In this document: positions 1 through 64,000 of the stretch, piece after piece
Numbering within the stretch: position 1 is the first letter of the stretch
Layout of the letters: the number at the start of each line of letters is the position of its first letter
Assembly (NCBI GenBank): GCA_017516075.1
Contig: JAFWDS010000021.1
Coordinates: 17,151 to 81,150 of the forward strand
Direction of reading: 5' to 3'
DNA: 64,000 nucleotides
Source: Candidatus Saccharimonadota bacterium
GTDB taxonomy: Bacteria > Patescibacteriota > Saccharimonadia > Saccharimonadales > Saccharimonadaceae
Program-made: the position numbers and the translations under genes
The notes under the pieces: model-generated
Told to the model about the DNA's origin: nothing
The model's input: the letters and a program-made list of their open reading frames with translations, nothing else
Database searches by the model: none

Positions 1-867
1 TTCGATAATTGGTTTCATCAAAGAAATCTTAAACACATCAAACGAGTCAATTGACGCCGCCGTAATTCGCTCAAGCCCTGCTCCAAAATCCACATTCTTT
101 TTATCGAGTTCTTCAAAACTTCCGTCCGGCATTCTGCGGTATTGCATGAAGACCTGGTTGCCGATTTCCATAAATCTCGCCCCGTCGCTAGCTGGATGCG
201 CTAAACCATATTTCTCCACGTCTTGCTTATCTTCACCGAAATCATAGAATACTTCCGAATCCGGTCCACACGGATCACCAATCGGCGTAGTTTCACACCC
301 GCCACCCCGGCTCCACCAGTTCTCGTGGTCGTCGTAAAAGAAAATCCTCTCTCCTGGCTTGATTCCGCGCTTGTCACCATCCTTTGCTGTACCGATTTCG
401 GCGATTTTGGCCTCAATCCCCGCCTCTTTAAACACCTTCTGCCATATTTCGCCAGCTTCGGTGTCTTTTGGAATTCCATATTTTTCATTACCAATAAAAC
501 AGGTTACATAGATTCGTGAAGGGTCCAGCCCGACTTCGCGCGTCAAAAATTCAAAAAAGTGCCGAATCTGCTCTTCTTTAAAATAGTCTCCTAGAGACCA
601 GTTTCCTAGCATTTCGAAAACTGTAGTGTGCCTAGGGTCACCTACGTCATCGATATCCTGCATCCTCATGCATGGCTGCGAATCGCAGAGCCGAGTCCCT
701 AGCGGGTGGTCTTTACCTAGCAAAAATGGCAGAAGTGGCTGCATCCCAGAGCCAGTAAATAGTGTCGTCGGGTCTCCCTCTAGTACTAGTGGCGCCGGCT
801 GGATTTGCGCATGTCCATGCTTTTTTTGAAAGTTTAAAAACTTGTTTCGAATCGTATTTGCGTCCAT
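1..867 (-). CDS. alaS: Alanine--tRNA ligase, N-terminal part (runs off window start; absent from ORF track because no stop in window)
   Basis: Manual translation open from ATG 867 to base 1: MDANTIRNKFLNFQKKHGH...TTLFTGSGMQPLLPFLLG...QPCMRMQDIDDVGD..H.TVFEMLGNWSLGDYFK...NWWSRGG..PCGPDSEVFYD...MEIGNQVFMQY...NVDFGAGLERI = AlaRS motifs. Confidence 0.95.
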   Translation of the reverse strand, partial: MDANTIRNKFLNFQKKHGHAQIQPAPLVLEGDPTTLFTGSGMQPLLPFLLGKDHPLGTRLCDSQPCMRMQDIDDVGDPRHTTVFEMLGNWSLGDYFKEEQIRHFFEFLTREVGLDPSRIYVTCFIGNEKYGIPKDTEAGEIWQKVFKEAGIEAKIAEIGTAKDGDKRGIKPGERIFFYDDHENWWSRGGGCETTPIGDPCGPDSEVFYDFGEDKQDVEKYGLAHPASDGARFMEIGNQVFMQYRRMPDGSFEELDKKNVDFGAGLERITAASIDSFDVFKISLMKPIIE

Positions 868-1056
868 CCCTATATTATATCACAATTCTTTGGCCGTTTA
901 TTCCTTCGAAAAATGTGTAAAACCTCTTGAAAATTCTTGCCGGGATGGTGGATGAGTTTGTTGGTAAGTATCTGTAGAGAGTTGACAAATAAACCACTAA
1001 AGCTCGGCGCGAGTTAATCATTTAACCAAAACTATGCAAGCTTAAGAGCTATAAAA

Positions 1057-1146
1057 GTGTCTACTTTTAGGGATACACCATACAAGAGCTGCTGCCTACT
1101 TTTTAGGATACAATCAGAAAAAGGTGTCTACTTTTAAGGGTACAAT
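1057..1146. repeat. Three imperfect ~23-bp direct repeats (GTGTCTACTTTTAGGGATACAC-like)
   Basis: gtgtctacttttagggatacac 1057-1078; gctgcctactttttaggatacaat 1091-1114; gtgtctacttttaagggtacaat 1124-1146. Confidence 0.7.
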
Positions 1147-1151
1147 TAAGG

Positions 1152-2966
1152 CTAGGACCCTACCGTACACCTAATACTTTGCCCGCTGCGCTTATAGGTG
1201 TAGGTACCTGGGCTCACGTAGGAACTACTCAGGGGCAGGTAGTAGCTATAGCTGTAATTGAGCGCAGTAGACGACCAATAGTAGCCGAACGACCCTCTAT
1301 TGCCGGCCGACGACGTATTGAAGTTGCCGGAGTAGAGGAAGTTGTTAGGATAAGCTCTTAGCTTATTAGACGCATCACTGCCTTCTGGTGTGCCGGTGTA
1401 ATTTGGATAGGTTGAACTATCGTAATTAGCTGGTTTAATTCCACCATTAATACCATCAACTACTAGTGACCATAGTTCATTATTGGCTTCATTAGACTTA
1501 TCACCACCCTTAGGTAGATGCCAGCCCGCTGGACAGAGCGAAGTTCCCGTAGCTGATTGATTATTAGTACCATTATAAGTAAGGTCAGCAATCGCGGCAT
1601 GCCAAGTATAATAGTTACCGTAGGAATACATATTTCCACTATTGTCAGTTGGGCTAGATGCACGAGTTGAAGTATTGAGGTTATTATATCGTGGCATACG
1701 GTAACCTGGGTAATTTGAGGTGCCTATGTCTATACTAGCAGTACCTTCCTGGGTGCCACTGTAGTAGAGACTGTTTGTGGTATTGAGACTATCGAAGTTT
1801 TCGTTTTCTGCAGTAGCTAAACCTCCGAAGTTACCATAGGTAGCGGAAGTGCCATAGCCTTGGGCGAGAGTACCATCACTGTTATGCTCAGCAGTGCTTT
1901 CTAGTCTGAGGTTTTCAATCATCCAGCAGTTACCATCAGCGAGTTTGGCTACGGCGTAGGTATCGTTGTCGCGCTGATCGGTAAGGGCTGTCACTGCACC
2001 GCTTTGTAAGCTAGAGCAGCCGGACCAGTTTTGTAGATTACCAGCAGATTTAATCCATCTAGCATAAAGCGAAAGCCCAGGATTACTTCCGGTATATTGC
2101 CCGGCTGTGAAGGTGATTGTCTCTTGTGGACCTAAGTAGCCAGTTGTATCAGAATAATCAAAAGTCTTACTCCAACCAGCAAAACCATAACCTTCGCGTG
2201 AGAAGTTAGATGCAAGAAGTGTGGCGGAAGTATCAGAAGCAGTAATCGTCTGACACCCCATGGAGCCTTCTACATTAGAACCATTTGGATAATAGCAAAT
2301 TTGTCCAGCCTGTGTGGTCTCAGGATATAGTGGAGCATCTGCATCATTTGGGTATACCATAGTGTATTTAACTTTACCATTATAGCTTCCAGCTGGTTGA
2401 GTACTAGTTACATATACAGCATAAGTAGATTGTATATTAGCTCCAACTGTAGCATCAGTACCAGCTGTTCTAGTAGCTACTTTAGTATAAGTATCCGGTA
2501 CTGCATGATAGGAATCAAAGTCTGATAGTATGGTAGGAGCATATGTTCCAGTTACACTATTTAGTTTCATTGCCCAATTTGATGTGTTTCCATTTTGTGC
2601 TGTTCCGGTAGCTATATCGTATGTCGGTGCTAGTGTTCCTCCTACTGTAGCTAGCATTTTATTATTACCATATTCTTGGTTAGAATAACCAATGGCATAG
2701 ATAGAAAAACCATTAGCATCATTACATACAGCTTTAAGTGTAGTAGTACCAATATCAGCTACGTAAGTTCCTGATTCTACATTAGCCGTATGTGGTGTAT
2801 CAACAGTTCCAGTCATGGTACAAGCGACTGGGATACTGATAGCTACATCATCAATTATATCGTCAGCAGAAACTACATGAGAAGCCAGTATTGTTCCAGA
2901 ACAAAGAGTCAAGAATAATAAACCTAGAGTTGTTATTATTTGCTTCTTATGCTCTTGATTTATCAT
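1152..2966 (-). CDS. Secreted surface protein: signal peptide, WxL-like N-domain, InlB B-repeat-like segment, C-terminal FISUMP (Fibrobacter succinogenes major paralogous) domain
   Basis: Signal peptide; GY.FAGWS B-repeat motif; YAVAKLADGNCWMIENLRL, YGNYYTW, CPAGWHLP, YYWSST, SIRC motifs of the FISUMP family. Confidence 0.8.
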   Translation of the reverse strand: MINQEHKKQIITTLGLLFLTLCSGTILASHVVSADDIIDDVAISIPVACTMTGTVDTPHTANVESGTYVADIGTTTLKAVCNDANGFSIYAIGYSNQEYGNNKMLATVGGTLAPTYDIATGTAQNGNTSNWAMKLNSVTGTYAPTILSDFDSYHAVPDTYTKVATRTAGTDATVGANIQSTYAVYVTSTQPAGSYNGKVKYTMVYPNDADAPLYPETTQAGQICYYPNGSNVEGSMGCQTITASDTSATLLASNFSREGYGFAGWSKTFDYSDTTGYLGPQETITFTAGQYTGSNPGLSLYARWIKSAGNLQNWSGCSSLQSGAVTALTDQRDNDTYAVAKLADGNCWMIENLRLESTAEHNSDGTLAQGYGTSATYGNFGGLATAENENFDSLNTTNSLYYSGTQEGTASIDIGTSNYPGYRMPRYNNLNTSTRASSPTDNSGNMYSYGNYYTWHAAIADLTYNGTNNQSATGTSLCPAGWHLPKGGDKSNEANNELWSLVVDGINGGIKPANYDSSTYPNYTGTPEGSDASNKLRAYPNNFLYSGNFNTSSAGNRGSFGYYWSSTALNYSYSYYLPLSSSYVSPGTYTYKRSGQSIRCTVGS

Positions 2967-2993
2967 GCTTAAGTATTCCTTTTTTTCTAAATC

Positions 2994-4790
2994 TTACGCA
3001 CCAGGGGCTAAGCAACGAATACTCATTCCGCTGTACTTGTCGCTGTAGATCGTACCTGGGTAGACGCGGGCATTGTAGAGGTGTAGGTAGTAGGCAATAT
3101 CACTAGATAACGATGAAGACGACCAATAGTAGCTGCCGGAGCCACGACTGCCCACCGAGCCACTTCTGACGGAACCGGAAAAAACGAAGTTATTGGGATA
3201 GGCTCTTAGACCTTTGCTTGCAGATGTGTCAGTGGCACCAGTATTCACAGCAGTGTTTAAAGCATAAAACTCACCAGTAGTTCTGCTAGTATAGCCAGTT
3301 GGAATACGCCATCCAGTTGGACAAATAGAAGTAGTATTGCAATCTCTACCTCCGTAAGCAGTAGTGTCAGCAATAGTAGCTGCCCAAGTATAATAGTTGC
3401 CATAGCTATACATACTGGCGTCTGAGGTGCTGTTAGCTGCTGAATTGGAGGTTGGGTTACTTGGTCTGTCTGTAGCTGTGGTGGGAGTGTTTACGTTGTT
3501 ATAACGGGGGAACCTGTAGGCTTGGTCACTACCAGAAATAGTTTTATCGGTAGAGCCATCGGTGCTATATAGGCTATTTGCAGTAGTACTATTACTCGCC
3601 CATGGCGCTTCTGGATTAGCTAATCCAGCAAAGCTAGCATTATAACCTTGTGCTAACGAGCCACCAGTATTATCGGTTCCGGTATTTTCTAGGCGCATGT
3701 TCTCAATCATCCAGCAATTGCCATCGGCAAGTTTCGCCACAGCGTAAGTTTCATTATCGCGTTGGTCCGTAAGAGCTGTGACTGCGCCACTTTGTAAGCT
3801 AGAGCAACCAGTCCAGCCTTGGAGACTACCGGCAGATTTAATCCAATGAGCGTAGAGCGACAAGCCATTATTATTGCCAGAATAAGCACCTTCAGTGAAT
3901 TCTATGTATTCTTGTGGACCAAGGAAGCCAGTTGTATCAGAATAATCAAAGGTCTTACTCCACCCAGCAAAGCCATAACCTGCACGTGAGAAATTGGAGG
4001 CGAGAAGTACGGCAGAAGTTGGAGAAACGCCATCAGTAGTTCCAGACGCAGGAATAGTCTGGCAACCCATGGTTCCTTCAACATTGCTACCATTTGGATA
4101 ATAACAAATCTTGCCAGGTTCAGTTGCTTGTGGCGACAAAGGCGCTTCTGCATCATCCGGATGCACCAAAGTATACCTCACCTTCCCCTGATAAGTCCCA
4201 GCCTGCTGTGTAGGCGAAACAAATATTGCATAAGTAGATTGTATAGTAGAGCCAATTGTATTATCGGTCTGCGCTGCAAATGTCGCAACTTGTGTATATG
4301 TACTAGGTACAGTCCTATAGCTTCCAAATCCATTTAGTATTGTTGGAGCATAAGTCCCTTCTACTGCACTTAGTTTCATTGCCCAGTTAGATGTATTTCC
4401 AGAAGTAGCTGTACCAGTTACTATATTAGAAGGAGCAGGAGTAGCATTTCCTTGATACACCATTTCTGTATTACCATATGTATCTTCACTATATCCTATT
4501 GCATATACACTATATCCATCTTTATCATTACAAAATACTTTAATATTAGTGAGACCAATATCTGATTCATATTCATTATTGCGAATAGTAGCTGTATGTT
4601 CCGTATTACCACTAACCGCTTCAGACATACTACAAGACACTGGTACAGTCACATTTACTACGTCTATCACGTCGTCGGCGAAAGCCACCGCGCTAGATAG
4701 CGACATCGCCAAACCAAAAACAAACAAAACCAACCCCCCACACAAAGACAACTCTAGAGCCGATAATCCACTATGCTTTTTGACTCTCAT
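2994..4790 (-). CDS. Secreted FISUMP-domain surface protein (paralog 2)
   Basis: Same architecture and motifs (LADGNCWMIENMRL, YGNYYTW, CPTGWRIP, YYWSSS, SIRC). Confidence 0.8.
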   Translation of the reverse strand: MRVKKHSGLSALELSLCGGLVLFVFGLAMSLSSAVAFADDVIDVVNVTVPVSCSMSEAVSGNTEHTATIRNNEYESDIGLTNIKVFCNDKDGYSVYAIGYSEDTYGNTEMVYQGNATPAPSNIVTGTATSGNTSNWAMKLSAVEGTYAPTILNGFGSYRTVPSTYTQVATFAAQTDNTIGSTIQSTYAIFVSPTQQAGTYQGKVRYTLVHPDDAEAPLSPQATEPGKICYYPNGSNVEGTMGCQTIPASGTTDGVSPTSAVLLASNFSRAGYGFAGWSKTFDYSDTTGFLGPQEYIEFTEGAYSGNNNGLSLYAHWIKSAGSLQGWTGCSSLQSGAVTALTDQRDNETYAVAKLADGNCWMIENMRLENTGTDNTGGSLAQGYNASFAGLANPEAPWASNSTTANSLYSTDGSTDKTISGSDQAYRFPRYNNVNTPTTATDRPSNPTSNSAANSTSDASMYSYGNYYTWAATIADTTAYGGRDCNTTSICPTGWRIPTGYTSRTTGEFYALNTAVNTGATDTSASKGLRAYPNNFVFSGSVRSGSVGSRGSGSYYWSSSSLSSDIAYYLHLYNARVYPGTIYSDKYSGMSIRCLAPGA

Positions 4791-4923
4791 TTATACCTCT
4801 CATACTTATAATCCTATTTTATCACGCCCAAAATAAAAAACAAGCATTTTAGCTCTTGATTTTTTCCGAAACTTCTGCTATTATAAACATAAGCATATTA
4901 ATTAATATACAAAAGGAGCCAAA

Positions 4924-5112
4924 ATGGCACAAGCAAAAAGAAAAACTGCGACGAAAACTGCGAAAAAGACGACCATGGCGCGTCGTACCACCGGCACTCG
5001 TACTCGCAAGCAAGAACAACAACAAGGGCAGTCGAACATGTTCTTTGTTATCTCGATGAGCGTCCTTGCTGCCACCTTACTATTTGCAAACCTCTTAATG
5101 ATGGTAGCCTAA
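4924..5112 (+). CDS. Small basic protein with C-terminal transmembrane helix, hypothetical
   Basis: 62-aa ORF with AAGGAG SD upstream, Lys/Thr-rich N-terminus, hydrophobic C-terminus, followed by a terminator. Confidence 0.65.
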   Translation: MAQAKRKTATKTAKKTTMARRTTGTRTRKQEQQQGQSNMFFVISMSVLAATLLFANLLMMVA

Positions 5113-5123
5113 GTCGCATAGCT

Positions 5124-5153
5124 AAATACCCCTCGCCATGAGGGGTATTTTTT
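5124..5153. terminator. Intrinsic (probably bidirectional) terminator
   Basis: aaatacccctc-gccat-gaggggtattttt between convergent genes. Confidence 0.8.
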
Positions 5154-6444
5154 ATGCAATAATTCCCCCACCAATGCAAATCTCGCCGTCATATAATACT
5201 GCCGACTGCCCACTCGCCGGCCGCTTCACTTCGTGCTCAAAATGCAACGTTTCGCCATCAAACGTCGCAGGGATTAGGGGCGCACGATGTCTTAAGCGAA
5301 CTAAGACCTGCTTTTTCTGAAGCATAACATGATTTGAATTTTCAACACGTATATTCCTGACGTCACCGACAGGTTCGTCCCGAAGGGACGGTTCTGCCGG
5401 CTGACCAGCGTATGACGTGCTTGAAAATTCAAGTCGCGCTGAAGAAAAAGCAGGTTTAGTTCGCATAAAAACATCTTTCAGTTTTAGTTCCTTAACCCAC
5501 AAATTTTCATCATTCAGATTTTTCGACACATATACGATATTTTGCCCGACATCTTTTTTGACCACATAATACGGCAACCCATCATTTACTACGCCCTTCT
5601 CACCATCTAGATACAACCCATGCCTCTGCCCAATTGTATAAAACACCGCCCCTTCGTGAAAACCGAGCACCTTGTTGCTCTCGATTTCGCGAATCTCACC
5701 TGGTTGAGCATCGATATATTCCTTGAGAAAATCCTTCATTCCTACCTCGCCAACAAAACACACCCCCATGGACTCTTTTTTGTAAGCATTATGCAGCCCA
5801 TGCTTCTTGGCGAGCTCCTTCACCTCCGGTTTCCGCATCTCACCTATGGGAAACAAAGTATGTTCCAAAGCTTCCTCGGAAATGCGATAAAGAAAATACG
5901 TCTGATCCTTATTCTCATCTATGGCGCGCATTAGACAAGTTCGGGACGATTGCGAACTAACTGTTTGGGGGCTTCCGGAGGTTACGACCGAGGATGAGGG
6001 CGCGAGCCCCGTAACGACGGGCGCGAGCGACCCGTCCCCCAAACAGTTATGTTCGAATCGTCCTATTCTCGCATAATGCCCCGTAGCAATATAATCAGCC
6101 CCTGCCTCCATCGCTTTCTCGTAAAAGAGCTTGAATTTAATCTCTTGATTACACATTATATCTGGATTTGGCGTATTCCCGGCGCGAAACTCACGTAGCA
6201 TATATTCCACCACCTTCTCTCGATATTCTTTTTCAAAATCCCAAACGAAAAAATCAATACCGAGCTTCACTGCCACTCTCTTGGCGTCGGCCAGGTCTTC
6301 TGCCCATGGGCACTTCATGCCAGGGAGGTCTCTAGACCAGTTTTTCATATATACACCAACAACGCGATATCCTTGCTGCTTCAAAAGCAAAGTCGATACG
6401 CTCGAATCTACTCCGCCACTCATTCCAACATACGCTGTTTTCAT
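5152..6444 (-). CDS. mnmA: tRNA-specific 2-thiouridylase MnmA carrying two in-frame palindromic insertions
   Basis: SGGVDS, NPDIMCNQEIKF, ATGHYAR, KDQTYFL, KKESMGVCFVG, YTIGQRHGL, GQSAVLYDGE.C.GGG; start reassigned to ATG 6444 (MKTAYVG). Confidence 0.95.
   Translation of the reverse strand: MKTAYVGMSGGVDSSVSTLLLKQQGYRVVGVYMKNWSRDLPGMKCPWAEDLADAKRVAVKLGIDFFVWDFEKEYREKVVEYMLREFRAGNTPNPDIMCNQEIKFKLFYEKAMEAGADYIATGHYARIGRFEHNCLGDGSLAPVVTGLAPSSSVVTSGSPQTVSSQSSRTCLMRAIDENKDQTYFLYRISEEALEHTLFPIGEMRKPEVKELAKKHGLHNAYKKESMGVCFVGEVGMKDFLKEYIDAQPGEIREIESNKVLGFHEGAVFYTIGQRHGLYLDGEKGVVNDGLPYYVVKKDVGQNIVYVSKNLNDENLWVKELKLKDVFMRTKPAFSSARLEFSSTSYAGQPAEPSLRDEPVGDVRNIRVENSNHVMLQKKQVLVRLRHRAPLIPATFDGETLHFEHEVKRPASGQSAVLYDGEICIGGGIIA
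5296..5464. mobile_element. Intragenic palindromic element, family B, in mnmA
   Basis: Arms gcgaactaa(g)acctgctttttct 5296-5318 / agaaaaagcaggtttagttcgc 5443-5464; 41-bp and 73-bp blocks shared with the iscS copy. Confidence 0.85.
5945..6062. mobile_element. Intragenic palindromic element, family A, in mnmA
   Basis: Perfect 14-bp inverted repeat taactgtttggggg / cccccaaacagtta; 80-bp core (5964-6043) identical to dnaX 50649-50728. Confidence 0.9.
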
Positions 6445-6527
6445 AAGTATTATTATACCATAATATGACATAAAAATACCAAAAATCAAGTCTACTAAAA
6501 CTAACATAACCATGATATATAATAAAT

Positions 6528-8360
6528 ATGAGAAAAAGGTGTGTGCTATTTGCGATGCCAATCCCGATTATTTTGGCGATTTTTGGAATTTTGTCACAAA
6601 ACAGTGTTTTTGCTCTTACCTACTCTACCGACGTTAATGTACAGTTTACTTTTAATCCGGCTCTGCAGATAGATTTATCTTCTGCGGATCTTCTAATTTC
6701 TAATCTTTCTCCTGGCACTGCAGCTGATTCTAATGTAATAGATGTAATAGTAAAGACTAATAATATCACCGGCTATACTCTGAATGCTACAGTGGGCAAT
6801 AATACTACATATGATACCCGCGATTTAGTACATGAAGTATCTGGTTCTTCAGCTAATTTTGCTAGTATTAACTACGGCTCTAGCCTAGCTAGTCTTACTA
6901 CTGACAATACTTGGGGTTATTCTTATTCTACTGATGGTGGTACAAATTGGGAAGACTATGATGGATTGCCACTTTATAGTGATGCTACTAATATTGCTAC
7001 ACTAAAAGACTCTACTACCCCTCCTGCTACTAGTACTGGAGATGTAGTAAACTTCAAAATTGCCGCAAAAGCCAGTACTATGCAAGCTTCTGGTGATTAT
7101 AATAACGTGATTAACTTTATTGCTACAGCAAATCCTATACCCACTTTAGGTCCAGTAGCCTGCGAGAGTGGCAAAATTTGTTACAATGCTAACGTATTGG
7201 ATTCAATCGAAGTAGAAGGGACGATGGGGAAACCTACTGCAAATGCAAACACTACCACCATGCTTCTCGCATCTAACTTCAGTAGAGATGGCTATGGTTT
7301 TGCTGGTTGGAGTGATACTTACGACTATAGCGGTAACTTATATGGTCCACAGGAAGAAATCACTACTCCGGCAGATATGTCTAGCGGACTTCCGCTTTAC
7401 GCTATCTGGGTTCAATCCGCTGGCAGTATGCAGACCAGTGATGCAACTAGCGCCTGTAATAGTCTCACTGCCGCTACTCCTGGATTTAAATCTCTTGCTA
7501 GTGTCACGGCTCTTACTGATGAACGCGATGGCGAAACTTACGCCATCGCTAAACTCGCCGATGGTAATTGTTGGATGATTGAAAACCTAAGACTAGATAA
7601 TACCGCAGACCATAATTCCGATGGTACATTAGCGCAGGGTTACAATTCTAGCTTTGCTGGTCTCGCTAGCCCAGAAGCGCCATCGCTCTTCGCTAACGCA
7701 ACCACTGCAAATACTTTGTATAGTATAGATGGCTCCACCGATAAAACTATTTCTGGTAGTGATCAAGGCTACAGATTTCCACGATATAACAATGTAAATA
7801 CTCCTACTGCAGTCGCCGACAGACCGAGCAATCCCACCACTAACTCCGCAACTAATAGCACCTCAAATGCTGGCTTATATAGTTATGGTAATTACTATAC
7901 CTGGTCGGCTGCTATAGCGGACACTACGCATTATCCCACAAATAACCAATCTGTCACCAGTACTTCTATATGTCCTACCGGTTGGCGCTTGCCAAAAGGT
8001 GGCAATAAATCAAATGAGGCAAATAATGATTACTGGGCGCTTGTTGTAACTGGAATTAATGGCGGCATAAATCCATCTAATTACGATAGCGAAACTAGAC
8101 CATATTATACTAGTTCCCCTGAAGGTCCGAGTATCTCGAATGCTCTTAGAGCATACCCCAATAATATTATTTATTCCGGATATGCCGAAGGTGGTTCAGT
8201 GGAAAATCGCGGTTCAGGTGGTGGACATTGGTCGTCTACGGCGGTTTCTACTACTAATGCCTACTCTATAGTGTTTTACAGCAACTACGTTTACACGGGT
8301 ACAGGCAGTAATTCCAAGTATTTCGGAAGAACTATCCGCTGTTTTGCCCCTGGCACATAA
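6528..8360 (+). CDS. Secreted FISUMP-domain surface protein (paralog 3)
   Basis: Signal peptide, WxL-like N-domain, GYGFAGWS, LADGNCWMIENLRL, YGNYYTW, CPTGWRLP, HWSST, TIRC. Confidence 0.8.
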   Translation: MRKRCVLFAMPIPIILAIFGILSQNSVFALTYSTDVNVQFTFNPALQIDLSSADLLISNLSPGTAADSNVIDVIVKTNNITGYTLNATVGNNTTYDTRDLVHEVSGSSANFASINYGSSLASLTTDNTWGYSYSTDGGTNWEDYDGLPLYSDATNIATLKDSTTPPATSTGDVVNFKIAAKASTMQASGDYNNVINFIATANPIPTLGPVACESGKICYNANVLDSIEVEGTMGKPTANANTTTMLLASNFSRDGYGFAGWSDTYDYSGNLYGPQEEITTPADMSSGLPLYAIWVQSAGSMQTSDATSACNSLTAATPGFKSLASVTALTDERDGETYAIAKLADGNCWMIENLRLDNTADHNSDGTLAQGYNSSFAGLASPEAPSLFANATTANTLYSIDGSTDKTISGSDQGYRFPRYNNVNTPTAVADRPSNPTTNSATNSTSNAGLYSYGNYYTWSAAIADTTHYPTNNQSVTSTSICPTGWRLPKGGNKSNEANNDYWALVVTGINGGINPSNYDSETRPYYTSSPEGPSISNALRAYPNNIIYSGYAEGGSVENRGSGGGHWSSTAVSTTNAYSIVFYSNYVYTGTGSNSKYFGRTIRCFAPGT

Positions 8361-8461
8361 AAAGCATCTAGTAAACCTCCTCCCTCACCCCCCTCCCCCA
8401 TATTCCTTAGATATGATATGATTAAATCCAAGAAGGAGATTTCTAATAATAACTTAACCCA

Positions 8462-8490
8462 TTGACAATATGGGATATATGCCATATATT
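8462..8490 (+). promoter_or_regulatory. Sigma70-type promoter of the toxin-antitoxin pair, overlapped by an inverted repeat (possible operator)
   Basis: TTGACA-17 nt-TATATT; atatgg...ccatat palindrome overlapping the spacer and -10. Confidence 0.55.
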
Positions 8491-8513
8491 ATATATAGGC
8501 TGGAAAGGATACT

Positions 8514-8768
8514 ATGCCAACAGTAAGTTATTTTTATGGAATCATCATTGTGATGTATTTGCGTAGCAAGGAGCACAACCCTCCGCACATTCACGCCATC
8601 ACGCAAGATTTCGACGCGCCATTCTCTATAGAAACCGGCGAAATAATGGAAGGCATTTTTCCCAACAAAGCCAAAACTCTTGTTAAAGAGTTCATAATTA
8701 AATATCAAAAGGAATTAAAGGAGATGTGGGACAAAGAAGAATACTTCAAACTCCCACCTTTACAATAA
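8514..8768 (+). CDS. DUF4160-family protein (putative toxin)
   Basis: 84 aa, FYGIIIVMY...EHNPPHIHA motif typical of DUF4160. Confidence 0.8.
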   Translation: MPTVSYFYGIIIVMYLRSKEHNPPHIHAITQDFDAPFSIETGEIMEGIFPNKAKTLVKEFIIKYQKELKEMWDKEEYFKLPPLQ

Positions 8769-9220
8769 TGTTTCATAAAGTAATAAAACTAGAATATAAA
8801 GATAACGTTACTCTAGAAATGACTTTTCAAGATGGTAAAGTTATGCGTTATGACATGTCAGTTCTTTTTGATAAATATCCAGCACTTAAGGCTCTCAAAA
8901 ACAGAGATTTATTCCTGTCCGGTAAAATGAGTTCTTATGGCATCCGCTGGAACGATGATTTAGATATAGAAGCCGAAACTATCTATCAAGATGGCGAATT
9001 GGTTCGCACTACCAAACTCCCCATCAATTTTGAAATAGCCTATATGGTCAGCTCGGCAAGAGCTAAATCTGGTTTGTCGCAAGCAAAACTCTCCGAATTA
9101 ACCGGTATAGATCAAGCAGACATTTCCAAGATAGAAAACGGCTTATCTAATCCATCCATCTCTACGCTTGAAAGAATTGCAAAAGCTCTTCGGGCTGATT
9201 TGGAAATATCGATTAAGTAG
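8768..9220 (+). CDS. DUF2442 + XRE helix-turn-helix protein (putative antitoxin)
   Basis: TAATG coupling to upstream gene; L.F.DG..(Y)D...GI.W.DDLDI..E.IY N-domain; GLSQAKLSELTGIDQADISKIENGLSNPS HTH. Confidence 0.8.
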   Translation: MFHKVIKLEYKDNVTLEMTFQDGKVMRYDMSVLFDKYPALKALKNRDLFLSGKMSSYGIRWNDDLDIEAETIYQDGELVRTTKLPINFEIAYMVSSARAKSGLSQAKLSELTGIDQADISKIENGLSNPSISTLERIAKALRADLEISIK

Positions 9221-10604
9221 TCGCAGTTCTTTGCTTTTCTGCCTGAACTACATCGTTTATGATCTTCGCCGCTTCATGAATCTGGGCCTCGTCGTTAGTC
9301 TCACCAAGAGTAATACGAAGCGAACCTGCAATTTGCGAATCGGAAAGCCCTATTGCTTTTAAAACATGCGAACGCACGCCTTTAGAAGCCGCGCAAGCCG
9401 CCCCTGTAGCTACATATACTTCTTTTTCTTCAAGAAGGAACACTAATCGTTCCGCATCTATATTATTATAGCATATAACTGCAAAATTGTCAAGAGAGTG
9501 CTTCTTGTTGATAAGCTCATACCCCTGTAATTCTTCGAGCAAAATCTTGCGCCATGAAGCGTATTTTTTACGATTGCCGTTTAGATGCTCCTTAGCGAGT
9601 TCCACCGCCTTCGCAAACCCAATCACGCCTGACACGTTTTCCGTACCAGAGCGCAGCCCATTTTCCTGCCCACCACCCATGGTTAATGGCTTCAGTCTTG
9701 CGTCATGTGATACATACAAAGCCCCCACGCCTTTCGGTCCATAAATCTTAGCCGAGTTTAGAGTAAGTAAATCCACACCTAAACGTGCAACATTAATATC
9801 TAGTAGATTCAATGCTTGCGAAGCATCAGAATGCAGCAATAGCTGCTTCTTAATTCCCCGTTTCATTCTATCAATCTTAATCTCGCGAATAATCGAAGCA
9901 ATCTCCGCCATCGGCTGAATCGTCCCCAACTCATTATTCACCAGAGCCACGGATATCAACTCCGTCTCATCAGAAATCTTGCTTCGCAAATCTTTCAAAT
10001 CGATTAGTCCATTTGAAAGCACGCGAACACTCTGTCCTCCGTACCTCTCCGCAACGCGCCTGATGGAATCATGCTCTGTTTCCAGATATAACACGGAAGC
10101 GCGGGTGGCTGAAACCTGTTTTTTCGGATGCATAACATGATTTGAATTTTCAACACGTATATTCCTGACGGACCCGACCGCTGTAGGAGACGATGATACA
10201 GAAAGCTTGCTTTCTGTATCTAGGCGACGCCCAGCGGACGATTTGTTTTCGACAGGTTCGTCCCGAAGGGACGGTTCTGCCGGCTGACCAGTGTATGACG
10301 TGCTTGAAAATTCAAGTCGCGCATCCGAAAAAATAGGTTCAGCCAGGCCCTGCGCCTCGGTACTAAGGCATGTAAACGCCAAATTATTCGCCTCGGTTGC
10401 GCCAGCGGTAATGACGAGGTCGGATGCTTTGGCTCCTATCGCATGCGCTATCACTGCTTTGGCGGCTTCATAATCAGAAGCAACTTTTTTAGCCGGCAAA
10501 TACGCCGCACTTGGATTAAAAAAATCAACCGCAAAATACGGCTCCATCGCCTTCAAAACTTTTTCATTTACCGGCGTTGCAGCCGCATGGTCAAGATATA
10601 TCAT
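9213..10604 (-). CDS. iscS: Cysteine desulfurase (IscS/NifS group I) with in-frame palindromic insertion
   Basis: IYLDHAAATP, ITAGATEANN, VNNELGTIQP, HSDASQA, SAKIYGPKGVGAL, GGQENGLRSGTEN, ATGAACA. Confidence 0.9.
   Translation of the reverse strand: MIYLDHAAATPVNEKVLKAMEPYFAVDFFNPSAAYLPAKKVASDYEAAKAVIAHAIGAKASDLVITAGATEANNLAFTCLSTEAQGLAEPIFSDARLEFSSTSYTGQPAEPSLRDEPVENKSSAGRRLDTESKLSVSSSPTAVGSVRNIRVENSNHVMHPKKQVSATRASVLYLETEHDSIRRVAERYGGQSVRVLSNGLIDLKDLRSKISDETELISVALVNNELGTIQPMAEIASIIREIKIDRMKRGIKKQLLLHSDASQALNLLDINVARLGVDLLTLNSAKIYGPKGVGALYVSHDARLKPLTMGGGQENGLRSGTENVSGVIGFAKAVELAKEHLNGNRKKYASWRKILLEELQGYELINKKHSLDNFAVICYNNIDAERLVFLLEEKEVYVATGAACAASKGVRSHVLKAIGLSDSQIAGSLRITLGETNDEAQIHEAAKIINDVVQAEKQRTATT
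10107..10344. mobile_element. Intragenic palindromic element, family B, with nested 75-bp module, in iscS
   Basis: Arms ggctgaaacctgttttttcggatgc / gcatccgaaaaaataggttcagcc; inner hairpin gatacagaaagc-tt-gctttctgtatc. Confidence 0.85.
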
Positions 10605-10621
10605 AAAAATATTATAACATA

Positions 10622-11215
10622 TTATTGCGCTTCTGTAAATTTACCCTCAAACATATATTCTTTTTCGTCGTCCACTAAGGTCAAAGTTTTCCGGGCCTGG
10701 TCTATGCTATATTCATATTCGTTCACTACGTCGTACAGCCATTTGGTCTCAATTTTGAGCTTCCCATCCTCAATCGCCCAGATAAAATCATAATCATTCT
10801 TATGCGAATTTGTCGTCAAAGTTCCCTTACCAATCTCGGTGAACTTCCAAATCACCGCATCGTCAGATGTACAATTCGGTATCAATTTTTCCTCTTCACT
10901 GGGGTTTTCACCGATAGAATCCGGTTCGATACAATTCGTGTTGCTATCTAGTGTCCACTCCTCCGCTTTTATCAAAAACTCCCCATCAGCGATTCTTTCA
11001 CCACCAGTATATTTTAAAACCAAAACTATTACCCCAGCAATCAAAGCCAGCACTCCAATCGCAAAAACTACCACCGATACAACAAATTTTTTCGGTTTCT
11101 TGTCTTTGTTCTCTGTTTTTTTCTCTTTAGTCGGTGATTTCGGGGCAGTCTTCCCAGTAAATGCCTGGGTCAAATCCGCCTGGCTCACCTTTTTATCTAC
11201 ATTTCCATTATCCAT
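10622..11215 (-). CDS. Hypothetical single-pass membrane protein
   Basis: 197-aa ORF, Lys-rich N-terminus, one TM helix, acidic beta-rich C-domain. Confidence 0.7.
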   Translation of the reverse strand: MDNGNVDKKVSQADLTQAFTGKTAPKSPTKEKKTENKDKKPKKFVVSVVVFAIGVLALIAGVIVLVLKYTGGERIADGEFLIKAEEWTLDSNTNCIEPDSIGENPSEEEKLIPNCTSDDAVIWKFTEIGKGTLTTNSHKNDYDFIWAIEDGKLKIETKWLYDVVNEYEYSIDQARKTLTLVDDEKEYMFEGKFTEAQ

Positions 11216-11224
11216 AACCCTATT

Positions 11225-11578
11225 TTAGCAATAGAGTTTTGATTTGACAAGCTCCAGATACGAGCGCGCCGCCTTGCGAAAATTCAACAGCTCCTCGCCT
11301 TCAATTTTTTTGTAATCCTGCTTCCCTGCCCGCTTATACACTCCGGTTGGTCGAATTTCGTAACGAATTGTCATTTCTTGTGGTATTCCGAACTTATTCA
11401 AGTACCTCTCATGCCAAATCCACACGTTACCTCGAGTCATGAAAAACTCTCTCTGGTGCCCAGCCGGAATCGGTCCAAAAATCGTCCGCCCCAGCGCCGA
11501 TTCAGCATTAATCAGCTCGTCGTAGGTAAATCTATTGGAGTAGCGCGGATTGCGGGTTAGCAATGTTTTGAGCGACAT
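11225..11578 (-). CDS. Hypothetical protein
   Basis: 117-aa ORF with GAGGAG SD, co-oriented in operon. Confidence 0.7.
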   Translation of the reverse strand: MSLKTLLTRNPRYSNRFTYDELINAESALGRTIFGPIPAGHQREFFMTRGNVWIWHERYLNKFGIPQEMTIRYEIRPTGVYKRAGKQDYKKIEGEELLNFRKAARSYLELVKSKLYC

Positions 11579-11680
11579 TCTTCAATCTCCTCTGATATAG
11601 CAGTTAATTCCTGATATACTTCAAGAGTATCTTTGGTAGCCTCAAAATCATAAGCCTCGCACTTGGCGAAGGAAGGAACT

Positions 11681-12508
11681 CTAAATACCGAAGAGTTTTC
11701 TTGCATTTTCCGTAGTCTCCTTCTCTATAATTTCGAACTTTTCGCCTAATTTTTCGCTGAGCCACGTGGCTACCTCGCGAACATAGGCCGGTTCATTAAT
11801 TATACCACGAAATTGCTTTGGAGTCAAGAAGGGAGCATCTGTTTCTAGGAGTATCCGCTCAAGTGGCGGAGTTGGCAAAGTCGAATACGTCGCAAGACCA
11901 TTGACTCCAACATAAAACTCTGTTTCATTTAAAATCCGCTTCAAAATCTTCTTGCTATCAGTAAAAGAATGCACTACGCCTCTTAATTTCGGAAAATTCT
12001 CAATCACCGGGAAAAAATCATAAAACGCCTCTCGCACATGAAAAGAAACCGGCAAATCATTGTCGATAGCGAGCTGGCACATCTGTTCAAATAGCCGAAT
12101 CTGCGCCTCGCAATCATAATCTTCATAATGGTAATCCAGCCCCACCTCCCCAATAGCCACTAAAGAAGAGGGCCTGTCATTTATGTCTCGCTTGGGGGCG
12201 CGTCCGGCCGGCCCGTCGCCACGGGCGGCCGGCGCTACCTCTCGCGCTGCCGCGCTCCGAACCCCCCTTCGCTGAGACATAAATGCCACCCCTTCTTTAG
12301 TTGCTGCTTCCGGATGAATTCCATAAGTCCAATAAACATTATCATGGCTATTAGCAAACTCCATAGCGTTCAAGGAATCTTCGTGACTGGTACCAATGCA
12401 GATTATTTTTTTGACATCTGCTTGATGGGCTCTATTGAGCATTTCGTTTGCTTGCTTTTCGGTAAAAAACTCCCTATCGTGTAGATGACAATGTGAATCA
12501 ATTAACAT
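11681..12508 (-). CDS. tatD: TatD-family hydrolase with in-frame palindromic insertion
   Basis: MLIDSHCHL, GIHP, AIGEVGLDYHY, FHVREA, GVVHSF, LLETDAPFLTP, NEPAYV. Confidence 0.93.
   Translation of the reverse strand: MLIDSHCHLHDREFFTEKQANEMLNRAHQADVKKIICIGTSHEDSLNAMEFANSHDNVYWTYGIHPEAATKEGVAFMSQRRGVRSAAAREVAPAARGDGPAGRAPKRDINDRPSSLVAIGEVGLDYHYEDYDCEAQIRLFEQMCQLAIDNDLPVSFHVREAFYDFFPVIENFPKLRGVVHSFTDSKKILKRILNETEFYVGVNGLATYSTLPTPPLERILLETDAPFLTPKQFRGIINEPAYVREVATWLSEKLGEKFEIIEKETTENARKLFGI
12179..12284. mobile_element. Intragenic palindromic element, family A, in tatD
   Basis: 11-bp inverted repeat atttatgtctc / gagacataaat; core ggggttcggagcgcggcagcgcgagag...cccgtggcgacggg on the - strand. 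Confidence 0.85.
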
Positions 12509-12524
12509 AAAGAGATTATATCAT

Positions 12525-12704
12525 AAACTAAAAAACTAATTCGAATGAGCATTGAGTAAACCCAAGAAAGTTTTTATGGAATTTAGGAAAATTTGACTCG
12601 CGAACCCTGAAGAGAGCCGTGAGACGAGCAAATTTTCCATTAAAAATTTCATAAAAACTTTCCTGGCGTGCAATGAAGTGCGAACGAGAATAGTTTTTTA
12701 GTTT
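12525..12704. repeat. Intergenic ~180-bp imperfect palindrome between typA stop and tatD promoter
   Basis: Nested arm pairs aaactaaaaaacta/tagttttttagttt, gaaagtttttatg/cataaaaactttc, ggaaaatttg/caaattttcc. Confidence 0.8.
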
Positions 12705-14593
12705 TGTATTCTATTTTCTCTTTTACGTTTAATCGGATCAAGTTGTCTCTTGCGTAATCTCAAAGACTTCGGTGTAACTTCGAGAAGTTCATCATCCAAG
12801 AGAAAATCCAAACACTGCTCTAGAGATAGCTGTGTGTATGGCGTTAACTGAATTGCCCCATCCGATGCGTGCGTCCGCATATTTGTCAGCTGTTTTTCGC
12901 GACAAATATTAATGTCCAGGTCATCCTTTTTATTGGAAAGCCCCACAATCATTCCCTGATACACTGGCACTCCTGGCGGAATAAACAGAATCCCGCGTGC
13001 CTGCGCCGAATCCAACGCATACGCAGTGGACACGCCATCTTCAAATGAAATCAATGCACCATTGCGCTCCGGTTTATAGCGATTCTCCACCGGGCGATAT
13101 CCAGATGGAATCGAGGACATTATCACGGTGCCCTTCGTTGCGGTAAGTAGACTATTGCGCAGCCCAATCAGTGCCCCAGTAGATATTTCATACACAAATC
13201 TAGTCGTACCAGATGTTGTCATATCTTGGCTTTTGAGTTCGGCTTTACGGATACCTAGCTCCTGTGATACCGCGCCTACAAAATCCGGTGCCACCTCGAT
13301 AGTCAAATCCTCAATCGGCTCTTGTTTTACGCCGTCAATCTCGCGATACACCACTTCTGGTCGTCCAACCTCAAGCTCGTATCCTTCTCGCCTCATCGTT
13401 TCAATCAAAACTGATAGATGTAACTCTCCGCGCCCTGACACCTTATACCCAAGTCCATCGGGCTGCAGTTTCAAGGCAATATTGGTCTCGAGCTCACGCT
13501 CTAACCTCTCAGCGATTTGTCGTGAAGTCGTAAACTCGCCTTCACGCCCCTTAAGCGGCGAGGTATTCGGCCCGATATAGATAGATAGAGTTGGCGCCTC
13601 AAGCTCGATTGTCGGCAACGCCTTAGGATTATCGCCAGTCGCAATCGTATCACCGATATTTGCCTCAGCTACACCGGTAATTGCCACAATATCCCCCGCA
13701 ATCGCCTCTTGCACCTCCTCCTTAGCAAGACCTTTGTAAATAAACAAATTGTCTATCTTAGCTCGCTTCTCGACGGGTCCTGACGTCGCAGTTTCCCCCA
13801 TCCTCGCAGTGACTCGGCTGGGGGTCCCCCCAGCGACGTCACCCGTCGATGGAGTATGTAATATAGTCACACTTTGGTTCTTTTTCAACTTTCCACTAAA
13901 AATCTTCCCAATACAATATTTCCCAAGATAATTATCACCAGCGAGTGCCGCCACAAGTAATTGCGCCGATTCGGAATCCGCATCCACCGAAGGTGCCGGA
14001 ATGTCGTTGATAATTGATTCAAAAATCACATGTAAATCATCGTCTAGATCGGTAGTTTTTCCGGCACGCCCTTCGCGTGCTATCGCATAATACACTGGGT
14101 AGAATAGCTGCGACTCATCTGTAGCCAGCTCCAAAAATAGCGACTCTACCTCACTCAAAACTTCATCAATTCTAGACCCAGGCTTGTCAATTTTATTTAT
14201 CACTACTACCGGCTTCAGCCCCAGCGAAAGCGCTTTTGACAACACGAATTTCGTCTGCGGCATCGGTCCCTCCTGCGCATCTACGATCAAAAGAACCCCA
14301 TCCGCCATATTCAAAGTCCGTTCTACTTCACCCGAAAAATCTGCATGCCCCGGCGTGTCGATGATATTTATCTTGTATCCATCATAATATACACAAGTCT
14401 GTTTGGCGGTAATCGTAATTCCCCGTTCATGCTCCTGGTCCATCGAATCCATAATCAGCGTTTGTGACATTTCTGCTTGATTCTCGCGAAAAGTATGCGA
14501 CTGCTTAAGAAGTCCATCCACGAGCGTGGTCTTACCATGGTCGACGTGTGCAATTATCGCCACATTCCGAATTCTATCTTTATTTAAAACCAT
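12698..14593 (-). CDS. typA: Translational GTPase TypA/BipA with in-frame palindromic insertion
   Basis: IRNVAIIAHVDHGKTTLVD, ERGITI, NIIDTPGHADFSGEVER, NKID, VSGRGELHL, LEVTPKSLRLRK. Confidence 0.95.
   Translation of the reverse strand: MVLNKDRIRNVAIIAHVDHGKTTLVDGLLKQSHTFRENQAEMSQTLIMDSMDQEHERGITITAKQTCVYYDGYKINIIDTPGHADFSGEVERTLNMADGVLLIVDAQEGPMPQTKFVLSKALSLGLKPVVVINKIDKPGSRIDEVLSEVESLFLELATDESQLFYPVYYAIAREGRAGKTTDLDDDLHVIFESIINDIPAPSVDADSESAQLLVAALAGDNYLGKYCIGKIFSGKLKKNQSVTILHTPSTGDVAGGTPSRVTARMGETATSGPVEKRAKIDNLFIYKGLAKEEVQEAIAGDIVAITGVAEANIGDTIATGDNPKALPTIELEAPTLSIYIGPNTSPLKGREGEFTTSRQIAERLERELETNIALKLQPDGLGYKVSGRGELHLSVLIETMRREGYELEVGRPEVVYREIDGVKQEPIEDLTIEVAPDFVGAVSQELGIRKAELKSQDMTTSGTTRFVYEISTGALIGLRNSLLTATKGTVIMSSIPSGYRPVENRYKPERNGALISFEDGVSTAYALDSAQARGILFIPPGVPVYQGMIVGLSNKKDDLDINICREKQLTNMRTHASDGAIQLTPYTQLSLEQCLDFLLDDELLEVTPKSLRLRKRQLDPIKRKRENRIQN
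13770..13849. mobile_element. Intragenic palindromic element (GGGTGAC...GTCAGGACCC type) in typA
   Basis: tcgacggg(tcc)tgacgtcgc / gcgacgtcacccgtcga; encodes STGDVAGGTPSRVTARMGETATSGPVE. Confidence 0.8.
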
Positions 14594-14685
14594 AAAAGAT
14601 ATTATACCACTTTTTTGCTAAAATGCCAATCCTATCAATCCTGCTAATCTCGGCAATACGTAGCTTCTCGCGAACGCTTAACGTG

Positions 14686-14711
14686 AAAAAGGGCCTCTAG
14701 ATAGAGACCCT
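14686..14711 (-). terminator. Intrinsic terminator
   Basis: - strand agggtctcta-tc-tagaggccct-tttt downstream of 14755 ORF. Confidence 0.65.
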
Positions 14712-14754
14712 CTAATTGATGCTTACGGACAAAACATATCAAAGACTTTACGAT

Positions 14755-15492
14755 TTACTCAAGCTCCTCCAGGATTCTGGTGATAAAAGCTCTATCATCT
14801 TCGTCTAGCATAGACATATCGATACTCTCGATGAATTCGTCCAAAGAAACGCCACTTGTACCACCATGGTCGATGATTTGCGCTAACGTCATGATATCCT
14901 CATAACGACCGGTGTAACCAATTTCTTTGACGAATTGCTCTGACAAACAATTGATATCACCACCGGCACACTCGAAGTCATCGATGAATCTTTCAAGACC
15001 AATATACCTGCTAGCCGATACTATGTCATCCATTGGGATGTTTTCGACTAAGGTGTCAGCCGAAATAGCTTCCGGCAAAGTCGCCAAGTTTGCCAAAAAC
15101 TTGTCTTCGTGCTCCACTAAGAACTTTTTCAGATACTTTACATTTCTGCGACTACAACGCCTTCCCTTCAGAACTTTGTTTGAATCAAGCCCCCTTTCAA
15201 CTAATTCACCCAGGTGTTCCCAGACGAAATCATCAGTCATTCTGCTAGCTATTTCTTCCATGTCAATTATGGCATCGTGCGCCATCAGAAGATCGTAATT
15301 GTAAAAGATATCTTCCGGCGTCAGGCCTCGCAGTATAATCGACCGATCGAATCCGCATTCCAGAAATGTTTTGAGGTTTAAGCTCATGTCGTAATGAACA
15401 TCCTCCGGAAAACCTTCATCCTCTAATCGTCTAGCTAAGTAGTCAAAATGTTCCTGTGCTCTTGCGATTTTTTCGAGATTCTTGCTGTCCAT
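14755..15492 (-). CDS. Acidic hypothetical protein (orphan-like)
   Basis: Long ORF with own terminator; AGGGGG SD-like site before ATG 15492. Confidence 0.7.
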   Translation of the reverse strand: MDSKNLEKIARAQEHFDYLARRLEDEGFPEDVHYDMSLNLKTFLECGFDRSIILRGLTPEDIFYNYDLLMAHDAIIDMEEIASRMTDDFVWEHLGELVERGLDSNKVLKGRRCSRRNVKYLKKFLVEHEDKFLANLATLPEAISADTLVENIPMDDIVSASRYIGLERFIDDFECAGGDINCLSEQFVKEIGYTGRYEDIMTLAQIIDHGGTSGVSLDEFIESIDMSMLDEDDRAFITRILEELE

Positions 15493-15590
15493 AGCATACC
15501 CCCTAAAAAGATCTTTGTCCCCAACCAACAACAATACAATTGTACCACATTTCTCCTAAAAAATCAAGATTTCGTGCTATAATTATAGCT

Positions 15591-15794
15591 ATGGCAAATC
15601 GCAAAAATCACCTCAACCCGAATCAAGTTTACGAGCCCCAACGCTGTTGGGTAGGCGATTCTCATAAAATCTGCTACGCTACAAAAGAAGAAGCCGAGCT
15701 CGCCGCGAGGGTCGCCGAGTACGACCACGGCGCCCCAGAACTCTCTGTTTATAAATGCGAATACGGCAACCACTGGCATCTTAGCTCAAAATAA
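15591..15794 (+). CDS. Small hypothetical protein (C-x4-H-x-H putative metal-binding motif)
   Basis: TGCTATAAT 7 nt before ATG; YKCEYGNHWHLSS C-terminus. Confidence 0.65.
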   Translation: MANRKNHLNPNQVYEPQRCWVGDSHKICYATKEEAELAARVAEYDHGAPELSVYKCEYGNHWHLSSK

Positions 15795-15956
15795 AGCTAT
15801 GCATCTGGAGAAGTAAAACAACGTACTGCTCGCCCTAAGTACTTATCATAGTCACGTGTACCAGGACAAACAAATGAATTATCTAAACGTAAACTATAGG
15901 CACTGACAGAATTTTTTCCTGTAGATGAATAATAAGTGCCATATATGCCACGATTC

Positions 15957-17759
15957 TTAAGGAGAATGGGTAGATAAGCATCGAATAGAAGCGCCAGCGA
16001 CCTTGACACTATATGCTAAACCAGCACTAAAATTATCTTCTGCGACGACTAGATGGTAAGAATGGAGTTCGTCTTTAGTAGTGGATGACCAGTAAATACT
16101 CCCCGAGCCACGCCTCATTGCCGAGGCTTCATAATAAAAGCCAGAATAAAGATAATTATTAGGAAATTTTCTGAATTCTCTATTTACGGCAAATGTATCA
16201 CTACCGCTAATCTGAGAACTAGAATAAATAAAACCGAGAAGAATCGAGAATTCGCCAGACTCGCCACCAGACGGGATATGCCATCCTTCTGGACAAAGCG
16301 AAGTGTTAGAGACACTAGTATCACTCGAAGCGTGCGGAGCAGTATCTGCAATTACGGCCGCCCAAGTATAATAATTGCCATAACTATACATACCTGCATT
16401 AGTGGTGTTATTAACGGCATCAGTAGTAGTAGGTTCCTGTGGGCGATTTTCGGACGCAGATTGGTTATTCCAGTTATTATATCGCGGCATGCGGTAAGCC
16501 GGATAGCTATCGGGGCCAATACTTATGGTGTCGTTGCTGCCATCATAACTATACAAGCTGTTAGCTGAATAATTAACAGAAATTCCTGTACTTTCCGCAT
16601 TGGCCAAACCTCCAAAGTTCCCATAAGTAGCAGATGTGCCATAGCCTTGAGCTAAAGCACCATCGGAGTTATGTTCGGCAGTATTCTCCAATCTCAGATT
16701 TTCAACCATCCAACAATTGCCATCGGCGAGTTTAGCCACAGCGTAGGTCTCATTATCTCGTAAATCGGTCAAAGCGGTCACGGCTCCAACTGGCATAGTG
16801 GTATTATTCGGGCAAGTCCATCCTTGTAGACTACCAGCAGATTCCACCCAATGCGCATAAAGCGACAGACCACTATTGTTGCCAGAATAAGCACCTTCGG
16901 TGAATTCTATGTATTCCTGTGGTCCGAGAAATCCGGTACTATCAGAATAATCAAAGGTCTTGCTCCACCCAGCAAAGCCATATCCTGCGCGTGAGAAGTT
17001 AGATGCAAGAAGAGTAGCAGATGTAGGAGAAACGCCATCGGTAGTTCCAGACTCCGGAATAGTCTGACATCCCATAGTCCCCTCAACGTTAGAGCCATTT
17101 GGATAGTAGCAAATTTTACCAGCTTCGGTGGCTTGCGGGGTAGGCGGTACTTCGCTATTCGGATGCACTAAAGTATACCTCACCTTCCCTTGATAAGTCC
17201 CAGCCTGTTGTGTAGGAGAAACAAATATTGCATAAGTAGATTGTATAGTAGAACCAATCGTATTATCAGTCTGTGCTGCAAATGTCGCAACTTGTGTATA
17301 TGTACTAGGTACAGTCCTATAGCTTCCAAATCCATTTAGTATTGTTGGAGCATAAGTTCCTTCTACTGCACTTAGTTTCATTGCCCAGTTAGATGTATTT
17401 CCACTTGTAGCAGTACCAGTTATTATATTAGAAGGAGCAGGAGTATCATTTCCTTGATACACCATTTCTGTATTACCATATGTATCTTCACTATATCCTA
17501 TTGCATATACACTATATCCATCTTTATCATTACAAAATACATTAATATTTGTGAGTCCAATGTCTGATTCATATTCATTATTACGAATAGTAGCTGTATG
17601 TTCCGTATTACCACTAACCGCTTCAGACATACTACAAGACACTGGTACAGTCACATTTACTACGTCTATTACGTCGTCGGCGAAAACGCTGTGCGCAAAA
17701 ACCAACCCAGCAAATAATACAAATAACACCAATAATGCTCTACACCTCGCATTAACCAT
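15957..17759 (-). CDS. Secreted FISUMP-domain surface protein (paralog 4)
   Basis: N-domain ~96% identical (nt) to paralog 2; FISUMP motifs; start reassigned to ATG 17759. Confidence 0.8.
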   Translation of the reverse strand: MVNARCRALLVLFVLFAGLVFAHSVFADDVIDVVNVTVPVSCSMSEAVSGNTEHTATIRNNEYESDIGLTNINVFCNDKDGYSVYAIGYSEDTYGNTEMVYQGNDTPAPSNIITGTATSGNTSNWAMKLSAVEGTYAPTILNGFGSYRTVPSTYTQVATFAAQTDNTIGSTIQSTYAIFVSPTQQAGTYQGKVRYTLVHPNSEVPPTPQATEAGKICYYPNGSNVEGTMGCQTIPESGTTDGVSPTSATLLASNFSRAGYGFAGWSKTFDYSDSTGFLGPQEYIEFTEGAYSGNNSGLSLYAHWVESAGSLQGWTCPNNTTMPVGAVTALTDLRDNETYAVAKLADGNCWMVENLRLENTAEHNSDGALAQGYGTSATYGNFGGLANAESTGISVNYSANSLYSYDGSNDTISIGPDSYPAYRMPRYNNWNNQSASENRPQEPTTTDAVNNTTNAGMYSYGNYYTWAAVIADTAPHASSDTSVSNTSLCPEGWHIPSGGESGEFSILLGFIYSSSQISGSDTFAVNREFRKFPNNYLYSGFYYEASAMRRGSGSIYWSSTTKDELHSYHLVVAEDNFSAGLAYSVKVAGASIRCLSTHSP

Positions 17760-17817
17760 AACCCTATTATAACACAAATTTTAAATATGCTATAATAAAA
17801 TTATCAATGGAGGAAAT

Positions 17818-18372
17818 ATGAATAAAAAACAGCAAGACTGGGACAAATACTTTATGGAAATTGCCGAGGCGGTTTCCATGAAATCCAAAGACCCTTCCAG
17901 CAAAATGGGTTGCGTCATAGTAGACAAGAACAAACGCGTCGTCTCTACTGGCTACAATGGTTTAGTCCAGGGTTCCCAAGAATCCAAACTGACCTTGTCC
18001 GAGCGCCCTATGAAATATTATTTTGCCATTCATTCCGAGATGAACGCTCTGATTTTTGCGCATCAAGATCTCACTGGCTGCACCGTTTACAATCGCGTCG
18101 CCACTTGTGAGAATTGTCTCAAATACTGTCTTCAGGCTGGCATCAAACGCTTTGTTTACAAAGAGCTCCGCGTGCATTCCTATTCTTCCGACCCCAAAAA
18201 ATCCATGACCAACATCGACACCGACGAAGCCGTCGTGCGCCTCCTCGCTTCTATGCCAGGTGTCGAGACTCTCAATTTATCTAATGGCAAAACTTACATC
18301 GAAGATATCATCGATTCCTACCCTGCCGATTCCCCCGAGCACGCCCGCCTCACCCAATGGATCAAATCATGA
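17818..18372 (+). CDS. dCMP deaminase (cytidine/deoxycytidylate deaminase family)
   Basis: SKDPSSKMGCVIV, STGYNG, HSEMNAL, TCENC Zn motifs. Confidence 0.85.
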   Translation: MNKKQQDWDKYFMEIAEAVSMKSKDPSSKMGCVIVDKNKRVVSTGYNGLVQGSQESKLTLSERPMKYYFAIHSEMNALIFAHQDLTGCTVYNRVATCENCLKYCLQAGIKRFVYKELRVHSYSSDPKKSMTNIDTDEAVVRLLASMPGVETLNLSNGKTYIEDIIDSYPADSPEHARLTQWIKS

Positions 18373-18872
18373 AGCAAAAGCAAAAGAGCATCAACAAAGA
18401 TTTTTGGCTTTGGTTTGGCGGAGCCTCACTGATTTTGATTTTAATAATCTCATTTCTGGCAATTCCCTATGCAAACAATAATTCAGGATCGCAAATTCCT
18501 ACTGAAACCACCAAACCAACCACTAAAACAGAAACCACCAAAACAGAAACAACCAATTCGGAGCCTACATCCGAAACCACCGAAACTCCAGAGCCGACGC
18601 CAACACCAACTCCGGCATCAACACCGGAATCGTCGCCAGAACCCGCTCAGACTCCTGCCCAAACTTACACCACCCCATCCACCACTTCCTCCTGCCACCA
18701 CGAAGAAGCTGGTCGTTGCTGGGACGACCTAGAAGACGAAGCCTATTCCGCCGGACAATACGACAGACAGTTTGGCTATTACGGCGCCACCTTAGAATAT
18801 GCCGATGATTGCAATGCCCTGTGTCGCGAAATCATCGAAGACGCTTACGACGAAGGCTGGTACGATTTTTAA
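18369..18872 (+). CDS. Membrane-anchored Pro/Thr-rich extracellular protein with small Cys-containing C-domain
   Basis: ATGA overlap with upstream stop; TM helix; TETT/PT repeats. Confidence 0.7.
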   Translation: MKQKQKSINKDFWLWFGGASLILILIISFLAIPYANNNSGSQIPTETTKPTTKTETTKTETTNSEPTSETTETPEPTPTPTPASTPESSPEPAQTPAQTYTTPSTTSSCHHEEAGRCWDDLEDEAYSAGQYDRQFGYYGATLEYADDCNALCREIIEDAYDEGWYDF

Positions 18873-19538
18873 TCACCATACAATTTCGCTCATCCCATTT
18901 GCTTTCAAAAACTCATTGCATTTCGAAAACGGTCGGCTCCCAAAGAACCCATTATAAGCCGACAAAGGCGACGGATGCGCCGACTCCAAAACCAAGTGCT
19001 TCGAGGTATCAATTAGCACTTTTTTGTTCCGCGCGTCTCTCCCCCAAAGAATAAACACTAGATGCGGCCTCTTCTCGTTCAAATATTTAATAGTTTCGGT
19101 TGTAAAAATCTCCCAACCCTTCCCGCTATGCGATTTTGGTCGATGTGCTTCCACGGTCAGAACGGTATTTAAAAGTAACACTCCCTGCTTTTGCCAATTA
19201 GACAAACTTCCGCGCGGATTGGCATGTTTACCAATATCCGCATCAATTTCCTTGTATATATTTATTAGACTCGGCGGTATCGGCTGCGAATTTGGCACCG
19301 AAAACGCCAATCCTTCCGCCGCTCCAGGTGTATGGTACGGGTCTTGTCCTAGTATCACCACTTTCACTTCATCGAGATCTGTCATGAACGCCCGAAACAC
19401 CAACTCCTTCCGCGGATAAATTGTTTTCTTCTCGTATTCTTCGTGCAAAAATGCAGATAATTCCTTAAAATACGGCTTTTCAAACTCACTCTTCAAAAAC
19501 GGCTTCCAACTCTCATGCATAAATTGATTATAATTCAT
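18873..19538 (-). CDS. ung: Uracil-DNA glycosylase (family 1)
   Basis: VILGQDPYH, GLAFSV, PPSL.NI, QGVLLLNT, HPSPLSA; start reassigned to ATG 19538. Confidence 0.95.
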   Translation of the reverse strand: MNYNQFMHESWKPFLKSEFEKPYFKELSAFLHEEYEKKTIYPRKELVFRAFMTDLDEVKVVILGQDPYHTPGAAEGLAFSVPNSQPIPPSLINIYKEIDADIGKHANPRGSLSNWQKQGVLLLNTVLTVEAHRPKSHSGKGWEIFTTETIKYLNEKRPHLVFILWGRDARNKKVLIDTSKHLVLESAHPSPLSAYNGFFGSRPFSKCNEFLKANGMSEIVW

Positions 19539-19693
19539 ATTTCTTTTTTTCGAAACATTTTGAAACTGCCCGATAAAAATTACAACAGTCACGGATGAGA
19601 ATCTGATACTGAAATATCAGGGCGAATCCGCCTGACCTGTTGTAATTTTTATGCGGCGCACGTTTCAACGTTGAAAAAAAAGAAATATGAATT
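19532..19693. repeat. Intergenic palindromic element, family C, overlapping ung start
   Basis: 16-bp IR ataaaaattacaacag/ctgttgtaatttttat plus 19-bp outer IR; near-identical inverted copy at 56573-56652. Confidence 0.85.
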
Positions 19694-19707
19694 TCTGATG
19701 AACAATA

Positions 19708-20733
19708 TTAATAAAGCGGAGGGTTTTTAAATAAATGCTCAATAACATTTCTCATTGTTTTTAATACATTTTTATCACGGAATTCAGAAATACCAGCGAT
19801 ACTCTTCCCTGCATCCTTGGACGAAGGACCACAATGATAAATAGTTTCAGAATCGGTACCATAGTCGATTACGATAAATCTATCATGTATTATCCCACGA
19901 GTTTTATAAAACTCTATTTGGATTTCAGGAAACTCTCGCCTAAAAGCATCGATGTCATTCTTATGCAAATAGTGCCCAACATTATCACTAAAAACCACAA
20001 CGCGCACATTGGCGTGAATTGTGGATAGTAGATTTAGGGTATTAATATCAATATAATCATCTATTATATAAATACTCGTTTTCGCCCGGTTGTAAACTCT
20101 TTGATACGTGCTTTTTGCTTCAATTATTTCTCCATTCATAAAAATAATTTCATTAGATTCTTTCAATTTACCAAAAGTTAATAGGAATGGCGCAATTTCG
20201 TCTTTTGTTATAGTTTCTTTCATTCTGTTCTCAACTACATATAAACGATTATCTAAGCTATTGATTCTGTTGTCGATATTTGGATAAGTGCCATTAAGAT
20301 AGAAATAATAATCTTTCAATGCTTTAAAAGTCCTAATCAAAGCCTTACTTTGCTTTGTAGCTAGTTCACCCTTTAAAACCGTCATCAACATATAAATACC
20401 TTGCTCGGTGAAAGCGTATGGTAAGTAGGAACGCCCACCTTTCACGCCCTTTTGTTGGATCGAGGTCAAATTTTTTGACCTCGATAATTCAACAATCTCA
20501 TCCCGACTTAATCTAAACATAAAATCAGAATCAAATTTTGCTATATTATTTTTAACCTGCTGATTAAATGCTTTTGTCGAATAGCCATATATTCTAGCGA
20601 GGTCATAATCTAGTATAACTTGTAGGCCTCTGATTTCGTGTATTATGCCTTTAATACTATGTTCATTAATTAGAATTAGACTTGATAGTTTCTTCGCCGC
20701 TTCTTTTTTAGAATTAGTATCGTTTTCTTTCAT
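19708..20733 (-). CDS. ORF6N-domain protein with C-terminal PLD-like (HDRF) domain
   Basis: IRGLQVILDYDLARIYG..TKAFNQQVKNN..KF..DFMFRL; GGR.YLPYAFTEQG; IYIIDDYI, IHDRFIVID, YHCGPSSKDAG. Confidence 0.75.
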   Translation of the reverse strand: MKENDTNSKKEAAKKLSSLILINEHSIKGIIHEIRGLQVILDYDLARIYGYSTKAFNQQVKNNIAKFDSDFMFRLSRDEIVELSRSKNLTSIQQKGVKGGRSYLPYAFTEQGIYMLMTVLKGELATKQSKALIRTFKALKDYYFYLNGTYPNIDNRINSLDNRLYVVENRMKETITKDEIAPFLLTFGKLKESNEIIFMNGEIIEAKSTYQRVYNRAKTSIYIIDDYIDINTLNLLSTIHANVRVVVFSDNVGHYLHKNDIDAFRREFPEIQIEFYKTRGIIHDRFIVIDYGTDSETIYHCGPSSKDAGKSIAGISEFRDKNVLKTMRNVIEHLFKNPPLY

Positions 20734-20824
20734 ATGGGCAAAGTAACATAAGGAGGCAAACTATTCAACCCCCCACTAGTCAAAAAAACGCAACATAAGA
20801 ATTATAATATGGTAAAATTTGAGT

Positions 20825-21412
20825 ATGGCAAAACTGTATTTTAGATATGGCGCGATGGGGTGTGGCAAGACTATGCAGCTTCTCCAAGTCGCTTTCAATT
20901 ACGAAGAGCGCGGCCACAAAGTCTGCGTGATCAAACCAGCTACCGATACCAAAAACGGCACCAAGCTCCTGACTCGCATCGGTCCGGAAAGAGAAACCGA
21001 CTTTTGTTTTGATCAGAATATAGACATTTTTAAAGAAGTCAAGAAAAACTATAAAAACGTCCAATGTATTTTAGTCGACGAAGCACAATTCCTTACTCCA
21101 GCTCAAGCCGACCAGCTCATGATGATTACTATCAAACTCGACATTCCTGTAATGGCCTATGGGCTTCGTCTCAATTTTCGCCGCGAAGATGGTGGATTTG
21201 AAGGCGCCACTCGGCTACTCCAAATAGCTCACGATATCGAAGAAATCAAAACCATTTGTGAATGTGGCCACAAAGCCACTTTGAATGCTAGATTTTTGGA
21301 TGACAAATTAGTTGCCGATGGTCCAGATATTTTAATAGATGATGGCAAAAGCAAAATCGAATACCGCGCCCTTTGCCCCGCTTGCTATGAAAGGTATTTA
21401 GAATGTATATAG
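20825..21412 (+). CDS. tdk: Thymidine kinase
   Basis: YGAMGCGKT, ILVDEAQFL, YGLR, IKTICECG, CPACY. Confidence 0.93.
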   Translation: MAKLYFRYGAMGCGKTMQLLQVAFNYEERGHKVCVIKPATDTKNGTKLLTRIGPERETDFCFDQNIDIFKEVKKNYKNVQCILVDEAQFLTPAQADQLMMITIKLDIPVMAYGLRLNFRREDGGFEGATRLLQIAHDIEEIKTICECGHKATLNARFLDDKLVADGPDILIDDGKSKIEYRALCPACYERYLECI

Positions 21413-22002
21413 TCATCGAAGGTCAAGACGGCACCGGCAAATCCACTCAAGCCGAATTGCTCAAAAAATACTATGAAGACCAAGGCAAAGAAGTCGTCAT
21501 GCTCGAAGAACCAGACGGAGATTTGCCCCAGGCGCATGATTTGCACGACATGATTCTAACTCGCGGCTACAATTTCGAACCGCTTTCAAACGTCCTATTA
21601 TTCACAGTAGCTCGTATCGAACTCTGGAAAAAAATCGCCGAGCCAGTTTTAAAAAGAAACGGCATTGTAATTTCCGCTCGCAACTATTGGTCTACGCTTG
21701 CCTATCAAGGTTATGGTGAGGGTGTGTCTAGAAGCAAAATCATTCGCCTCACTAAAGAGTTATTACCAGAAAAGTATTTCAATCCAGACTACGGCTTCAT
21801 CCTCACGGTCTCGGACGCAGTTCGTCTGGCTCGCCAAAAGAACCGCGGCAAAGCCACCGAAACTTTTGAGAGAAAAGCCGACGAATTCCAACAAAAAGTC
21901 AATTCCGCCTATCCCAAAATCGCCAAAGAATTCGGCCTCACAATTGTTGACGCCTCCGGCACCATCGAAGAAATCTTCGATTTAATTCTCGCTAAACTGT
22001 GA
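21403..22002 (+). CDS. tmk: Thymidylate kinase
   Basis: IVIEGQDGTGKSTQ, EEP, SARNYWSTLAYQG. Confidence 0.92.
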   Translation: MYIVIEGQDGTGKSTQAELLKKYYEDQGKEVVMLEEPDGDLPQAHDLHDMILTRGYNFEPLSNVLLFTVARIELWKKIAEPVLKRNGIVISARNYWSTLAYQGYGEGVSRSKIIRLTKELLPEKYFNPDYGFILTVSDAVRLARQKNRGKATETFERKADEFQQKVNSAYPKIAKEFGLTIVDASGTIEEIFDLILAKL

Positions 22003-23757
22003 ATTATATAATTCTGCGTAAAAACCATTTTTCTTCAAAAGCTGTTCATGGTTCCCCTGTTCCGCAATCGCTCCATCTTTCATCACTAGTATCAAATCCG
22101 AATTCCGAATCGTAGATAGCCTATGCGCAATCACAAACGACGTCCGTCCATGAGTCAGTTTTTCAAACGAATCTTGAATTAATTGCTCGGTACGCGTATC
22201 CACATTCGACGTCGCTTCGTCTAGTATCATCATCGGCGGATTTGCTACCATTGCGCGCGCGATTGTAATTAGTTGTTTCTCGCCCGCCGAAATATTATCC
22301 GAATCCTCAGATATCTCCGAATGATAATTTTTGGGCAGCGCTTCGATAATATGATCTACGTTTGACGCTTTCGCCGCCTTCCTAATATCGTCTAGCGAAG
22401 CGTGTAAATTCCCGTAGCGCAGGTTCTCCTCCACCGTTCCAGAAAACAGCCAAGTATCCTGCAGCACCATCCCAAATAATTTCCTCACATCCGCTCGTTT
22501 CATTTCGCGCGTCGGCACGCCATCAATCGTGATATACCCACTATCCGTTTCGTAGAATCGCATGAGTAAATTAATCAAAGTCGTCTTGCCGGCACCAGTA
22601 GGTCCTACAATCGCTACTTTCATCCCGGGCTCCACTTTTACCGAAAAATCCTTAATCACTGGTGTACCAGGAAGATACCCAAAGTCCACATGATGAAATT
22701 CTACTTCGCCTTTAATGTTCTCTACTATCCTAGCTGGCTCCGCATCCGGCTCTTCTTCCGGCTCGTTCAAAAATTCAAACACGCGTTCGCTCGCTGCAAG
22801 CAGTGCTTGCAGAGTAGAAGTAGTTGACGCGATCTCAGTAATCGGACGATTAAACCGCGATACATATTGGATGAACGCCTGAATATCACCGATATTGATG
22901 ATATTCTGCACCACAAAGACACCACCCAGTGCGCAGACCGCCACATATCCAAGATTCGTGAAAATATGCGTTACCGGGAATGACAAGGATGAATAGATTT
23001 GCGCCCTCCTTGATACCATCGTGAGCTTTTCGTTAATCTTACTAAACTCAGCCAGCGCTGGACCTTCATACGAATTAGATTTAATCACAATTTCGCCAGC
23101 ATAATCTTCCTCGATTTCACTATTTAGTACCCCCAGCGTACTCTGCTGCTCGCGGAAATACTTTTGCGCATACTTCATAATCTTTCCAACTACGATTACC
23201 GAAACTGGCACCACTACAAACGAAATCAAGGATAGCGGTACCGAAATCGTCAGCATAATAATCATTACGCCGATGAGGGTAGTAAGACTCAGCGAGATGT
23301 CCGCAATTTCCTGCGACATTGATGTAGTCAAAACATCCACATCATTCGCCATTCTCGACAACGTATCGCCATATTGATGTTTATCAAAATAGGCAATCGG
23401 CAGTCGGAAGATTTTTTCCAAAATCTTTTCACGAAGTTCCCTAGTATATTTTGCCGATACGACCGCCAAAATATATGCCTGTGCATAGTTCAAAATCGCA
23501 GAACTAATAAACAAAACAATCGCAAGAATTGCTTTACCACCTAGCGCCGACCAGTCCATTTCTGGATACGTCGTCACCGCGATTGTCGTCATATCGCCAA
23601 GGATTTTTGGAATAAACAGCCCCAAAATTGCTGAACCAATTGTTAGGATTATTGCAACAATAATCGGAAAACGATATCCTCTGATAGACTTCAAGAATAC
23701 TTTAAAAGACTGCCACATGCTTTTATCGAGCTTCTTTTTACCTGGTCTTTTACGCAC
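21982..23757 (-). CDS. ABC exporter, fused TMD-NBD (heterodimer subunit B)
   Basis: GPTGAGKTT, ISAGEKQLITIAR, ILDEATSNVD, IAHRLSTI. Confidence 0.92.
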   Translation of the reverse strand: MRKRPGKKKLDKSMWQSFKVFLKSIRGYRFPIIVAIILTIGSAILGLFIPKILGDMTTIAVTTYPEMDWSALGGKAILAIVLFISSAILNYAQAYILAVVSAKYTRELREKILEKIFRLPIAYFDKHQYGDTLSRMANDVDVLTTSMSQEIADISLSLTTLIGVMIIMLTISVPLSLISFVVVPVSVIVVGKIMKYAQKYFREQQSTLGVLNSEIEEDYAGEIVIKSNSYEGPALAEFSKINEKLTMVSRRAQIYSSLSFPVTHIFTNLGYVAVCALGGVFVVQNIINIGDIQAFIQYVSRFNRPITEIASTTSTLQALLAASERVFEFLNEPEEEPDAEPARIVENIKGEVEFHHVDFGYLPGTPVIKDFSVKVEPGMKVAIVGPTGAGKTTLINLLMRFYETDSGYITIDGVPTREMKRADVRKLFGMVLQDTWLFSGTVEENLRYGNLHASLDDIRKAAKASNVDHIIEALPKNYHSEISEDSDNISAGEKQLITIARAMVANPPMMILDEATSNVDTRTEQLIQDSFEKLTHGRTSFVIAHRLSTIRNSDLILVMKDGAIAEQGNHEQLLKKNGFYAELYNSQFSEN

Positions 23758-25516
23758 GTCGACCTCCTTTCTCCGCCTTTTTCATTTCTGTCTTAAACTC
23801 CTGGTCCGAGAATTGCGACTTAACAATTTCCTGGTAAACTTTACACTTCTTGAGTAGCTCAAGATGCGTGCCTTTCCCTACTACGCGTCCATTGTCTAAC
23901 ACCACGATCTGTTCCGCATCTTTGATGGTAGAAACTCTCTGCGCCACAATCAAAACCACTGCGGAATCGGTGATTTCTTTCAAAGCTTCGCGAAGCCTCG
24001 CGTCGGTTTTCATATCCAGCGCTGAAAAAGCATCGTCGAAGATAAATATATCCGGCTTTTTACAAATCGCCCGAGCAATCGATAAACGCTGTTTCTGTCC
24101 GCCAGACACATTCGTCCCGCCTTGTGAGATGTGCGAATTGTACTTTTCTGGCAATTTTTCGATAAAGTTTTCAGCTTGCGCAATTCTGGCGGACTTGCGC
24201 ATATCCTCATCTGTAGCATCTGGCGCACCAAATTTAATATTAGATTTCACCGTTCCAGCAAATAACATTCCTCTTTGTGGTACATATCCGATTCGCTTCA
24301 TCAAATCATCCTTCGCATATTCCTTGATAGATAAGCCATTGATTAAAATTTCGCCAGCTGTTGCCTCGTAAAATCTTGGCACCAAATTAATGAGTGTGGA
24401 TTTTCCAGATCCAGTCGAACCGATAAATGCCGTCGTCTCGCCAGCTTTCGCTTCGAACGACACATCACCCAGCACCTTTTCATTCGCTTCCGGATAACAA
24501 AAGTCCACATTCTTAAATTCCACTTTGGCTTCCCTATCCGGCACGCCGTTGGTTTTGTTTTTCCAATTAATCTTCGGCACGCGTTTCAAGACATCGTTAA
24601 TTCTATGCGCAGACACATTGGCTCGCGGTAGCATCACAAATAGCATCGACATCATTAAAAACGACATCATTACATGTCCCACATACTGCGCGAACGCCGT
24701 CATATTGCCAAGATATGCGAAATCTTTCGAGAGCAACGAAATCCCCACCCACGAACATAAAAGCGTTGTGCCATTAAATATAATATTTATCAACGGATTC
24801 TGTAGCTCCAAAACTTTATCAATAAAAATCAAAAGTTTAGTCAAAGCGTCATTAGTCTTAGTAAACTTCTTTTTTTCTAACTTTTCATTGTCAAAAGCGC
24901 GTACCACCTTTAGCCCAGTCAAATTCTCTCGCGTAATCAAAGTAATCTTATCAATTAATTCCTGGAAGATCTTGAACTTCGGCATTACCAAAGACATTAT
25001 CAAAATCGCCGAGCCAATAATTGAGACAGCTCCTACCATAATAATCCAACTCATATCCGGCGCGGTCTGGATTGCCATAATAATCGAAATCACCAAGAAT
25101 AGTGGCGCCCGGAGCATAATAGCAAATATCATAATAGTTACCATCTGTACCTGATTTACATCATTGGTCGTACGAGTAATAAGCGAAGCTGTGCTGAACT
25201 CTTTGAGATCTAGCAGATTAAAATTAATAATTCGTGTAAAAATCGCTTCCCGCACATCTCTAGCGTAGCTCGTCCCAACTCTTGCTGCAAAATAGCTCGA
25301 CACCAAAGACGAAATCGCCGAAATCACCGCGAGACCTATCATTCTCGCGCCAGTCACCCATATATAGTCTGTGTTCCCAGGCACGATACCATCATTAATA
25401 ATATCTGCCATCAACGCCGGTAAACGCAGTGTAGTCCATACTTGTACTCCTGTTGCGAGTATTAGTATAATCAACTGCCACCAATATGGTTTCAAAAACC
25501 TAAACAACTTAAACAT
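23750..25516 (-). CDS. ABC exporter, fused TMD-NBD (heterodimer subunit A, degenerate site)
   Basis: GSTGSGKST, VSGGQKQRLSIAR, FDDAFSALD, VAQRVSTI. Confidence 0.92.
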   Translation of the reverse strand: MFKLFRFLKPYWWQLIILILATGVQVWTTLRLPALMADIINDGIVPGNTDYIWVTGARMIGLAVISAISSLVSSYFAARVGTSYARDVREAIFTRIINFNLLDLKEFSTASLITRTTNDVNQVQMVTIMIFAIMLRAPLFLVISIIMAIQTAPDMSWIIMVGAVSIIGSAILIMSLVMPKFKIFQELIDKITLITRENLTGLKVVRAFDNEKLEKKKFTKTNDALTKLLIFIDKVLELQNPLINIIFNGTTLLCSWVGISLLSKDFAYLGNMTAFAQYVGHVMMSFLMMSMLFVMLPRANVSAHRINDVLKRVPKINWKNKTNGVPDREAKVEFKNVDFCYPEANEKVLGDVSFEAKAGETTAFIGSTGSGKSTLINLVPRFYEATAGEILINGLSIKEYAKDDLMKRIGYVPQRGMLFAGTVKSNIKFGAPDATDEDMRKSARIAQAENFIEKLPEKYNSHISQGGTNVSGGQKQRLSIARAICKKPDIFIFDDAFSALDMKTDARLREALKEITDSAVVLIVAQRVSTIKDAEQIVVLDNGRVVGKGTHLELLKKCKVYQEIVKSQFSDQEFKTEMKKAEKGGRRA

Positions 25517-25519
25517 ATT

Positions 25520-26611
25520 TTAATCCTTTTTCTCTCGCTTTCTTTCGTAATGCATCCTCATATAAATAATTGGCCCCATCAATATATAGGCATAATACGA
25601 GAAGAATCTCCATACCAACATTGCCCAAAACACATATCCAGAAGAAAGCGCCGAAAATACCACAAAGAAGGTACCTTCTGCCGCCCCGGCATTACCAGGC
25701 GTTGGTACAAAATACACCGCCGAAGTCACCGCAACTGTTGTCACAAAACACGGCAAAAAATCTACCTGCCCACCAAATGCATTCAAGACAAAAAACGGGA
25801 TCATCGCAATTAACGTATTAAATATCACCGACATCAGTATAGTTTTTAGGAATAATCCTTTTGTCGACAAAATTTTCCTCACACACTTCGCATATTCATT
25901 GATTTCGTAGTTTACTTTCTTGATGGTTTTGTCCTTGTTCTTGACGATATGGATTTTTGCTAGGAATTTTACAATCAAGCCAATGATTTCGGAAGTAGCT
26001 TTCGGCAAAAACGTTGCAATCATCACCGTGACCGGCCAAAAAGCATAAAACAATAAGCCAAAACATGCCGTACCAATCAACATTGCATTATCAATCGATA
26101 GGCTCCCAAACAGAAAACAAAGCACCGCAATTATAATAAATCCGATTTGCCCAGAAATCATTCCAAAAACTGGAATCGAGGTCGAAACACCATTCGGCAA
26201 ATTTGAATTCTTGCGCATATAATAAATCTGAAACGGCTGCCCACCGATTGCGGCTGGCGTTATGTTGTCATAATACCTTCCTAGTAGCACCGTGCGCCTT
26301 GCTACCTTTCGCGCACGCCTATAGTCGAATTTGGCTTTGTCGGGTGACATCTCTCGCATGATTAAAACATATTTGCTAATTTCGAACCAAAGCGCCACCA
26401 CAAAACAAAGTGTCGCCGGAATCAAAAACCACCAATTCATTTTCACATCCGATAGTGCCGCCGCGTTTTCGGAATTACCAAATTCAAGTACCGCAGTAAT
26501 TACGATTACGGCAATATTTATTAAAATGAACAATGCTATCAGTAGTGGCTTTTTGGCGATTTTTTTAGGCACTAACTTCTTACTGTCTATATCTGGTTCT
26601 TCTTGGGGCAT
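25520..26611 (-). CDS. Lysylphosphatidylglycerol synthase TM / flippase-like protein (UPF0104)
   Basis: GRYYDNITPAAIGGQPFQIYYM, VPTPGNAGAAEG, WRFFSYY. Confidence 0.8.
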   Translation of the reverse strand: MPQEEPDIDSKKLVPKKIAKKPLLIALFILINIAVIVITAVLEFGNSENAAALSDVKMNWWFLIPATLCFVVALWFEISKYVLIMREMSPDKAKFDYRRARKVARRTVLLGRYYDNITPAAIGGQPFQIYYMRKNSNLPNGVSTSIPVFGMISGQIGFIIIAVLCFLFGSLSIDNAMLIGTACFGLLFYAFWPVTVMIATFLPKATSEIIGLIVKFLAKIHIVKNKDKTIKKVNYEINEYAKCVRKILSTKGLFLKTILMSVIFNTLIAMIPFFVLNAFGGQVDFLPCFVTTVAVTSAVYFVPTPGNAGAAEGTFFVVFSALSSGYVFWAMLVWRFFSYYAYILMGPIIYMRMHYERKREKKD

Positions 26612-26613
26612 TT

Positions 26614-27714
26614 TTATCTCGCACTTTTGATATTAGGATACTCTTCAATCAATACTCTAATGCAACCAGCAATCGGAATCGCGATAATCGCGCCAAGTAG
26701 TCCAAACATATATACACCAATAGTAACTGCACACAGGATGACTACAGGGCGCAAATTCAAAGCGTTTCCCTGAATCTTTGGTGCAATCAAATTGTTTTCA
26801 ATTTGTGAATAAGATATATAAATAACCGCAAAAATCAAACCACCCCACAGGCTGGACGGAATCAAGAGCAGAGTTACCAAAGTCCCACCAATAAACTGCC
26901 CAAACATCGGGATAAGATAGAATAGTGTAGTAATCAGCCCCATCGGAATAGCTAAACTCGACGAAAAACCAAATATCAACGACAAAACAAACACTATTAA
27001 CATAGTTGCGCAACCATCTATCACTGCAACTAACACCTGTCTTGAAACATATGTCGAAACTACATTAGCCATGCGCGAAACTATTCGCTTGGTCACGCCA
27101 ACACTTTTCTTATCCTCACCAGAACCCAAACTTTTCCAAATGGATTCCATCATATCCGGACCTTCCATCAAGAATAAAAGGGTGAGCACAAGTACTAATG
27201 CTGCTTTCATCACGATGTCTGCTATGCCGCTCACACTAGACATCAGATTATTCCCCAAAACTCCCATCAGGTTTTCCGAAACACCTTTAAGAGCATTTTC
27301 AATTTCAGCATGCAAATCCTGCACACCAATTGACTGACCAAAACTATTAACCCCGTCCCAGCCCCCAAAGGTCCGCTCAAAAGTCTGCGGGAAATTTTGG
27401 ATAAATTTGGCGGTTTCATTTACGACTACTGGCCCCACAATAGCAATAATTCCGCCAATCACGATCACTACAATGAAATACGCCAGTACTGCCGACAGAC
27501 TTCGGTGCTTTTTGTCGTTACCAAAGCATTTAGTAAAAAAATGATTAACCTTATGCACTAGCGGCTTCAAAGCTAACGCCAAGAAAATTGAAATACCGAC
27601 GATGATTAGCCCAGCTGCAGCTTTATACAGGAAAAACAATAAAAAGGCTATAATTAGTGGCACCAACCAAAATTTAGTGAAAGTTTTCATATCGGTTTCA
27701 ATTTGCTTTGACAT
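26614..27714 (-). CDS. AI-2E family (PerM-like) transporter
   Basis: LALALKPLV, LIPMFGQFIG, QIENNLIAPKIQG..LNL.P. Confidence 0.85.
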   Translation of the reverse strand: MSKQIETDMKTFTKFWLVPLIIAFLLFFLYKAAAGLIIVGISIFLALALKPLVHKVNHFFTKCFGNDKKHRSLSAVLAYFIVVIVIGGIIAIVGPVVVNETAKFIQNFPQTFERTFGGWDGVNSFGQSIGVQDLHAEIENALKGVSENLMGVLGNNLMSSVSGIADIVMKAALVLVLTLLFLMEGPDMMESIWKSLGSGEDKKSVGVTKRIVSRMANVVSTYVSRQVLVAVIDGCATMLIVFVLSLIFGFSSSLAIPMGLITTLFYLIPMFGQFIGGTLVTLLLIPSSLWGGLIFAVIYISYSQIENNLIAPKIQGNALNLRPVVILCAVTIGVYMFGLLGAIIAIPIAGCIRVLIEEYPNIKSAR

Positions 27715-27767
27715 AAACCTCCTTATAGATATATTGTAGCATAAATATTATTATGTTGCGAAAGATT

Positions 27768-30700
27768 TTAATACCTAGGCGACAATTCGTGGAGATATGT
27801 CGTCGTAAGGTCTACATTTGAAGTCTCGGAACGTGTCTCCGCACCGCCCCACATATATAAGGTTGGGTCGAAATTAATTATCTCAGCCGGTATAATCGAA
27901 TTAGCACCAGTCGCCGCACCATACGTGCGGTTTGCGATGATGTTTGCCGCTATGATGCCACCATTAATCACTAGTTGTCTAGAATTCTTCTGCTCATTAA
28001 TGTGCTCTTCAATATTATCATTGTCGTTCGGATCGTAGCATGTTATAACTTTTCCATCAGTTATTAGCAAAGCATCGATTCTATTTACATTGCAACCAAT
28101 CCGTATTTCTTTTTTGCCATAAATCACGATTTTTGGTACATCGTACACTGAGGCATAATTGCCAGTATATGTAATATCTCCAGTAATTGTAATCACATTG
28201 TCGCTATGAATGGCTTTTATACCATTACTAACCTCGCCACCCTGAATCGTAATGTTCTTGTCTTTAGAATAAGCATATTTTTTAGTTTCGGCATTAATAG
28301 TAAACTCATAATTATCAATAGTACTTTCTCCGCCAGGTATCAACTTATTGATAATCGAAATCTTGTTCTGTTGGTTGCTCTCGGTGTTCGTTCCATCACC
28401 AATCCCGCTAACACTACTTTCGCAATTATCATTCGAAAAACTTAAGCGCACGCGATTACAAAAGTCCACACGTGGTTCTAAACTCCCGCCAGGAGGAGAA
28501 GATAATATATTATTATTGTTTCCTTCTCCATTCGCTGGGCTAGTGTTTGGCCATACGCCGTATTGATTATTTAGTTCATTGATGCTTTGCAATCTATACC
28601 CTGTCCCCGCACCGCTAGCAAATCCCTCTACGTTACCTCTAGATATCACGGCGAGCTCACCAAACGAACCAAATATATGCGAGCCACCACCACTCCCATT
28701 ACTAATACTATAATTCGTATAACCCGCCAAATCATTCTTTACTGCTACGTTGGTCTCAATTCCAATCGCAGAATACACGTTTCCGCCCCATATCTGAATA
28801 CTCGGTTTTTTAGATATTTCAATACAACGGGATTTAGTAACATTCCATTTGCCGCTCCCTTCGATATTATTCCAGTTGGTATCGACTCCACTACTTGATG
28901 GATATGTTGCCACCGCGAAACAGACTTTGGAGCCAGCTTTTTCGTCTTTAGCATAGAATGTCTTATTCTCAGTTTTAGTTTCGCCCGTCGTATTACTATT
29001 ACTATTAAGTCGCTTATCGCCCCCTTTATATTCCGTCGTCACATAACCACATTTTTGATCATCGGCCGGCAAACCATATAATTCTTCGCAGAGTTGCGCA
29101 TTTCTGCCATTACCATAATTTGTCTTAGCTTCTACTTCTGCTGGACTAGAACCACTTGGATAATACACAATTAGCTTGCTGATGCTCTCTTCAACGACAG
29201 TTGCATAAGCCTCCGTTTCCTTGTTGTTCGTAGTCACAGCGTTTTCGCGTGGCTCGACATTTACGGTATATCCAACCGAAATCGCCTCGCCAGCAGAAAC
29301 TATCTTTTTGTCTGGCACATTCAATTCGGGCACCAGGATAAAATTATAAGGTACTCTCACGCGTGCTGTTTTTTGCAAGCTGCCGGTGTTGACGTTAGCT
29401 TTATTGAGATTACTAGATACCCCAAAAGAAACCTGTCTTGGCGTTGTTTTGGTGTTATTACTATAATTAGTTCTCACGATTTCGTCTAGATTAATACTAT
29501 TAATACCCACATCATCTCCAGAAACTATTCGTTCATTGGTCTCTACTTTTTTCGTAAAGTCACCAGGACGATATTTAGAATTAATGTGTGGATTGGTGGA
29601 AACATAGTAATAATCTCTTCTATATTTTTCAACACTATCATCTCTATTTCGGCTATATATACTTATTCCATTATTCCAATTCCCCATGTTACTAGATTTA
29701 TATGTGTTAAATAGTGAACCTAGGGCAGTAGTTGTATTAACGATAGTTCCTTCCGGACGAAGTACTCCTCCATCGATTTGCATTTTTTCGGGTTTTAGAT
29801 AGTAAGTATATTGTAGCACCGGATTATAAGTTGCTCGATACTCGACGGTTTGAAATGGTTTCGCATAAACTTCGCGCTGAAATCTATTATAAGCATTCAC
29901 ATTTTTATTACGAACCTTAATATTGATAAACGAATCATCTTGAGATGGTTCATTTGGATCCTCTGGCGTGTCTGGGTCACCAGGATCATCCGGCTGGGAT
30001 TTTCCCTCAGCTTTCACACATATTTTCGTATGTGTATAACTAGTCCCCGATTTATTATTGGGTTTAAAGAATAATGTTTCGCAGACTACCATCCCAGGAT
30101 ATAAAACTACATTTTTACTCTGGCTGACTAGCTGTTCGCCAGATTGATTAAAAGTCGTCTCTGATTTAATGGTTCCAGCCGAAACACCCTTAGTGGCATT
30201 AGTTAAATTTGACGACCTAGTTACATAATACGTTGTTGATGCTATTCCAGACGTGCGTTTCAGATAATGCCTGAAGGAGACCTTGCAACCACTAGTGGCT
30301 GAACATTGCGGAATAATCGCATTCTGCTCGCTGACGTTTCCGTTGGCAGTCCAGCCAGCGTTCGTAGTGGTCGAACCATTAATAAGGGTAGTTTTACCTT
30401 CAAACGTAGAAGGTTTAATGTGTGCGCAAGCTCCAACCACTTTCTCAGTAGTGTTGTCCAAACTGCCAAATGGTTTGTATTTTATTCTAAAACAAGCAGT
30501 GCTATCAATACCAAGCTTTAAACTTCCAAAATATACTCTTTCGCCATCAGTTGTGTTGTTTGAAGTAGCCGGGGCAAGCGTGTTGGTTATAATACTACCA
30601 ATTGTAGCATTACTCCAAGTTCCATTTGTATTTTTTCTTTGTACTACGTACGTAGTCATTCCGGAGCCGTGGATAGTTTTTAAGTCGAACCAAAATCCGG

Positions 30701-31730
30701 CCGTGCAACCACTATTGTCAGCACACTCTATTTCGGAAGTAGGAGCATTCCCCTCTGTGACCCAACCAGAACTCTGTCCGTATGCCACATTACTCCAATC
30801 TGTACCACTACCTACTCGTGCTCTAGCTTTAAATTCGTTACGAATGTAAACCGCGTACATTGTTGCATTTGAACCAATTGATTTAATATTGATTTTAGTA
30901 TTAGAATCCGAAACATAGACGTCGCTATTGGTGTTTGTGCTCGTGACATAGTTACCCGTTTTTCCGTTGTCGACCGAACTAGCAAACCCAAGAAATGTAT
31001 ATCCATCAGCAACTCCACGCTCAACGGTTGCTCTATCCCCAGCATTTACTTTACCAGAATCTCTATTCGGGATTACGCTAGAAAGTGAAGATCCATCCGC
31101 GTTTATAGATTGCAGAGTTAAAACATAGCTATCCTCCACACAGAAATAGCCAACACCATTTGGAATACTAGCGACATTAGGATGCCCGGCTTCTCTATAC
31201 AAGGCCAATGCGGCTCCTTCAGTAATCTTGGTGTTATTTGAATAATTATTTTTAATCTGTTCGTAATTCTTTGCGCCGTAATTATTGTAAGACGCCCACG
31301 CGATTAATCCATTTCGGTTTGCGGGACCAATCTGAAAGTTAAAATTAGAGTACCCATAATTGCTTCCATACATTCCATCCCATCCAAAAGACGCAAACCA
31401 TCCTGTCCTTCCGCACTCCCTCATTGCTTGACCTTTATAACCCGCCTGAAGTATATCGCCGCCATATCCAGTCCAATCATCAAGCCCCCATCCATTGTCT
31501 GTTTTAAAAATTCTCCAACTAGCTCCGCCGCCTTCACTTCCATTTGAACCGCAAAGATACAAATAAGCATTATTCGAGCAATTAGCATCAGTTCCACCAG
31601 TATTTCCACCACCCCCTTCAATGCTAAACGCAATTTCATTTAAAACTAACAGCACACCAAAGAAAGAAAGTACGATGACAAACATCATTTTGGTAAAGTA
31701 CAAACGACCTAGAGACCATCTTTTATTCAT
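27768..31730 (-). CDS. Very large secreted Asn/Thr/Gly/Cys-rich surface protein
   Basis: N-terminal signal/TM; ~1320 aa; C-terminal LVINGGIIAAN...RTYGAATG...PAEIINFDPTLY motif reminiscent of Saccharibacteria giant surface proteins. Confidence 0.7.
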   Translation of the reverse strand: MNKRWSLGRLYFTKMMFVIVLSFFGVLLVLNEIAFSIEGGGGNTGGTDANCSNNAYLYLCGSNGSEGGGASWRIFKTDNGWGLDDWTGYGGDILQAGYKGQAMRECGRTGWFASFGWDGMYGSNYGYSNFNFQIGPANRNGLIAWASYNNYGAKNYEQIKNNYSNNTKITEGAALALYREAGHPNVASIPNGVGYFCVEDSYVLTLQSINADGSSLSSVIPNRDSGKVNAGDRATVERGVADGYTFLGFASSVDNGKTGNYVTSTNTNSDVYVSDSNTKINIKSIGSNATMYAVYIRNEFKARARVGSGTDWSNVAYGQSSGWVTEGNAPTSEIECADNSGCTAGFWFDLKTIHGSGMTTYVVQRKNTNGTWSNATIGSIITNTLAPATSNNTTDGERVYFGSLKLGIDSTACFRIKYKPFGSLDNTTEKVVGACAHIKPSTFEGKTTLINGSTTTNAGWTANGNVSEQNAIIPQCSATSGCKVSFRHYLKRTSGIASTTYYVTRSSNLTNATKGVSAGTIKSETTFNQSGEQLVSQSKNVVLYPGMVVCETLFFKPNNKSGTSYTHTKICVKAEGKSQPDDPGDPDTPEDPNEPSQDDSFINIKVRNKNVNAYNRFQREVYAKPFQTVEYRATYNPVLQYTYYLKPEKMQIDGGVLRPEGTIVNTTTALGSLFNTYKSSNMGNWNNGISIYSRNRDDSVEKYRRDYYYVSTNPHINSKYRPGDFTKKVETNERIVSGDDVGINSINLDEIVRTNYSNNTKTTPRQVSFGVSSNLNKANVNTGSLQKTARVRVPYNFILVPELNVPDKKIVSAGEAISVGYTVNVEPRENAVTTNNKETEAYATVVEESISKLIVYYPSGSSPAEVEAKTNYGNGRNAQLCEELYGLPADDQKCGYVTTEYKGGDKRLNSNSNTTGETKTENKTFYAKDEKAGSKVCFAVATYPSSSGVDTNWNNIEGSGKWNVTKSRCIEISKKPSIQIWGGNVYSAIGIETNVAVKNDLAGYTNYSISNGSGGGSHIFGSFGELAVISRGNVEGFASGAGTGYRLQSINELNNQYGVWPNTSPANGEGNNNNILSSPPGGSLEPRVDFCNRVRLSFSNDNCESSVSGIGDGTNTESNQQNKISIINKLIPGGESTIDNYEFTINAETKKYAYSKDKNITIQGGEVSNGIKAIHSDNVITITGDITYTGNYASVYDVPKIVIYGKKEIRIGCNVNRIDALLITDGKVITCYDPNDNDNIEEHINEQKNSRQLVINGGIIAANIIANRTYGAATGANSIIPAEIINFDPTLYMWGGAETRSETSNVDLTTTYLHELSPRY

Positions 31731-32250
31731 TTTTACTCCTCTCTTCTTGATAAAGGTTTTCCCATTTTTCCCGCAGCTCATCATCTTCACAATCTATCGC
31801 CACTGAGGCAACACGAGAAGCTAAGTACATTTTTTCTTCTTTTGAGTACGGCGACAAATCAATAGAGCCTACATCGTTCTTAATAGCGGCACAATCTTGC
31901 ATTATGGTGGCATAATAATTAATTTTCTGGATAATTATCTCAATAGCGAGCATGGAGTCATTGTTATCGAGAGCTTCACGGATTTTTGTATTATAATAAG
32001 AAACGATATCATCGTTGTTATATTGTGGATTGTTTAGCATCAAAGTTACATCCTTAACTACCTGATCGGGTTTAGAGAGATTATTGTCTTTCAGTTCGTC
32101 TGGTAGTACAGAGTTATTGCCCATTTCGGGATTAGGCTTCGGTAGATGAATCACAACTATTGTAGCTACTAATATGACTGAAAGCAGACTTAGGGCAATC
32201 AAAACAACAAGAAGCCCATTATTATTGTTTTTTTCAACACCACCACTCAT
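31723..32250 (-). CDS. Membrane-anchored hypothetical protein
   Basis: One N-terminal TM helix, helical acidic C-domain; overlaps start of the giant protein. Confidence 0.7.
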   Translation of the reverse strand: MSGGVEKNNNNGLLVVLIALSLLSVILVATIVVIHLPKPNPEMGNNSVLPDELKDNNLSKPDQVVKDVTLMLNNPQYNNDDIVSYYNTKIREALDNNDSMLAIEIIIQKINYYATIMQDCAAIKNDVGSIDLSPYSKEEKMYLASRVASVAIDCEDDELREKWENLYQEERSKNE

Positions 32251-32368
32251 ATACTTATATATTAACACAAGAATTATGTTTTTTTAAAAAAATCTCACAA
32301 AAGTATCAAGCTAAAAACTATAAGATATGGTACAATAATATATAATAAATATAATAAAAAGGATTGCC

Positions 32369-32918
32369 GTGAAGCTTCTTATGCATGTTTGTTGCGCGCC
32401 GTGTAGCGTGTATTGTATTGATAGTCTGCGTCAGGAAGGTCTCGAGCCGACGTTTTTTTGGTACAATCCCAACATCCATCCGTTCATCGAATACAAAACT
32501 CGCCGTGATTGTTTAAAAGATTACGCAAGGCAGGTCGACGCAAAACTAATAATCAACGAAGAATATGGTCTCGATGAGTTCTGTCGAAATGTCATAGATG
32601 ATATCTCGAATCGTTGCGTGAATTATTGCTACCAAAAACGTCTCGGCGAAACTGTGCGTTATGCCGCAGAAAACGGCTATGACGCCTTCACCACCACGCT
32701 CTTAGTCTCGCCTTACCAAAAACACGATGAGCTAAAAAAAGTTTGCGAGGATTTAGCTCAGAAATCTGGCATCAAATTCATCTATCGCGATTTTCGTGAA
32801 GGCTTCCGTGAAGGTCAGAAAAAAGCCCGCGAGCTAGGCCTCTATATGCAAAAATACTGCGGCTGTATTTTTTCCGAAGAAGAGCGTTATCAAAAACAAA
32901 TCGAAAAGGATTCAAAAA

Positions 32919-32932
<14 letters not shown>
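32369..32932 (+). CDS. queH: Epoxyqueuosine reductase QueH (DUF208)
   Basis: LLMHVCCAPCS, YNPNIHP, C..CY..RL, FTTTLLVSP, YMQKYCGCIFS; adjacent to queA/tgt. Confidence 0.9.
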
Positions 32933-35452
<2,520 letters not shown>

Positions 35453-35467
35453 ACATCCATAAGTCTC

Positions 35468-35496
35468 TTGACAAATCTTACCTTAAGCGCTATAAT
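35468..35496 (+). promoter_or_regulatory. Consensus sigma70 promoter for FISUMP paralog 5
   Basis: TTGACA-17 nt-TATAAT. Confidence 0.8.
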
Positions 35497-35576
35497 GAAA
35501 GTAGCTTAATTAATCTGGATAAGGTCATACCAGTTAACAAAAAGCCAAAACAAAAACAAACAGAAAGGTCAAGAAA

Positions 35577-37367
35577 ATGAAAATCAAACGGCGAGTTATC
35601 ATTCTTGGTAGCCTCATTGGCACCACGTTTATACAAGGCATCGCATTAATGTCTACGCATGCACAGGCGGAAAATAGCGTTGTCGATAATGTCACTATCA
35701 CCGTTCCTTCTGCTTGTTCGATGAGCGCCAATGGTATGACCAGCCACAACGCCGAAATTAATAACGGCACCTATCGAGACAATATCGGTACTACTACCTT
35801 TCAAGTATTTTGTAATGACGAAGGAGGTTTTTCTGTTTATGCTGTAGGCTTTACTGGCGAAGAGTTTGGTAGCACTGTTCTCACTAGCTCAGCGTTAGGC
35901 TCAAATCACGATATCATTACGGGTACTGCCACATCAGCCGGTACACCAGATGTCTCCAACTGGGCTATGAGAGTTCAGACCAATTCCGGCGCAGCCTATC
36001 CAGTAGCTATTGAAAACGATTTTGATGAGTATCATGTAGTACCAGACGATTATACCAGAGTAATCAGCCGTGAGAATCCTACAGATATCGGTGCGTCCGC
36101 AACTGGTGCTTCGTTTACTACGACCTATTCGGCTTATATTAGTAAAACTCAACTTGCCGGCACTTACACTGGGCAAGTTAAATATACTCTTATTCATCCC
36201 GCCAGCGAGCTCCCGATAGAACCTCAAGTCACTCCTTCTGGATACATCGGCTACTATCCTAACGCGTCAAACGTCACAGATACCATGAGTGACCAACCTG
36301 TCGAAACCACTGATACTGGTGCAACTCTTTGGGGTTCCAATTTCAAACGCAAAGGCTACGGTTTTGCCGGCTGGTCCTCGACATACGACTATTCTGATCC
36401 AAATGGTTTCTATGGGCCTAATGCAGATATTGATTTCACGGCTGGTACTTATACTGGTGATAACGACGGCTTATCTCTATATGCTTATTGGATCAAATCT
36501 GCTGGGACTTTTCAAGAATGGGACGGCTGTAGTAGTCTAAATGTTGGTGACGTTACTGCTCTCACCGACTCACGCGATGACGAAACTTACGCTGTCGCCA
36601 AGTTAGCTGATGGCAATTGCTGGACTATCGAAAACCTTCGTCTTGGTCATGATGCAACTATTACCCCCGCAGACACTCAATCCACCAATGACGCATTTGG
36701 CGGCGCCTTCACTACTCTCGCCGAAGCCGAAACCAACACCTTTAATAACACTGGCACGGCTAATACTCTTTATAGTTCATCCAATATTACTGGTAGCTAT
36801 GCCGAATACCGCTACCCGCGTTATAACGACAACAACACCAGACTAGGTTCGGTTGCAAACGAAATGCAAGATCCAAGCGATAATATTAGAAGCTACGGTC
36901 ATTATTATACTTGGTCTGCCGCTATCGCCAATACCGAATACTTTTCGCAAAACAATCAAAACGCCACTACCGCATCACTTTGCCCAAGCAGTTGGACTCT
37001 GCCGGTCGCCGGTAATGATACTAGGAGCTCTAGTAGTGATTATCGCATTCTAGCCGAATCTATCATTGGTACAACTCCAAACGATACTTGGACCACTAAT
37101 CGTTCCAGATATTATAATGTAGATGGTGGCACCAATGGTACTATAGCGTCAAAGCTCATGAGAAGCTTCCCTGCTAACTTTATCTATTCTGGCAGCATTA
37201 CCGGCTCTTCCAATTCCGGAAAAGGTGTCAGTGGATACTATTGGTCGGCTACGTCTGCTAGTAGTAACTATGCTTATAGCTTTGGCCTCACTGCCACTAC
37301 AGTCTATCCAGGCACCAACTTCAACACCAAAACCGAAGGTGTCTCCATCCGCTGTGTCAAAAAATAG
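35577..37367 (+). CDS. Secreted FISUMP-domain surface protein (paralog 5)
   Basis: Same architecture; LADGNCWTIENLRL, YGHYYTW, CPSSWTLP, YYWSAT, SIRC. Confidence 0.8.
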   Translation: MKIKRRVIILGSLIGTTFIQGIALMSTHAQAENSVVDNVTITVPSACSMSANGMTSHNAEINNGTYRDNIGTTTFQVFCNDEGGFSVYAVGFTGEEFGSTVLTSSALGSNHDIITGTATSAGTPDVSNWAMRVQTNSGAAYPVAIENDFDEYHVVPDDYTRVISRENPTDIGASATGASFTTTYSAYISKTQLAGTYTGQVKYTLIHPASELPIEPQVTPSGYIGYYPNASNVTDTMSDQPVETTDTGATLWGSNFKRKGYGFAGWSSTYDYSDPNGFYGPNADIDFTAGTYTGDNDGLSLYAYWIKSAGTFQEWDGCSSLNVGDVTALTDSRDDETYAVAKLADGNCWTIENLRLGHDATITPADTQSTNDAFGGAFTTLAEAETNTFNNTGTANTLYSSSNITGSYAEYRYPRYNDNNTRLGSVANEMQDPSDNIRSYGHYYTWSAAIANTEYFSQNNQNATTASLCPSSWTLPVAGNDTRSSSSDYRILAESIIGTTPNDTWTTNRSRYYNVDGGTNGTIASKLMRSFPANFIYSGSITGSSNSGKGVSGYYWSATSASSNYAYSFGLTATTVYPGTNFNTKTEGVSIRCVKK

Positions 37368-37403
37368 CTATCGTCTATATAACACATATGTTATAATAAG
37401 AAC

Positions 37404-39239
37404 ATGAAAAAGGCTGTGCTTATTGATGTTGGGTTTATTACCGCTATGCTTATTTCTGCACAAATACTCACATCTAGCGTTTCTCGTGCCGAAAGCGCTA
37501 CGGCTAATGCTACAGTGACAGTAGCAGAGGCCTGCACTATGACTGCTACGATAGACTCGGCTCATTCTACTATAGTAAACCCTGGGCAATATGTAGACGA
37601 GATAGGACAAACTACACTTAAAGTAGTATGTAATGATGCAGAAGGATATGCTATATATGCAGTAGGAAATGCTAATAATGAATATGGGAATAATAAACTA
37701 CTAGCGAGTCTAGGCGGAACACTTAATCCAACTTACGATATAGCTACTGGTACCGCTACTTCTGGGAATACTTCTAACTGGGCGATGAAAGTAAATGCTG
37801 TAAGTGGTGCTTATACCCCTACTATTCAAAACAGTTTTGGTAGTTATCACGAAGTACCAAATGCTTACATGAAAGTAGCTGAGTATGCTTCTAATACCGA
37901 TACTTCTACTGGCTCTTCTATTACTTCTACTTACGCCGCTTTTGTAAAGCCCGATCAACCAGCCGGAAACTATAATGGAAAAGTCAAATACACCATGGTA
38001 CATCCAGTTAGCGCAAATTCGGTTGCTCCGCAAACTACTGGGGCAGGACAAATCTGCTATTATCCAAATGGACAAAACGTAGAAGGCACTATGGGCTGCC
38101 AAACAGTGTCCGCATCCGATACTTCAATTACGCTGCTAGCTTCAAACTTTTCCCGCGAAGGCTATGGCTTCGCGGGATGGAGCAAGACTTATGATTATTC
38201 CGATGGCACCGGCTTCTTCGGACCACAAGAAGACATTACCTTCACAGCTGGTGAATACACTGGAGATAATTCAGGACTTTCGCTCTATGCTCATTGGATT
38301 AAGTCGGCTGGCAACCTCCAGAGCTTCTCTTGCCCGAACAATACTACTATGTCGATAGGCTCCGTCACCGCCCTTACCGACCAACGCGATAACGAAACCT
38401 ACGCAGTAGCAAAACTCGCCGACGGCAACTGCTGGATGATAGAAAACCTCCGCCTAGAAAGCACTAATGTTGATAACTCTACTGGTTTACTAGCGGAGGG
38501 GTATGGCACTAGTTCAACTTATGGTAACTTTTCTGGCTTAGCTGTGGCGGAAAGTACCAATTTTTCTGACACCACCGCTGCAAATAGTCTTTATTATTCT
38601 GGCACCCAGGAAGGTACCGCTACTATAAATATAGGTACATTGGATGGTCCCGGCTATCGTATGCCGCGTTACAACAATACAAATACGTCTGCTAGGGCTA
38701 CCAATAACCCAACAACTAATAATAGCGCTATGTATTCTTATGGTAATTATTATAATTGGCACGCCGCTATAGCAGACCTTATTTACAACGACACGCTCAA
38801 CCAATCTACTACTGGCACTTCGCTCTGCCCTAATAGTTGGCACTTGCCAACAGGTGGAACAATTACCACAACTGTGAACGTTACAGGAGATCCAACCACC
38901 TGGCGCGAATTCTACAATCTAGGGTACACTATTATGGGTAGTGTAGCAAACGATAGCGTGGCTCAGGCAGATGCATATTACGATAATAATACTACCAATG
39001 CAAATAACGATACTGCTACCAAAGCTTTTCGTAAATACCCTAATAACTTTATTTATTCCGGCAACTATAATAATTCGTCGGTAGTTAATCAGGGTAAATA
39101 TGGTCTTTATTGGTCGTCTACTTCATATAGTTATAATCTTGCCGACTATCTGTACGTTAGTAACTCTAACGTTTATCCGGGTACGCGTTATTACAATAAG
39201 AGCTACGCCAGAAGTATTAGATGTCTTAGATCATCCTAG
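37404..39239 (+). CDS. Secreted FISUMP-domain surface protein (paralog 6)
   Basis: Same architecture; LADGNCWMIENLRL, YGNYYNW, CPNSWHLP, LYWSST, SIRC. Confidence 0.8.
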   Translation: MKKAVLIDVGFITAMLISAQILTSSVSRAESATANATVTVAEACTMTATIDSAHSTIVNPGQYVDEIGQTTLKVVCNDAEGYAIYAVGNANNEYGNNKLLASLGGTLNPTYDIATGTATSGNTSNWAMKVNAVSGAYTPTIQNSFGSYHEVPNAYMKVAEYASNTDTSTGSSITSTYAAFVKPDQPAGNYNGKVKYTMVHPVSANSVAPQTTGAGQICYYPNGQNVEGTMGCQTVSASDTSITLLASNFSREGYGFAGWSKTYDYSDGTGFFGPQEDITFTAGEYTGDNSGLSLYAHWIKSAGNLQSFSCPNNTTMSIGSVTALTDQRDNETYAVAKLADGNCWMIENLRLESTNVDNSTGLLAEGYGTSSTYGNFSGLAVAESTNFSDTTAANSLYYSGTQEGTATINIGTLDGPGYRMPRYNNTNTSARATNNPTTNNSAMYSYGNYYNWHAAIADLIYNDTLNQSTTGTSLCPNSWHLPTGGTITTTVNVTGDPTTWREFYNLGYTIMGSVANDSVAQADAYYDNNTTNANNDTATKAFRKYPNNFIYSGNYNNSSVVNQGKYGLYWSSTSYSYNLADYLYVSNSNVYPGTRYYNKSYARSIRCLRSS

Positions 39240-39257
39240 TACCGCTTAATCGTTCTT

Positions 39258-39544
39258 AATCAATCCTCTCTCTATTTTCAGAACATTTACTAGATTTGGC
39301 ACGTTGTAGTCTCTACGATTTTTCAGCGTATAAGCGACCCCCTTGAGTATTACTTAAACAAGCATCGCATAAGGGTGGCAAGAATCGTAAAACGCCATAA
39401 GAACGACCGCAATTCTGCATAAAGCGCTCACATCTGCCGGATTTTGTCAAAACTATCAACAGAACAAGTCTAGCGAAGAAAACTAATGGAGTTTGTTCTA
39501 AGGAAGTAGCAAGTCAAGTTCTGAAAATAGAGTGAGGGTTGATT
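39258..39544. repeat. 27-bp imperfect inverted repeat enclosing ~230 bp of partly self-complementary sequence
   Basis: aatcaatcctctctctattttcagaac 39258-39284 / gttctgaaaatagagtgagggttgatt 39518-39544. Confidence 0.7.
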
Positions 39545-39718
39545 GGAAGCGGCATAATTTTTATGCGCAGATTCCAGAGCAAATCGCCAGATTTATATGT
39601 TTTAAAAACGAACATTCTTTGGGAATTAAAATCTCCTACAGGTAACGGAAAGCATACGATTCAAAATAATCTAAGAGAAACCGATGGACAATCAGATAAC
39701 GTTATTCTAGATTATTAA
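39536..39718 (+). pseudogene. Remnant resembling CdiA C-terminal tRNA-nuclease-like (PD-(D/E)XK) domain
   Basis: Manual translation GLIGSGIIFMRRFQSKSPDLYVLKTNILWELKSPTGNGKHTIQNNLRETDGQSDNVILDY*; PD...WE.KSP.G.G..TI..NL...QS.NVI.D pattern; stops on both sides. Confidence 0.5.
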
Positions 39719-39757
39719 GCGCACAAGGCACTAATCCTAGTGTGTATTTTATGTTAT

Positions 39758-41170
39758 CTATTTCAGATACTGCCACACTGGGCCAGTTGGAGTGTCTTTG
39801 ACGGTAATCCCCTGCTCTGCCAATAAGTCTCTAATCTCATCTGATTTAGCATATTCTTTCGCTTCGCGCGCTTTCTGACGCTCAACAATCAGCTTCTTAA
39901 CTTCCTCAGAAATCTCCGGCGAATCAGCAATTAATCTTAGTCCAAACAACTCATCAACCTTCTGCCAATCCTCCATCGATAGCTCTGAATTGTCGATAAT
40001 CGCGAATGCCTCGGCAGAATTGAGATTATTGTTGACGGAGGAGAGTATATTTTGGGCGGGTGACGGGCATGGAGGGGGTCCCCCAAAAATGCCGTCATTT
40101 TTGGGGGAGGAAAATGCCCGGCAGGACCCGCCCAGAGATGTGCTATCGACTTTCTGATATAGCAGCGCTATCCTATTCCGCCAATTCAACCTGCGATTCT
40201 TCGCAGACTCCAATGATTCAAATGTAAAATTCCTCGTCCCTTGATAATGCCCAGACAGCACCCACATTTTATAATCCATCGGCGAAAACCCACGCTCTGC
40301 CAAGTTGCTCAGAGAATAAGTATTACCTAGCGATTTCGACACCTTCTCTCCATCAATCGTAATAAAATCGCAATGCAGCCAATAGCGAGAAAGCTTCCTC
40401 CCAGTCATTGCATGCATTTCAGCTATTTCATTGCTATGATGTACCGGAATGTGATCTATGCCGCCTGTATGAATATCAATCGGCTCACCAAGTTCCTTAT
40501 GAATAATCGTAGCACACTCTAGATGCCAGCCAGGATACCCAGGTCGCCCCAAATAATCCCAACGCATCGCATGTTTTTCGCCTGGCTTAATGAACTTCCA
40601 GACTGCAAAATCCGAAATATTACGCTTCTCATCCGAAAATCCTACTCTAGCACCAGCCTGTAATCCAGCTAGGTCCAATTTAGCAAAATCCGCATACTCA
40701 GGAAATCTAGAAGTATCATAATATATGCCATCGGTTGTTTCATAGGTAAAACCATTCTCAGTCATCTTATCTACAGCATCCATATCGGCTTCGATGTAAT
40801 CCGTCGCTCTCGCCCAAATCTCCGGTTGCAAAAGTTCCAAACTATCATAATCTTTGCGGAACTTCTCTATATAATAATCCGCCACTTCATACACGCTTTT
40901 CCCTTCGCGCTCGGCCCCTTTTTCTAGTTTATCCTCACCCGAATCTGCATCAGATACCAAATGCCCTACATCTGTGAGATTCAATACTCTCTTTACTTTA
41001 TAACCATTTGTGCGCAGAGCTCTCACTAGCAAATCCCAATAGATATAGGCTGTGAGATTTCCAATATGAGCTTCGGCGTATACCGTCGGCCCACAGGTAT
41101 ATATTTTCACAACATCATCCCGAGGCTTGAACTCCTCTAGTTCGCGCCCCAAAGTATTATAGAGTTTCAT
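39758..41170 (-). CDS. cysS: Cysteine--tRNA ligase with in-frame palindromic insertion
   Basis: YTCGPTVY...HIGN, NLTDVGH, DFAVWK, GYPGWHLECA, DIHTGGIDH..VHHSNEIA, KVSKSLGN. Confidence 0.95.
   Translation of the reverse strand: MKLYNTLGRELEEFKPRDDVVKIYTCGPTVYAEAHIGNLTAYIYWDLLVRALRTNGYKVKRVLNLTDVGHLVSDADSGEDKLEKGAEREGKSVYEVADYYIEKFRKDYDSLELLQPEIWARATDYIEADMDAVDKMTENGFTYETTDGIYYDTSRFPEYADFAKLDLAGLQAGARVGFSDEKRNISDFAVWKFIKPGEKHAMRWDYLGRPGYPGWHLECATIIHKELGEPIDIHTGGIDHIPVHHSNEIAEMHAMTGRKLSRYWLHCDFITIDGEKVSKSLGNTYSLSNLAERGFSPMDYKMWVLSGHYQGTRNFTFESLESAKNRRLNWRNRIALLYQKVDSTSLGGSCRAFSSPKNDGIFGGPPPCPSPAQNILSSVNNNLNSAEAFAIIDNSELSMEDWQKVDELFGLRLIADSPEISEEVKKLIVERQKAREAKEYAKSDEIRDLLAEQGITVKDTPTGPVWQYLK
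40053..40134. mobile_element. Intragenic palindromic element (GGGTGAC/CAGGACCC type) in cysS
   Basis: tgggcgggt/acccgccca, cgggcat/atgcccg, cccccaaaaatg/catttttggggg; encodes LGGSCRAFSSPKNDGIFGGPPPCPSPAQ. Confidence 0.85.
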
Positions 41171-41891
41171 TCGCCATCACCTCCTTTAAAATCGCCGGGA
41201 TTTTGGTGTATTTATCGCGCGAAACACCATGGCGTCCAGCAGTCCTAATCGCAGTAATATTTGGATTCTGTTTGAGAAGTTGCGGTATATTGTGTGGTGC
41301 AATCAACTTGTCATCCTTACCATATATTATTACTGTCGGTACTTTCACTTTAGCCAGCACACCATAATTCTTGCGGTCCATCACAATGTTCTCCATCGAA
41401 CCAATAAATGCTTTTTCTTTTAAGATGTCTTCACTACGCGCCGCTACGGATTTTTTGAATGCCTCCATGCCTAGCAAGAATAACGGATTATCGTAATCTT
41501 TTTCAGTGTAAATCGGTGGCGAAATCAAAATCAGTTTAGCTACCTCACTAGGATAAAAGCTAGCATATCTCGTTACGATAAAAGTCCCCAGCGAATGCCC
41601 CACTAGCACCAAAGGTACCTCGGATTTGAGCTCTAGGATTGCATTCCGGAGAGCTTCTAACTGCTCGTCATAATTATAATTCAAAGCATCATCCTTCAAA
41701 GATAATCCAGAACCTAGTAAATCCAGCTTCACAAACCTAACATCCTTCAAAGATTCTTCTGCCTCAAAGAATTCGTGTGCCTCATTATATGTTGTCGAAT
41801 CGGAAGCAATTCCGTGAATCATTACTACGCATACTTTTGGTTCTCCACTTCTACAAACATCATAAGTATTAGTTAGAATCAATTTCTTCAT
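41157..41891 (-). CDS. Alpha/beta hydrolase
   Basis: VMIHGI, DLLGSG, GHSLG nucleophile elbow, IYGKDD, GRH. Confidence 0.88.
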   Translation of the reverse strand: MKKLILTNTYDVCRSGEPKVCVVMIHGIASDSTTYNEAHEFFEAEESLKDVRFVKLDLLGSGLSLKDDALNYNYDEQLEALRNAILELKSEVPLVLVGHSLGTFIVTRYASFYPSEVAKLILISPPIYTEKDYDNPLFLLGMEAFKKSVAARSEDILKEKAFIGSMENIVMDRKNYGVLAKVKVPTVIIYGKDDKLIAPHNIPQLLKQNPNITAIRTAGRHGVSRDKYTKIPAILKEVMANETL

Positions 41892-42871
41892 AACAGCTCC
41901 CCTAATAATTCTGGCACAATCCGAACCAAATCCTGTACGACTTCTTCATAGGAAACATCATAAGTACGAAATCCAGAAGCAAAAGCATGTCCACCACCAC
42001 CAAAATACCCGGCGACTTTCTCCGCAATTGGCGCATCCGAAGCTGTGCGCACTTTACCAGTTAATTTACCATCTGGATAAGTCTTGATTGCTACAGCTAC
42101 TTTCACACCCTCCACCAATCTCATCTCCTCCAAAATCAAGACATTCGGGTTGTATTCATCAGAATATTCGCGGATGTCATCCCACGGAATATGCACTGTA
42201 GCCAGTTCCCCATCTAATGAATATTCAATTCTTTTAATTAAATCCGCCTTGTAATCTAAAATTCTTTGAGATTTTTTCATATATTCGCGGCGTCTTTCTT
42301 CTAACTCCGAAATATTTGCTCCTAGTCGTGACAAATCTGCGCAAACTTCAAAAGTATCCGCTGTCACCGAAGCACTAGTTAGCCCCAAAGTGTCAGATAA
42401 TAATCCTTGGAACATTGCCTCCGCCGCATCCTTGCCAATTTCAAGCTCCTGGTCTTTTGCAATCCGATAAATCAGTTCCGCACATGCCGGCCGTACTTCA
42501 ATAATGCTTTCATGTGGGAATGCTATATCATCTGGAGTCTCATGGTGATCTATCACTAAAATTGGTGCTGAGTATAACTTATTCCGAATCGCTGTATCGT
42601 CTAATAGCTTTGATAGCAATACTTGCGCGGCTGTATCTACAATAATGTACCCATCTGCTTTATAATCAAACTCGTTCGTAATTCTGGACCAATCGGAAAA
42701 ATAATGCAAGTATTTCGGGATATCTACAGGGCAATACAAAGAAACATCCTTAGCGTCCAGCAAGTAGTCTAGCGCCAAAGCCGACCCCAAAGAATCTCCA
42801 TCCGGATTCTCCGCCTGGATAATGCAAATCTTCTCTTTATCTTCCAGAAATTTTGTAAATTTATCGTACAT
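41888..42871 (-). CDS. DHH/DHHA1 phosphoesterase (NrnA-like)
   Basis: NPDGDSLGS, IVDTA, IDHH, LSDT, FGGGGHAFASG; start reassigned to ATG 42871. Confidence 0.9.
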   Translation of the reverse strand: MYDKFTKFLEDKEKICIIQAENPDGDSLGSALALDYLLDAKDVSLYCPVDIPKYLHYFSDWSRITNEFDYKADGYIIVDTAAQVLLSKLLDDTAIRNKLYSAPILVIDHHETPDDIAFPHESIIEVRPACAELIYRIAKDQELEIGKDAAEAMFQGLLSDTLGLTSASVTADTFEVCADLSRLGANISELEERRREYMKKSQRILDYKADLIKRIEYSLDGELATVHIPWDDIREYSDEYNPNVLILEEMRLVEGVKVAVAIKTYPDGKLTGKVRTASDAPIAEKVAGYFGGGGHAFASGFRTYDVSYEEVVQDLVRIVPELLGELL

Positions 42872-42877
42872 ATCTAA

Positions 42878-43032
42878 ATTATAGCACATCGATGGGTGGC
42901 GACAACATTTCAGCGAAGGGGGGTTCGGAGCGCGGCAGCGCGAGAGGTAGCGCGCGAGCCCCGTGGCGACGGGAGCGAGCGACGCGCCCCCGAGCGAAAT
43001 GTTTCGACAGGACCCATCGAAAGTGCTATAAT
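42878..43032. mobile_element. Intergenic family A element between two divergent promoters
   Basis: Arms attatagcac/gtgctataat, tcgatgggt/acccatcga, aacatttc/gaaatgtt; core shared with tatD and tgt copies. Confidence 0.85.
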
Positions 43033-43038
43033 ATAAAT

Positions 43039-43470
43039 ATGACTATTTTTCGTGCAGACAAGAAATTTGAACGATTCGAAGACGTCACGCCAAAATTATT
43101 AAAAAAAGAAGGCGTCAAACTTCTCTTATGTGATTTAGATAATACTTTGAGACTTCATTCCGAAAAGGAACCAGCCGATGAGCTCCAAGAGTGGGTCAAA
43201 GAATGCAATTCCGCTGGCACTAGAATAGTAGTTATATCTAACAATGGCCGCAAAAAGATGATGCAAAAATTCTGCGAACCAATCGGCGTAGATTGTGTTT
43301 GGTGGGCCAAAAAACCCATGAGCACCAAACTCACCGAAGCAATGAAAGAATACAAAACCAAACCTAGCGAGACGGTCATGCTCGGTGACAAATGGTCTAC
43401 CGACGTCCTCGCCGCCAAATTTGCTCGCATCCGTGCTTGGCAAGTAGAACATCGAAAGGATGTGTTATGA
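43039..43470 (+). CDS. yqeG: YqeG-family HAD IIIA phosphatase
   Basis: LLLCDLDNTL, VISNN, AKKP, MLGDKWSTDV; start reassigned to ATG 43039. Confidence 0.85.
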   Translation: MTIFRADKKFERFEDVTPKLLKKEGVKLLLCDLDNTLRLHSEKEPADELQEWVKECNSAGTRIVVISNNGRKKMMQKFCEPIGVDCVWWAKKPMSTKLTEAMKEYKTKPSETVMLGDKWSTDVLAAKFARIRAWQVEHRKDVL

Positions 43471-44120
43471 GTGATAAACATGGGCAGGTGACGGCTCTAG
43501 AGGGGACGCCTCGCGAGAGCTCGAATGGAAGAGAGCAAGGCTCGGCAAGACCCGTCCAAACTATAACCGGTCCCACCATTCTTACAATTATTAGGATGGT
43601 GTTATCTATACTATTTATGGTATTCGTATTACTACCAGACACGTGGGCCAAAATCGTCGCGCTGGTCGTCTTTGTCATCGCCTGCATCACCGACAAAATC
43701 GATGGCATCTGGGCCAGAAATAGCAAACAGGTTACCGATCTCGGTGCTTTCCTTGACCCTTTAGCCGATAAAATGCTTACTAGTCTTGCTTTCCTCACTC
43801 TTGTTTGTCTCGGCATTGTACCAATTTGGGTATTTGCTATCATCTTAGTGCGCGATTATGCTGTAGATGGCATGCGAATGATGGCAGCGCGAGATGGTAT
43901 CACTATCGCTGCCTCGTTTTACGGCAAACTCAAAACCACCATTCAGATGATTGCGCTCATTATCCTTCTTCTTAATCTCATCGTCAACCTAGAATTCTTT
44001 ACCATCCTTGGCAATGTTGCTCTGTATTTAGCGCTTGCTCTTACTATCTTCTCAGGCATAGATTACCTATACAAAGGCTACAAAACAGTTATCAAAAAAC
44101 CTACGCAAAAAACGAAATAA
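43467..44120 (+). CDS. pgsA: CDP-diacylglycerol--glycerol-3-phosphate 3-phosphatidyltransferase with N-terminal palindromic insertion
   Basis: PTILTIIR, TDKIDGIWAR, GAFLDPLADK, RD..VDGMR, GKLKTTIQ; ATGA overlap with yqeG stop. Confidence 0.9.
   Translation: MSDKHGQVTALEGTPRESSNGREQGSARPVQTITGPTILTIIRMVLSILFMVFVLLPDTWAKIVALVVFVIACITDKIDGIWARNSKQVTDLGAFLDPLADKMLTSLAFLTLVCLGIVPIWVFAIILVRDYAVDGMRMMAARDGITIAASFYGKLKTTIQMIALIILLLNLIVNLEFFTILGNVALYLALALTIFSGIDYLYKGYKTVIKKPTQKTK
43481..43558. mobile_element. Degenerate intragenic palindromic element in the pgsA 5' end
   Basis: tgggcaggtgacgg...cggcaagacccgtcca vs cysS copy tgggcgggtgacgg...cggcaggacccgccca. Confidence 0.65.
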
Positions 44121-44787
44121 TTAAAAGTACAGTCGTTGCAAAAGCAGTAGAATCAATTCTATCCAAGAATCCCCCATGTCCTTCTGTGCCACCTACTACA
44201 AGCTCTAACTTTTCAAAGAATTGATTCTTAATTAGGATTTCATTCGAGTCCTTGACATTAAAGGTGCGTTTCAAATGACTTTCAAATAAATCTCCCATTA
44301 GAGCTAGTGGGCCACAAAGCAAATATGCCCAATCTGTTCTAAAATTCCCTAGCGTTATCATCAAAATTAAGACCAACATAAAAGAAGATAGTAGTCCCAA
44401 AACTGTTCCTTCCCAAGTTTTATTCTTCGAAATATGCGGGAATGGACGCGATTTCCTAAAAATCTTCCCGCCAAAAGCCTTGCCAAACAAATATGCAAAA
44501 ATATCGTATCCGCATACACCGAAGATAATATACCAAAAATGCATCGCATCAATCTGCGCTACAAATATCGTCCCGTAAATCAAAAATCCAGTCTCTAAAA
44601 TTGCCAAGATAATATTAGAAAAAGAATACTTTTTTTTGAAAAAACTCATTAACTCAATAAATGACACAAAGGCAAATAGTCCAAAGATAATTTTAAAAGG
44701 GATACTATCGAAAGAATACAATGCAATCAGAGCCACAAAGAACATACTAAATCCTACGATGAGTCTAACTCTAAAATTCTTGTCCAT
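44101..44787 (-). CDS. cdsA: Phosphatidate cytidylyltransferase
   Basis: DIFAYLFGK, PHISKNKTWEG, GDLFESHLKR..NVKDS, GHGGFLDRIDS. Confidence 0.9.
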   Translation of the reverse strand: MDKNFRVRLIVGFSMFFVALIALYSFDSIPFKIIFGLFAFVSFIELMSFFKKKYSFSNIILAILETGFLIYGTIFVAQIDAMHFWYIIFGVCGYDIFAYLFGKAFGGKIFRKSRPFPHISKNKTWEGTVLGLLSSFMLVLILMITLGNFRTDWAYLLCGPLALMGDLFESHLKRTFNVKDSNEILIKNQFFEKLELVVGGTEGHGGFLDRIDSTAFATTVLLIISFFA

Positions 44788-44832
44788 AACCAGATTATAT
44801 CATAATTTATTGTAATGTGCTAAAATATACCT

Positions 44833-46566
44833 ATGCCTTTAGAATACATTTATAACAAACTCAAAAACACTTTGCGCAGGCTTGATATGAAGCTTGAGCG
44901 CGCCAAGTACTCTTACATAGATAAAATGCCACACGATATCGAATACTTCGATGGTGGTATGTACGATGTTGTGTATGAATCATCTTGTAAGTGGCCACAC
45001 AATATCGCTTTGCAATATTTCGACACTGAAATCACCTACAAAGAAATGGTCAAAAAAATCAATAAAGTCGCCGCCGCGCTAAAAGCAATTGGAGCCGAGA
45101 AGGGCGACCGGATTTCTGTCTGTATGCCCAACACCCCAGAAGCAATCTACATGTTCTATGCTATCAACGAAATCGGCGCCGTCGCTAACATGATTCATCC
45201 GCTCTCTAGCGAAAAAGAAATTGAAGACTACGTCAATCAAGCCCATTCCAATATCATCTTATGCATTGACATTTCCTACCCCAAAGTCGAAGCTATCATC
45301 AAAAACACCGAGCTCGAACAAGTTATCGTTGTCTCCCCCACGCGCTCGATGGCAAGCGTAGTTCGCATAATCTACAAACTCACCAAGGGGCGCAAAAACC
45401 ACATCAAGAAATCTCAAAACATTATCACCTGGGATAAATTCTTGCTCAAAGCCAATAAGTTCATCGGTAATCCTCATGCGCGCGTTAATCCTAAAGACGA
45501 TGCCGTAATCATGTATTCGGGCGGCACCACCGGCAAACCCAAAGGTATCATGCTCTCAAACCTCAATTTCAATGCTCAGGCTCTCGGTGCGAAATACCTA
45601 GTCCCGGAATTGTTTAAATCCGAATACTCCTTTATGGCATTCTTGCCCAACTTTCACGCCTTTGGTCTAGGATGCTGCATTCATATGCCATTATATAATG
45701 GCGCGCGCTCTTTTCTGATTCCGCAGTTCAACCCCAAGAAATTCAAGAGCTATATCGTAAAGTATAAAGTCAGTATTTTAGTTGGGGTCCCCACAGTGTT
45801 CGAATACCTCACTAAGATCAAGTTCAAAAAGGACGCCCTGAAAAACGTCAAATACGTCGTTTCTGGTGGCGACATGATTAGTATGTCAAGCAAAGAATCG
45901 ATCAATGATTTTCTTAAGGAGCATGGCTCCAAAGCCAAGATTGAAAACGGCTATGGTCTCACTGAAGCATCTGGTGGTTTCATTTTTTCACCACCCAAAG
46001 TCGCCGAAGATCCGGACGCTATCGGCTATCCTCTACCAGACAACGAGGTGCTTATCATGGACCTCAAGACCAAAAAACCCGCCAAACAAGGCAATGATGG
46101 CGAAATACTGGTCCGCGGTCTTGCAGTCATGAAAGGTTATATCAACAAGCCTAAAGAAACCGCCGAAGCCTTCATCACTGTTAACGGCAAAAAATACCTT
46201 CGCACCGGAGACGTAGGCTATATAGATGAAAACGGCGTAGTCCATTTCCGTACCCGTCTCAAACGTATGATTATTAGTAATGGCTACAATATTTATCCAG
46301 CCAACATCGAGGACGTTACTTTAAAATGCAAAAACGTTGCCGCTTGCGCCGCCGTAGGTCATGAAGACAAACTTCGCGGCGAAATAGTCGTCGTATTTGT
46401 CGTGGCAAATCCAGACACATCAGAACGCGCCATCAAAAAAGAACTAAACAGTATCTACAAAAAACATCTCGCCAAATACGAGATTCCACGCGAAATCCGC
46501 TTCCTGCCCGAACTCCCCAAGACTAAAATGGCTAAAGTAGACTTTAAAGCATTAGAGCAATTATAA
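44833..46566 (+). CDS. Class I adenylate-forming enzyme (long-chain acyl-CoA ligase-like)
   Basis: YSGGTTGKPKG, LPNFHAFG, NGYGLTE, LRTGDVG, R.KRMIISNGYNIYP, LPKTKMAKVD. Confidence 0.85.
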   Translation: MPLEYIYNKLKNTLRRLDMKLERAKYSYIDKMPHDIEYFDGGMYDVVYESSCKWPHNIALQYFDTEITYKEMVKKINKVAAALKAIGAEKGDRISVCMPNTPEAIYMFYAINEIGAVANMIHPLSSEKEIEDYVNQAHSNIILCIDISYPKVEAIIKNTELEQVIVVSPTRSMASVVRIIYKLTKGRKNHIKKSQNIITWDKFLLKANKFIGNPHARVNPKDDAVIMYSGGTTGKPKGIMLSNLNFNAQALGAKYLVPELFKSEYSFMAFLPNFHAFGLGCCIHMPLYNGARSFLIPQFNPKKFKSYIVKYKVSILVGVPTVFEYLTKIKFKKDALKNVKYVVSGGDMISMSSKESINDFLKEHGSKAKIENGYGLTEASGGFIFSPPKVAEDPDAIGYPLPDNEVLIMDLKTKKPAKQGNDGEILVRGLAVMKGYINKPKETAEAFITVNGKKYLRTGDVGYIDENGVVHFRTRLKRMIISNGYNIYPANIEDVTLKCKNVAACAAVGHEDKLRGEIVVVFVVANPDTSERAIKKELNSIYKKHLAKYEIPREIRFLPELPKTKMAKVDFKALEQL

Positions 46567-47166
46567 ATCAGTCCGATTTTCAAGTGCTGCACTTAAGGTA
46601 ATTTGATCTGCATATGAGAGATCGATACCGAGCGGAAGCCCCCGTGCAAGTCTCGTGAGTTTGAGATTCGGATTTTGCTCGTGTAAGATTCTCTCTAGAT
46701 ATAGTGCGGTTGATTCTCCTTCAACCGAAGGATTAGTCGCGATAATTATCTCTTTGACATTGTCATTATTCGCACGTTTAATTAGCTCACCAATATGTAA
46801 TTGTTCAGGCGTCACGCCATCGATGGGAGAGATTGCTCCACCCAATACGTGATAAGTTCCCTTGTACCCACGCGTCTGTTCAATCGCATAAATATCTAGA
46901 GGTTCTTCCACTACTAGAATAGTAGTTTTATCGCGTTCAGGGTCGCTATAAAAAGGCGAAACTTCATCTTCGGCATCAATTAATGCAAAAGTTACAGGGC
47001 AAGACTTAACGCTAGAATGTAGATTTGACAGCGCCAAAGCAATATTATCAGATATTTTATCGTTTGATTTAAAAAGATAATAAGCATATCGCTCGGCAGT
47101 GCGCGGACCAACTCCGGGGAGCATAGACAAAGCGTCAATTACGTTATTAAAAGCTTGTGGCAGCAT
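46561..47166 (-). CDS. recR: Recombination mediator RecR (Zn-finger cysteines mostly lost)
   Basis: LPGVGPRTAER, VVEEPLD, YHVLGGAISP.DG, EIIIATNPSVEGESTA, RLARGLP.G. Confidence 0.93.
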   Translation of the reverse strand: MLPQAFNNVIDALSMLPGVGPRTAERYAYYLFKSNDKISDNIALALSNLHSSVKSCPVTFALIDAEDEVSPFYSDPERDKTTILVVEEPLDIYAIEQTRGYKGTYHVLGGAISPIDGVTPEQLHIGELIKRANNDNVKEIIIATNPSVEGESTALYLERILHEQNPNLKLTRLARGLPLGIDLSYADQITLSAALENRTDL

Positions 47167-47168
47167 TA

Positions 47169-47474
47169 TTACATTCCGCCAAGACCGAGACCAGAAAGTC
47201 CACCCATTAGAGGCTTCATTTTGTCGGTTGCAATTTCCTGAGCCTTTGCGAATCCATCACGCATACAATTCTCAATCCAACGCTCAAGTTCGTGAATATC
47301 GTCTAAGTCAACTTTTTCAGGATCGATTTTAACTTTTTTGACTTTGAGCTCACCATTAATCTGCACGACTACAGCGCCATCACCAGCCTCAACTTCGACT
47401 ATTTCGTTCTTTAGTTCTTTCTGAGCTTTGCGCAACTGATTTAGTAGTTTCATTTGGTCTAATGTTTGACCCAT
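47169..47474 (-). CDS. ybaB: YbaB/EbfC nucleoid-associated protein
   Basis: AQKEL...VEVEAGDGAVVVQING...IDP; adjacent to recR. Confidence 0.88.
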   Translation of the reverse strand: MGQTLDQMKLLNQLRKAQKELKNEIVEVEAGDGAVVVQINGELKVKKVKIDPEKVDLDDIHELERWIENCMRDGFAKAQEIATDKMKPLMGGLSGLGLGGM

Positions 47475-47475
47475 G

Positions 47476-48921
47476 TTATTCTCCTTCCTTCTTTTCGGTA
47501 AAAGTATATAGATATATTATATCAGAGTTATCTCTCATTGGCGAGGTGATAATTTTAGATAGAGAGTAATTTTCCGGAACTTTTTCCAGTTTGCCTAGCA
47601 CAGCAAAAATCGGCAAATTCGTCATATTGTCGACAATTTCGATATCAGAAGAACCCTCGAGTATCTTATAGAAGTCATATCTATTATTAACTACTAGTTT
47701 TTCGTTCGTTAAGTTCTTCTTTATTATTTCCACATCGTAGTTAAATTCATTTGCTACGGTCGGGCTATACCGATAACCATAGATATACTGCATCAAACTC
47801 GGGAAAATCATAATACTAAACAAGATAGTTAGCGGCAAGAGCGCCGAGATTCTTGCATAGGGGTTTTCCGGGAATAATCCATACCATTTTTCAAGCAAAT
47901 ACTTTAGACCATGCGCAATGAGTATCGAAAAAGGCAGAATAAAGAAGATAACGGCGCTAGGATTAAAACCAGTAATAATAATACAGAACACTAGAAGAAT
48001 TGTAGCGATAGAATTTCTTGAGGCAAAGAAACCCTTGGTAGTCGAAAAAAGTCCAATTAATGCAAGCGCGAATGTTGGCAAACTAATCAACGGAGATAGA
48101 TAAACACTTTCAACGCTATTATACCAAGAGAATACCGGCATAAATCCTTTCACGATATTACCGAAGAAATTACCAATCTGGAAATTATTGGTAAACAATA
48201 GTTCCATGATAGTATCGGTATGGTTATAGATGCTAATTCCAAGCAATACAAAACCCCCAACCAAGATTAACCCGACAATAATCAGCGGAAGTTTAGGCAA
48301 ATCTTTCACTATAAAACGTAAATGTGGCTGAAGTGCCACAAATAGTACACAAAATATCGCAAAATAAATCATATATGGTGTAAAAATAGATAGTAGCATT
48401 GCGATAGCAAACATGAACGAATACATCGGCTTTGGGCGTTTCTCGCCCTGGATTTTTGAACCCAACCACAGAAGGAGAGTAGGCCAAAAAACGACCATAA
48501 TCAGCGGTGTACCATTCCCTGCCAAAAACAAGAACGGAGTCGACAACACAATAAGACATGAAGCCAAAAGCGAAACATTGCTTTTAAACCATCTGTTAAG
48601 CAGTAGTATTAGCAAGAACCCCAGTAATATTCCAACCAGAATACTCGGAAGCTTAACACTAAAAGCAGATAAACCCAAAAATGTTATGGAATACTTTTGT
48701 ACTATTCTGTAAGGCAAATCTACTAAGTCGCCATTCAAAATACCATTTCGCCCTAAATAATAAGAGCTCGTAGCCGAATCCATCTCCGCATCAGATAAAC
48801 CAGTTTGTGCTATTAATGGCAACGTAAAAAGAAGAGCCAAAAAAGTAATTCCAAGCAAAATATACCCAATCACAAATCGATATCTGTACAAAAAAAGTTT
48901 AGAAACAATTGTTTTCTTCAC
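47476..48921 (-). CDS. Polytopic membrane protein, GT-C (ArnT/PMT-like) glycosyltransferase-like
   Basis: ~11 TM helices; DLPY, KLPS motifs; GTG start. Confidence 0.55.
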   Translation of the reverse strand: MKKTIVSKLFLYRYRFVIGYILLGITFLALLFTLPLIAQTGLSDAEMDSATSSYYLGRNGILNGDLVDLPYRIVQKYSITFLGLSAFSVKLPSILVGILLGFLLILLLNRWFKSNVSLLASCLIVLSTPFLFLAGNGTPLIMVVFWPTLLLWLGSKIQGEKRPKPMYSFMFAIAMLLSIFTPYMIYFAIFCVLFVALQPHLRFIVKDLPKLPLIIVGLILVGGFVLLGISIYNHTDTIMELLFTNNFQIGNFFGNIVKGFMPVFSWYNSVESVYLSPLISLPTFALALIGLFSTTKGFFASRNSIATILLVFCIIITGFNPSAVIFFILPFSILIAHGLKYLLEKWYGLFPENPYARISALLPLTILFSIMIFPSLMQYIYGYRYSPTVANEFNYDVEIIKKNLTNEKLVVNNRYDFYKILEGSSDIEIVDNMTNLPIFAVLGKLEKVPENYSLSKIITSPMRDNSDIIYLYTFTEKKEGE

Positions 48922-48956
48922 AAATCTATTATATCATAAACAAAATCAAAACAACA

Positions 48957-50315
48957 CTATCGTTCTTTGTCGAGCGACATAAATCTGAGTAGTTCGGGAT
49001 GAAAATATAATTCAATCTTACCTACAGCGCCATGACGATGCTTAGCGATCAATAGCTCAGTGATATTAGTTTCTTCGTAGTTATCATCATTTTGGTGATA
49101 ATAGTCGGGGCGATGCAAAAACATCACTAGGTCAGCATCTTGCTCAATAGAGCCAGATTCACGCAAATCCGACAAAATCGGTCTAGGATTCTCTCTACCT
49201 GTCACATTACGAGAAAGCTGTGCGAGAGCTATTACTGGAATACCTAATTCACGCGCTAAAATCTTTAATCCGCGCGAAACCTCCGAAACCTCTTGCGTAC
49301 GTTGCCCCCTGTAGCGTTCAGAACCCTGAATGAGCTGCAAATAATCAACAATCACTATGCCGATATCATGGTCGTGCATAGCACGGCGGGCTTTATTTCG
49401 AAGCTCAGAAATCGTCATCGAGCTAGTATCGTCAATATAAATCGGTATTTCGTCCATTTCGGCGAGCGCATCGCCAATTCTCTGGAACTCCTCGTCGGTG
49501 AGATTGCCTGTTCTGATATTCCAGTTATTGACTCCAGAAACGTCCGAAACAATTCTGTCTACAATTTCATTTGACGCCATCTCCATCGAAAAGAACAAAA
49601 CAGCCTTTTTGTTGATACTAGCAATATTATATGCTAAATTTTGCGCCAATGTGGTTTTACCCATTGCCGGCCTTGCACCAATGATAACCAAATCGCCTTT
49701 CTGGAAACCAGCCGTTTTCTTATCGAGATCCCGAAATCCAGTCTTCAGTCCTCGGAGTGCACCCTTGTTTTTATGCAAGTTCTCAATTCTGTCAAATGCA
49801 TCGGCTAGGAGTGAATCCATCGAAACATAATCACTCCGTACAATCTTGTCAGAAACCTCGAATAGCTTCGCCTCCGCAGAGCCAATTAAGTCATCTGTAT
49901 TAACATCATCCTCAAACGCCTTTTCAGTAATCAAGCTTCCGGCGCTAATTAACCTGCGACGAATCGCCATTTTTTCAATAATTTCAGCGTAGGCTTTAGC
50001 ATGTGAAGCCGCCGGAACAAAATTAGAAAGTTCAGCTAAGTATTCGCCTCCACCAATATCTTTTAATACTTTTCTCGATTTTAATTCCGATGTTAGCGTC
50101 AACAAATCAATTGGCTTGTGTTGGTCATACAAACTAGCCATTGCATCAAATATAATCTGATGACGTTTTTCGTAAAAATCGTTCGGTGTTAAAACATTCA
50201 GAATTTCTGGCAAAACCGAATCCTGTAACAAGACCGCACCAAGCAAAGACTTCTCCGCAACTTCGTCGTGCGGTGGCACCTTGATGCTATTAGAATGGGC
50301 TTTTTCCTCCGTCAT
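48957..50315 (-). CDS. dnaB: Replicative DNA helicase
   Basis: PPHDEVAEKSLLG, TGFRDLD, GARPAMGKT, FSMEM, IVDYLQL, LAQLSR, LRESGSIEQDAD, KHRHG. Confidence 0.97.
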   Translation of the reverse strand: MTEEKAHSNSIKVPPHDEVAEKSLLGAVLLQDSVLPEILNVLTPNDFYEKRHQIIFDAMASLYDQHKPIDLLTLTSELKSRKVLKDIGGGEYLAELSNFVPAASHAKAYAEIIEKMAIRRRLISAGSLITEKAFEDDVNTDDLIGSAEAKLFEVSDKIVRSDYVSMDSLLADAFDRIENLHKNKGALRGLKTGFRDLDKKTAGFQKGDLVIIGARPAMGKTTLAQNLAYNIASINKKAVLFFSMEMASNEIVDRIVSDVSGVNNWNIRTGNLTDEEFQRIGDALAEMDEIPIYIDDTSSMTISELRNKARRAMHDHDIGIVIVDYLQLIQGSERYRGQRTQEVSEVSRGLKILARELGIPVIALAQLSRNVTGRENPRPILSDLRESGSIEQDADLVMFLHRPDYYHQNDDNYEETNITELLIAKHRHGAVGKIELYFHPELLRFMSLDKER

Positions 50316-51753
50316 TTCTTACCTCTCCACCCATTATATCAGATATTTTTTCGAGCACAGCGTCCTTTTTTTCGCTACTAGGGTGCTCATCAGCCTCATG
50401 TATTGTAATTTTTACAAGCCCATCCGTTGCTTGCACTATGACTTTTTTATTGTTTTCTTTTGTTAGAATTGTCTTTATTATATTCCGCATCGGATAAATA
50501 TCTAGCGTATTATCGGTATAAGTGTATTTGCACTTTTTAATCTGTGAATAAACCACATCACTAAGATTCTGCACCCTCGTCAAAAACCCATCCCAGTCGA
50601 AATCGACAGATTGTGAAGGTTGATTGGACGGCAATCGCAAACTATTACTTTGGGGGCTTCCGGAGGTTACGACCGAGGATGAGGGCGCGAGCCCCGTAAC
50701 GACGGGCGCGAGCGACCCGTCCCCCAAAGTAATATGTTTGGATTGACGTCCTTCAGCCTTTCCCGGCGGTCCAGCGTATGAGGTGCTTAAAAATCCAAGT
50801 CGCGCATCCGAAGAAACAGGTTTAACCACGTTTTGAAGAGATAAAGCAACCAACAATTTCGCTTCTGGAAACGGCGCTTTTACATCGGGCAATTTAGCAA
50901 GTAATTTAATTAACGTCGGTTTCGGATTTTCAATGATTTTGGCAATGATTTCCTCTGCCAACGTCTCCGCCTTTACTCCAGACGACAACAAATCTTTCAA
51001 AAGCCCAGATATTTGCTGAGAATCGCCAGCCTCATAACAGGTCAGTAGTTTATTAATCTGTTCATCTTGCGGTAGCCCCAAAGCCTTCACGACCAGTTTT
51101 TCATCAATTAACTCGTCAGATAAGGTTGAAATTTGTTCCAAAAGCGATAGAGAGTCTCTAAATGATCCACCGCCTCGCCTCACAATTATAGAAAGAGCAT
51201 CATCCGAAATACTATAATTTTCTTTGCTGGCGACAGACTTCAGATAATCAAACATCGTTTTTGAATCAGCAAGCTTAAAAGTATAGGTCTGCGCTCTTGA
51301 AGTAATCGTTACTGGTACTTTATAAGCGTCAGTGGTCGCCATAATAAATATAGCGTGTTCGGGCGGCTCTTCTAGAGTCTTTAGAAGTGCATTGAAGGCT
51401 TCCTTAGTTAGCATATGAACTTCATCTATAATATATATTTTGTATTTTGCGTGCGTCGGCGCAATAGCGACCTTCTCGCGAAGATCCCTAATATTATCAA
51501 TCCCGCGATTACTCGCGCCATCGATTTCGATAATATCAACATATTCGTCTTCGACTTTATAATCAAAACCATTCACGGCGTGAGCAAAAATTCTCGCCAC
51601 GCTTGTTTTGCCGCAACCTCTCGGACCAATAAAAAGATATGCATGAGAAACCCGATTTTGTTCCAATGATTTAATCAAAGGCTCAGTCACTTGTGGCTGC
51701 GCAACAACATCCTCCAGCCTCGTCGGCCGATACTTTCTATATAAAGCCTTCAT
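50290..51753 (-). CDS. dnaX: DNA polymerase III subunit gamma/tau with composite in-frame palindromic insertion
   Basis: ALYRKYRP, GPRGCGKTS, EIDGASNRG, IIDEVHML, AFNALLKTLEEP, SRAQ, GSFRDSLS. Confidence 0.95.
   Translation of the reverse strand: MKALYRKYRPTRLEDVVAQPQVTEPLIKSLEQNRVSHAYLFIGPRGCGKTSVARIFAHAVNGFDYKVEDEYVDIIEIDGASNRGIDNIRDLREKVAIAPTHAKYKIYIIDEVHMLTKEAFNALLKTLEEPPEHAIFIMATTDAYKVPVTITSRAQTYTFKLADSKTMFDYLKSVASKENYSISDDALSIIVRRGGGSFRDSLSLLEQISTLSDELIDEKLVVKALGLPQDEQINKLLTCYEAGDSQQISGLLKDLLSSGVKAETLAEEIIAKIIENPKPTLIKLLAKLPDVKAPFPEAKLLVALSLQNVVKPVSSDARLGFLSTSYAGPPGKAEGRQSKHITLGDGSLAPVVTGLAPSSSVVTSGSPQSNSLRLPSNQPSQSVDFDWDGFLTRVQNLSDVVYSQIKKCKYTYTDNTLDIYPMRNIIKTILTKENNKKVIVQATDGLVKITIHEADEHPSSEKKDAVLEKISDIMGGEVRNDGGKSPF
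50625..50822. mobile_element. Composite intragenic element in dnaX: full family A hairpin (50625-50751) plus isolated family B arm (50771-50822)
   Basis: 14-bp IR tattactttggggg/cccccaaagtaata; ccagcgtatgaggtgcttaaaaatccaagtcgcgcatccgaagaaacagg matches family B right arm. Confidence 0.85.
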
Positions 51754-51760
51754 ATATTAA

Positions 51761-52282
51761 TTATAACATAGCTTCGACGGCAGCCCAGGTAGCTTCGTCG
51801 TTCTTGGCAGGGATGGTTACAGAAACCTGTGAACCTTCGTGCAAATGGAAATAAGTTACCGATGCGTACAAAATCTGGTATTCCTTACCAGCAACTTCTA
51901 CAAAGTATTTATCATCATGGTGAGTTAGAGTTCCGATCACGGTCTTTCGCTCTACTGGACCAATCTGCTTATAGAGGAATCTGCCATCTTCAGTGATAGT
52001 AAGTTTCATAATATCACCTTCGACAAGCTTTGATTTCGAAGCATAATTAGCCGGGACTGGATAATTTTTGCCATCTGGACCAATCATTATTTGACCATCG
52101 AAGATTCCTTCAATGACTTTACCTTCTGGGCTAGAAACTACCGTCTCGCGCGGAGCAGTAATAGTCTCTCCATCACCAAGGATAGAAATTAATAGTTCTT
52201 TCGCAGCCGATAAATTAGTCTCTGCTTCTCCAAGCAGACTGCGCAAGCGCTTTATTTGTTTTTCTGGTATTTCAGACATCAC
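51761..52282 (-). CDS. Conserved hypothetical protein (CPR-type)
   Basis: Coiled-coil N-terminus; KVIEGIFDGQIMIGPDGKNYPVPANYASKSKLVEGD motif. Confidence 0.75.
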   Translation of the reverse strand: MMSEIPEKQIKRLRSLLGEAETNLSAAKELLISILGDGETITAPRETVVSSPEGKVIEGIFDGQIMIGPDGKNYPVPANYASKSKLVEGDIMKLTITEDGRFLYKQIGPVERKTVIGTLTHHDDKYFVEVAGKEYQILYASVTYFHLHEGSQVSVTIPAKNDEATWAAVEAML

Positions 52283-52423
52283 CTCGCATTCCTGTCTAAA
52301 TATGGTATTATTATTATAATATACCTACTCCATAGTAAAGTCAAGTAGAATTATGCGTAGTTATCCACCTAAAAAACCTCGGTCGATTAAAAAATGTTGT
52401 AAATTTTACATAAAAACTAATGC

Positions 52424-53479
52424 TTATTCTCCTGGCTTCCAAAGCCCAGTATGCTTCTTGCCATCGATAATCATAGTTGGAATACCTTTAACCCTCAGTT
52501 GCTTTTCGACTATTTCGCGGTTCTCATTCATCTTGTCAGCAGTCTCTGGATAGTTAGCGATCTCTCGTATCTTTTCAACGCCATTTTTATCGACTCCAGC
52601 CTCTTTAAGCCACGATTCAATTTTGTTAATTGCTTCTTCGCGTGAATAATCGTCATTAAACTTTTGTTGGTACGAAAGTCCCTCGCTGTTTTTACCAGTA
52701 TAGATTTTATCTATGATATACAGTGACAAATCTGATTTGTACTGTTCTGAAGCAAACATATATCGTACCACAATCTCTGAATTTTTGAATTTGTAGTTGT
52801 CATCGGCATCTTGAATCGCAAATGGTACCAACCTCACATTATGCGTGTCAAAGAAGCCAGTGTCTTTTTGGTTACGATACGAAATCATACAAACAGAGCA
52901 ACCTGGATCGAAAATATCTACCACGACAGGTAAACCAGCAACTTCACCGTTATTAATACTAATATAAGCAAAATCGTAATCATCGGCGTTATAGGTTTTG
53001 AATTTGTCTGGAATTGCCTCAAAGATTTCACCCCACTCCGTAAACCATCTACCAGTAGCCTCAAAAACATTGGAAGGTTCGGATTCGTCTATCGAGCAGA
53101 CCTCAGCGCCTAGAGAACACGCCGAAGGTTTAGTCACGTTACAAGACCCCAGTGCCCAGAGTGCTAGCAATGATTTAATGGCAGTCAAAATCGCCCAAAC
53201 CGCTACTACTACGATTACAATCGAAAAAACCTCAATTATTATCGACAAAGGCTTCACCCACTTTGGATGTTTAATTATCACCTTCGAAAGTAAGCTATTT
53301 TTCACATCATCTTTAAAGCCGGTCTCGCATTTCTGCAAACGCACCTTTTTCCAAAGGCATCCCCATGCCTTTTTCATAGCTTTAAGATAAGCCTTACCAA
53401 CCTTTGGTTTAAATATCGAAATCAGCGCCACAAACACGCCAATAAGAGCAAGAATAATAAAAGCAGCTATGCACACCAT
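52424..53479 (-). CDS. Membrane protein with C-terminal thioredoxin/DsbA-like domain
   Basis: Two TM segments; FDPGCSVC (CxxC) and GIPT cis-Pro loop. Confidence 0.65.
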   Translation of the reverse strand: MVCIAAFIILALIGVFVALISIFKPKVGKAYLKAMKKAWGCLWKKVRLQKCETGFKDDVKNSLLSKVIIKHPKWVKPLSIIIEVFSIVIVVVAVWAILTAIKSLLALWALGSCNVTKPSACSLGAEVCSIDESEPSNVFEATGRWFTEWGEIFEAIPDKFKTYNADDYDFAYISINNGEVAGLPVVVDIFDPGCSVCMISYRNQKDTGFFDTHNVRLVPFAIQDADDNYKFKNSEIVVRYMFASEQYKSDLSLYIIDKIYTGKNSEGLSYQQKFNDDYSREEAINKIESWLKEAGVDKNGVEKIREIANYPETADKMNENREIVEKQLRVKGIPTMIIDGKKHTGLWKPGE

Positions 53480-53486
53480 AATACAA

Positions 53487-54650
53487 CTATTGTATCACTT
53501 TTTTCATGATAGTTTTAACTTTTTCGATATCTTCAGGACGATTATGCAGTCCAAGCGAAAAACGAACCAGAGGCGGTAATCCTAGAACATGGTCGAGATA
53601 ATAATGGACGCAAAAATACCCAGTTCGCGCCATAATATTCTCGCGAGACAAAGCCGAACCGAGAAGATGCGAATCTAATCCATCCACATAAAAAGACATC
53701 GTTGGATTGGCTTTAGTATTCACCATATGAACCTTGTCTGAGTCATCTAAAAACTCAAACAATTCCGTATAGTTTGCCTCCAGGTTCTTCCAAGCAGACT
53801 TCGGTAAACCATTTATCCAATCGATAGCTTTGCCTAGCGCCACAATCTCGCCCCATGCCTGCAAGCCAGATTCAAATCTAGTGTAGCGATGTTCCTTCCC
53901 TTCTGCCGACAAAACAAATGAATCTTTTTCAACATCGTCCACCATGCCGCCCCCGAGAAAGCCATTAACGAGATATTTCATTAAATCATCGCGCCACACA
54001 ATCACGCCGAGCGATGCTGAATACATCTTGTGTGCCGAAAAACAAATCGCATCAGCCTCAATTCCCTGTACAATATCAAGGGAGTGTGCCATTGTTTGTG
54101 CGCCATCGATAATAATGATTCCGCCGGCCTTATGCACGGCCTTTACTACGTCTTTAATATTAAGTAATTTCCTACCATCGATATTTGATGCACAATTTAA
54201 TACCACAACAGCTTTAGAAAAATCACATTCTTTTACATCAATGGAACCATCCTCATTTCTTTCTATTACTTCGCGTGGTAGCCCCGTTCGCTCAGAAAAT
54301 GCCATCGTTGCGAGAAACGGCGAATTATGTTCAATTTCGCTCGTAATCACTTTTTTAAAATGACTTGGCTCAATTTGCGATAAAATCAGATTTATACCAT
54401 AAGTCGTATTGAGTGTAAAAGATACTGTATACTTACGCCCAGAAAGTTTCAGGAGTTTCAATACCTTTTCCCTAGTCGCTTCGACTTTTTCATCTGTCTC
54501 TACGCCCCATTTATATTTCACGCGTTCACCGCAAGAATTATGTTTGTAATAATAGTTATCGAGCGCATCAACCACGCACTTTGGGCGAAGGGACTGGCAT
54601 GCTGAGTCAAGATAAACCTCTCCCGTTCCTAAATAGTCAAAATCTTTCAT
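53487..54650 (-). CDS. Aminotransferase class V / SufS-CsdA-type cysteine desulfurase
   Basis: YLDSACQSLRP, EIEHNS, IDGAQ, SAHKMY, GGGM, RFESG, RTGYFCVH. Confidence 0.8.
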   Translation of the reverse strand: MKDFDYLGTGEVYLDSACQSLRPKCVVDALDNYYYKHNSCGERVKYKWGVETDEKVEATREKVLKLLKLSGRKYTVSFTLNTTYGINLILSQIEPSHFKKVITSEIEHNSPFLATMAFSERTGLPREVIERNEDGSIDVKECDFSKAVVVLNCASNIDGRKLLNIKDVVKAVHKAGGIIIIDGAQTMAHSLDIVQGIEADAICFSAHKMYSASLGVIVWRDDLMKYLVNGFLGGGMVDDVEKDSFVLSAEGKEHRYTRFESGLQAWGEIVALGKAIDWINGLPKSAWKNLEANYTELFEFLDDSDKVHMVNTKANPTMSFYVDGLDSHLLGSALSRENIMARTGYFCVHYYLDHVLGLPPLVRFSLGLHNRPEDIEKVKTIMKKVIQ

Positions 54651-54705
54651 AATATATATTATAGCTGTAATTGCAAAATAAATCAAAGTGTGATATAATA
54701 GAAGA

Positions 54706-54780
54706 TAGTTACCAAAGACAGTGGCGGGAGAAATCCTTAATCATGCCACCGAGGCAAATTCTTGTATTGTTTGGTGACGC
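54706..54780 (+). promoter_or_regulatory. Ribosomal protein L10 leader (autoregulatory RNA)
   Basis: gttaccaaAGACAGtggc...TTAA...gccaCCGAGG...tttggtgac directly upstream of rplJ. Confidence 0.75.
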
Positions 54781-54835
54781 TATTTAACAATTAGCTAGCT
54801 CATCGACTAATATTAAAATAACCAAAGGACTTTTT

Positions 54836-55357
54836 ATGGCAATTTCAAAGGATAAAAAGAACACATTGGTTGCTGATTTAACGGAACTCTTAGAGAACGC
54901 CAAGTCTACCGTCTATGCCAAATATCAAGGCTTGACCGTAGCTGAGCTTCAAGAGCTTCGTAAAAATGCTCGCGAAGCGGGTGTGAAGATCAAAGTCGTC
55001 AAAAACCGTTTAGTGCGAGTTGCGATGAATCAAATTGCAGTCTACAAAGACACTGATACTACTGGGCTCACTGGCCAGTTACTTTACGCCATCTCTGATG
55101 ACGATGAGGTCGCTCCAGCCAAAGTCCTAGCCGAGTTTGCCAAGAAGCATAACGCCCTAGACCTCATTGGCGGGTTCAGTGATCTTGGTATTAGCTTGTC
55201 TCAGGACGAAGTCAAGTCTCTAGCTGCAATGCCAAGCAAGAACGAGCTGATCGCTCAGGTCGTCGCACAACTTCTCTCTCCAGTTACCGACTCGATTTCC
55301 GGCCTTTCTGGCGGGTTATCCGGTATCGTATCTGGGCTTGAAGCTCACGCAAATTAG
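54836..55357 (+). CDS. rplJ: 50S ribosomal protein L10
   Basis: YQGLTVAELQELRK, KVVKNRL, AAMPSKNELIAQV. Confidence 0.95.
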   Translation: MAISKDKKNTLVADLTELLENAKSTVYAKYQGLTVAELQELRKNAREAGVKIKVVKNRLVRVAMNQIAVYKDTDTTGLTGQLLYAISDDDEVAPAKVLAEFAKKHNALDLIGGFSDLGISLSQDEVKSLAAMPSKNELIAQVVAQLLSPVTDSISGLSGGLSGIVSGLEAHAN

Positions 55358-55380
55358 TAACCAAATAACCATTTAAAAAT

Positions 55381-55493
55381 GAGGTGGAAATTTTTCGACT
55401 CGGGGGATTCCGGAGGCTGCTGCCGAGGGTTAGCGCCCGAGCCCCGTGAAGACGGGCGCGAGGGACGCGACCCCGAGTGAAAAATTTCACCTC
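55381..55493. mobile_element. Intergenic family A element between rplJ and rplL
   Basis: Arms gaggtg(g)aaatttttc(g)actcgggg / ccccgagtgaaaaatttcacctc; core with cccgt-gaag-acggg. Confidence 0.85.
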
Positions 55494-55511
55494 CTATATA
55501 AAGGAGAAATT

Positions 55512-55895
55512 ATGGCAACTGATATTAAAAAATTAGCTGAGGAACTAGTCAAGTTGACTGTTCTCGAAGTAAACGAACTCAAAAACGTCCTCAAGGACGA
55601 ATATGGCATTGAGCCTGCCGCTGCAGCTGTTGCTGTTGCTGCTGGTCCAGCCGCCGGTGCAGAAGCTGCTGCTGACGAAGGCAAATCTGAATATGACGTC
55701 GTCTTGAAAGACGCCGGTTCTCAGAAGATTGCTGTAATCAAAGCAGTTAAGGAAGCTACCGGACTAGGTCTTGGCGAAGCCAAGGCTATCGTTGATGGTG
55801 CTCCTGCCACCGTCAAAGAGAAAGTCGCCAAAGCTGATGCTGAAGCAATGAAGAAGGCTCTCGAAGAAGCCGGCGCAACTGTCGAACTCGCTTAA
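55512..55895 (+). CDS. rplL: 50S ribosomal protein L7/L12
   Basis: [11 protein letters not shown]...[32 protein letters not shown]; AAGGAG SD; start ATG 55512. Confidence 0.97.
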
Positions 55896-55917
55896 ACAAC
55901 CGCTAGCTAATTGTATC

Positions 55918-55945
55918 AAAAACCACCTCGAAAGAGGTGGTTTTT
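55918..55945. terminator. Bidirectional intrinsic terminator
   Basis: aaaaaccacctc-gaaa-gaggtggttttt. Confidence 0.85.
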
Positions 55946-55948
55946 GTT

Positions 55949-56512
55949 TTATGATACATGTTTTGTCGTCAAGAACTGGACTCCGGCGCCAATCGCCGCA
56001 ATACCGATTAAAACTGGCCAATAGTATGTCTCGAAGCTGAGAGATGTGACAAAAGCAAAAATAGCAAGTGTCAAAGCATATGAACCCGCCACAGCAGTTG
56101 CAATAATGATCGCTGGTTTCATTAGCGCTACTGCGGCACCGGCCATTACGATACCAATAACCGCACCAATCGCAAGCGTCGACATTTCCGTACCAAAGTA
56201 TTGAATTGTTGTCATCATCACAAGCACGAAGCATATCCCACCAACGCATAGTTTTTCAATCGTAAACCCTAGCATCGCGAGAAGAACTCCGCCCGCAATT
56301 GGAAGCAAGAATTGATATATATCATTATTTGCGATATCTGGCACAAGATTATTGATAGTCGGCATAAAATAGGTCATTAAAGTAAACCCCAGCAAAAACC
56401 AAATGATAAAAAACGCAATTTTCTTAATACGATACCCGAAAAAAAGTATCGCCAGCCCAATCGCGATAAATATTAATAGTTCATATAATTCTAAGCTTTT
56501 TATCATTTCCAT
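55949..56512 (-). CDS. Integral membrane protein (DUF4203/TMEM198-like)
   Basis: ~6 TM helices, FFGYR motif, ATAVAGSY. Confidence 0.65.
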   Translation of the reverse strand: MEMIKSLELYELLIFIAIGLAILFFGYRIKKIAFFIIWFLLGFTLMTYFMPTINNLVPDIANNDIYQFLLPIAGGVLLAMLGFTIEKLCVGGICFVLVMMTTIQYFGTEMSTLAIGAVIGIVMAGAAVALMKPAIIIATAVAGSYALTLAIFAFVTSLSFETYYWPVLIGIAAIGAGVQFLTTKHVS

Positions 56513-56535
56513 AAGCATATTATAACACGTTTATC

Positions 56536-56688
56536 AAATAATATAATTTTGGGACGATAAAATACGCGCCATATAAAAATCACAACAGATCAGGCGGACT
56601 CGCCCTGATATTTCAGTATCAGATTCTCGTCCGTGACTGTTGTAATTTTTATTGGGCGATTTTATATGTCCCAAGAATTATATTATTT
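56536..56688. repeat. Intergenic palindromic element, family C, downstream of rplA
   Basis: ~150-bp imperfect hairpin; core is the reverse complement of 19573-19652 with few mismatches. Confidence 0.85.
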
Positions 56689-56693
56689 GATGC

Positions 56694-57632
56694 TTAGTTA
56701 TAAATATTCTCAAGTTGAATCGAAGGACCCATCGTAGTCGTAATGAAAACAGACTTTACATAAGTACCTTTTAGCGAAGCCGGTTTCTGAGCTTTCAATG
56801 AATTAAAGAAGGCCTCAGCATTTTGTACTAGTTTATCGGCACCAAAGGAAACTTTACCAACACCAATATGTACAATAGCTTGCTTGTCAACGCGGTATTC
56901 AACTTTACCCGCCTTGGCTTCTTTGACGGCTTTCTCGACATCCATGGTGACGGTACCAGCCTTTGGATTTGGCATTAAACCTTTAGGACCAAGCAGTCTC
57001 GCAAACTTACCAAGTTTCGGCATGTATTGTGGAGTAGAAATCAGGATGTCGAAATTAATCGTCCCCTTTTCGAGCTGTTTCAAAAATTCTTCATCTTCAG
57101 CAATGTCGGCGCCAGCGGTTTTAGCATTCTTGCAAACGTCGAGCGGAGCAAACACTGCTACGCGTACAGTCTTACCATTGCCATTAGGAAGAACCAAGGT
57201 GGTACGAATATTTTGATCAGCTTGGCGTGGATCGACACCAAGTCTCGCATGAATTTCAACGCTGGCATCAAATTTGGCAGGATTTGACTTGATAGCTAGC
57301 TCGATAGCTTCTTTCAAACTATAAGTCTTTGTCTTGTCAATGAGTTTAGCAGATTCCTGGTATTTCTTGCCACGACGTTCGATTTTAGGACGAGTCACTG
57401 GTGCTGCACCTTTTGGCTTCTCAACAGCTTCAGCGGCTTTGCGCTCGAGTTTGCGTGCTTGGCGTTCCTCCTCGGCTTTTACTTCTTCAATGTGTTTCTT
57501 CGATTTTTTTCCAGATTTTGCAAATGTCTCTGGCTCTGTGTTTTCGGTAGTTTCGACCACTTCAGCCTGTTCAGCTTTGTCGTCAACTACTTCAATAGCT
57601 TCATTAGTATTTTTGACCTCTTCTTCGGCCAT
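56694..57632 (-). CDS. rplA: 50S ribosomal protein L1 with long charged N-terminal extension
   Basis: KFDASVEIHARLGVDPRQADQ, LGKFARLLGPKGLMPNPK.GTVT, TTTMGP; start reassigned to ATG 57632. Confidence 0.95.
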   Translation of the reverse strand: MAEEEVKNTNEAIEVVDDKAEQAEVVETTENTEPETFAKSGKKSKKHIEEVKAEEERQARKLERKAAEAVEKPKGAAPVTRPKIERRGKKYQESAKLIDKTKTYSLKEAIELAIKSNPAKFDASVEIHARLGVDPRQADQNIRTTLVLPNGNGKTVRVAVFAPLDVCKNAKTAGADIAEDEEFLKQLEKGTINFDILISTPQYMPKLGKFARLLGPKGLMPNPKAGTVTMDVEKAVKEAKAGKVEYRVDKQAIVHIGVGKVSFGADKLVQNAEAFFNSLKAQKPASLKGTYVKSVFITTTMGPSIQLENIYN

Positions 57633-57644
57633 AATTGTCCTTTC

Positions 57645-57672
57645 TTGGTACAAACGGCTATCTGCCTCCCAA
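57645..57672 (-). promoter_or_regulatory. Putative L1-binding autoregulatory site upstream of rplA
   Basis: - strand TTGG-GAG-GC agata GC-CGTTTGT-ACCAA resembles the GGGAG-hairpin-ACC L1 operator. Confidence 0.5.
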
Positions 57673-57720
57673 ATATTAATTAACACTATTATTATAACAA
57701 TATTTTGAATAAAAAGCAAG

Positions 57721-57745
57721 GAAAAGGGCTCGCCGCTGCGAGCCC
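57721..57745 (-). terminator. Intrinsic terminator of 57758 ORF
   Basis: - strand gggctcgc-agcg-gcgagccc-tttt. Confidence 0.7.
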
Positions 57746-57757
57746 AGGGGTCAGATC

Positions 57758-58168
57758 TTAGTCCGTAATAACTTTTATCTCGTAAAGATAAGTTGACGGA
57801 CGCTCCTGATCTGCAATGTCCTGCTCGTGAAACCTGACTCTCCGTCGCAAAATGTTGAAACCACTGCATTCTGCTACAACTTCAGTCTCGATTTCATAAA
57901 TGAGATTTTTCAGCTCAGTCGGAGTCATGTCTTCGATGTATTCGACAACATCTTCCCGACTCGCTTTTTCGAGCAGTTCGATACCTACCGGGTAGTCACG
58001 AAGAATTGGACCATCCTTCTTGTTGCGAAGGATATAGCCACGCCTCTTCTTCTTTTCGATTAACGCCGAATACCTCGAGCGTAAACTCTGGTAATCCGTA
58101 TGATACGTTTCCCAGTAACCGAGCAACTTGTTCGTTGCTTGCCCGTAATCAAATTGATTCTTCACCAT
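57758..58168 (-). CDS. Orphan hypothetical protein between rplK and rplA
   Basis: Open ORF with own TGCTATAAT promoter and terminator. Confidence 0.65.
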   Translation of the reverse strand: MVKNQFDYGQATNKLLGYWETYHTDYQSLRSRYSALIEKKKRRGYILRNKKDGPILRDYPVGIELLEKASREDVVEYIEDMTPTELKNLIYEIETEVVAECSGFNILRRRVRFHEQDIADQERPSTYLYEIKVITD

Positions 58169-58231
58169 ACTAAATAACCCCCTTTTCAGTATGTAAATAC
58201 AGGTATCCATATAATTATAGCACACTTAAAC

Positions 58232-58261
58232 AAAAAAGTCAAGCCGCTTAAGCTTGACTTT
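58232..58261 (-). terminator. Intrinsic terminator after rplK
   Basis: - strand aaagtcaagc-ttaagcg-gcttgacttt-ttt. Confidence 0.75.
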
Positions 58262-58277
58262 CTCGCATTAAAACAGA

Positions 58278-58706
58278 TTAATCGGTGACTTCTACGCCCA
58301 TCGAACGAGCGGTCCCAGCCACAATCTTGATTGCACCTTCTAGATCGATAGCATTAAGCTGGTCCATTTTTTTCTTAGCAATTTCCTCGAGCTGTGCGTG
58401 TGAAATCTTACCTACCTTGTCAGTGTTTGGTTTTCCAGAACCTTTGTCAATCTTAATAGCTTCACGAATCAAATCATCCACTGGCTGTCCGAGACAAGTC
58501 CAATCAAAAGTCCTATCTTCAAACACCCGAATATGAACAATTACGTTCTTACCCATTAAATCTTTGGTTTTTTCATTAAAAGGATTAATGAAATCCATCA
58601 TATTAAGACCCCACTGACCGAGCGTCGAACCAACTGGAGGTCCAGCAGTCGCCCTTCCGGCTGGGATACGAAGTTTCAAATTCCCAATTACTTTCTTTTC
58701 TGCCAT
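58278..58706 (-). CDS. rplK: 50S ribosomal protein L11
   Basis: AGRATAGPPVGSTLGQWG, GSGKPN, GTARSMGV. Confidence 0.97.
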   Translation of the reverse strand: MAEKKVIGNLKLRIPAGRATAGPPVGSTLGQWGLNMMDFINPFNEKTKDLMGKNVIVHIRVFEDRTFDWTCLGQPVDDLIREAIKIDKGSGKPNTDKVGKISHAQLEEIAKKKMDQLNAIDLEGAIKIVAGTARSMGVEVTD

Positions 58707-58767
58707 AAAATACCTTTCTAGTGCGTAACCACATAATTATAACAAATAATGAATAAAAAAGCAATTG

Positions 58768-59316
58768 TTAATTGAGTTGTTTAACTTGTAAAGCGTCGAG
58801 CTCGACAGGTGTTTCACGCCCAAACATCGAGACCATCACCTTGAGTTTACCCTTAGCGGCGTCAATCTCAGAAATCGAACCATCAAAACCTTTGAACGGA
58901 CCATCAGTGATCGAAACAACTTCGCCGACCTCGTATTTAACAGAAAACTTTGGATCCTCGACACCCATGCGCTTTTTAATCTTAGCGATTTCCTTTTCAG
59001 AAACCGGCGTTGGCTGAGTACCTGTGCCAATAAATCCGGTTACGCCAGGAGTATTACGAATAATATACCAAGTCTCATCGGATAGTTTCATATCTACTAG
59101 TACATAACCTTGCAAAATCTTGCGATCGACGATTTTGCGCTTGCCATTCTTAATCTCAATCTGTTTTTCCTTTGGAACGATAGCCTCAAAAATCTTATCC
59201 GCCATCTCTACGGTATCAGTACGTTGATTGATTGAATCCGCAACCTTATCTTCATAGCCGCTATAAGTCGAAATTGCGTACCATGCTCTTCTATCATCAT
59301 ATCTATTTACTGCCAT
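58768..59316 (-). CDS. nusG: Transcription termination/antitermination factor NusG
   Basis: WYAISTYSGYEDKV, GYVLV.M, RNTPGVTGF, DGPFKGF.G, FGRETPVEL. Confidence 0.97.
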   Translation of the reverse strand: MAVNRYDDRRAWYAISTYSGYEDKVADSINQRTDTVEMADKIFEAIVPKEKQIEIKNGKRKIVDRKILQGYVLVDMKLSDETWYIIRNTPGVTGFIGTGTQPTPVSEKEIAKIKKRMGVEDPKFSVKYEVGEVVSITDGPFKGFDGSISEIDAAKGKLKVMVSMFGRETPVELDALQVKQLN

Positions 59317-59317
59317 T

Positions 59318-59710
59318 TTAACCCTTTCCTAATATTAAATTAAATAACCATGTAAAGAACAAATCGAGTAAAGAAATAAATACTACAAACAAAGCCGTAT
59401 AGATAAATACTGCTAGTACCATCTTCCAGGTAGCCTTGCGATTTGGCCAACGCACTTGACGGATTTCGCGCCAGGAATCACGTAAATATCGCCAAAGGTA
59501 TACAAACGGGCGGAATAGTACAAAAGGTTTCTTCTCGTCAGTTTTCTTCTCGCTCTTTAATGCCTTCTTTTCGGCTTTACGAATTTCTTTCTGCTTTTGT
59601 TTCGCGACTTTTTTATCTTTGACTACTACTTTTTTGCGAGTAATAGTCGGCTCTTCGCCCTGCTCCTTCGCGGACGATTCCCCAGCTTTAATTCGCGTAA
59701 TTTTAGCCAT
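59318..59710 (-). CDS. secE: Preprotein translocase subunit SecE with Lys-rich N-extension
   Basis: SWREIRQVRWPNRK + TM helix, directly upstream of nusG. Confidence 0.88.
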   Translation of the reverse strand: MAKITRIKAGESSAKEQGEEPTITRKKVVVKDKKVAKQKQKEIRKAEKKALKSEKKTDEKKPFVLFRPFVYLWRYLRDSWREIRQVRWPNRKATWKMVLAVFIYTALFVVFISLLDLFFTWLFNLILGKG

Positions 59711-59772
59711 CTTGCTCCTTAACTTTATTAATGGTATCAAAAAAGTCTGATACCAGACTTGTCAAGATTATA

Positions 59773-61515
59773 CTACTTGCTAAATAAATAGTCAAGATAA
59801 TCCTTTAACATTCTGGCCCCCGAAATAATCGGAATAAATGCCGAGAGCTGCTTTTTTACTGCAAATTCCAAATCAAAGTCGTTTTCAAATATTTCGATGC
59901 TTTCTTCCATTCTCTGATAAAGCATATCGAGCTCGTCTTCTTCGGAACTGCCAGACACATTTAGGTACGCGCTAATTGGTCCATCCGCTACACCGCCATC
60001 ATGTGTAGAAATAAGTAGCCCCATATTACCGACGTCCTTCATCCACGATGTGCCACAGGCCTCTAGTCCCACAATGGGAACATTAATTGCTGTATTGCAG
60101 CCCACCGACAAGCCATAGGCTAGTTCCTCATCATAATCAGGCAAATAGTGCACATGTGTGCGCAAATATTCGTCATCAGAAACACGCTTGAGAATAGATG
60201 AAAGCTTACCGGACATAATCTCATCACCAGTATGTACGCGTCCAGTTAAAATATAATGTGCATTTCTAGATTGCAAAATAGCCTTAAATCTATTTATGTC
60301 GCGAAAAGGCAAGTCCGGTCTTTTGTAGTCCACAAATCTACGTTTGAAATCAAAAATATAATCATCGTCTCTAAATTGCAGAATCTTACCCTCGAAATCA
60401 GGGTGCTTCATTAATATCGCATTCAAAGCATGTCGTCCCATAGTCTTGAAATCTCGTATATCGCTCGCGTTCAAATACTCGATTTTGTTCGTATAGTCAG
60501 GCGTTGGCGCCAAATCTTGATCCAAAATCCCAGCATCTAGATAATAATTCAATATCTCGGGCAAAAGCCAGGTCTCCAAATCTATACCATTTGTCACCGC
60601 TTTGAATTTTACCTTGTTTCCCGCAATATCGTGATAGTTCGCTACTCTTGCATGCAGCTTTGAAACACCTGAACGGAGTTCTGCAATTTCAATCGTCACC
60701 GAAGACAGTTTTAATTTGCCATTATCGAACTTGTCGCGCAACCATTTTTTTACAGCCAAAGAATGTAGATTCGGGAAAACAAAACGCTCGAATTGCTCAA
60801 TACCAAACTCCGCCTCGGCCGCTTGCACAAGAGTATGATTAGTGTATAGTGTATGCTTACGTGTGTATACTACGGCCTCGTAAAAATCCATACCATTCTT
60901 GACTAACTCATCGAGTCTAGCTAGAGCTGCAAAAAAAGTCGCAACCTCGTTTAGCTGCATGATTGCTGGCTTTAGACCCAGTAGCTTCAAAGCTTGATAG
61001 CCACCAAAACCCAAAGAAACTTCTTGGTATAAACGATGGTCAGAGCCACTTGTATCGGAGTAGAGTTCACCAAAATTCGGTTCATAAATACATATTATTC
61101 TAGTATTCTTGAATTGTTTTTGGATGACTTCTAATTTACTTAATTCGCCACAACATTTGATATTGATAGTATCCACCAATCTAAAACCGTAATCGTGATA
61201 ATCTTTCTTTTGGTGGCCATCAATCACCTTGCCATCAACAACAACCTGATGGGTCTCAGAAGGATAGAACGGCGTAATGAGTGCAAAAGGCACTCCCATT
61301 CTTTCGGCTACACGTCTCGTATCTGCCGCGAGAACACCTAGTCCGCCACCGCCGCGGATTCCATTTTGCTGGTCATATAATTCAATTGTCCAATAAGTAT
61401 ATGGACGCTCCGCGGAAATTGCTTTTGTTAAGCGATTGCGCTCCACCGACTCGTAAAAAATATCAACATCTTCAATATTCTCTAACGGATGGTAAAAAAA
61501 ATCGTTTTCGTCCAT
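59773..61515 (-). CDS. glgP: Alpha-glucan (glycogen) phosphorylase family, GT35
   Basis: GGGGLGVLAADT, QEVSLGFGG, YTNHT, RRFVDYKRP, EACGTSWMK. Confidence 0.85.
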   Translation of the reverse strand: MDENDFFYHPLENIEDVDIFYESVERNRLTKAISAERPYTYWTIELYDQQNGIRGGGGLGVLAADTRRVAERMGVPFALITPFYPSETHQVVVDGKVIDGHQKKDYHDYGFRLVDTINIKCCGELSKLEVIQKQFKNTRIICIYEPNFGELYSDTSGSDHRLYQEVSLGFGGYQALKLLGLKPAIMQLNEVATFFAALARLDELVKNGMDFYEAVVYTRKHTLYTNHTLVQAAEAEFGIEQFERFVFPNLHSLAVKKWLRDKFDNGKLKLSSVTIEIAELRSGVSKLHARVANYHDIAGNKVKFKAVTNGIDLETWLLPEILNYYLDAGILDQDLAPTPDYTNKIEYLNASDIRDFKTMGRHALNAILMKHPDFEGKILQFRDDDYIFDFKRRFVDYKRPDLPFRDINRFKAILQSRNAHYILTGRVHTGDEIMSGKLSSILKRVSDDEYLRTHVHYLPDYDEELAYGLSVGCNTAINVPIVGLEACGTSWMKDVGNMGLLISTHDGGVADGPISAYLNVSGSSEEDELDMLYQRMEESIEIFENDFDLEFAVKKQLSAFIPIISGARMLKDYLDYLFSK

Positions 61516-61542
61516 ACTGCTTATGATTATAGCACAAATTTT

Positions 61543-62505
61543 TTAGTACCAAAAATCTTTTGGTAATTTATCAGCAATTCTTTGATGGAAATCGTAGTCG
61601 AATCCTTCAAGACGCTTAGGGTTTTTGGTTTTGAAGTATTTTTTGCGGATTTCGGCTGCAGACATTATTTCACCCGGTATTAAACGATATTTCTTTCGGA
61701 AATTTAAACCACGCTTGTAGTTTTTGGGTGGAAGTATTGCTAAAGGTACAAAATCGCAATTCATTTCTGGATCTGAATAAAGCTTTAGAGCCAACATCGA
61801 CATGGTCGGTATGATGTCCTCTTTTTTATTAAAGACATCTTCGTTTTTAAAAACGGTTGCTTGTCTGGTAGCAGAAGGCGCTACGAACACTACGCCACCC
61901 TCTTTTATTCCATCGTGCGAAATCTTAGTATATATATCTCGAAACTCCTTTTTGAGTCTACTACCCTCTTCATAAAGAAAAGTTCCCTCCTTTAAATCCA
62001 TCTTTTTCCATGTAGCAGGAGTAATAGTCGGCGTTATAATGATACCAAGCCTCTTAATTCTGTCATAATTTGGTGCAAGCGATTCATACCAGGGCAGATT
62101 AACTGGAAAAAACATCGGCTTATCGCCCATAATATCAATTTTCATAGTTAAAATACGTGCGATTTCGCCTAGGGATGGATGATTAAAACCTACCACCATG
62201 CCATTTGGGTTATCCTTTGGCATTCCACTATACGAACCAGGAGTAATTTTTGAAAGAATTCTGACTAACTTCTTGCGCGCAGCTTGGTTATGTTTCTCTA
62301 TATCTTTTTTAGGCCCAGTGGTACGAAAGAAATAATTAATAGCCGTATTGCATGCTTTTCCCACGGGCACCATTTCTTTGCGAAGCTTTTCTGCGCCCAA
62401 AGTCGTTAATAAAGAATAGTTTTCGTGTTGTAGTTTATCAATTACTTGTTCAGCAGTTAATTCTTTAAGTTCTTTTTTGGTAAATGTTTTTTTCTTCTTA
62501 GCCAT
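61543..62505 (-). CDS. Putative lysophospholipid acyltransferase (PlsC-like, divergent)
   Basis: VVGFNHPSLGE and VFVAPSATR resemble acyltransferase motifs NHxSxxD and FPEGTR; TGATATAAT 7 nt before ATG 62505. Confidence 0.45.
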   Translation of the reverse strand: MAKKKKTFTKKELKELTAEQVIDKLQHENYSLLTTLGAEKLRKEMVPVGKACNTAINYFFRTTGPKKDIEKHNQAARKKLVRILSKITPGSYSGMPKDNPNGMVVGFNHPSLGEIARILTMKIDIMGDKPMFFPVNLPWYESLAPNYDRIKRLGIIITPTITPATWKKMDLKEGTFLYEEGSRLKKEFRDIYTKISHDGIKEGGVVFVAPSATRQATVFKNEDVFNKKEDIIPTMSMLALKLYSDPEMNCDFVPLAILPPKNYKRGLNFRKKYRLIPGEIMSAAEIRKKYFKTKNPKRLEGFDYDFHQRIADKLPKDFWY

Positions 62506-62626
62506 ACCATATATTATATCACAAATAAAACAAGTTTGGATATCACGATAAAATTCATTAATTTTTCCATTTTTTATTATGATTATGCTATAATAAAAAC
62601 ATGCGAGAGTGTTGGAGTGAGGACCT

Positions 62627-64000
62627 GTGAGGGGTCCGATAAAAAAGTTATTATTTATAAATATACTCGCATTTGTCAGCCTACTTTTCACCAGTCAGGC
62701 GGTTTTTGCTGAGTCGGATTTATCAATTTCAATTTCTTCCGATTCTGTTCATTTGAATCTATTTGCAGGTGAATTTGGCGCCGGGAGTCAGACTATCACC
62801 GCTTCTACTACTAACTCAGCCGGTTATACAATCAGATTAACCACGGCGGGTGATTCCTCTGCTCTAGTAGATAGTCTAGATAATTCGAAAATCATTCCTA
62901 CTTTCACCCCACCGAGTGGTTCATCTAGTATCCCAGTTGACTCAATTAGTGATGGCTATGGCTATAGTGTAGATAGTGGTGCAAACTATTTACCAATACC
63001 AGAACCTCTAGACGCACCCGCCGTGTTGTTCCAAACTTCAAATTCTGGTTCCAATGAACACATATTGACTTTCGGTGTGAAAGCCCCTATCTCTACCCAA
63101 TCCGGTAGTTACAGCAATACTTTTAATATTATTATAGTAGCAAACTTATTGCCCTGCCCAGAAGATAACATTTGCTATGCTGGCAATGGGGATGATGGTA
63201 CTGGGACAATGCCAAATCAATCTGCTAGTTCAAATTCAAACATTGACTTATTAGCATCTAATTTCTCTCGCCCAGGATATGGCTTTGCGGGCTGGAATAC
63301 TGAACCAGATGGCTCAGGCACTAATTATGGCCCCAACCAATCAATCACTACTGGTGATATTTCTGTCGCAGGGCTACAACTTTATGCTCGCTGGATAAAG
63401 TCATCAGGCAATCTACAAGGTTGGGATGGCTGCAGTGAAATGACGGCTATCCATTATGACGAAGTAACTGGCGACCTGATTGTGGCTCCAAATAGCATTA
63501 CGGCCCTCACGGATTCTCGTGACCAGAATACATATGCTGTGGCTAAATTTGCTGATAATCAGTGTTGGATGATTGAAAACCTTCGCCTAGACCTTAATGC
63601 TCAAGGTCTTGAGATAAACAGCGACAATACAAACAAGCCAACTGCTGATTTTATCACAGCAGCAAATCAACATCCTGATTCATCGAATAGTTTCTGCACC
63701 GGTAATAACGCTAGTTGCAACGATCAGATAAAGTTTAACACTAACAACACGAATCGCGATTTAACCGCTTCGTATTATGAAAATACTAACTCCGCATCCT
63801 GGTATTCTTACGGGCATTATTACAACTGGTATACCGCTACTGCTGGTAACGGCACTTACGGCTTGAGTACTGAAGGTGCAGCAGCAAGTGGTGATATTTG
63901 CCCAGTGAATTGGCGATTGCCATCTGGGTATGGCGATCTTGGCGACTTGGCGGTTTTAGACATTTCTATGGGCGGAGATGGCAAAAAACGGACTACTAGT
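62627..64000 (+). CDS. Secreted FISUMP-domain surface protein (paralog 7), truncated by window end
   Basis: Manual translation from GTG 62627: signal peptide, SNFSRPGYGFAGWNT, YAVAKFADNQCWMIENLRL, YGHYYNW, CPVNWRLP; open to 64000. Confidence 0.8.
   Translation, partial: MRGPIKKLLFINILAFVSLLFTSQAVFAESDLSISISSDSVHLNLFAGEFGAGSQTITASTTNSAGYTIRLTTAGDSSALVDSLDNSKIIPTFTPPSGSSSIPVDSISDGYGYSVDSGANYLPIPEPLDAPAVLFQTSNSGSNEHILTFGVKAPISTQSGSYSNTFNIIIVANLLPCPEDNICYAGNGDDGTGTMPNQSASSNSNIDLLASNFSRPGYGFAGWNTEPDGSGTNYGPNQSITTGDISVAGLQLYARWIKSSGNLQGWDGCSEMTAIHYDEVTGDLIVAPNSITALTDSRDQNTYAVAKFADNQCWMIENLRLDLNAQGLEINSDNTNKPTADFITAANQHPDSSNSFCTGNNASCNDQIKFNTNNTNRDLTASYYENTNSASWYSYGHYYNWYTATAGNGTYGLSTEGAAASGDICPVNWRLPSGYGDLGDLAVLDISMGGDGKKRTTS

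Follow-up and report, generated by a model that had tools for sequence, protein, structure and literature searches.

A palindromic block shared by two genes of one tRNA thiolation pathway, mnmA and an iscS-like cysteine desulfurase gene, is probably one instance of a DNA-level repeat, family B, that lies in frame in its host genes and would be translated as a disordered loop, and its presence in both genes probably reflects local spread between ancestral neighbours. A repeat search of the 924-kb Nanosyncoccus-like genome from which the window was taken (the whole stretch of DNA analysed, 64,000 nucleotides) found ~14 copies of this modular palindromic repeat, 12 of which were inside long intact ORFs. 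The source genome is a MAG of 37 contigs with a completeness of 95.7%.

A palindromic block shared by mnmA and the desulfurase gene

An earlier note on this DNA had described a 41-nt identity and a 73-nt near-identity between mnmA and iscS, and pairwise comparison bore out both (Table 1). Taken together, the two cores were identical at 113 of 114 nt, and BLAST comparison of the mnmA copy with the iscS copy gave E-values of 1e-20 to 1e-32, a match far beyond chance. The near-identical peptides reported in that note were recovered from the ORF translations (ARLEFSSTSYAGQPAEPSLRDEPVGDVRNIRVENSNHVMLQKKQV in MnmA; ARLEFSSTSYTGQPAEPSLRDEPV...VRNIRVENSNHVMHPKKQV in the desulfurase), an example of a peptide encoded by the insert being LEFSSTSYAGQPAEPSLR, and the outer stems were, as it had stated, unlike between the copies and paired within each (GCGAACTAAGACCTGCTTTTTCTGAAGC / GCTGAAGAAAAAGCAGGTTTAGTTCGC in mnmA; GGGTGGCTGAAACCTGTTTTTTCGGATGC / GCATCCGAAAAAATAGGTTCAGCCAGGCCC in iscS). 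Core block 2 contains a tip hairpin (GTCCC-gaa-GGGAC) and a covarying 4-bp stem (GTCA/TGAC), and the iscS copy holds a block that is extra relative to the mnmA copy, a nested module that forms the second branch of its fold. Folded as single strands, the mnmA copy reached -87 kcal/mol (z = -11.9) and the iscS copy -121.7 kcal/mol (z = -10.3), with 0 of 200 shuffles as stable in either case.

Both host genes are intact. The mnmA ORF (5152-6561, minus strand) encodes three Pfam domains (HUP domain, E = 5e-74), a PP-loop (SGGVDSS) and the two motifs of the catalytic cysteines (NPDIMCNQ and SMGVCFVG), and the closest solved structures are the MnmA proteins of Bacillus and Streptococcus (E = 4e-89); the mechanical ORF extends to a TTG at 6561, and the start is likely the ATG at 6444 (MKTAYVGMSGGVDSS). 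For the desulfurase ORF (9213-10604, minus strand), the closest solved structures are IscS-type desulfurases (E = 2e-56). PDB alignments of both proteins were interrupted exactly at the insert, and orthologues without it exist among relatives for MnmA as well as for the desulfurase. At the edge of the mnmA element, only the outermost ~5 bp (GCGAA/TTCGC; also given as CGAAC/GTTCG) are host codons, R-T ... V-R. When insert-free orthologues were compared, the MnmA of one relative (G006) was seen to keep a KQVLV-coding stretch that resembles one arm of the mnmA element.

IscS is the sulfur donor for MnmA in s2U tRNA thiolation. The two genes are 2.65 kb apart in this genome and, judged from coordinates, the desulfurase gene is directly upstream of mnmA in the relatives G001, G002, G004, G006, G007 and G021.

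Table 1. Positions of the host genes and family B features in the window.
Feature	Position	Strand	Remarks
mnmA (tRNA 2-thiouridylase)	5152..6444	-	Pfam tRNA_Me_trans, tRNA_Me_trans_M, tRNA_Me_trans_C
Family B repeat in mnmA	5296..5464	-	In frame, residues ~370-417 of P0001; fold z = -11.9
Core block 1	5322..5362	.	Identical to 10130-10170
Core block 2	5367..5439	.	One mismatch to 10250-10322
IscS/NifS-like cysteine desulfurase (class-V aminotransferase)	9213..10604	-	Pfam Aminotran_5, E = 2e-50
Family B repeat in desulfurase gene	10103..10350	-	With bulged foot (GGGT-GGC ... GCC-AGG-CCC); z = -10.3
Nested 75-nt hairpin module in iscS copy	~10171..10249	-	Tip ATACAGAAAGC-ttgc-TTTCTGTAT; encodes ENKSSAGRRLDTESKLSVSSSPTAVG
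Partial family B copy in dnaX (one arm and part of core)	50763..50824	-	Adjoins family A hairpin

Hosts and reading frame in this genome

The 12 hosts are MnmA, the IscS-like desulfurase, TrmD, TsaD, Obg, DnaX, PriA, UvrD, PrmC, LeuRS, PheT and a glycosyltransferase; Pfam identified MnmA, Aminotran_5, TrmD, Obg, DnaX, the PrmC-like methyltransferase, TsaD and the GT1 glycosyltransferase, and the remainder were named by eye. The 12 in-gene copies all run the same way with respect to their host, and 11 of them share one reading frame, which is the single frame of the family B consensus that lacks a stop codon. The partial copy in dnaX (Table 1; C14:67913-67974) was matched at 82-88% identity and encodes VKPVSSDARLGFLSTSYAGPPG in DnaX.

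The hosts seem strongly biased towards conserved information-processing enzymes, with 4 of the 12 in tRNA modification and 2 of the 12 aminoacyl-tRNA synthetases. The earlier note had held that a spread of copies at random over gene categories would speak against a functional tie between the two thiolation genes. Listed genome-wide, the hosts are not literally random in this sense, but the bias is general and not specific to 2-thiouridine. Because family B lies in many housekeeping genes, it shows no special tie to tRNA thiolation.

Distribution and site recurrence in other Saccharibacteria

The core pattern matched more than 111 stretches, nearly all from Ca. Saccharibacteria or Nanosyncoccus, with a few titled merely 'bacterium'. 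It was found in at least 71 host ORFs of other Saccharibacteria, including TatD, TsaD, DnaX, UvrD, Obg, TrmD and aminoacyl-tRNA synthetases, and approximately two thirds of the copies in other genomes were inside ORFs. Among 115 matches, 75 were in-gene; the main frame was used by 50 of these and one reverse frame by 18 (about a quarter).

In ~30 of 37 cases the core in an orthologous host was at the position that it has in this genome, including MnmA in three species and the desulfurase in one. The DnaX orthologues of six other species have the core at the same site as in this genome, and its orientation at that site is not the same between species. The MnmA and IscS sites of 29 relatives are either empty or filled by other, unrelated hairpin inserts, and family B was in neither gene of any of the 29. 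None of the four other genomes in which both genes were readable (L039, L049, L104 and L105) has family B in both, and in other genomes with family B in MnmA, IscS holds another element or none. Full-text literature searches on palindromic, MITE or in-frame repeats of Saccharibacteria or CPR bacteria yielded no account of these elements.

Constraint on nucleotides, protein and transcript

When the mnmA genes of this genome and L049 were compared, the element was 91% identical (92% at third codon positions), versus 71% identity outside the element (46% at third positions). The element at this site is therefore far better conserved than the synonymous sites of its host, and if the insertion is ancient the core would have to be under purifying selection. 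Such conservation is not expected of a purely selfish element, for which re-invasion or gene conversion must then be assumed. Core entropy at codon positions 1, 2 and 3 was 0.49, 0.33 and 0.30, respectively; since there is no excess of variation at third positions, selection acting on the encoded peptide was ruled out, and the pattern points to constraint on nucleotides rather than on protein.

We also considered the structure of the transcript. Sense-oriented copies had 107 G·U-type versus 151 A·C-type mismatches on the mRNA strand, and intergenic copies showed the same ratio. Because the wobble asymmetry tracks the element and not the transcript, we discarded an mRNA-specific structure as the main constraint; the copies displayed neither the G·U tolerance on the transcribed strand nor the dependence on a transcript that characterise a generic cis-regulatory mRNA hairpin. 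Rfam 15 covariance models at the gathering score gave no match at either site, the sole match in the window being an L10 leader (54694-54845).

In an AlphaFold2 model of MnmA (pTM 0.79), the domains were predicted with confidence, and the insert, with a pLDDT of 33-39, was placed unstructured between the PRC-barrel and the C-terminal barrel. Judging from this model, the MnmA fold should tolerate the insert as a disordered interdomain segment.

Modularity, chimerism and local copying

The arms of each copy belong to that copy. The complementarity score of a copy's own two arms was 18.8, versus 7.5 for arms taken across copies, and own-arm pairing was above the cross-copy 95th percentile in 94% of 121 copies; left arms compared between copies scored 9.2, as against 18.8 for the own arm pair. 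The flanks beyond the conserved foot pair too (at least 4 contiguous bp in 28 of 51 copies), the bulged foot is conserved in family B, and pairing is as good in intergenic copies as in genic ones.

The iscS copy is chimeric, in that it combines TsaD-type arms with an mnmA-type core and a trmD-type nested module. Its arms match those of the TsaD copy (C33:552-719) at 71 of 71 and 54 of 55 positions, and the only other copy of the nested module in the genome, in trmD (C14:4919-4985), is 88% identical. The core variant common to mnmA and iscS has five copies, four of which are inside 22.6 kb (simulated P = 1.5e-4), and we attribute the near-identity of the mnmA and iscS blocks to recent local copying on the basis of this clustering. 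Overall, copies within this genome are closer to each other than orthologous copies are between genomes.

Mobilising enzymes and target sites

Profile searches for Y1/RAYT, TnpB, rve and DDE_Tnp_1 (PF01797, PF07282, PF00665 and PF01609) found none of them in this genome, and RAYT matches occurred in only 1 of 24 same-genus genomes. Since no mobilising enzyme was present among the four families sought, it is from their distribution that we infer the copies to be mobile; in a MAG of this contig number and completeness, a transposase could be absent from the assembly alone. Among 51 copies with a clear foot, a direct target-site duplication was lacking in 18 and amounted to palindromic GC alone in 25, and the flanks were inverted complements of each other.

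Relation to known repeat systems

The palindromic elements of Rickettsia (RPEs; Ogata et al. 2000) are, according to PMC10969869, repeats of ~100-250 bp that lie in frame in unrelated housekeeping genes. Family B shares a set of features with this class: it is a short, multicopy palindrome in a small, host-dependent bacterial genome, it lies in frame and in a fixed, stop-free frame in unrelated housekeeping genes, it encodes a conserved peptide, the host fold is predicted to accommodate its insert, and it lacks a transposase of its own. It differs in that its hosts are Ca. Saccharibacteria, which belong to another phylum than Rickettsiales, and by its features we file it as an analogue of the RPEs and not as a member. 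The termini of family B are not conserved, its core being conserved and its arms and flanks copy-specific and self-pairing; it is built of modules, some of them nested, and its copies exchange cores, arms and side-branches; about a quarter of its in-gene copies use a second, reverse frame; and the same sites are filled across species, at times in the opposite orientation. Family B thus resembles the in-frame palindromes of Rickettsia in a different lineage of ultra-small genomes.

The Coxiella QMITEs are an example of MITEs, which are non-autonomous derivatives of insertion sequences (PMC5896051). Like MITEs (Coxiella QMITEs, Correia, ERIC), family B is small and multicopy with inverted-repeat ends, and in-frame ORF fusions are possible, but beyond the palindromic GC it has no direct target-site duplication, a search of this genome for four transposase families gave it neither a parent IS nor a transposase, and its terminal inverted repeats are not conserved, the ends being its least conserved part. 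REP/BIME arrays are likewise mosaics of hairpin modules that are acted on, or so inferred, as DNA hairpins; REPs, however, are extragenic and 20-40 nt long, whereas 12 of the 14 family B copies are inside ORFs, and RAYT (the Y1 HUH transposase) is absent here and in 23 of 24 same-genus genomes. The attC sites of integrons also combine a variable sequence with a conserved imperfect palindrome and bulged bases, an analogy only, as attC sites flank gene cassettes and require the integron integrase. The mitochondrial 'byps' of Magnusiomyces are mobile GC-rich hairpins in protein-coding genes that are skipped by the ribosome and require no frame. Family B is similarly a GC-rich hairpin lodged in protein-coding genes, but its frame constraint argues for read-through.

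Absent from the literature searched are a conserved core whose arms and flanks pair within each copy but differ between copies, the exchange of modules, and the recurrence of the same positions across species with saturated synonymous sites. These features raise the questions of how the repeat moves without a recognisable transposase, how perfect palindromes are kept up in coding DNA, and what load of disordered peptide the enzymes of a minimal genome can bear. Annotators should note that an odd insertion in a conserved Saccharibacteria protein is often one of these repeats.

Proposed explanation and alternatives

We propose that gut Saccharibacteria (Nanosyncoccus and relatives) harbour in family B a short palindromic DNA repeat of ~150-250 bp that is built of modules, and that it would occupy a limited set of permissive sites in conserved housekeeping genes and intergenic DNA. 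In-gene copies would be transcribed and translated straight through in the sole stop-free frame, so that a surface loop or domain linker would gain ~45-80 disordered residues and the enzyme would not be destroyed. Persistence would be driven at the level of DNA, with a conserved core and copy-specific arms that always pair with each other, and cores, arms and nested modules would be swapped between copies by some form of copying. On this account mnmA and the desulfurase gene, as ancestral operon neighbours, would each have offered a permissive site, and one core variant may have been recently copied or gene-converted among the nearby sites in trmD, obg, mnmA and iscS.

The earlier note had offered, as one of two options, that a common hairpin gives the mnmA and iscS mRNAs shared post-transcriptional control, i.e., that it is a cis-regulatory RNA co-regulating two 2-thiouridine steps. 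The functional link between the genes, the adjacent iscS-mnmA operon of relatives, to which the yrvO-mnmA pair of Bacillus subtilis is comparable, the near-identity of the two cores and the tRNA-modification role of a third of the hosts (4 of 12) would fit such control. It is not supported, however, by the diversity of hosts, 12 here (ten of them further unrelated genes) and at least 71 ORFs elsewhere, nor by the 29 relatives, none of which carries family B in either gene, nor by the other genomes in which IscS holds another element or none wherever MnmA holds family B. Structure is equal in intergenic copies, a strand-specific wobble signature is lacking, and local spread accounts for the identity; moreover, if roughly 1% of gene pairs are functionally linked, 66 host pairs would be expected to include one or more such pairs about half the time. 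We therefore regard this control as very improbable. The idea of a regulon in which hairpins govern tRNA thiolation can be dropped, as the block common to the two genes is a by-product of a genome-wide repeat. The note's own alternative, chance, came near the mark, yet pure chance it was not, given the ancestral neighbourhood of the genes, the recurrent insert sites and the locally clustered core. A general functional element, not specific to thiolation, is unlikely but deserves more weight: its core would be selected at the nucleotide level, e.g., as an RNase III or recombinase site tuning mRNA stability or chromosome biology, and kept at orthologous positions with arms constrained only to pair. 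The conservation at the orthologous MnmA site despite saturated synonymous sites, the filling of the same sites across species, the very stable folds, the RNase III encoded in this genome, and the conserved core with covarying copy-specific arms, a classic signature of structured elements, all favour it. Many close relatives, however, have empty sites or unrelated inserts there, the transcribed strand shows no enrichment of G·U pairs, orientation at the DnaX site varies between species, there is no Rfam match, and the chimeric, locally clustered copies that are more alike within the genome than orthologues are fit recent copying instead. We give a small, though not negligible, chance to a bolder version in which the hairpin modules form a system under selection at the level of nucleotides. 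Fixed positions in essential genes would then serve as long-lived 'landing pads' for a conserved core, and some host or mobile factor would recognise that core as a hairpin of DNA or RNA. Cores would be exchanged, nested within one another and inverted on the spot, and a templated process that corrects palindromes would keep the stems perfect, with no known transposase involved. If true, it would be a new way to maintain and move DNA within coding sequence, and it might also act as a global layer on the expression of housekeeping genes.

The preferred reading, a translated DNA-level repeat, also has to be set against removal of the insert before or during translation, whether as an intron in the RNA, through translational bypass of the 'byps' or T4 gene 60 type, or as a mini-intein, which would leave it absent from the mature protein. 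A very stable hairpin inside essential ORFs is what such removal might look like, and CPR bacteria are known for insertions in rRNA genes. Removal would, however, lift the constraint on frame, and the constraint seen (a stop-free frame kept in 11 of 12 copies here and in 50 plus 18 of 75 elsewhere, with the host frame always preserved) argues for ordinary read-through. No Rfam intron or ribozyme family matched, and 45-80 residues without conserved junction nucleophiles are far too small for an intein; intein, intron and translational bypass were accordingly rejected on size, the lack of an Rfam match and the frame constraint, and we hold removal to be highly doubtful. Least probable is an assembly artefact, in which the shared block would be a repeat collapsed or mis-joined in the MAG: the assembly has 37 contigs and the ~115-nt repeats are near read length, but both host genes are in frame and full length, and independently assembled MAGs from other studies contain the same core at these sites in MnmA, IscS, TsaD, Obg and DnaX.

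Two near-identical copies of a hairpin repeat in mnmA and iscS

The genome under study (G000), a MAG of 924 kb in 37 contigs with 43% G+C and 95.7% completeness, carries the hairpin repeat family B in both mnmA and the gene for an IscS/NifS-like desulfurase (iscS) on contig 14, the contig of the window. As the earlier note had described, the first shared block is identical in the two genes and the second differs at a single base, the peptides it quoted are present in the MnmA and desulfurase translations, and the outer arms of the mnmA and iscS copies are unlike, yet each pair of arms is self-complementary; its assignment of the hosts to mnmA and an IscS-type desulfurase was confirmed by Pfam and solved relatives. 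Both blocks lie on the coding strand of their host ORFs, and in the iscS copy an extra 75-nt block separates them. Single-strand folding energies were -87 kcal/mol (z -11.9) for the mnmA copy and -121.7 kcal/mol (z -10.3) for the iscS copy.

Features compared in this analysis (window coordinates unless a contig is named)
Feature	Position	Strand	Description
mnmA ORF	5152-6561	-	Intact; all three MnmA Pfam domains; nearest solved structures Bacillus and Streptococcus MnmA (E = 4e-89)
Desulfurase (iscS) ORF	9213-10604	-	Intact; class-V aminotransferase of IscS/NifS type (Pfam, solved relatives)
Family B copies	5296-5464 (mnmA); 10103-10350 (iscS)
Shared block 1	5322-5362; 10130-10170
Shared block 2	5367-5439; 10250-10322
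Nested 75-nt hairpin module	10171-10249 (iscS copy); C14:4919-4985 (contig 14, trmD copy)		88% identical; only two copies in G000
Region between desulfurase and mnmA	6528-9220		2.65 kb with two ORFs
ORF in this region		opposite	610 aa; no Pfam match
ORF in this region		opposite	164 aa; DUF2442 and HTH_3 (XRE-type)
Family A hairpins	5928-6079 (mnmA); 50626-50751 (dnaX)		Arms end GGGGG/CCCCC (inverted repeats I1, I2)
DnaX core site	50763-50824		Orthologues compared: L012, L016, L038, L053, L074, L107
Long inverted repeats of other families (I4, I5, I7-I9)	12166-12297, 12562-12666, 19568-19657, 39258-39544, 56533-56691
Ribosomal protein L10 leader	54694-54845		Sole Rfam match in window; 56.4 bits

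Family B is a genome-wide, in-frame repeat

BLAST identified approximately 14 copies of family B in G000, of which two are intergenic and 12 lie within long intact ORFs, all 12 oriented alike with respect to the gene that holds them. These genes encode MnmA, the desulfurase, TrmD, Obg, DnaX, a UvrD/PcrA-type helicase, a PrmC-like methyltransferase, PriA, TsaD, LeuRS, PheT and a GT1 glycosyltransferase; all in-gene copies share one frame, encoding ...EPIFSDARLEFSSTSYAGQPAEPSLRDEPVGDVRNIRVENSNHVMHPKKQVSATR..., except that in the GT1 glycosyltransferase, which is read in a different frame (11 of 12). The repeat is modular, as one core is flanked by quite unlike arms in TrmD, Obg and LeuRS; its tip hairpin has two alternative sequences, both self-pairing, and its 4-bp stem covaries (GTCA/TGAC, GGAC/GTCC, GCGC/GCGC or GTAA/TTAC). 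Family A, the second hairpin family, codes for GDGSLAPVVTGLAPSSSVVTSGSPQ in both MnmA and DnaX.

Outside G000, we searched with a 27-base core pattern, which gave more than 111 stretches among the matches listed, all from ruminant-intestine or termite-gut MAGs and nearly all titled Candidatus Saccharibacteria or Candidatus Nanosyncoccus. Among 115 matches listed, 50 shared the G000 frame within ORFs of 150 aa or more, 18 were in one reverse frame, 7 in other frames and 40 outside long ORFs. Recurrent hosts among the matches listed were TatD (8), TsaD (6-8), DnaX (6), UvrD (4-5), MnmA (4), Obg (3-4), TrmD (3) and several aminoacyl-tRNA synthetases, and the core position was the same as in G000 in approximately 30 of 37 orthologous hosts. 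At the DnaX site (residue ~323) the core occurs in three frames or orientations (+2, -0, +1) between species, and the Obg site has one reversed copy, which suggests that the stretch between the arms was inverted in place or that a single spot received insertions more than once.

Family B was absent from MnmA and the desulfurase in 29 related genomes. There are three insertion sites, two in MnmA and one in the desulfurase; many relatives hold unrelated hairpin-derived inserts there, and in the remaining relatives these sites are empty. Among the pattern-search loci, the MnmA site used in G000 carries the B core in three species, with self-pairing arms that are unlike each other, the other MnmA site in two species, and the desulfurase site in one. 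An MnmA orthologue from a roe deer jejunum MAG (L104:3469-4830) has two B cores, one at each MnmA site. In the MnmA of the related genome G006 (L127), site 2 is without the element and still codes KQVLVR via AAGCAGGTCCTTGTTCG, similar to the right arm of the mnmA copy; this empty site has a 7-bp inverted repeat (CGAACAA...TTGTTCG) that may have been left by a deletion or may be a small palindrome that was there beforehand. In relatives, mnmA follows immediately downstream of the desulfurase gene, a few bases away, and two opposite-strand ORFs separate the two genes in G000.

Local copying, shared control and the level of constraint

The earlier note had raised control of s2U synthesis through a common hairpin as an explanation for the sharing. 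This was unsupported, as the repeat is genome-wide and was never found in both genes at the four loci where both were readable. The GTCA/TGAC-stem variant of the core has five copies, in trmD, obg, mnmA and iscS on contig 14 and in leuS on another contig, and the four on contig 14 span 22.6 kb (P = 1.5e-4 by simulation for four of five random positions lying so close). The iscS copy is chimeric, its arms being identical to those of the TsaD copy at 71/71 and 54/55 positions and its core being as in mnmA; the nested module lies inside family B both times, on opposite sides of the core. The chimerism and the clustered core variant indicate probable recent gene conversion or local copying between sites already occupied, rather than a functional tie. 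By simple reasoning, 12 hosts make 66 pairs, so one linked pair would be unsurprising if ~1% of gene pairs are functionally linked, and local spread would favour operon neighbours. The sharing is best explained by a hairpin repeat that occurs in frame throughout the genome and was probably copied locally not long ago between two neighbouring genes that both have permissive sites; in itself it contributes little beyond the repeat system.

The MnmA element is 91% identical between G000 and L049, a stretch from another MAG (92% at third codon positions); the rest of mnmA is 71% identical (46% at third positions). Entropy in the core was 0.30 at third, 0.49 at first and 0.33 at second codon positions; since third positions are no more variable than the others, the peptide is not the conserved entity, and the frame bias is explained by the single stop-free frame of the six in the core consensus. 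The open frame argues, at sequence level, that family B would be translated in its host genes, because an element excised from RNA or skipped by ribosomes would need none. A structure specific to mRNA is disfavoured, as transition mismatches in the stems showed no G·U bias on the mRNA strand, with a ratio in sense copies (107 vs 151) like that in intergenic copies (66 vs 98), and pairing is as good in intergenic copies as in genic ones; both observations favour a DNA-level process.

Copy-specific arms and relation to known elements

The outer 32 nt had a mean pairing score of 18.8 with their own arm vs 7.5 between copies, and 94% of 121 copies exceeded the cross-copy 95th percentile. Just outside the conserved foot (GGGTCCTG...CCACCC), the 8-nt flanks form inverted complements that vary by copy (L003-L111), such as AAAAGAAG with CTTCTTTT and TAGTTAAC with GTTAACTG; at least 4 contiguous bp formed in 28 of 51 copies (chance expectation, 0.4%). 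Self-pairing arms could originate if the element inserts into the middle of palindromes that already exist, the tips of older elements among them, if stems are extended and corrected via template switching within the hairpin, or if pairing is under selection. Those 51 copies had no direct target-site duplication besides a palindromic GC, and G000 had no Y1/RAYT, TnpB, rve or DDE_Tnp_1 gene, the four families sought; a RAYT was found in 1 of 24 genomes of the genus. The unconserved ends and the lack of direct duplication speak against an IS-derived MITE, for which no transposase was seen among these four families; the mostly intragenic location and the lack of a RAYT in G000 speak against a REP/RAYT system. 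Among known classes, the Rickettsia palindromic elements come closest; PMC10969869 presents them as short palindromic repeats lodged in frame within numerous housekeeping genes in a genome of reduced size. Relative to that description, family B differs in its variable self-pairing termini, module exchange and use of the same sites across species. We found no account in the literature of such elements in Saccharibacteria or the wider CPR.

Predicted effects on the host proteins

An AlphaFold2 model of MnmA, built from 32 orthologues (mean pLDDT 81.5, pTM 0.79), was confident for the catalytic, PRC-barrel and C-terminal barrel domains. The family B insert (residues 331-372; pLDDT 33-39) has no secondary structure in the model and bridges two domains, from the final strand of the one to the initial strand of the other; for the family A insert (residues 131-165), confidence was likewise low (pLDDT ~49). 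Alignments of MnmA and the desulfurase to solved structures are interrupted exactly where the inserts sit, and MnmA has the PP-loop and its cysteines, the desulfurase its PLP lysine motif and cysteine. We infer that both enzymes are functional despite the inserts. As G000 encodes an RNase III, the long stems might possibly affect mRNA stability.

Follow-up and report, generated by a model that had tools for sequence, protein, structure and literature searches.

In-frame selfish palindromes are a textbook peculiarity of Rickettsia. The RPEs (Ogata et al. 2000, 2002) are dispersed palindromes found in frame in unrelated housekeeping genes and also in non-coding DNA; according to a MITE review they lack an associated transposase and are read through as extra peptide loops (PMC10969869). 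REPs occur within larger palindromes and within genes, including those for tRNA pseudouridine synthases, and the CGTC REPs have no dedicated transposase (Di Nocera et al. 2013, PMC3733652). A repeat with likenesses to both groups is now found in the ultra-small genome of a CPR bacterium, a member of the gut Saccharibacteria. This module, M, resembles the RPEs in lying in frame in unrelated housekeeping genes, where it is predicted to be read as extra peptide loops, in occurring in non-coding DNA as well, and in being associated with no transposase. The setting is also similar, namely the small reduced genome of an obligate symbiont, with genes for tRNA-modifying enzymes among the hosts. The likeness is one of features, and because the organism is a Saccharibacterium, from another phylum, RPE membership by descent is unlikely. 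M differs further in being half the size, in preferring tRNA-gene trailers and T-arm copies, and in being nested in other palindromes. This nesting of a smaller second module in first-generation elements is an added feature relative to RPEs; the word 'nested' does not occur in the MITE review covering them (PMC10969869).

Two copies of M lie in the window, the whole stretch of 64,000 nt analysed here, each within an element of a different palindromic family. The iscS gene (9213..10604, minus strand; class-V aminotransferase, 463 aa) contains a family-B element (10109..10342, plus strand; repeat families D8 and D16), a multi-layer nested hairpin that closes round M (10171..10249, plus strand), and residues 83-166 of the protein are the composite B+M insert. 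The 79 nt of M replace 4 nt, TCAC at 5363-5366, in the family-B copy of mnmA (5301..5459, plus strand), which has no M and represents the empty reference state; the flanks CCTGACG and CGACAGG are common to the two. The M core recognized by a covariance model spans 10174-10240. The sense of this copy is on the plus strand, antisense to iscS; the translation is ENKSSAGRRLDTESKLSVSSSPTAVGS, and the peptide SSAGRRLDTESK belongs to the predicted translation of IscS. The queA gene (32919..34211, plus strand) has two insert sites, with a family-A element (33266..33405, plus strand; repeat families D10 and D14) in the first. Here M (33300..33378, plus strand; core at 33302-33368) fills the loop of the CCCCGT..ACGGG hairpin with 79 nt, is sense to queA, and is translated as 27 residues. 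An ordinary family-A copy at 42916..42990 (plus strand; repeat family D4) has the 4-nt loop of the empty state, CCCCGT-GGCG-ACGGG, and six more such 4-nt-loop hairpins lie within the window, near 6008, 12212, 33880, 34816, 50693 and 55443. The initial annotation had described 79-nt fillings at both sites against 4 nt in sister copies; these coordinates and lengths were borne out, as was an expansion of +75 nt in iscS and queA alike.

The two modules are related, as had been proposed: 46 of about 80 alignment columns are identical, and the outer stems covary. Each has a perfect 11-bp central hairpin, the sequences of which are unrelated to each other (arms ATACAGAAAGC/GCTTTCTGTAT in iscS and AAAGAACGAAC/GTTCGTTCTTT in queA). 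Since both modules are GC-rich and form hairpins, such a resemblance could be due to chance, or else to an assembly artefact. However, the global alignment score of 52 compares with 30.7 +/- 4.8 for 2000 dinucleotide shuffles (z = 4.5; 2/2000 reach 52), and only 2 of 3000 GC-matched genomic 79-mers do as well. Further copies were found in the genome, 4 close ones by blastn and 14 copies by the covariance model, some of them stand-alone, and congeners together hold hundreds. In addition, unitigs from two unrelated metagenome studies cover 10138-10279 with 0 or 1 differences; the iscS insert is no assembly artefact. Chance or artefact can be discounted almost entirely, and the 75-nt module is a discrete, independent unit.

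As RNA or single-stranded DNA, M forms a single long helix. About 6 bp make up its outer stem, P1, followed by an internal loop that is small and asymmetric and by a pair of tandem G.A/A.G motifs (GGAG/CGAC and CGAG/CGAG); the terminal hairpin has 10-12 bp of free sequence, and a mini-hairpin, CGAC-TTTA-GTCG, lies on the 3' side. The internal motifs AGGAG..CGA..CGACG.CC (AGGAG/CGAG/CGAG/CGACG) are invariant and the stems covary freely, with compensatory changes at 12 of 16 pairs among the genome's own copies. For the 27 copies taken from other genera, the figures are 95% paired cells (slid controls, 37-48%) and compensation at 14 of 16 pairs. The folding z-score of the iscS copy is -4.7. This pattern bears on the proposal that the primary role of M is that of a structured, functional RNA or of a site for protein binding, for example in a tRNA-trailer element, and that the in-gene copies are accidental captures. 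Invariant internal-loop nucleotides within stems that covary across genera would be expected of such an element, and k-turns are among the protein-recognition motifs that its tandem-G.A helix resembles. However, G.U pairs (14) are not clearly above A.C pairs (8), a comparison made to tell RNA from DNA, and Rfam 15 has no matching family: for nine M-bearing loci, at E up to 1, tRNA alone gave a meaningful score.

The intergenic copies extend the case for a functional RNA and also weaken it. Each of the nine has a tRNA gene 6-160 nt upstream, on the same strand, and M is co-oriented with that gene in every case. In 6/9, M is followed by a 9-19-nt copy of the tRNA's own 3' end, beginning in the T-loop; the same duplication is found at 10 of 22 M copies in relatives. 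The usual position of M in this genome is within the T-loop of the duplicated T-arm and acceptor 3' end, and this T-arm copy carrying M in its loop is a previously undescribed tRNA-trailer structure. The tRNA-linked units are 130-250 nt long and lack ORFs; they fold as a tRNA-like four-way junction that has acceptor-3'-CCA at its end (folding z-score -7.7 for one such unit). In one genus, P1 contains CCA and 3/3 M copies begin at the CCA end of the tRNA. These features would suit a trailer element acting as RNA. On the other hand, a terminator-like hairpin and T run separate the tRNA from M in 4 of the 9 cases, and the P1 of one genus overlaps with a TTGACA-17-TATAAT box, which would keep that stem from forming in RNA.

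The distribution of M is likewise two-sided. The covariance model finds 14 copies in the 0.92-Mb Saccharibacteria genome (E-values down to 6e-20): the nine intergenic ones, one that overlaps the efp stop codon, and four in genes (iscS, queA, trmD and an rluB-like gene), each nested within an A or B element. Across the family, 16 of 61 genomes contain M. Within the genus it is present in most genomes (32/41), as might be expected of a functional RNA. Nevertheless, copy number in the genus varies from 0 to 30, with no copy in 9/41, and no conserved syntenic home locus was found among congeners; the isoacceptors that host M differ between genomes, at least 15 different ones being used. Half of the in-gene copies (2/4) are antisense, another feature unfavourable to a primary role as RNA. 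M may have a host function, as functional RNA or protein-binding site, but a primary function with accidental capture by genes is an unlikely account of the whole.

The four in-gene copies allow the order of events to be addressed. M might be original to full-length A and B elements, the 4-nt-loop versions being deletions produced by replication slippage at the foot of the hairpin. Short direct repeats beside M (CGAC, CG) could mediate precise deletion; many family-A-like elements in one congener genome (G093, with 30 copies of M) bear one or two M modules; and in-frame sub-hairpin indels are real, the contig of a related strain skipping 33 nt in the second queA insert. Filled sites are nevertheless the exception. 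Among CCCGT..ACGGG hairpins genome-wide, 2/32 have the 79-nt filling and the other 30 have the 4-nt loop CCCGT-N4-ACGGG; family-B cores are filled in 2/13, at two different positions. The two B subfamilies that contain M have it at different positions, and its site in family A is of a third kind; at efp and at nine tRNA genes it lies outside both element families. Identity between the two M copies hosted by B elements is 88%, compared with 98% between the element that hosts M in trmD and the empty paralogue of that element, relative to which trmD has exactly +75 nt. In congeners, one queA has a family-A copy with an intact 4-nt loop at the same site, and seven others are empty there. Deletion from M-bearing ancestors is accordingly quite improbable, more so than a primary RNA function; the filled sites are derived, and secondary nesting of M in older elements, as suggested in the initial annotation, is upheld. 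The two family-A copies of M are 97% identical, at identical junctions, and because of this they may be non-independent events, with spread of the composite A+M or gene conversion instead of separate insertions.

The predicted proteins have grown in the same steps. An extra 75 nt (25 codons) leaves the reading frame intact in each of iscS, queA, trmD and the rluB-like gene, and at the level of the reading frames Russian-doll growth of protein inserts is supported for these four genes; M resembles an RPE as a multi-copy palindrome lying in frame in four intact ORFs. QueA has 430 aa, compared with 332-335 aa in insert-free congeners. The iscS insert site is a variable-length loop in orthologues, some of which are empty. 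In an AlphaFold model, residues 83-166 of IscS have pLDDT < 35 and no secondary structure, and lie between well-predicted core elements; the M-bearing inserts are probably long disordered loops in essential enzymes. Protein inserts of 80+ residues can in this way be built stepwise from 25-codon hairpin units. Preservation of the frame is most simply attributed to selection and a fixed 75-nt unit, not to the insertion mechanism.

In enterobacteria, IS1397 and ISKpn1 insert into palindromic units (BIME/REP), at their loops. M is similar in that the loop of a pre-existing palindrome serves as a specific target; the difference is that these are full, transposase-bearing insertion sequences, whereas M is 75 nt and itself non-coding, although readable in frame. 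That M targets loops is true of the family-A hairpin and of tRNA T-loops but not of family B and trmD. The family-B TCAC belongs to a long 5' arm and would be a loop only if an alternative, local hairpin formed, and the trmD site is of a third kind, a GAC^GTC junction where two layers of the host element meet. In the same way, pre-existing elements account for the four in-gene copies, but the main location of M in this genome is the tRNA trailer, as in all nine intergenic copies. That M is common to intragenic repeats and tRNA trailers suggests a common target logic for the two habitats, based on hairpin loops.

M also recalls the integrative elements that use tRNA 3' ends (attL/attR), in that its tRNA-linked units are bounded by the tRNA and a 9-20-nt copy of the 3' end. 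This direct repeat bounds the tRNA-linked copies only and is absent from the nested 75-nt copies. The units differ from tRNA-targeting elements in their small size, in encoding no integrase, and in placing M inside the duplicated T-arm and not between simple att repeats. Conserved internal loops with a variable terminal hairpin are reminiscent of integron attC and CTX-phage attP sites, folded single-strand hairpins with conserved unpaired bases on which a tyrosine recombinase acts; neither R/L boxes nor an integron integrase were identified for M. The GTAG/CGTC REPs offer a partial parallel: they too are short and structured palindromes, and the base of their stem bears a conserved tetranucleotide. 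Of 10 copies of M in this genome, 7 have GTAG on the 5' side of the core; on the 3' side every copy has GACG, which is complementary to CGTC. The M core is longer, however (about 47 nt; REP palindromes are 20-40 bp), and has two tandem-G.A motifs, a further covarying stem and the 3' mini-hairpin. The link to tRNA genes is a further difference, as is the absence from M's genome of a RAYT; no Y1 (HUH) RAYT gene is flanked by the repeats.

The term mobile unit is supported by the distribution of M but not by any enzyme or fixed target duplication. The genome encodes no Y1/RAYT transposase (PF01797), reverse transcriptase or serine recombinase, and no small GIY-YIG nuclease, such domains occurring only inside ORFs of 591 and 468 aa. 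Its sole tyrosine recombinase (C26:2011-2544) lies away from the M units. No parent insertion sequence sharing the ends of M, as expected for a MITE, was found in the genome or in the M flanks of relatives. M has inverted ends, (T)CGAC...GTCG(A); the repeats at the junctions vary (CGAC, 4 nt; CG, 2 nt; offset TCGA), and the junctions examined have no consistent target-site duplication. IS200/IS605 or a RAYT was rejected as mobiliser: Y1 genes are found in only 2 of 41 congeners and belong to ordinary IS200 copies, with unrelated end hairpins of their own and no M at the ends or nearby. The Y1-bearing congeners include the most M-rich genome (30 copies). Frames of 531 and 532 aa over two copies in relatives, considered as an M-associated gene, are stop-to-stop artefacts, and both copies are intergenic. 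A phage origin was also rejected, since a pattern scan of IMG/VR gave 18 matches of which only two scored, weakly and chance-like (E about 0.002-0.004). The sense strand of M is on the G-poor strand in 9/14 copies; this replication-strand bias, considered as a sign of single-strand transposition, is not significant. None of the papers searched links Saccharibacteria with MITEs, and broader searching returned only work on REP, RPE and MITE.

We consider it likely that M is a selfish structure-defined repeat like the RPEs and REPs, which nests in other palindromes and whose in-frame copies are kept by selection. The distribution argues for movement of M, past or present, as a selfish element. 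According to this model, families A and B would already have been in frame inside housekeeping genes when a minimal 75-nt M was inserted, at the DNA level, into these older GC-rich palindromes. At every insertion site a host helix closes round M, with CG-rich microhomology at the junctions (CGAC, TCGA or CG); the tRNA T-loop, GGTTCG^A, is of the same character as the nested-site junctions. We infer that what is recognized is a folded hairpin. Insertions would be tolerated in dispensable surface loops, because 75 nt is 25 codons and three or four of the six frames of M are open, and selection would purge the rest; protein inserts would therefore grow by nesting of the in-frame copies. With no transposase linked to the element, a trans-acting host or foreign factor, or template switching during replication, must be assumed.

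A bolder reading is conceivable, though we regard it as rather doubtful: a structure-guided, undescribed process might write M into CG-containing loops and junctions of other hairpins with no element-encoded transposase. The targets would be T-loops in copies of tRNA 3' ends, together with sub-hairpins within older palindromes; the agent might be template switching, or else the one tyrosine recombinase of the host, working on single strands that have folded. If such a process operates, tRNA-like decoys and protein surface loops would accrete layer by layer.

Because M is conserved, specific to the genus or family and highly variable in copy number, it could serve as a strain-typing marker. The species is present in gut and rumen samples. 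No RNA runs of the organism were found among public runs, and no presence/absence polymorphism of M was caught in repeat-broken metagenome unitigs or in low-coverage related strains. The module is a frequent cause of broken Saccharibacteria MAG assemblies, and unitig joints that skip 75 nt most likely derive from other B copies.

The two 75-nt insertions in iscS and queA are copies of a discrete structured module, M, which is secondarily nested in older in-frame palindromic elements. M belongs to a repeat family found throughout the genus, the members of which usually sit in tRNA-gene trailers. The genome comprises 0.92 Mb in 37 contigs, of which the window is C14:17151-81150; among named organisms it is closest to Candidatus Saccharibacteria and Nanosyncoccus MAGs from gut and rumen. 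GC-rich repeat inserts split the Pfam domains of three genes of the window, all of them intact ORFs: iscS (9213-10604, minus strand), mnmA (5152-6561, minus strand) and queA (32919-34211, plus strand). The mnmA and iscS copies of family B, a nested hairpin element, share near-identical arms; between CCTGACG and CGACAGG, mnmA has TCAC (5363-5366), whereas iscS has 79 nt (10171-10249). The family-A hairpin of queA, CCCCGT..ACGGG, encloses 79 nt (33300-33378) where the usual filling is 4 nt, and the net gain is +75 nt in both genes. Alignment of the two inserts gives 46 identical columns and a score 4.5 standard deviations over dinucleotide shuffles; only 2 of 2000 shuffles score as high, as do 2 of 3000 GC-matched genomic 79-mers. 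The iscS module is matched exactly or with one change by unitigs of two unrelated metagenome studies. By coordinates, alignment score and independent unitigs, the inserts are real and mutually similar, as the initial annotation had claimed.

Two more close copies were found by blastn just beyond the window, on the same contig (C14). One (C14:14472-14550) lies in a gene for an rluB-like pseudouridine synthase; it shares 97% identity with the queA copy and occupies the CCCCGT..ACGGG loop of a different family-A copy. The other, in trmD (C14:4912-4986), shares 88% identity with the iscS copy; its host is a family-B relative with an untouched TCAC position, M lying further 3', between ..GTATGAC and GTCGAAGA.., and comparison with an empty paralogue (C14:6660-6865, flanks 98% identical) gives an insertion of exactly 75 nt. 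A fifth in-gene copy overlaps the 3' end of efp (contig C26:14031-14111, minus strand), so that the final five codons of the gene (YRSRR) and its TAA stop are M sequence; the stop falls inside the AGGAGATAAG box of M. A profile search followed by a covariance model of M (R1) brought the genome total to 14 copies, so the additional copies whose search had been proposed exist, stand-alone ones among them. With these 14 copies, empty paralogues and three kinds of site, the core reading of a discrete module nested in older elements holds. All of the genes hosting M (iscS and queA in the window, trmD and the rluB-like gene elsewhere on C14, efp on C26), and many hosting A or B elements, such as mnmA for family B, encode products that act on tRNA, rRNA or translation, which may reflect a choice of target, tolerance of the insert or no more than the gene content of a minimal genome.

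M might instead be an ancestral part of the A and B elements that has been lost repeatedly, but this is hard to reconcile with the variety of places in which it is found. Filled sites are also rare. CCCGT-N-ACGGG hairpins have a 4-nt loop in 30 cases and M in 2, and among 13 family-B cores M occupies the 5' site in one and the 3' site in one. Sites are of three kinds in two element families, and M also occurs without either family. Site 1 of queA is empty in seven of nine congener genomes, and in one congener it is a family-A copy with an intact CCCCGT-AACG-ACGGG loop; the iscS site in relatives is a loop of variable length, empty in several and holding other, unrelated inserts in others. Because the filled state is rare, the kinds of site diverse and the congener sites empty or intact, we conclude that M is a secondary addition to its host elements. 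The case is weakest for family A: the junctions of its two M-bearing copies are identical, so a composite A+M element may have spread, or gene conversion may have acted. In G093, an M-rich congener with 30 copies, many A-like elements contain one or two M modules. The surface loop of IscS (10107-10350; loci L010-L034 in relatives) is an insertion hot spot across Saccharibacteria, empty in some species, with unrelated inserts of 10-45 residues in others, among them a family-A-type peptide, SLAPVVTGL, in two genomes.

The proposal that the module targets loops is only partly right: it stands for the family-A hairpin and for tRNA T-loops, but less well for family B. In that four-layer nested hairpin TCAC is not an apical loop; it lies within the long 5' arm, where GTCA and TGAC are paired, although a local hairpin CCTGACG-TCAC-CGACAGG is possible. 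The trmD cut falls in the middle of GAC^GTC. The iscS progenitor was likely the variant GACGGACC^CGACAGG, present in two other B copies; measured against it, the insert comes to exactly 75 nt and the junction has a 4-nt repeat of CGAC. The junction ambiguity in queA is CG. Every nested site is a short CG-rich palindromic context in which the host helix closes around M, and a fixed target duplication was absent across the insertion sites examined. Family B is itself built like a Russian doll, with one conserved core GTATATTCCTGACG..CCAGYGTATGAC and two alternative next-outer stems, of the TTGAATTTTCAA type or the GGGACAATTTCCGG..CCGGTCCCG type; the innermost hairpins are interchangeable too (loci compared: window 5301-5459 and 10109-10342; C14:4850-5125, C14:6660-6865, C29:5900-6050 and C12:6430-6640). 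Within the second repeat insert of queA, a related-strain contig (metagenome run X18) lacks the 33 nt, or 11 codons, at 33853-33885. This contig differs from the window at several bases over ~430 nt, and the gap is an in-frame indel polymorphism of a sub-hairpin.

Each of the four nested copies adds 25 codons, in two reading frames, which bears out the suggestion that protein inserts grow by nesting with the frame kept; three or four of the six frames are open in each copy. The peptide reads ..SSAGRRLDTESKLSV.. when M is antisense to the gene and is a different 25-residue peptide when sense. Two of the four copies are antisense, which speaks against an RNA function of these two. The composite B+M insert of IscS spans residues 83-166, is flanked by a helix and a strand of the conserved fold, and is predicted with pLDDT < 35 and no secondary structure, in a model that is itself only moderate (mean pLDDT 63, 19-sequence alignment).

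The outermost stem of M, P1, is ~6 bp of freely variable yet paired sequence. Next, UA on the 5' side faces GCC on the 3' side and GGAG faces CGAC; further in, one covarying base pair is followed by CGAG facing CGAG, and the tip is a hairpin of 10-12 bp whose sequence is unrelated from one subfamily to another. A mini-hairpin, CGAC-TTTA-GTCG, lies 3' of P1. At the feet of the core, GTAG precedes it in 7 of 10 copies and GACG follows it in all. Judged by sequence, each four-letter box can be written C-G / G.A / A.G / G-C, that is, as tandem sheared G.A pairs. AGGAG, CGA and CGACG.CC are invariant across the ten best copies, and by RNAalifold 12 of 16 pairs show compensatory changes. Among 27 distinct copies from other genera, aligned by fitting to the model and hence somewhat favouring the structure, 95% of cells pair, against 37-48% in a control with slid partner columns, and double changes occur in 14 of 16 pairs. 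The iscS copy with its host flanks folds 4.7 standard deviations better than shuffles, closed by the host CCTG..CAGG. G.U and A.C pairs stand at 14:8, with no clear G.U excess, and no replication-strand bias of M was found (9:5), so that RNA-level and DNA-level selection on the fold are inseparable.

Searches of this genome (96% complete) for a Y1 transposase, a reverse transcriptase and a serine recombinase found none; there is one tyrosine recombinase, and GIY-YIG domains occur only inside long ORFs. A Y1 enzyme was rejected as the mobiliser: among 41 congeners only 2, one of them the richest in M, have it, as an ordinary IS200 with no M at its ends. M is not a REPtron, as there is no RAYT, and not an integrative element, as there is no integrase; with neither a parent IS nor a fixed TSD, it is not demonstrably a MITE. 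Rfam holds no family matching M, and IMG/VR no convincing copy. In behaviour M is like the Rickettsia palindromic elements, which PMC10969869 describes as selfish palindromes lying in frame in housekeeping genes. Di Nocera et al. (PMC3733652) reported REPs inside larger palindromes and inside genes, and found no transposase for CGTC REPs; M resembles the GTAG/CGTC REP superfamilies in its nesting in palindromes and its presence in genes, but its palindrome is longer and a further stem encloses it. A literature search returned no paper linking Saccharibacteria with such elements.

Each of the nine intergenic copies follows a tRNA gene of its own strand at a distance of 6-160 nt; the tRNAs concerned are Arg-tcg, Ala, Tyr, Val-cac, Val-gac, Leu-gag, Asn, Arg-gcg and Glu-ctc. 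Such positions make up ~0.4% of genome strand-positions. The typical tRNA-linked unit starts with the tRNA and a terminator-like hairpin or a ~100-nt hairpin element, continues with a strand complementary to the tRNA T-stem, the hairpin GCGAGAACCGTAGGTTC(G) and M, and ends with a 9-bp hairpin and 9-19 nt that repeat the 3' end of the same tRNA (T-loop interior to CCA). It folds as a four-way junction (z = -7.7), and this order and fold place M at the T-loop position (GGTTCG^A) of a duplicated T-arm. The same arrangement is seen in 10 of 22 tRNA-linked copies in relatives, most clearly in tRNA-Leu..ACCA-GGGTTCG-M-hairpin-GATTCCCTTCCCGCCCACCA. Whether or not M is present, an exact repeat of the tRNA 3' end, 13-26 nt long and running from T-loop to CCA, lies no more than 450 nt downstream of at least 12 of the 46 tRNA genes (examples at C19:17370-17436, C31:8255-8340, C30:84436-84502 and C1:1220-1312); some of these repeats form acceptor/T minihelices. 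Eight of them lack M and have in its place small AGAGAGCTTGCTCTCT-type hairpins, with strands upstream that base-pair to the repeat as an acceptor/T-arm minihelix. A pseudo-tRNA-Thr(ggt) directly behind the real gene (C31:21565-21660) retains an intact T-arm and acceptor 3' end; its D loop is filled by a hairpin insertion and its anticodon loop replaced by a hairpin.

Searched with R1, M occurs across the family in 16 of 61 genomes (one per genus), and within the genus in 32 of 41, with 0 to 30 copies each. The consensus in other genera is ATTATAACAC-TAGGAG-NCGAG-..-CGAG-NCGACG-..-GTGTTACAT, and the copies there are intergenic; in one genus, three of three begin at the tRNA CCA end. Across genomes the M-hosting tRNAs represent at least 15 isoacceptors. 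Its patchy, highly variable copy number and its lineage-specific sites mark M as a repeat that is mobile or was so until recently. In some copies from other genera P1 overlaps a TTGACA-17-TATAAT box. At four loci in other genera and G093 (L041, L057, L066 and L142) the 5' strand of the outer stem is the TATAAT box, TTGACA lies 17 bp before it, and a second, partial TATAATGG-AGGA copy follows M and abuts the start codon. M may duplicate or carry promoter and ribosome-binding sequences.

What the first reader, a model, noticed from the sequence alone, without database searches (positions are those of the whole stretch)
13770..43558. Recurrent 3-nt-bulge module GGGT-GAC ... GTC-AGG-ACCC capping otherwise different hairpins
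Seen in typA (- strand tcgacgggt-gacgtcgc...gcgacgtc-agg-acccgtcga), tgt (ggcaagggt-gacc...ggtc-agg-acccttgcc), cysS (gggcgggt-gac...ggc-agg-acccgccc), the intergenic copy at 42889-43020 (tcgatgggt-ggc...gac-agg-acccatcga) and, degenerate, pgsA (..gc-aag-acccgtcc). The bulge is kept while enclosed and outer stems vary. The module is sense in typA/tgt but antisense in cysS. Inference: a recognition or cleavage signature for a trans-acting enzyme, more likely acting on DNA than on mRNA given the orientation independence.
Basis: partly seen in the sequence, partly recalled or inferred. Interest (0 to 1): 0.68.

Follow-up and report, generated by a model that had tools for sequence, protein, structure and literature searches.

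The report
Bulged foot of cross-phylum hairpin repeats
The recurring "GGGT-GAC ... GTC-AGG-ACCC" module is real: it is the near-invariant bulged base of a family of short hairpin DNA repeats, absent from Rfam 15 and from the papers searched, that sits between genes and in frame inside essential genes in this tiny Saccharibacterium and, unexpectedly, in many unrelated bacterial phyla.

Summary
The window holds 4 exact and 2 degenerate copies. The genome holds 19-20 copies against 0 for the reversed-pattern control.

The module is a 4-bp GGGU/ACCC helix, a 3-nt AGG bulge, then G-C, a purine·purine mismatch (A·G or G·A) and C-G. The outer and inner stems differ between copies and covary strongly.

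Copies inside genes (typA, tgt, cysS, pgsA) stay in open frames in either orientation.

New results:
- In Nanosyncoccus, 87 of 98 copies have the module's top strand on the C-rich strand (p 8e-16). Orientation follows GC skew more than transcription.
- The same foot occurs at 2-55 copies per genome in Solirubrobacterales, Polyangia, Nitrospirales, Omnitrophota, other CPR and others, and in at least 120 metagenome contigs (GC 37-75%). In an actinobacterium it lies in open frames in linkers of E2, DnaX and NusA.
- Outside this genus, stem mismatches are G·T 117 against A·C 24, so the folded top strand is what selection sees.
- There is no Rfam match, and no Y1-HUH or RT gene in the richest genomes. 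This genome has a single Xer-type recombinase.

Best reading: the foot is the recognition junction of a horizontally spread, non-autonomous hairpin element. Its partner is unknown, and whether the substrate is single-stranded DNA or RNA is unresolved.

The parts
13775..13844 (-). Exact foot element (70 nt, G5-N-C5 core), sense, in frame inside typA domain 2. The outer stem extends it to 13770-13849.
   Evidence: about 40 congeners have this loop empty
34750..34872 (+). Exact foot capping a 123-nt element with the GC-rich multibranch core, sense, in frame inside tgt.
40058..40129 (+). Exact foot element (72 nt), antisense to cysS (- strand gene), in frame in the linker between the catalytic and anticodon-binding domains. 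The foot halves are 40058-40064 and 40120-40129.
42894..43015 (+). Exact foot (GGC...GAC variant) on a 122-nt GC-rich-core element. It is intergenic, between divergent genes, and is followed by TGCTATAAT.
43486..43553 (+). Degenerate copy (AGGTGAC ... GGCAAGACCC) at the 5' end of pgsA, sense. The outer stem is 43481-43485 / 43554-43558.
12170..12291 (-). Near-exact copy (GGGTGGC ... GACAGGCCC) with the GC-rich core, inside the ORF 11681-12508 (-).

Best explanation
The module is the conserved, strand-specific junction ('foot') of a family of non-autonomous hairpin repeats that proliferate within genomes and have spread horizontally among phyla.

Shown:
- It is a fixed 4-bp helix, a 3-nt AGG bulge, and G-C / purine.purine / C-G, set between copy-specific covarying stems.
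- Copies multiply within a genome.
- Orthologous sites are empty in relatives.
- Copies inside genes are kept only where they stay in frame and stop-free, so they are evidently translated as extra loops or linkers.
- Near-identical copies differ by whole modules (outer stem, inner stem, core), so the conserved blocks also act as joints for exchange between copies.

Inferred:
- The folded top strand, with the bulge and the purine mismatch as identity marks, is what an unidentified trans-acting factor recognises when the element is copied, inserted or retained.
- In Nanosyncoccus this step is coupled to the direction of replication, because the stable top-strand hairpin lies on the C-rich strand in 89% of copies. 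Under the usual polarity that strand is the leading-strand template.
- I favour single-stranded DNA over RNA as the substrate, but only slightly.
For: - The module is real and non-random.
- Both flanking stems covary around an invariant foot.
- The foot is near-invariant under core-first ascertainment.
- The purine.purine mismatch holds in 90/96 distinct copies in the genus (89 A.G or G.A plus one A.A) and 187/187 elsewhere.
- Near-identical copies at unrelated loci are mosaic, including A.G to G.A swaps.
- The typA loop is empty in about 40 congeners and filled in about 14, with different hairpin families.
- In-frame residence in TypA, TGT, CysS and PgsA here, and in E2, DnaX and NusA linkers in a Solirubrobacterales genome.
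- Orientation to GC skew is 87/98 overall, 71/79 in relatives only, and 28/30 among young copies.
- The top-strand DNA hairpin is predicted more stable than the bottom in 96/96 copies.
- G.T 117 against A.C 24 outside the genus.
- Multi-copy in 16 genomes of many phyla with a clean control, but present in only 19/301 Patescibacteria, which fits horizontal spread.
- At least 120 metagenome contigs carry it.
- No Rfam family matches.
Against: - No candidate enzyme was found. Y1-HUH and RT genes are absent from copy-rich genomes, and G000 has a single conserved Xer-type recombinase and no multi-copy transposase-like ORF.
- No target-site duplication or exact insertion boundary could be defined.
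- The skew bias was not seen in G094 (15/28), and skew in the actinobacterium was too weak to use.
- The leading/lagging polarity is assumed, not verified. GC skew does not change sign at dnaA in three congeners.
- Sense bias (intergenic 26:3, in-gene 32:18 here and 23:8 elsewhere) and the elaborate conserved inner loops fit an RNA role equally well.
- Within the genus the mismatch asymmetry is reversed (A.C 27 against G.T 12). This is explicable by mutational skew, but it gives no support.
Confidence: 0.45

Rival explanations
1. The foot is a functional RNA motif. The elements would be transcribed (on their own or within mRNAs), and the bulged foot would be a binding or processing site for a widely conserved RNA-binding protein or RNase. 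One model is a single-cut RNase III-type signal or a 3'-end protecting hairpin, as REP and the phage T7 processing hairpins are (recalled from memory). Their spread as DNA would then be secondary.
For: - G.U-type wobble excess on the top strand, 117:24.
- Purine-rich loops and inner loops (CGCGCAG ... GAGCAC) conserved across phyla.
- Intergenic copies in this genus are sense 26:3. They sit 3-20 nt after a stop codon and just before the next TGnTATAAT promoter, which is the position of a terminator or 3' hairpin.
- In-gene copies are sense-biased.
Against: - About one third of in-gene copies are antisense, and all 18 of those in the genus follow the skew rule.
- Intergenic orientation is random in other low-GC lineages (11 same against 13 opposite).
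- A processing site inside typA, tgt or E2 mRNAs would be harmful.
- There is no Rfam match.
- The distribution across genomes is patchy and multi-copy, which is typical of mobile DNA.
Confidence: 0.3
2. The orientation bias arises after insertion. Elements insert in either orientation, but copies whose more stable (top-strand) hairpin lies on the lagging-strand template are quickly deleted. The foot would need no dedicated partner, and its conservation would reflect recent common descent plus selection for a stable but not perfect palindrome.
For: - The top strand is predicted more stable in 96/96 copies, by 3.4 kcal/mol.
- It lies on the C-rich strand in 89% of copies.
- There is precedent in sedentary chromosomal integrons, where the recombinogenic attC strand is kept on the leading-strand template (PMC5371416).
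- Asymmetric palindromes are deleted more often on the lagging-strand template (Trinh and Sinden 1991, recalled from memory).
Against: - Young, near-identical copies are already 28/30 biased.
- The 17 foot nucleotides and the purine mismatch are identical across phyla while neighbouring stems turn over. Descent plus generic stability does not explain this.
- There is no bias in G094.
Confidence: 0.12
3. The elements are small introns or bypassed segments removed from mRNA, with the 3-nt bulge next to a 4-bp helix acting as half of a bulge-helix-bulge splice signal. Their coding content would then be irrelevant.
For: On the 3' strand the geometry (inner helix, 3-nt bulge, 4-bp helix, outer helix) matches one half of a BHB motif. 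This is read directly from the sequence.
Against: - There is no second bulge, because the outer stem pairs directly.
- Every in-gene copy examined is in frame and stop-free, which splicing would not require.
- A third of in-gene copies are antisense.
- Many copies are intergenic.
Confidence: 0.03

Closest known systems
REP / BIME elements and their RAYT (TnpA-REP, Y1 HUH) partners (PMC3333891)
   Same: Both are multi-copy imperfect hairpins in which arm positions may differ between copies but stay complementary. Both have a conserved short motif 5' of the hairpin foot (GTAG there, ACAU here). In both, a stem irregularity is kept; in REP it is required for protein binding and cleavage. Both are commonly placed after genes.
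   Different: - These elements are 65-125 nt rather than 30-40 nt.
- They have a 3-nt bulge plus a purine mismatch.
- No RAYT or Y1 gene occurs in the richest genomes.
- About half the copies lie inside genes, in frame.
- The same foot is shared across phyla, whereas REP sequences are lineage-specific.
Rickettsia palindromic elements (RPE) (as reviewed in PMC10969869)
   Same: Both are palindromic repeats without a transposase, inserted in frame into unrelated housekeeping genes and apparently translated at permissive protein sites.
   Different: RPEs are about 150 bp and confined to Rickettsia, and each family encodes one conserved peptide. Here both orientations are used, the conserved part is a bulged RNA-like junction, and the family spans many phyla.
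Integron attC sites (PMC5371416)
   Same: Both are imperfect hairpins recognised by structure. Both have a conserved base, extrahelical bases that mark the active strand, and a variable terminal structure of very different lengths. Both often lie just after a stop codon, and both can show orientation relative to replication.
   Different: There are no R-box consensus, cassette arrays or integron integrase. G000 has one Xer-type recombinase only. Copies are dispersed and lie inside genes.
IS200/IS605 ends and their MITE-like derivatives (PMC5027513)
   Same: Both show strand-specific folded hairpins, no target duplication, and an orientation bias tied to replication.
   Different: There is no TnpA. 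The unit is a single hairpin rather than distinct left and right ends. Under the usual polarity the selected strand lies on the leading-strand template, not the lagging-strand template.

Membership tests
REP/RAYT (REPtron) system | A RAYT / Y1-HUH transposase gene in the same genome | tested here: not met
   PF01797 was absent from G000, from all copy-rich congeners, and from G085, G087, G091, G094 and G098. The control genomes, including E. coli, gave hits.
REP/RAYT (REPtron) system | A 30-40 nt imperfect palindrome with a conserved GTAG 5' of the foot, and an extragenic location | tested here: not met
   The elements are 65-125 nt. The 5' flank consensus is ACAU-SGRC. 50 of 98 copies lie inside ORFs.
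REP/RAYT (REPtron) system | A conserved non-complementary position in the stem | tested here: met
   A purine.purine mismatch is kept in 90/96 and 187/187 copies, and the AGG bulge is invariant.
Rickettsia palindromic elements | In-frame insertion into unrelated protein-coding genes with the reading frame kept | tested here: met
   Seen in TypA, TGT, CysS and PgsA here, and in E2, DnaX and NusA in G085/G086.
Rickettsia palindromic elements | Sequence relatedness to the RPE families, and Rickettsia as host | not tested
   No RPE sequence was fetched. The host is Ca. Saccharibacteria according to an earlier, unchecked note and the MAG titles.
Classical MITE | Terminal inverted repeats plus direct target-site duplication, and a related autonomous IS | tested here: not met
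   The flanks next to the foot are mutually complementary (inverted), not direct repeats. G000 has no multi-copy transposase-like ORF.
Integron attC | R''/R' boxes (RYYYAAC / GTTRRRY), cassette arrays and an IntI integrase | tested here: not met
   The foot sequence differs from the R boxes. Copies are dispersed. G000 has one conserved Xer-type PF00589 gene only.
IS200/IS605-type single-strand transposons | The active strand lies on the lagging-strand template | tested here: inconclusive
   There is a strong bias (87/98), but the selected top strand is on the C-rich strand. Polarity could not be verified because skew does not switch at dnaA.
Bulge-helix-bulge introns | Two 3-nt bulges on opposite strands separated by a 4-bp helix, with removal from RNA | tested here: not met
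   There is only one bulge, and the outer stem stacks directly. In-gene copies are in frame and one third are antisense. Removal from RNA could not be tested.
Kink-turn | A 3-nt bulge followed by tandem sheared G.A / A.G pairs | tested here: not met
   The required A at position 1n alternates with G (GAC/GGC against GGC/GAC), and position 2b is G.
Any Rfam 15 family | A covariance-model match at or near the gathering score | tested here: not met
   There was no match at the elements in the window (gathering threshold, and E up to 10 on 39900-43200) or in 15 loci from other phyla.

The most novel reading that the evidence does not exclude
The foot-bearing hairpins could be a cross-phylum class of structured elements with no dedicated transposase. 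They might be copied by universal host replication or repair machinery that reads the bulged junction, or they might be a new family of small structured RNAs whose genes behave as mobile DNA. Either way they repeatedly add loops and linkers to essential proteins in distant phyla.
Probability: 0.25. Interest if true: 0.9.

Novelty: new variant of a known kind. Interest (0 to 1): 0.74.

Why it matters
In-frame palindromic repeats in essential genes are best known from Rickettsia. Here the same phenomenon, carrying the same 17-nt bulged junction, appears in CPR bacteria, Actinobacteria, Myxococcota, Nitrospirota, Omnitrophota and others.

This gives a sequence-defined handle (GGGUGRC ... GRCAGGACCC) with which to:
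- annotate the repeats, which otherwise inflate and confuse protein annotation in MAGs;
- search for the factor that recognises a bulged hairpin in organisms lacking the known hairpin transposases;
- study how selfish hairpins create new protein linkers;
- ask why their orientation tracks strand asymmetry in a genus with extreme GC skew.

Tried and rejected
- **Chance or low complexity:** rejected by shuffles and reversed-pattern controls.
- **Kink-turn parse of the foot:** rejected because of the A.G / G.A alternation.
- **BHB intron or translational bypass:** rejected. There is one bulge only, in-gene copies are in frame and open, and some are antisense.
- **Y1-HUH (RAYT / IS200) partner:** absent.
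- **Reverse transcriptase partner:** absent from G000 and G012, and uncorrelated with copy number.
- **Extra tyrosine recombinase or integron integrase:** only one conserved Xer-type gene.
- **Recurrent neighbouring gene across 155 loci:** none beyond orthologous loci of related MAGs.
- **Phage carriage:** 0 hits in IMG/VR.
- **First genome-contig scan:** I first dismissed it as chance hits. On re-inspection roughly a third were true elements.
- **Own promoter plus U-tract terminator in G094:** the flanks turned out to be a longer palindrome, so this is not evidence for an sRNA gene.
- **Verifying leading/lagging polarity at dnaA:** failed, because there is no skew switch there.
- **GC skew of the Solirubrobacterales chromosome:** too weak to test orientation.
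- **GGWCC site idea (restriction avoidance):** no special depletion.
- **Literature searches** for the motif string and for such repeats in Saccharibacteria or CPR: nothing relevant.


Full report
**1. What is in the window**

The pattern GGGTGRC-N(40-70)-CAGGACCC hits twice where 0.00 is expected. CAGGACCC alone hits four times where 0.57 is expected.

Reading the sequence and folding it gives four exact elements:
- 13775-13844 (-)
- 34750-34872 (+)
- 40058-40129 (+)
- 42894-43015 (+)

There are also two degenerate elements:
- 43486-43553 (+), with AGGT... and ...AAGACCC
- 12170-12291 (-), with ...GACAGGCCC

The host ORFs are open across the elements. Pfam identifies them as TypA/BipA, queuine tRNA-ribosyltransferase, CysS and a CDP-alcohol phosphatidyltransferase.

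**2. The module is a real, conserved structure**

The whole genome is 924 kb with 43% GC. It holds 19 matches against 0 for the reversed-pattern control, and 20 with a slightly relaxed pattern.

The foot caps at least four different interiors: 68-, 72- and 70/76-nt types built on a G5-N-C5...G5 clamp, and a 123-nt type with a GC-rich multibranch core. That last core also occurs about 15 times without the foot, on long copy-specific stems. So the foot really is a cap shared by otherwise different hairpins.

I made a gapless alignment of the foot region from 95 distinct copies, taken from this genome and nine others (eight congeners and one same-order genome). On it:
- The proposed structure pairs 94.4% of cells, against 30-41% when partners are slid.
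- All 11 pairs outside the pattern-fixed foot show changes on both sides.
- The covariation score is 0.574 against 0.134 in shuffles, with 0 of 500 shuffles as high.

The position inside GRC/GNC is a purine.purine mismatch that flips as a pair. The counts are A.G 71 and G.A 18; the Watson-Crick A.T seen in typA and tgt is rare.

The foot columns are fixed by my search pattern, so I re-ascertained copies by their core. 62 of 69 have the exact foot and the other 7 differ by one base.

The consensus extends outward as ACAU-SGRC-GGGU-GAC...GGC-AGG-ACCC-GYCS-AGAR.

**3. They are proliferating DNA repeats that are read through as protein**

Near-identical copies lie at unrelated loci within single genomes.

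The TypA loop between VKILH and KIDNLF is short and empty in about 40 congeners. It is filled in about 14, by several different hairpin families. Only this genome and G073 carry the foot type there.

No direct target duplication is visible. The bases next to the foot are complementary to each other.

Near-identical copies differ by whole modules. Some pairs have identical cores but three compensatory differences in the inner stem. Others have identical interiors but a different outer stem and a swapped A.G/G.A. That mosaic pattern fits exchange between copies at the conserved blocks better than point mutation plus compensation. This last point is my inference.

**4. Orientation**

I fetched 60 regions of 5-20 kb (most of them 20 kb) around copies in eight congeners and one same-order genome. 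For each copy I compared its strand with the local GC skew, with the element masked.

- The top strand (GGGU to ACCC) lies on the C-rich strand in 87 of 98 copies (p 8e-16).
- In relatives alone the figure is 71 of 79.
- Where |skew| is at least 0.05 it is 76 of 85.
- All 18 antisense in-gene copies obey the rule, as do 29 of 32 sense copies. Skew is therefore a better predictor than transcription.
- Young copies are already 28/30.
- The GC-rich-core elements show the same bias, 17/21, whether or not they carry the foot.

A second, weaker preference is for the sense orientation. Intergenic copies flanked by co-oriented genes are sense 26 to 3. They typically sit 3-20 nt after the stop codon. 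In five cases the ORF ends at the element's own TGA. Many are followed within about 10 nt by TGnTATAAT.

With DNA folding parameters, the top-strand hairpin is more stable than the bottom in 96 of 96 copies.

Caveat: I take G-rich to mean the leading strand from general knowledge. I could not verify this. The skew is very strong (third codon positions about +/-0.5, whatever the gene strand) but does not change sign at dnaA in G000, G004 or G007.

**5. The surprise: the family is not confined to Saccharibacteria**

A stricter pattern (foot plus G4-N-C4 clamp) found no IMG/VR contig. It found at least 120 metagenome contigs, most with 60-75% GC.

I then re-read my earlier genome scan, which I had first dismissed. 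It contained true elements in MAGs and genomes labelled Polyangia, Nitrospirales, Planctomycetes, Omnitrophota, Clostridiales, Gammaproteobacteria, Solirubrobacterales, Krumholzibacteriota, and Daviesbacteria, Roizmanbacteria and Uhrbacteria.

Sixteen such genomes carry 2-55 exact copies each, with controls of 0-1. The stems match the host's GC content, so these copies are resident and not contamination.

Within Patescibacteria the family is patchy, at 19 of 301 sampled genomes. This fits horizontal spread.

Many subfamilies share an inner motif: CGCGCAG, a small hairpin, then GAGCAC, with G/C covariation.

In two high-GC actinobacterial genomes (one labelled Solirubrobacterales, the other Actinomycetes) the elements lie in either orientation inside open frames. 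They sit in the linkers between the lipoyl, E3-binding and catalytic domains of E2 acyltransferase, in the DnaX tau linker, and in the NusA C-terminal region. Core-first ascertainment there gives 13 of 15 exact feet.

None of these loci matches any Rfam 15 family. Text searches found no description of the family. Three earlier first-reader notes on other genomes mention the same ends.

**6. Which strand matters**

Outside Nanosyncoccus, among 187 distinct elements, non-Watson-Crick positions in the two stems are G.T 117 against A.C 24 (p 7e-16). The foot mismatch is purine.purine in 187 of 187.

In double-stranded DNA neither of these is a mismatch. The asymmetry therefore means that the folded top strand is under selection, as RNA or as single-stranded DNA.

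Within Nanosyncoccus the asymmetry is reversed (A.C 27 against G.T 12). Strong G-to-A pressure on the C-rich strand would produce this.

In G094 (37% GC, 28 copies) orientation is random with respect to skew (15/28) and to neighbouring genes. There the foot hairpin is embedded in a longer palindrome of about 135 nt. The replication-linked bias is therefore established for Nanosyncoccus only.

**7. No partner found**

- The Y1-HUH family (PF01797) is absent from G000, from every copy-rich congener, and from the richest genomes of other phyla.
- Reverse transcriptase is absent from G000 and G012 and is uncorrelated with copy number.
- G000 has one tyrosine recombinase, the conserved Xer type.
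- G000 has no multi-copy transposase-like ORF. Its large paralog family is a set of surface proteins.
- No gene recurs next to the elements across 155 loci.

**8. Verdict**

The interpretation (a recognition signature, with DNA more likely than mRNA) is reasonable but only partly supported. The structure is clearly under strand-specific selection, and in this genus its orientation follows strand asymmetry. The proposed HUH enzyme is not there, an RNA role remains a live rival, and nothing yet shows cleavage.

The closest known systems are REP/RAYT, RPE and attC sites. The family fails defining tests for each of them.

Noticed in passing
G000 contig C19 (dnaA at 6069-6539), G004:C2 and G007:C2 (loci L200, L227-L236): GC skew is very strong (third codon positions about +/-0.5, independent of gene strand) but does not change sign at dnaA in three congeners. 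Only its magnitude shifts, where gene orientation diverges. In G007 a sign change lies about 65 kb from dnaA.
   Followed up: partly
window 13770-13849, and loci L001-L043 (typA orthologues): The TypA domain-2 loop (VKILH...KIDNLF) is a hot spot. About 14 of 58 congeners carry an insertion there, from at least five different hairpin families (24-61 extra residues).
   Followed up: partly
window 43016-43040, and intergenic copies in L163, L167, L170, L172, L183, L193 and L204: Many intergenic copies are followed within about 8-12 nt by an extended -10 box (TGnTATAAT). The element fills the whole space between an upstream stop codon and the next promoter.
   Followed up: no
L163:12789, L172:9882, L188:5784, L219:1875, G000 C29:6969: In five copies the upstream ORF ends at the TGA inside the element's own GGGTGAC. 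The insertion has supplied the stop codon and replaced the original C-terminus.
   Followed up: no
all 98 Nanosyncoccus copies (table): Foot-to-foot lengths of intergenic copies are spread evenly over the three residue classes mod 3 (14/18/16). In-gene copies are 21/22/5. Two classes are allowed, so the translated insertion unit does not have one fixed flank length.
   Followed up: no
G094 loci L408-L427: In this 37%-GC genome the foot hairpin sits inside a longer palindrome of about 135 nt (ATAAAAGTGTGTCCTTTATAGATGC ... GCCACTTTTTAAAGGACACACTTTTAT). The upstream arm resembles a -35/-10 promoter and the downstream arm resembles a U-tract terminator.
   Followed up: partly
G000 contigs C4 and C30 (for example C30:62196-68328 against C4:14638-22952): About ten adjacent genes are present in two diverged copies on contigs C4 and C30. 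This could be a segmental duplication or a second strain in the MAG.
   Followed up: no
G000, 47 ORFs (for example C13:40816-42471; also in the window): A paralog family of 47 surface-protein-like ORFs of about 550 aa makes up a sizeable share of this 0.92-Mb genome. Earlier notes call them FISUMP proteins.
   Followed up: no
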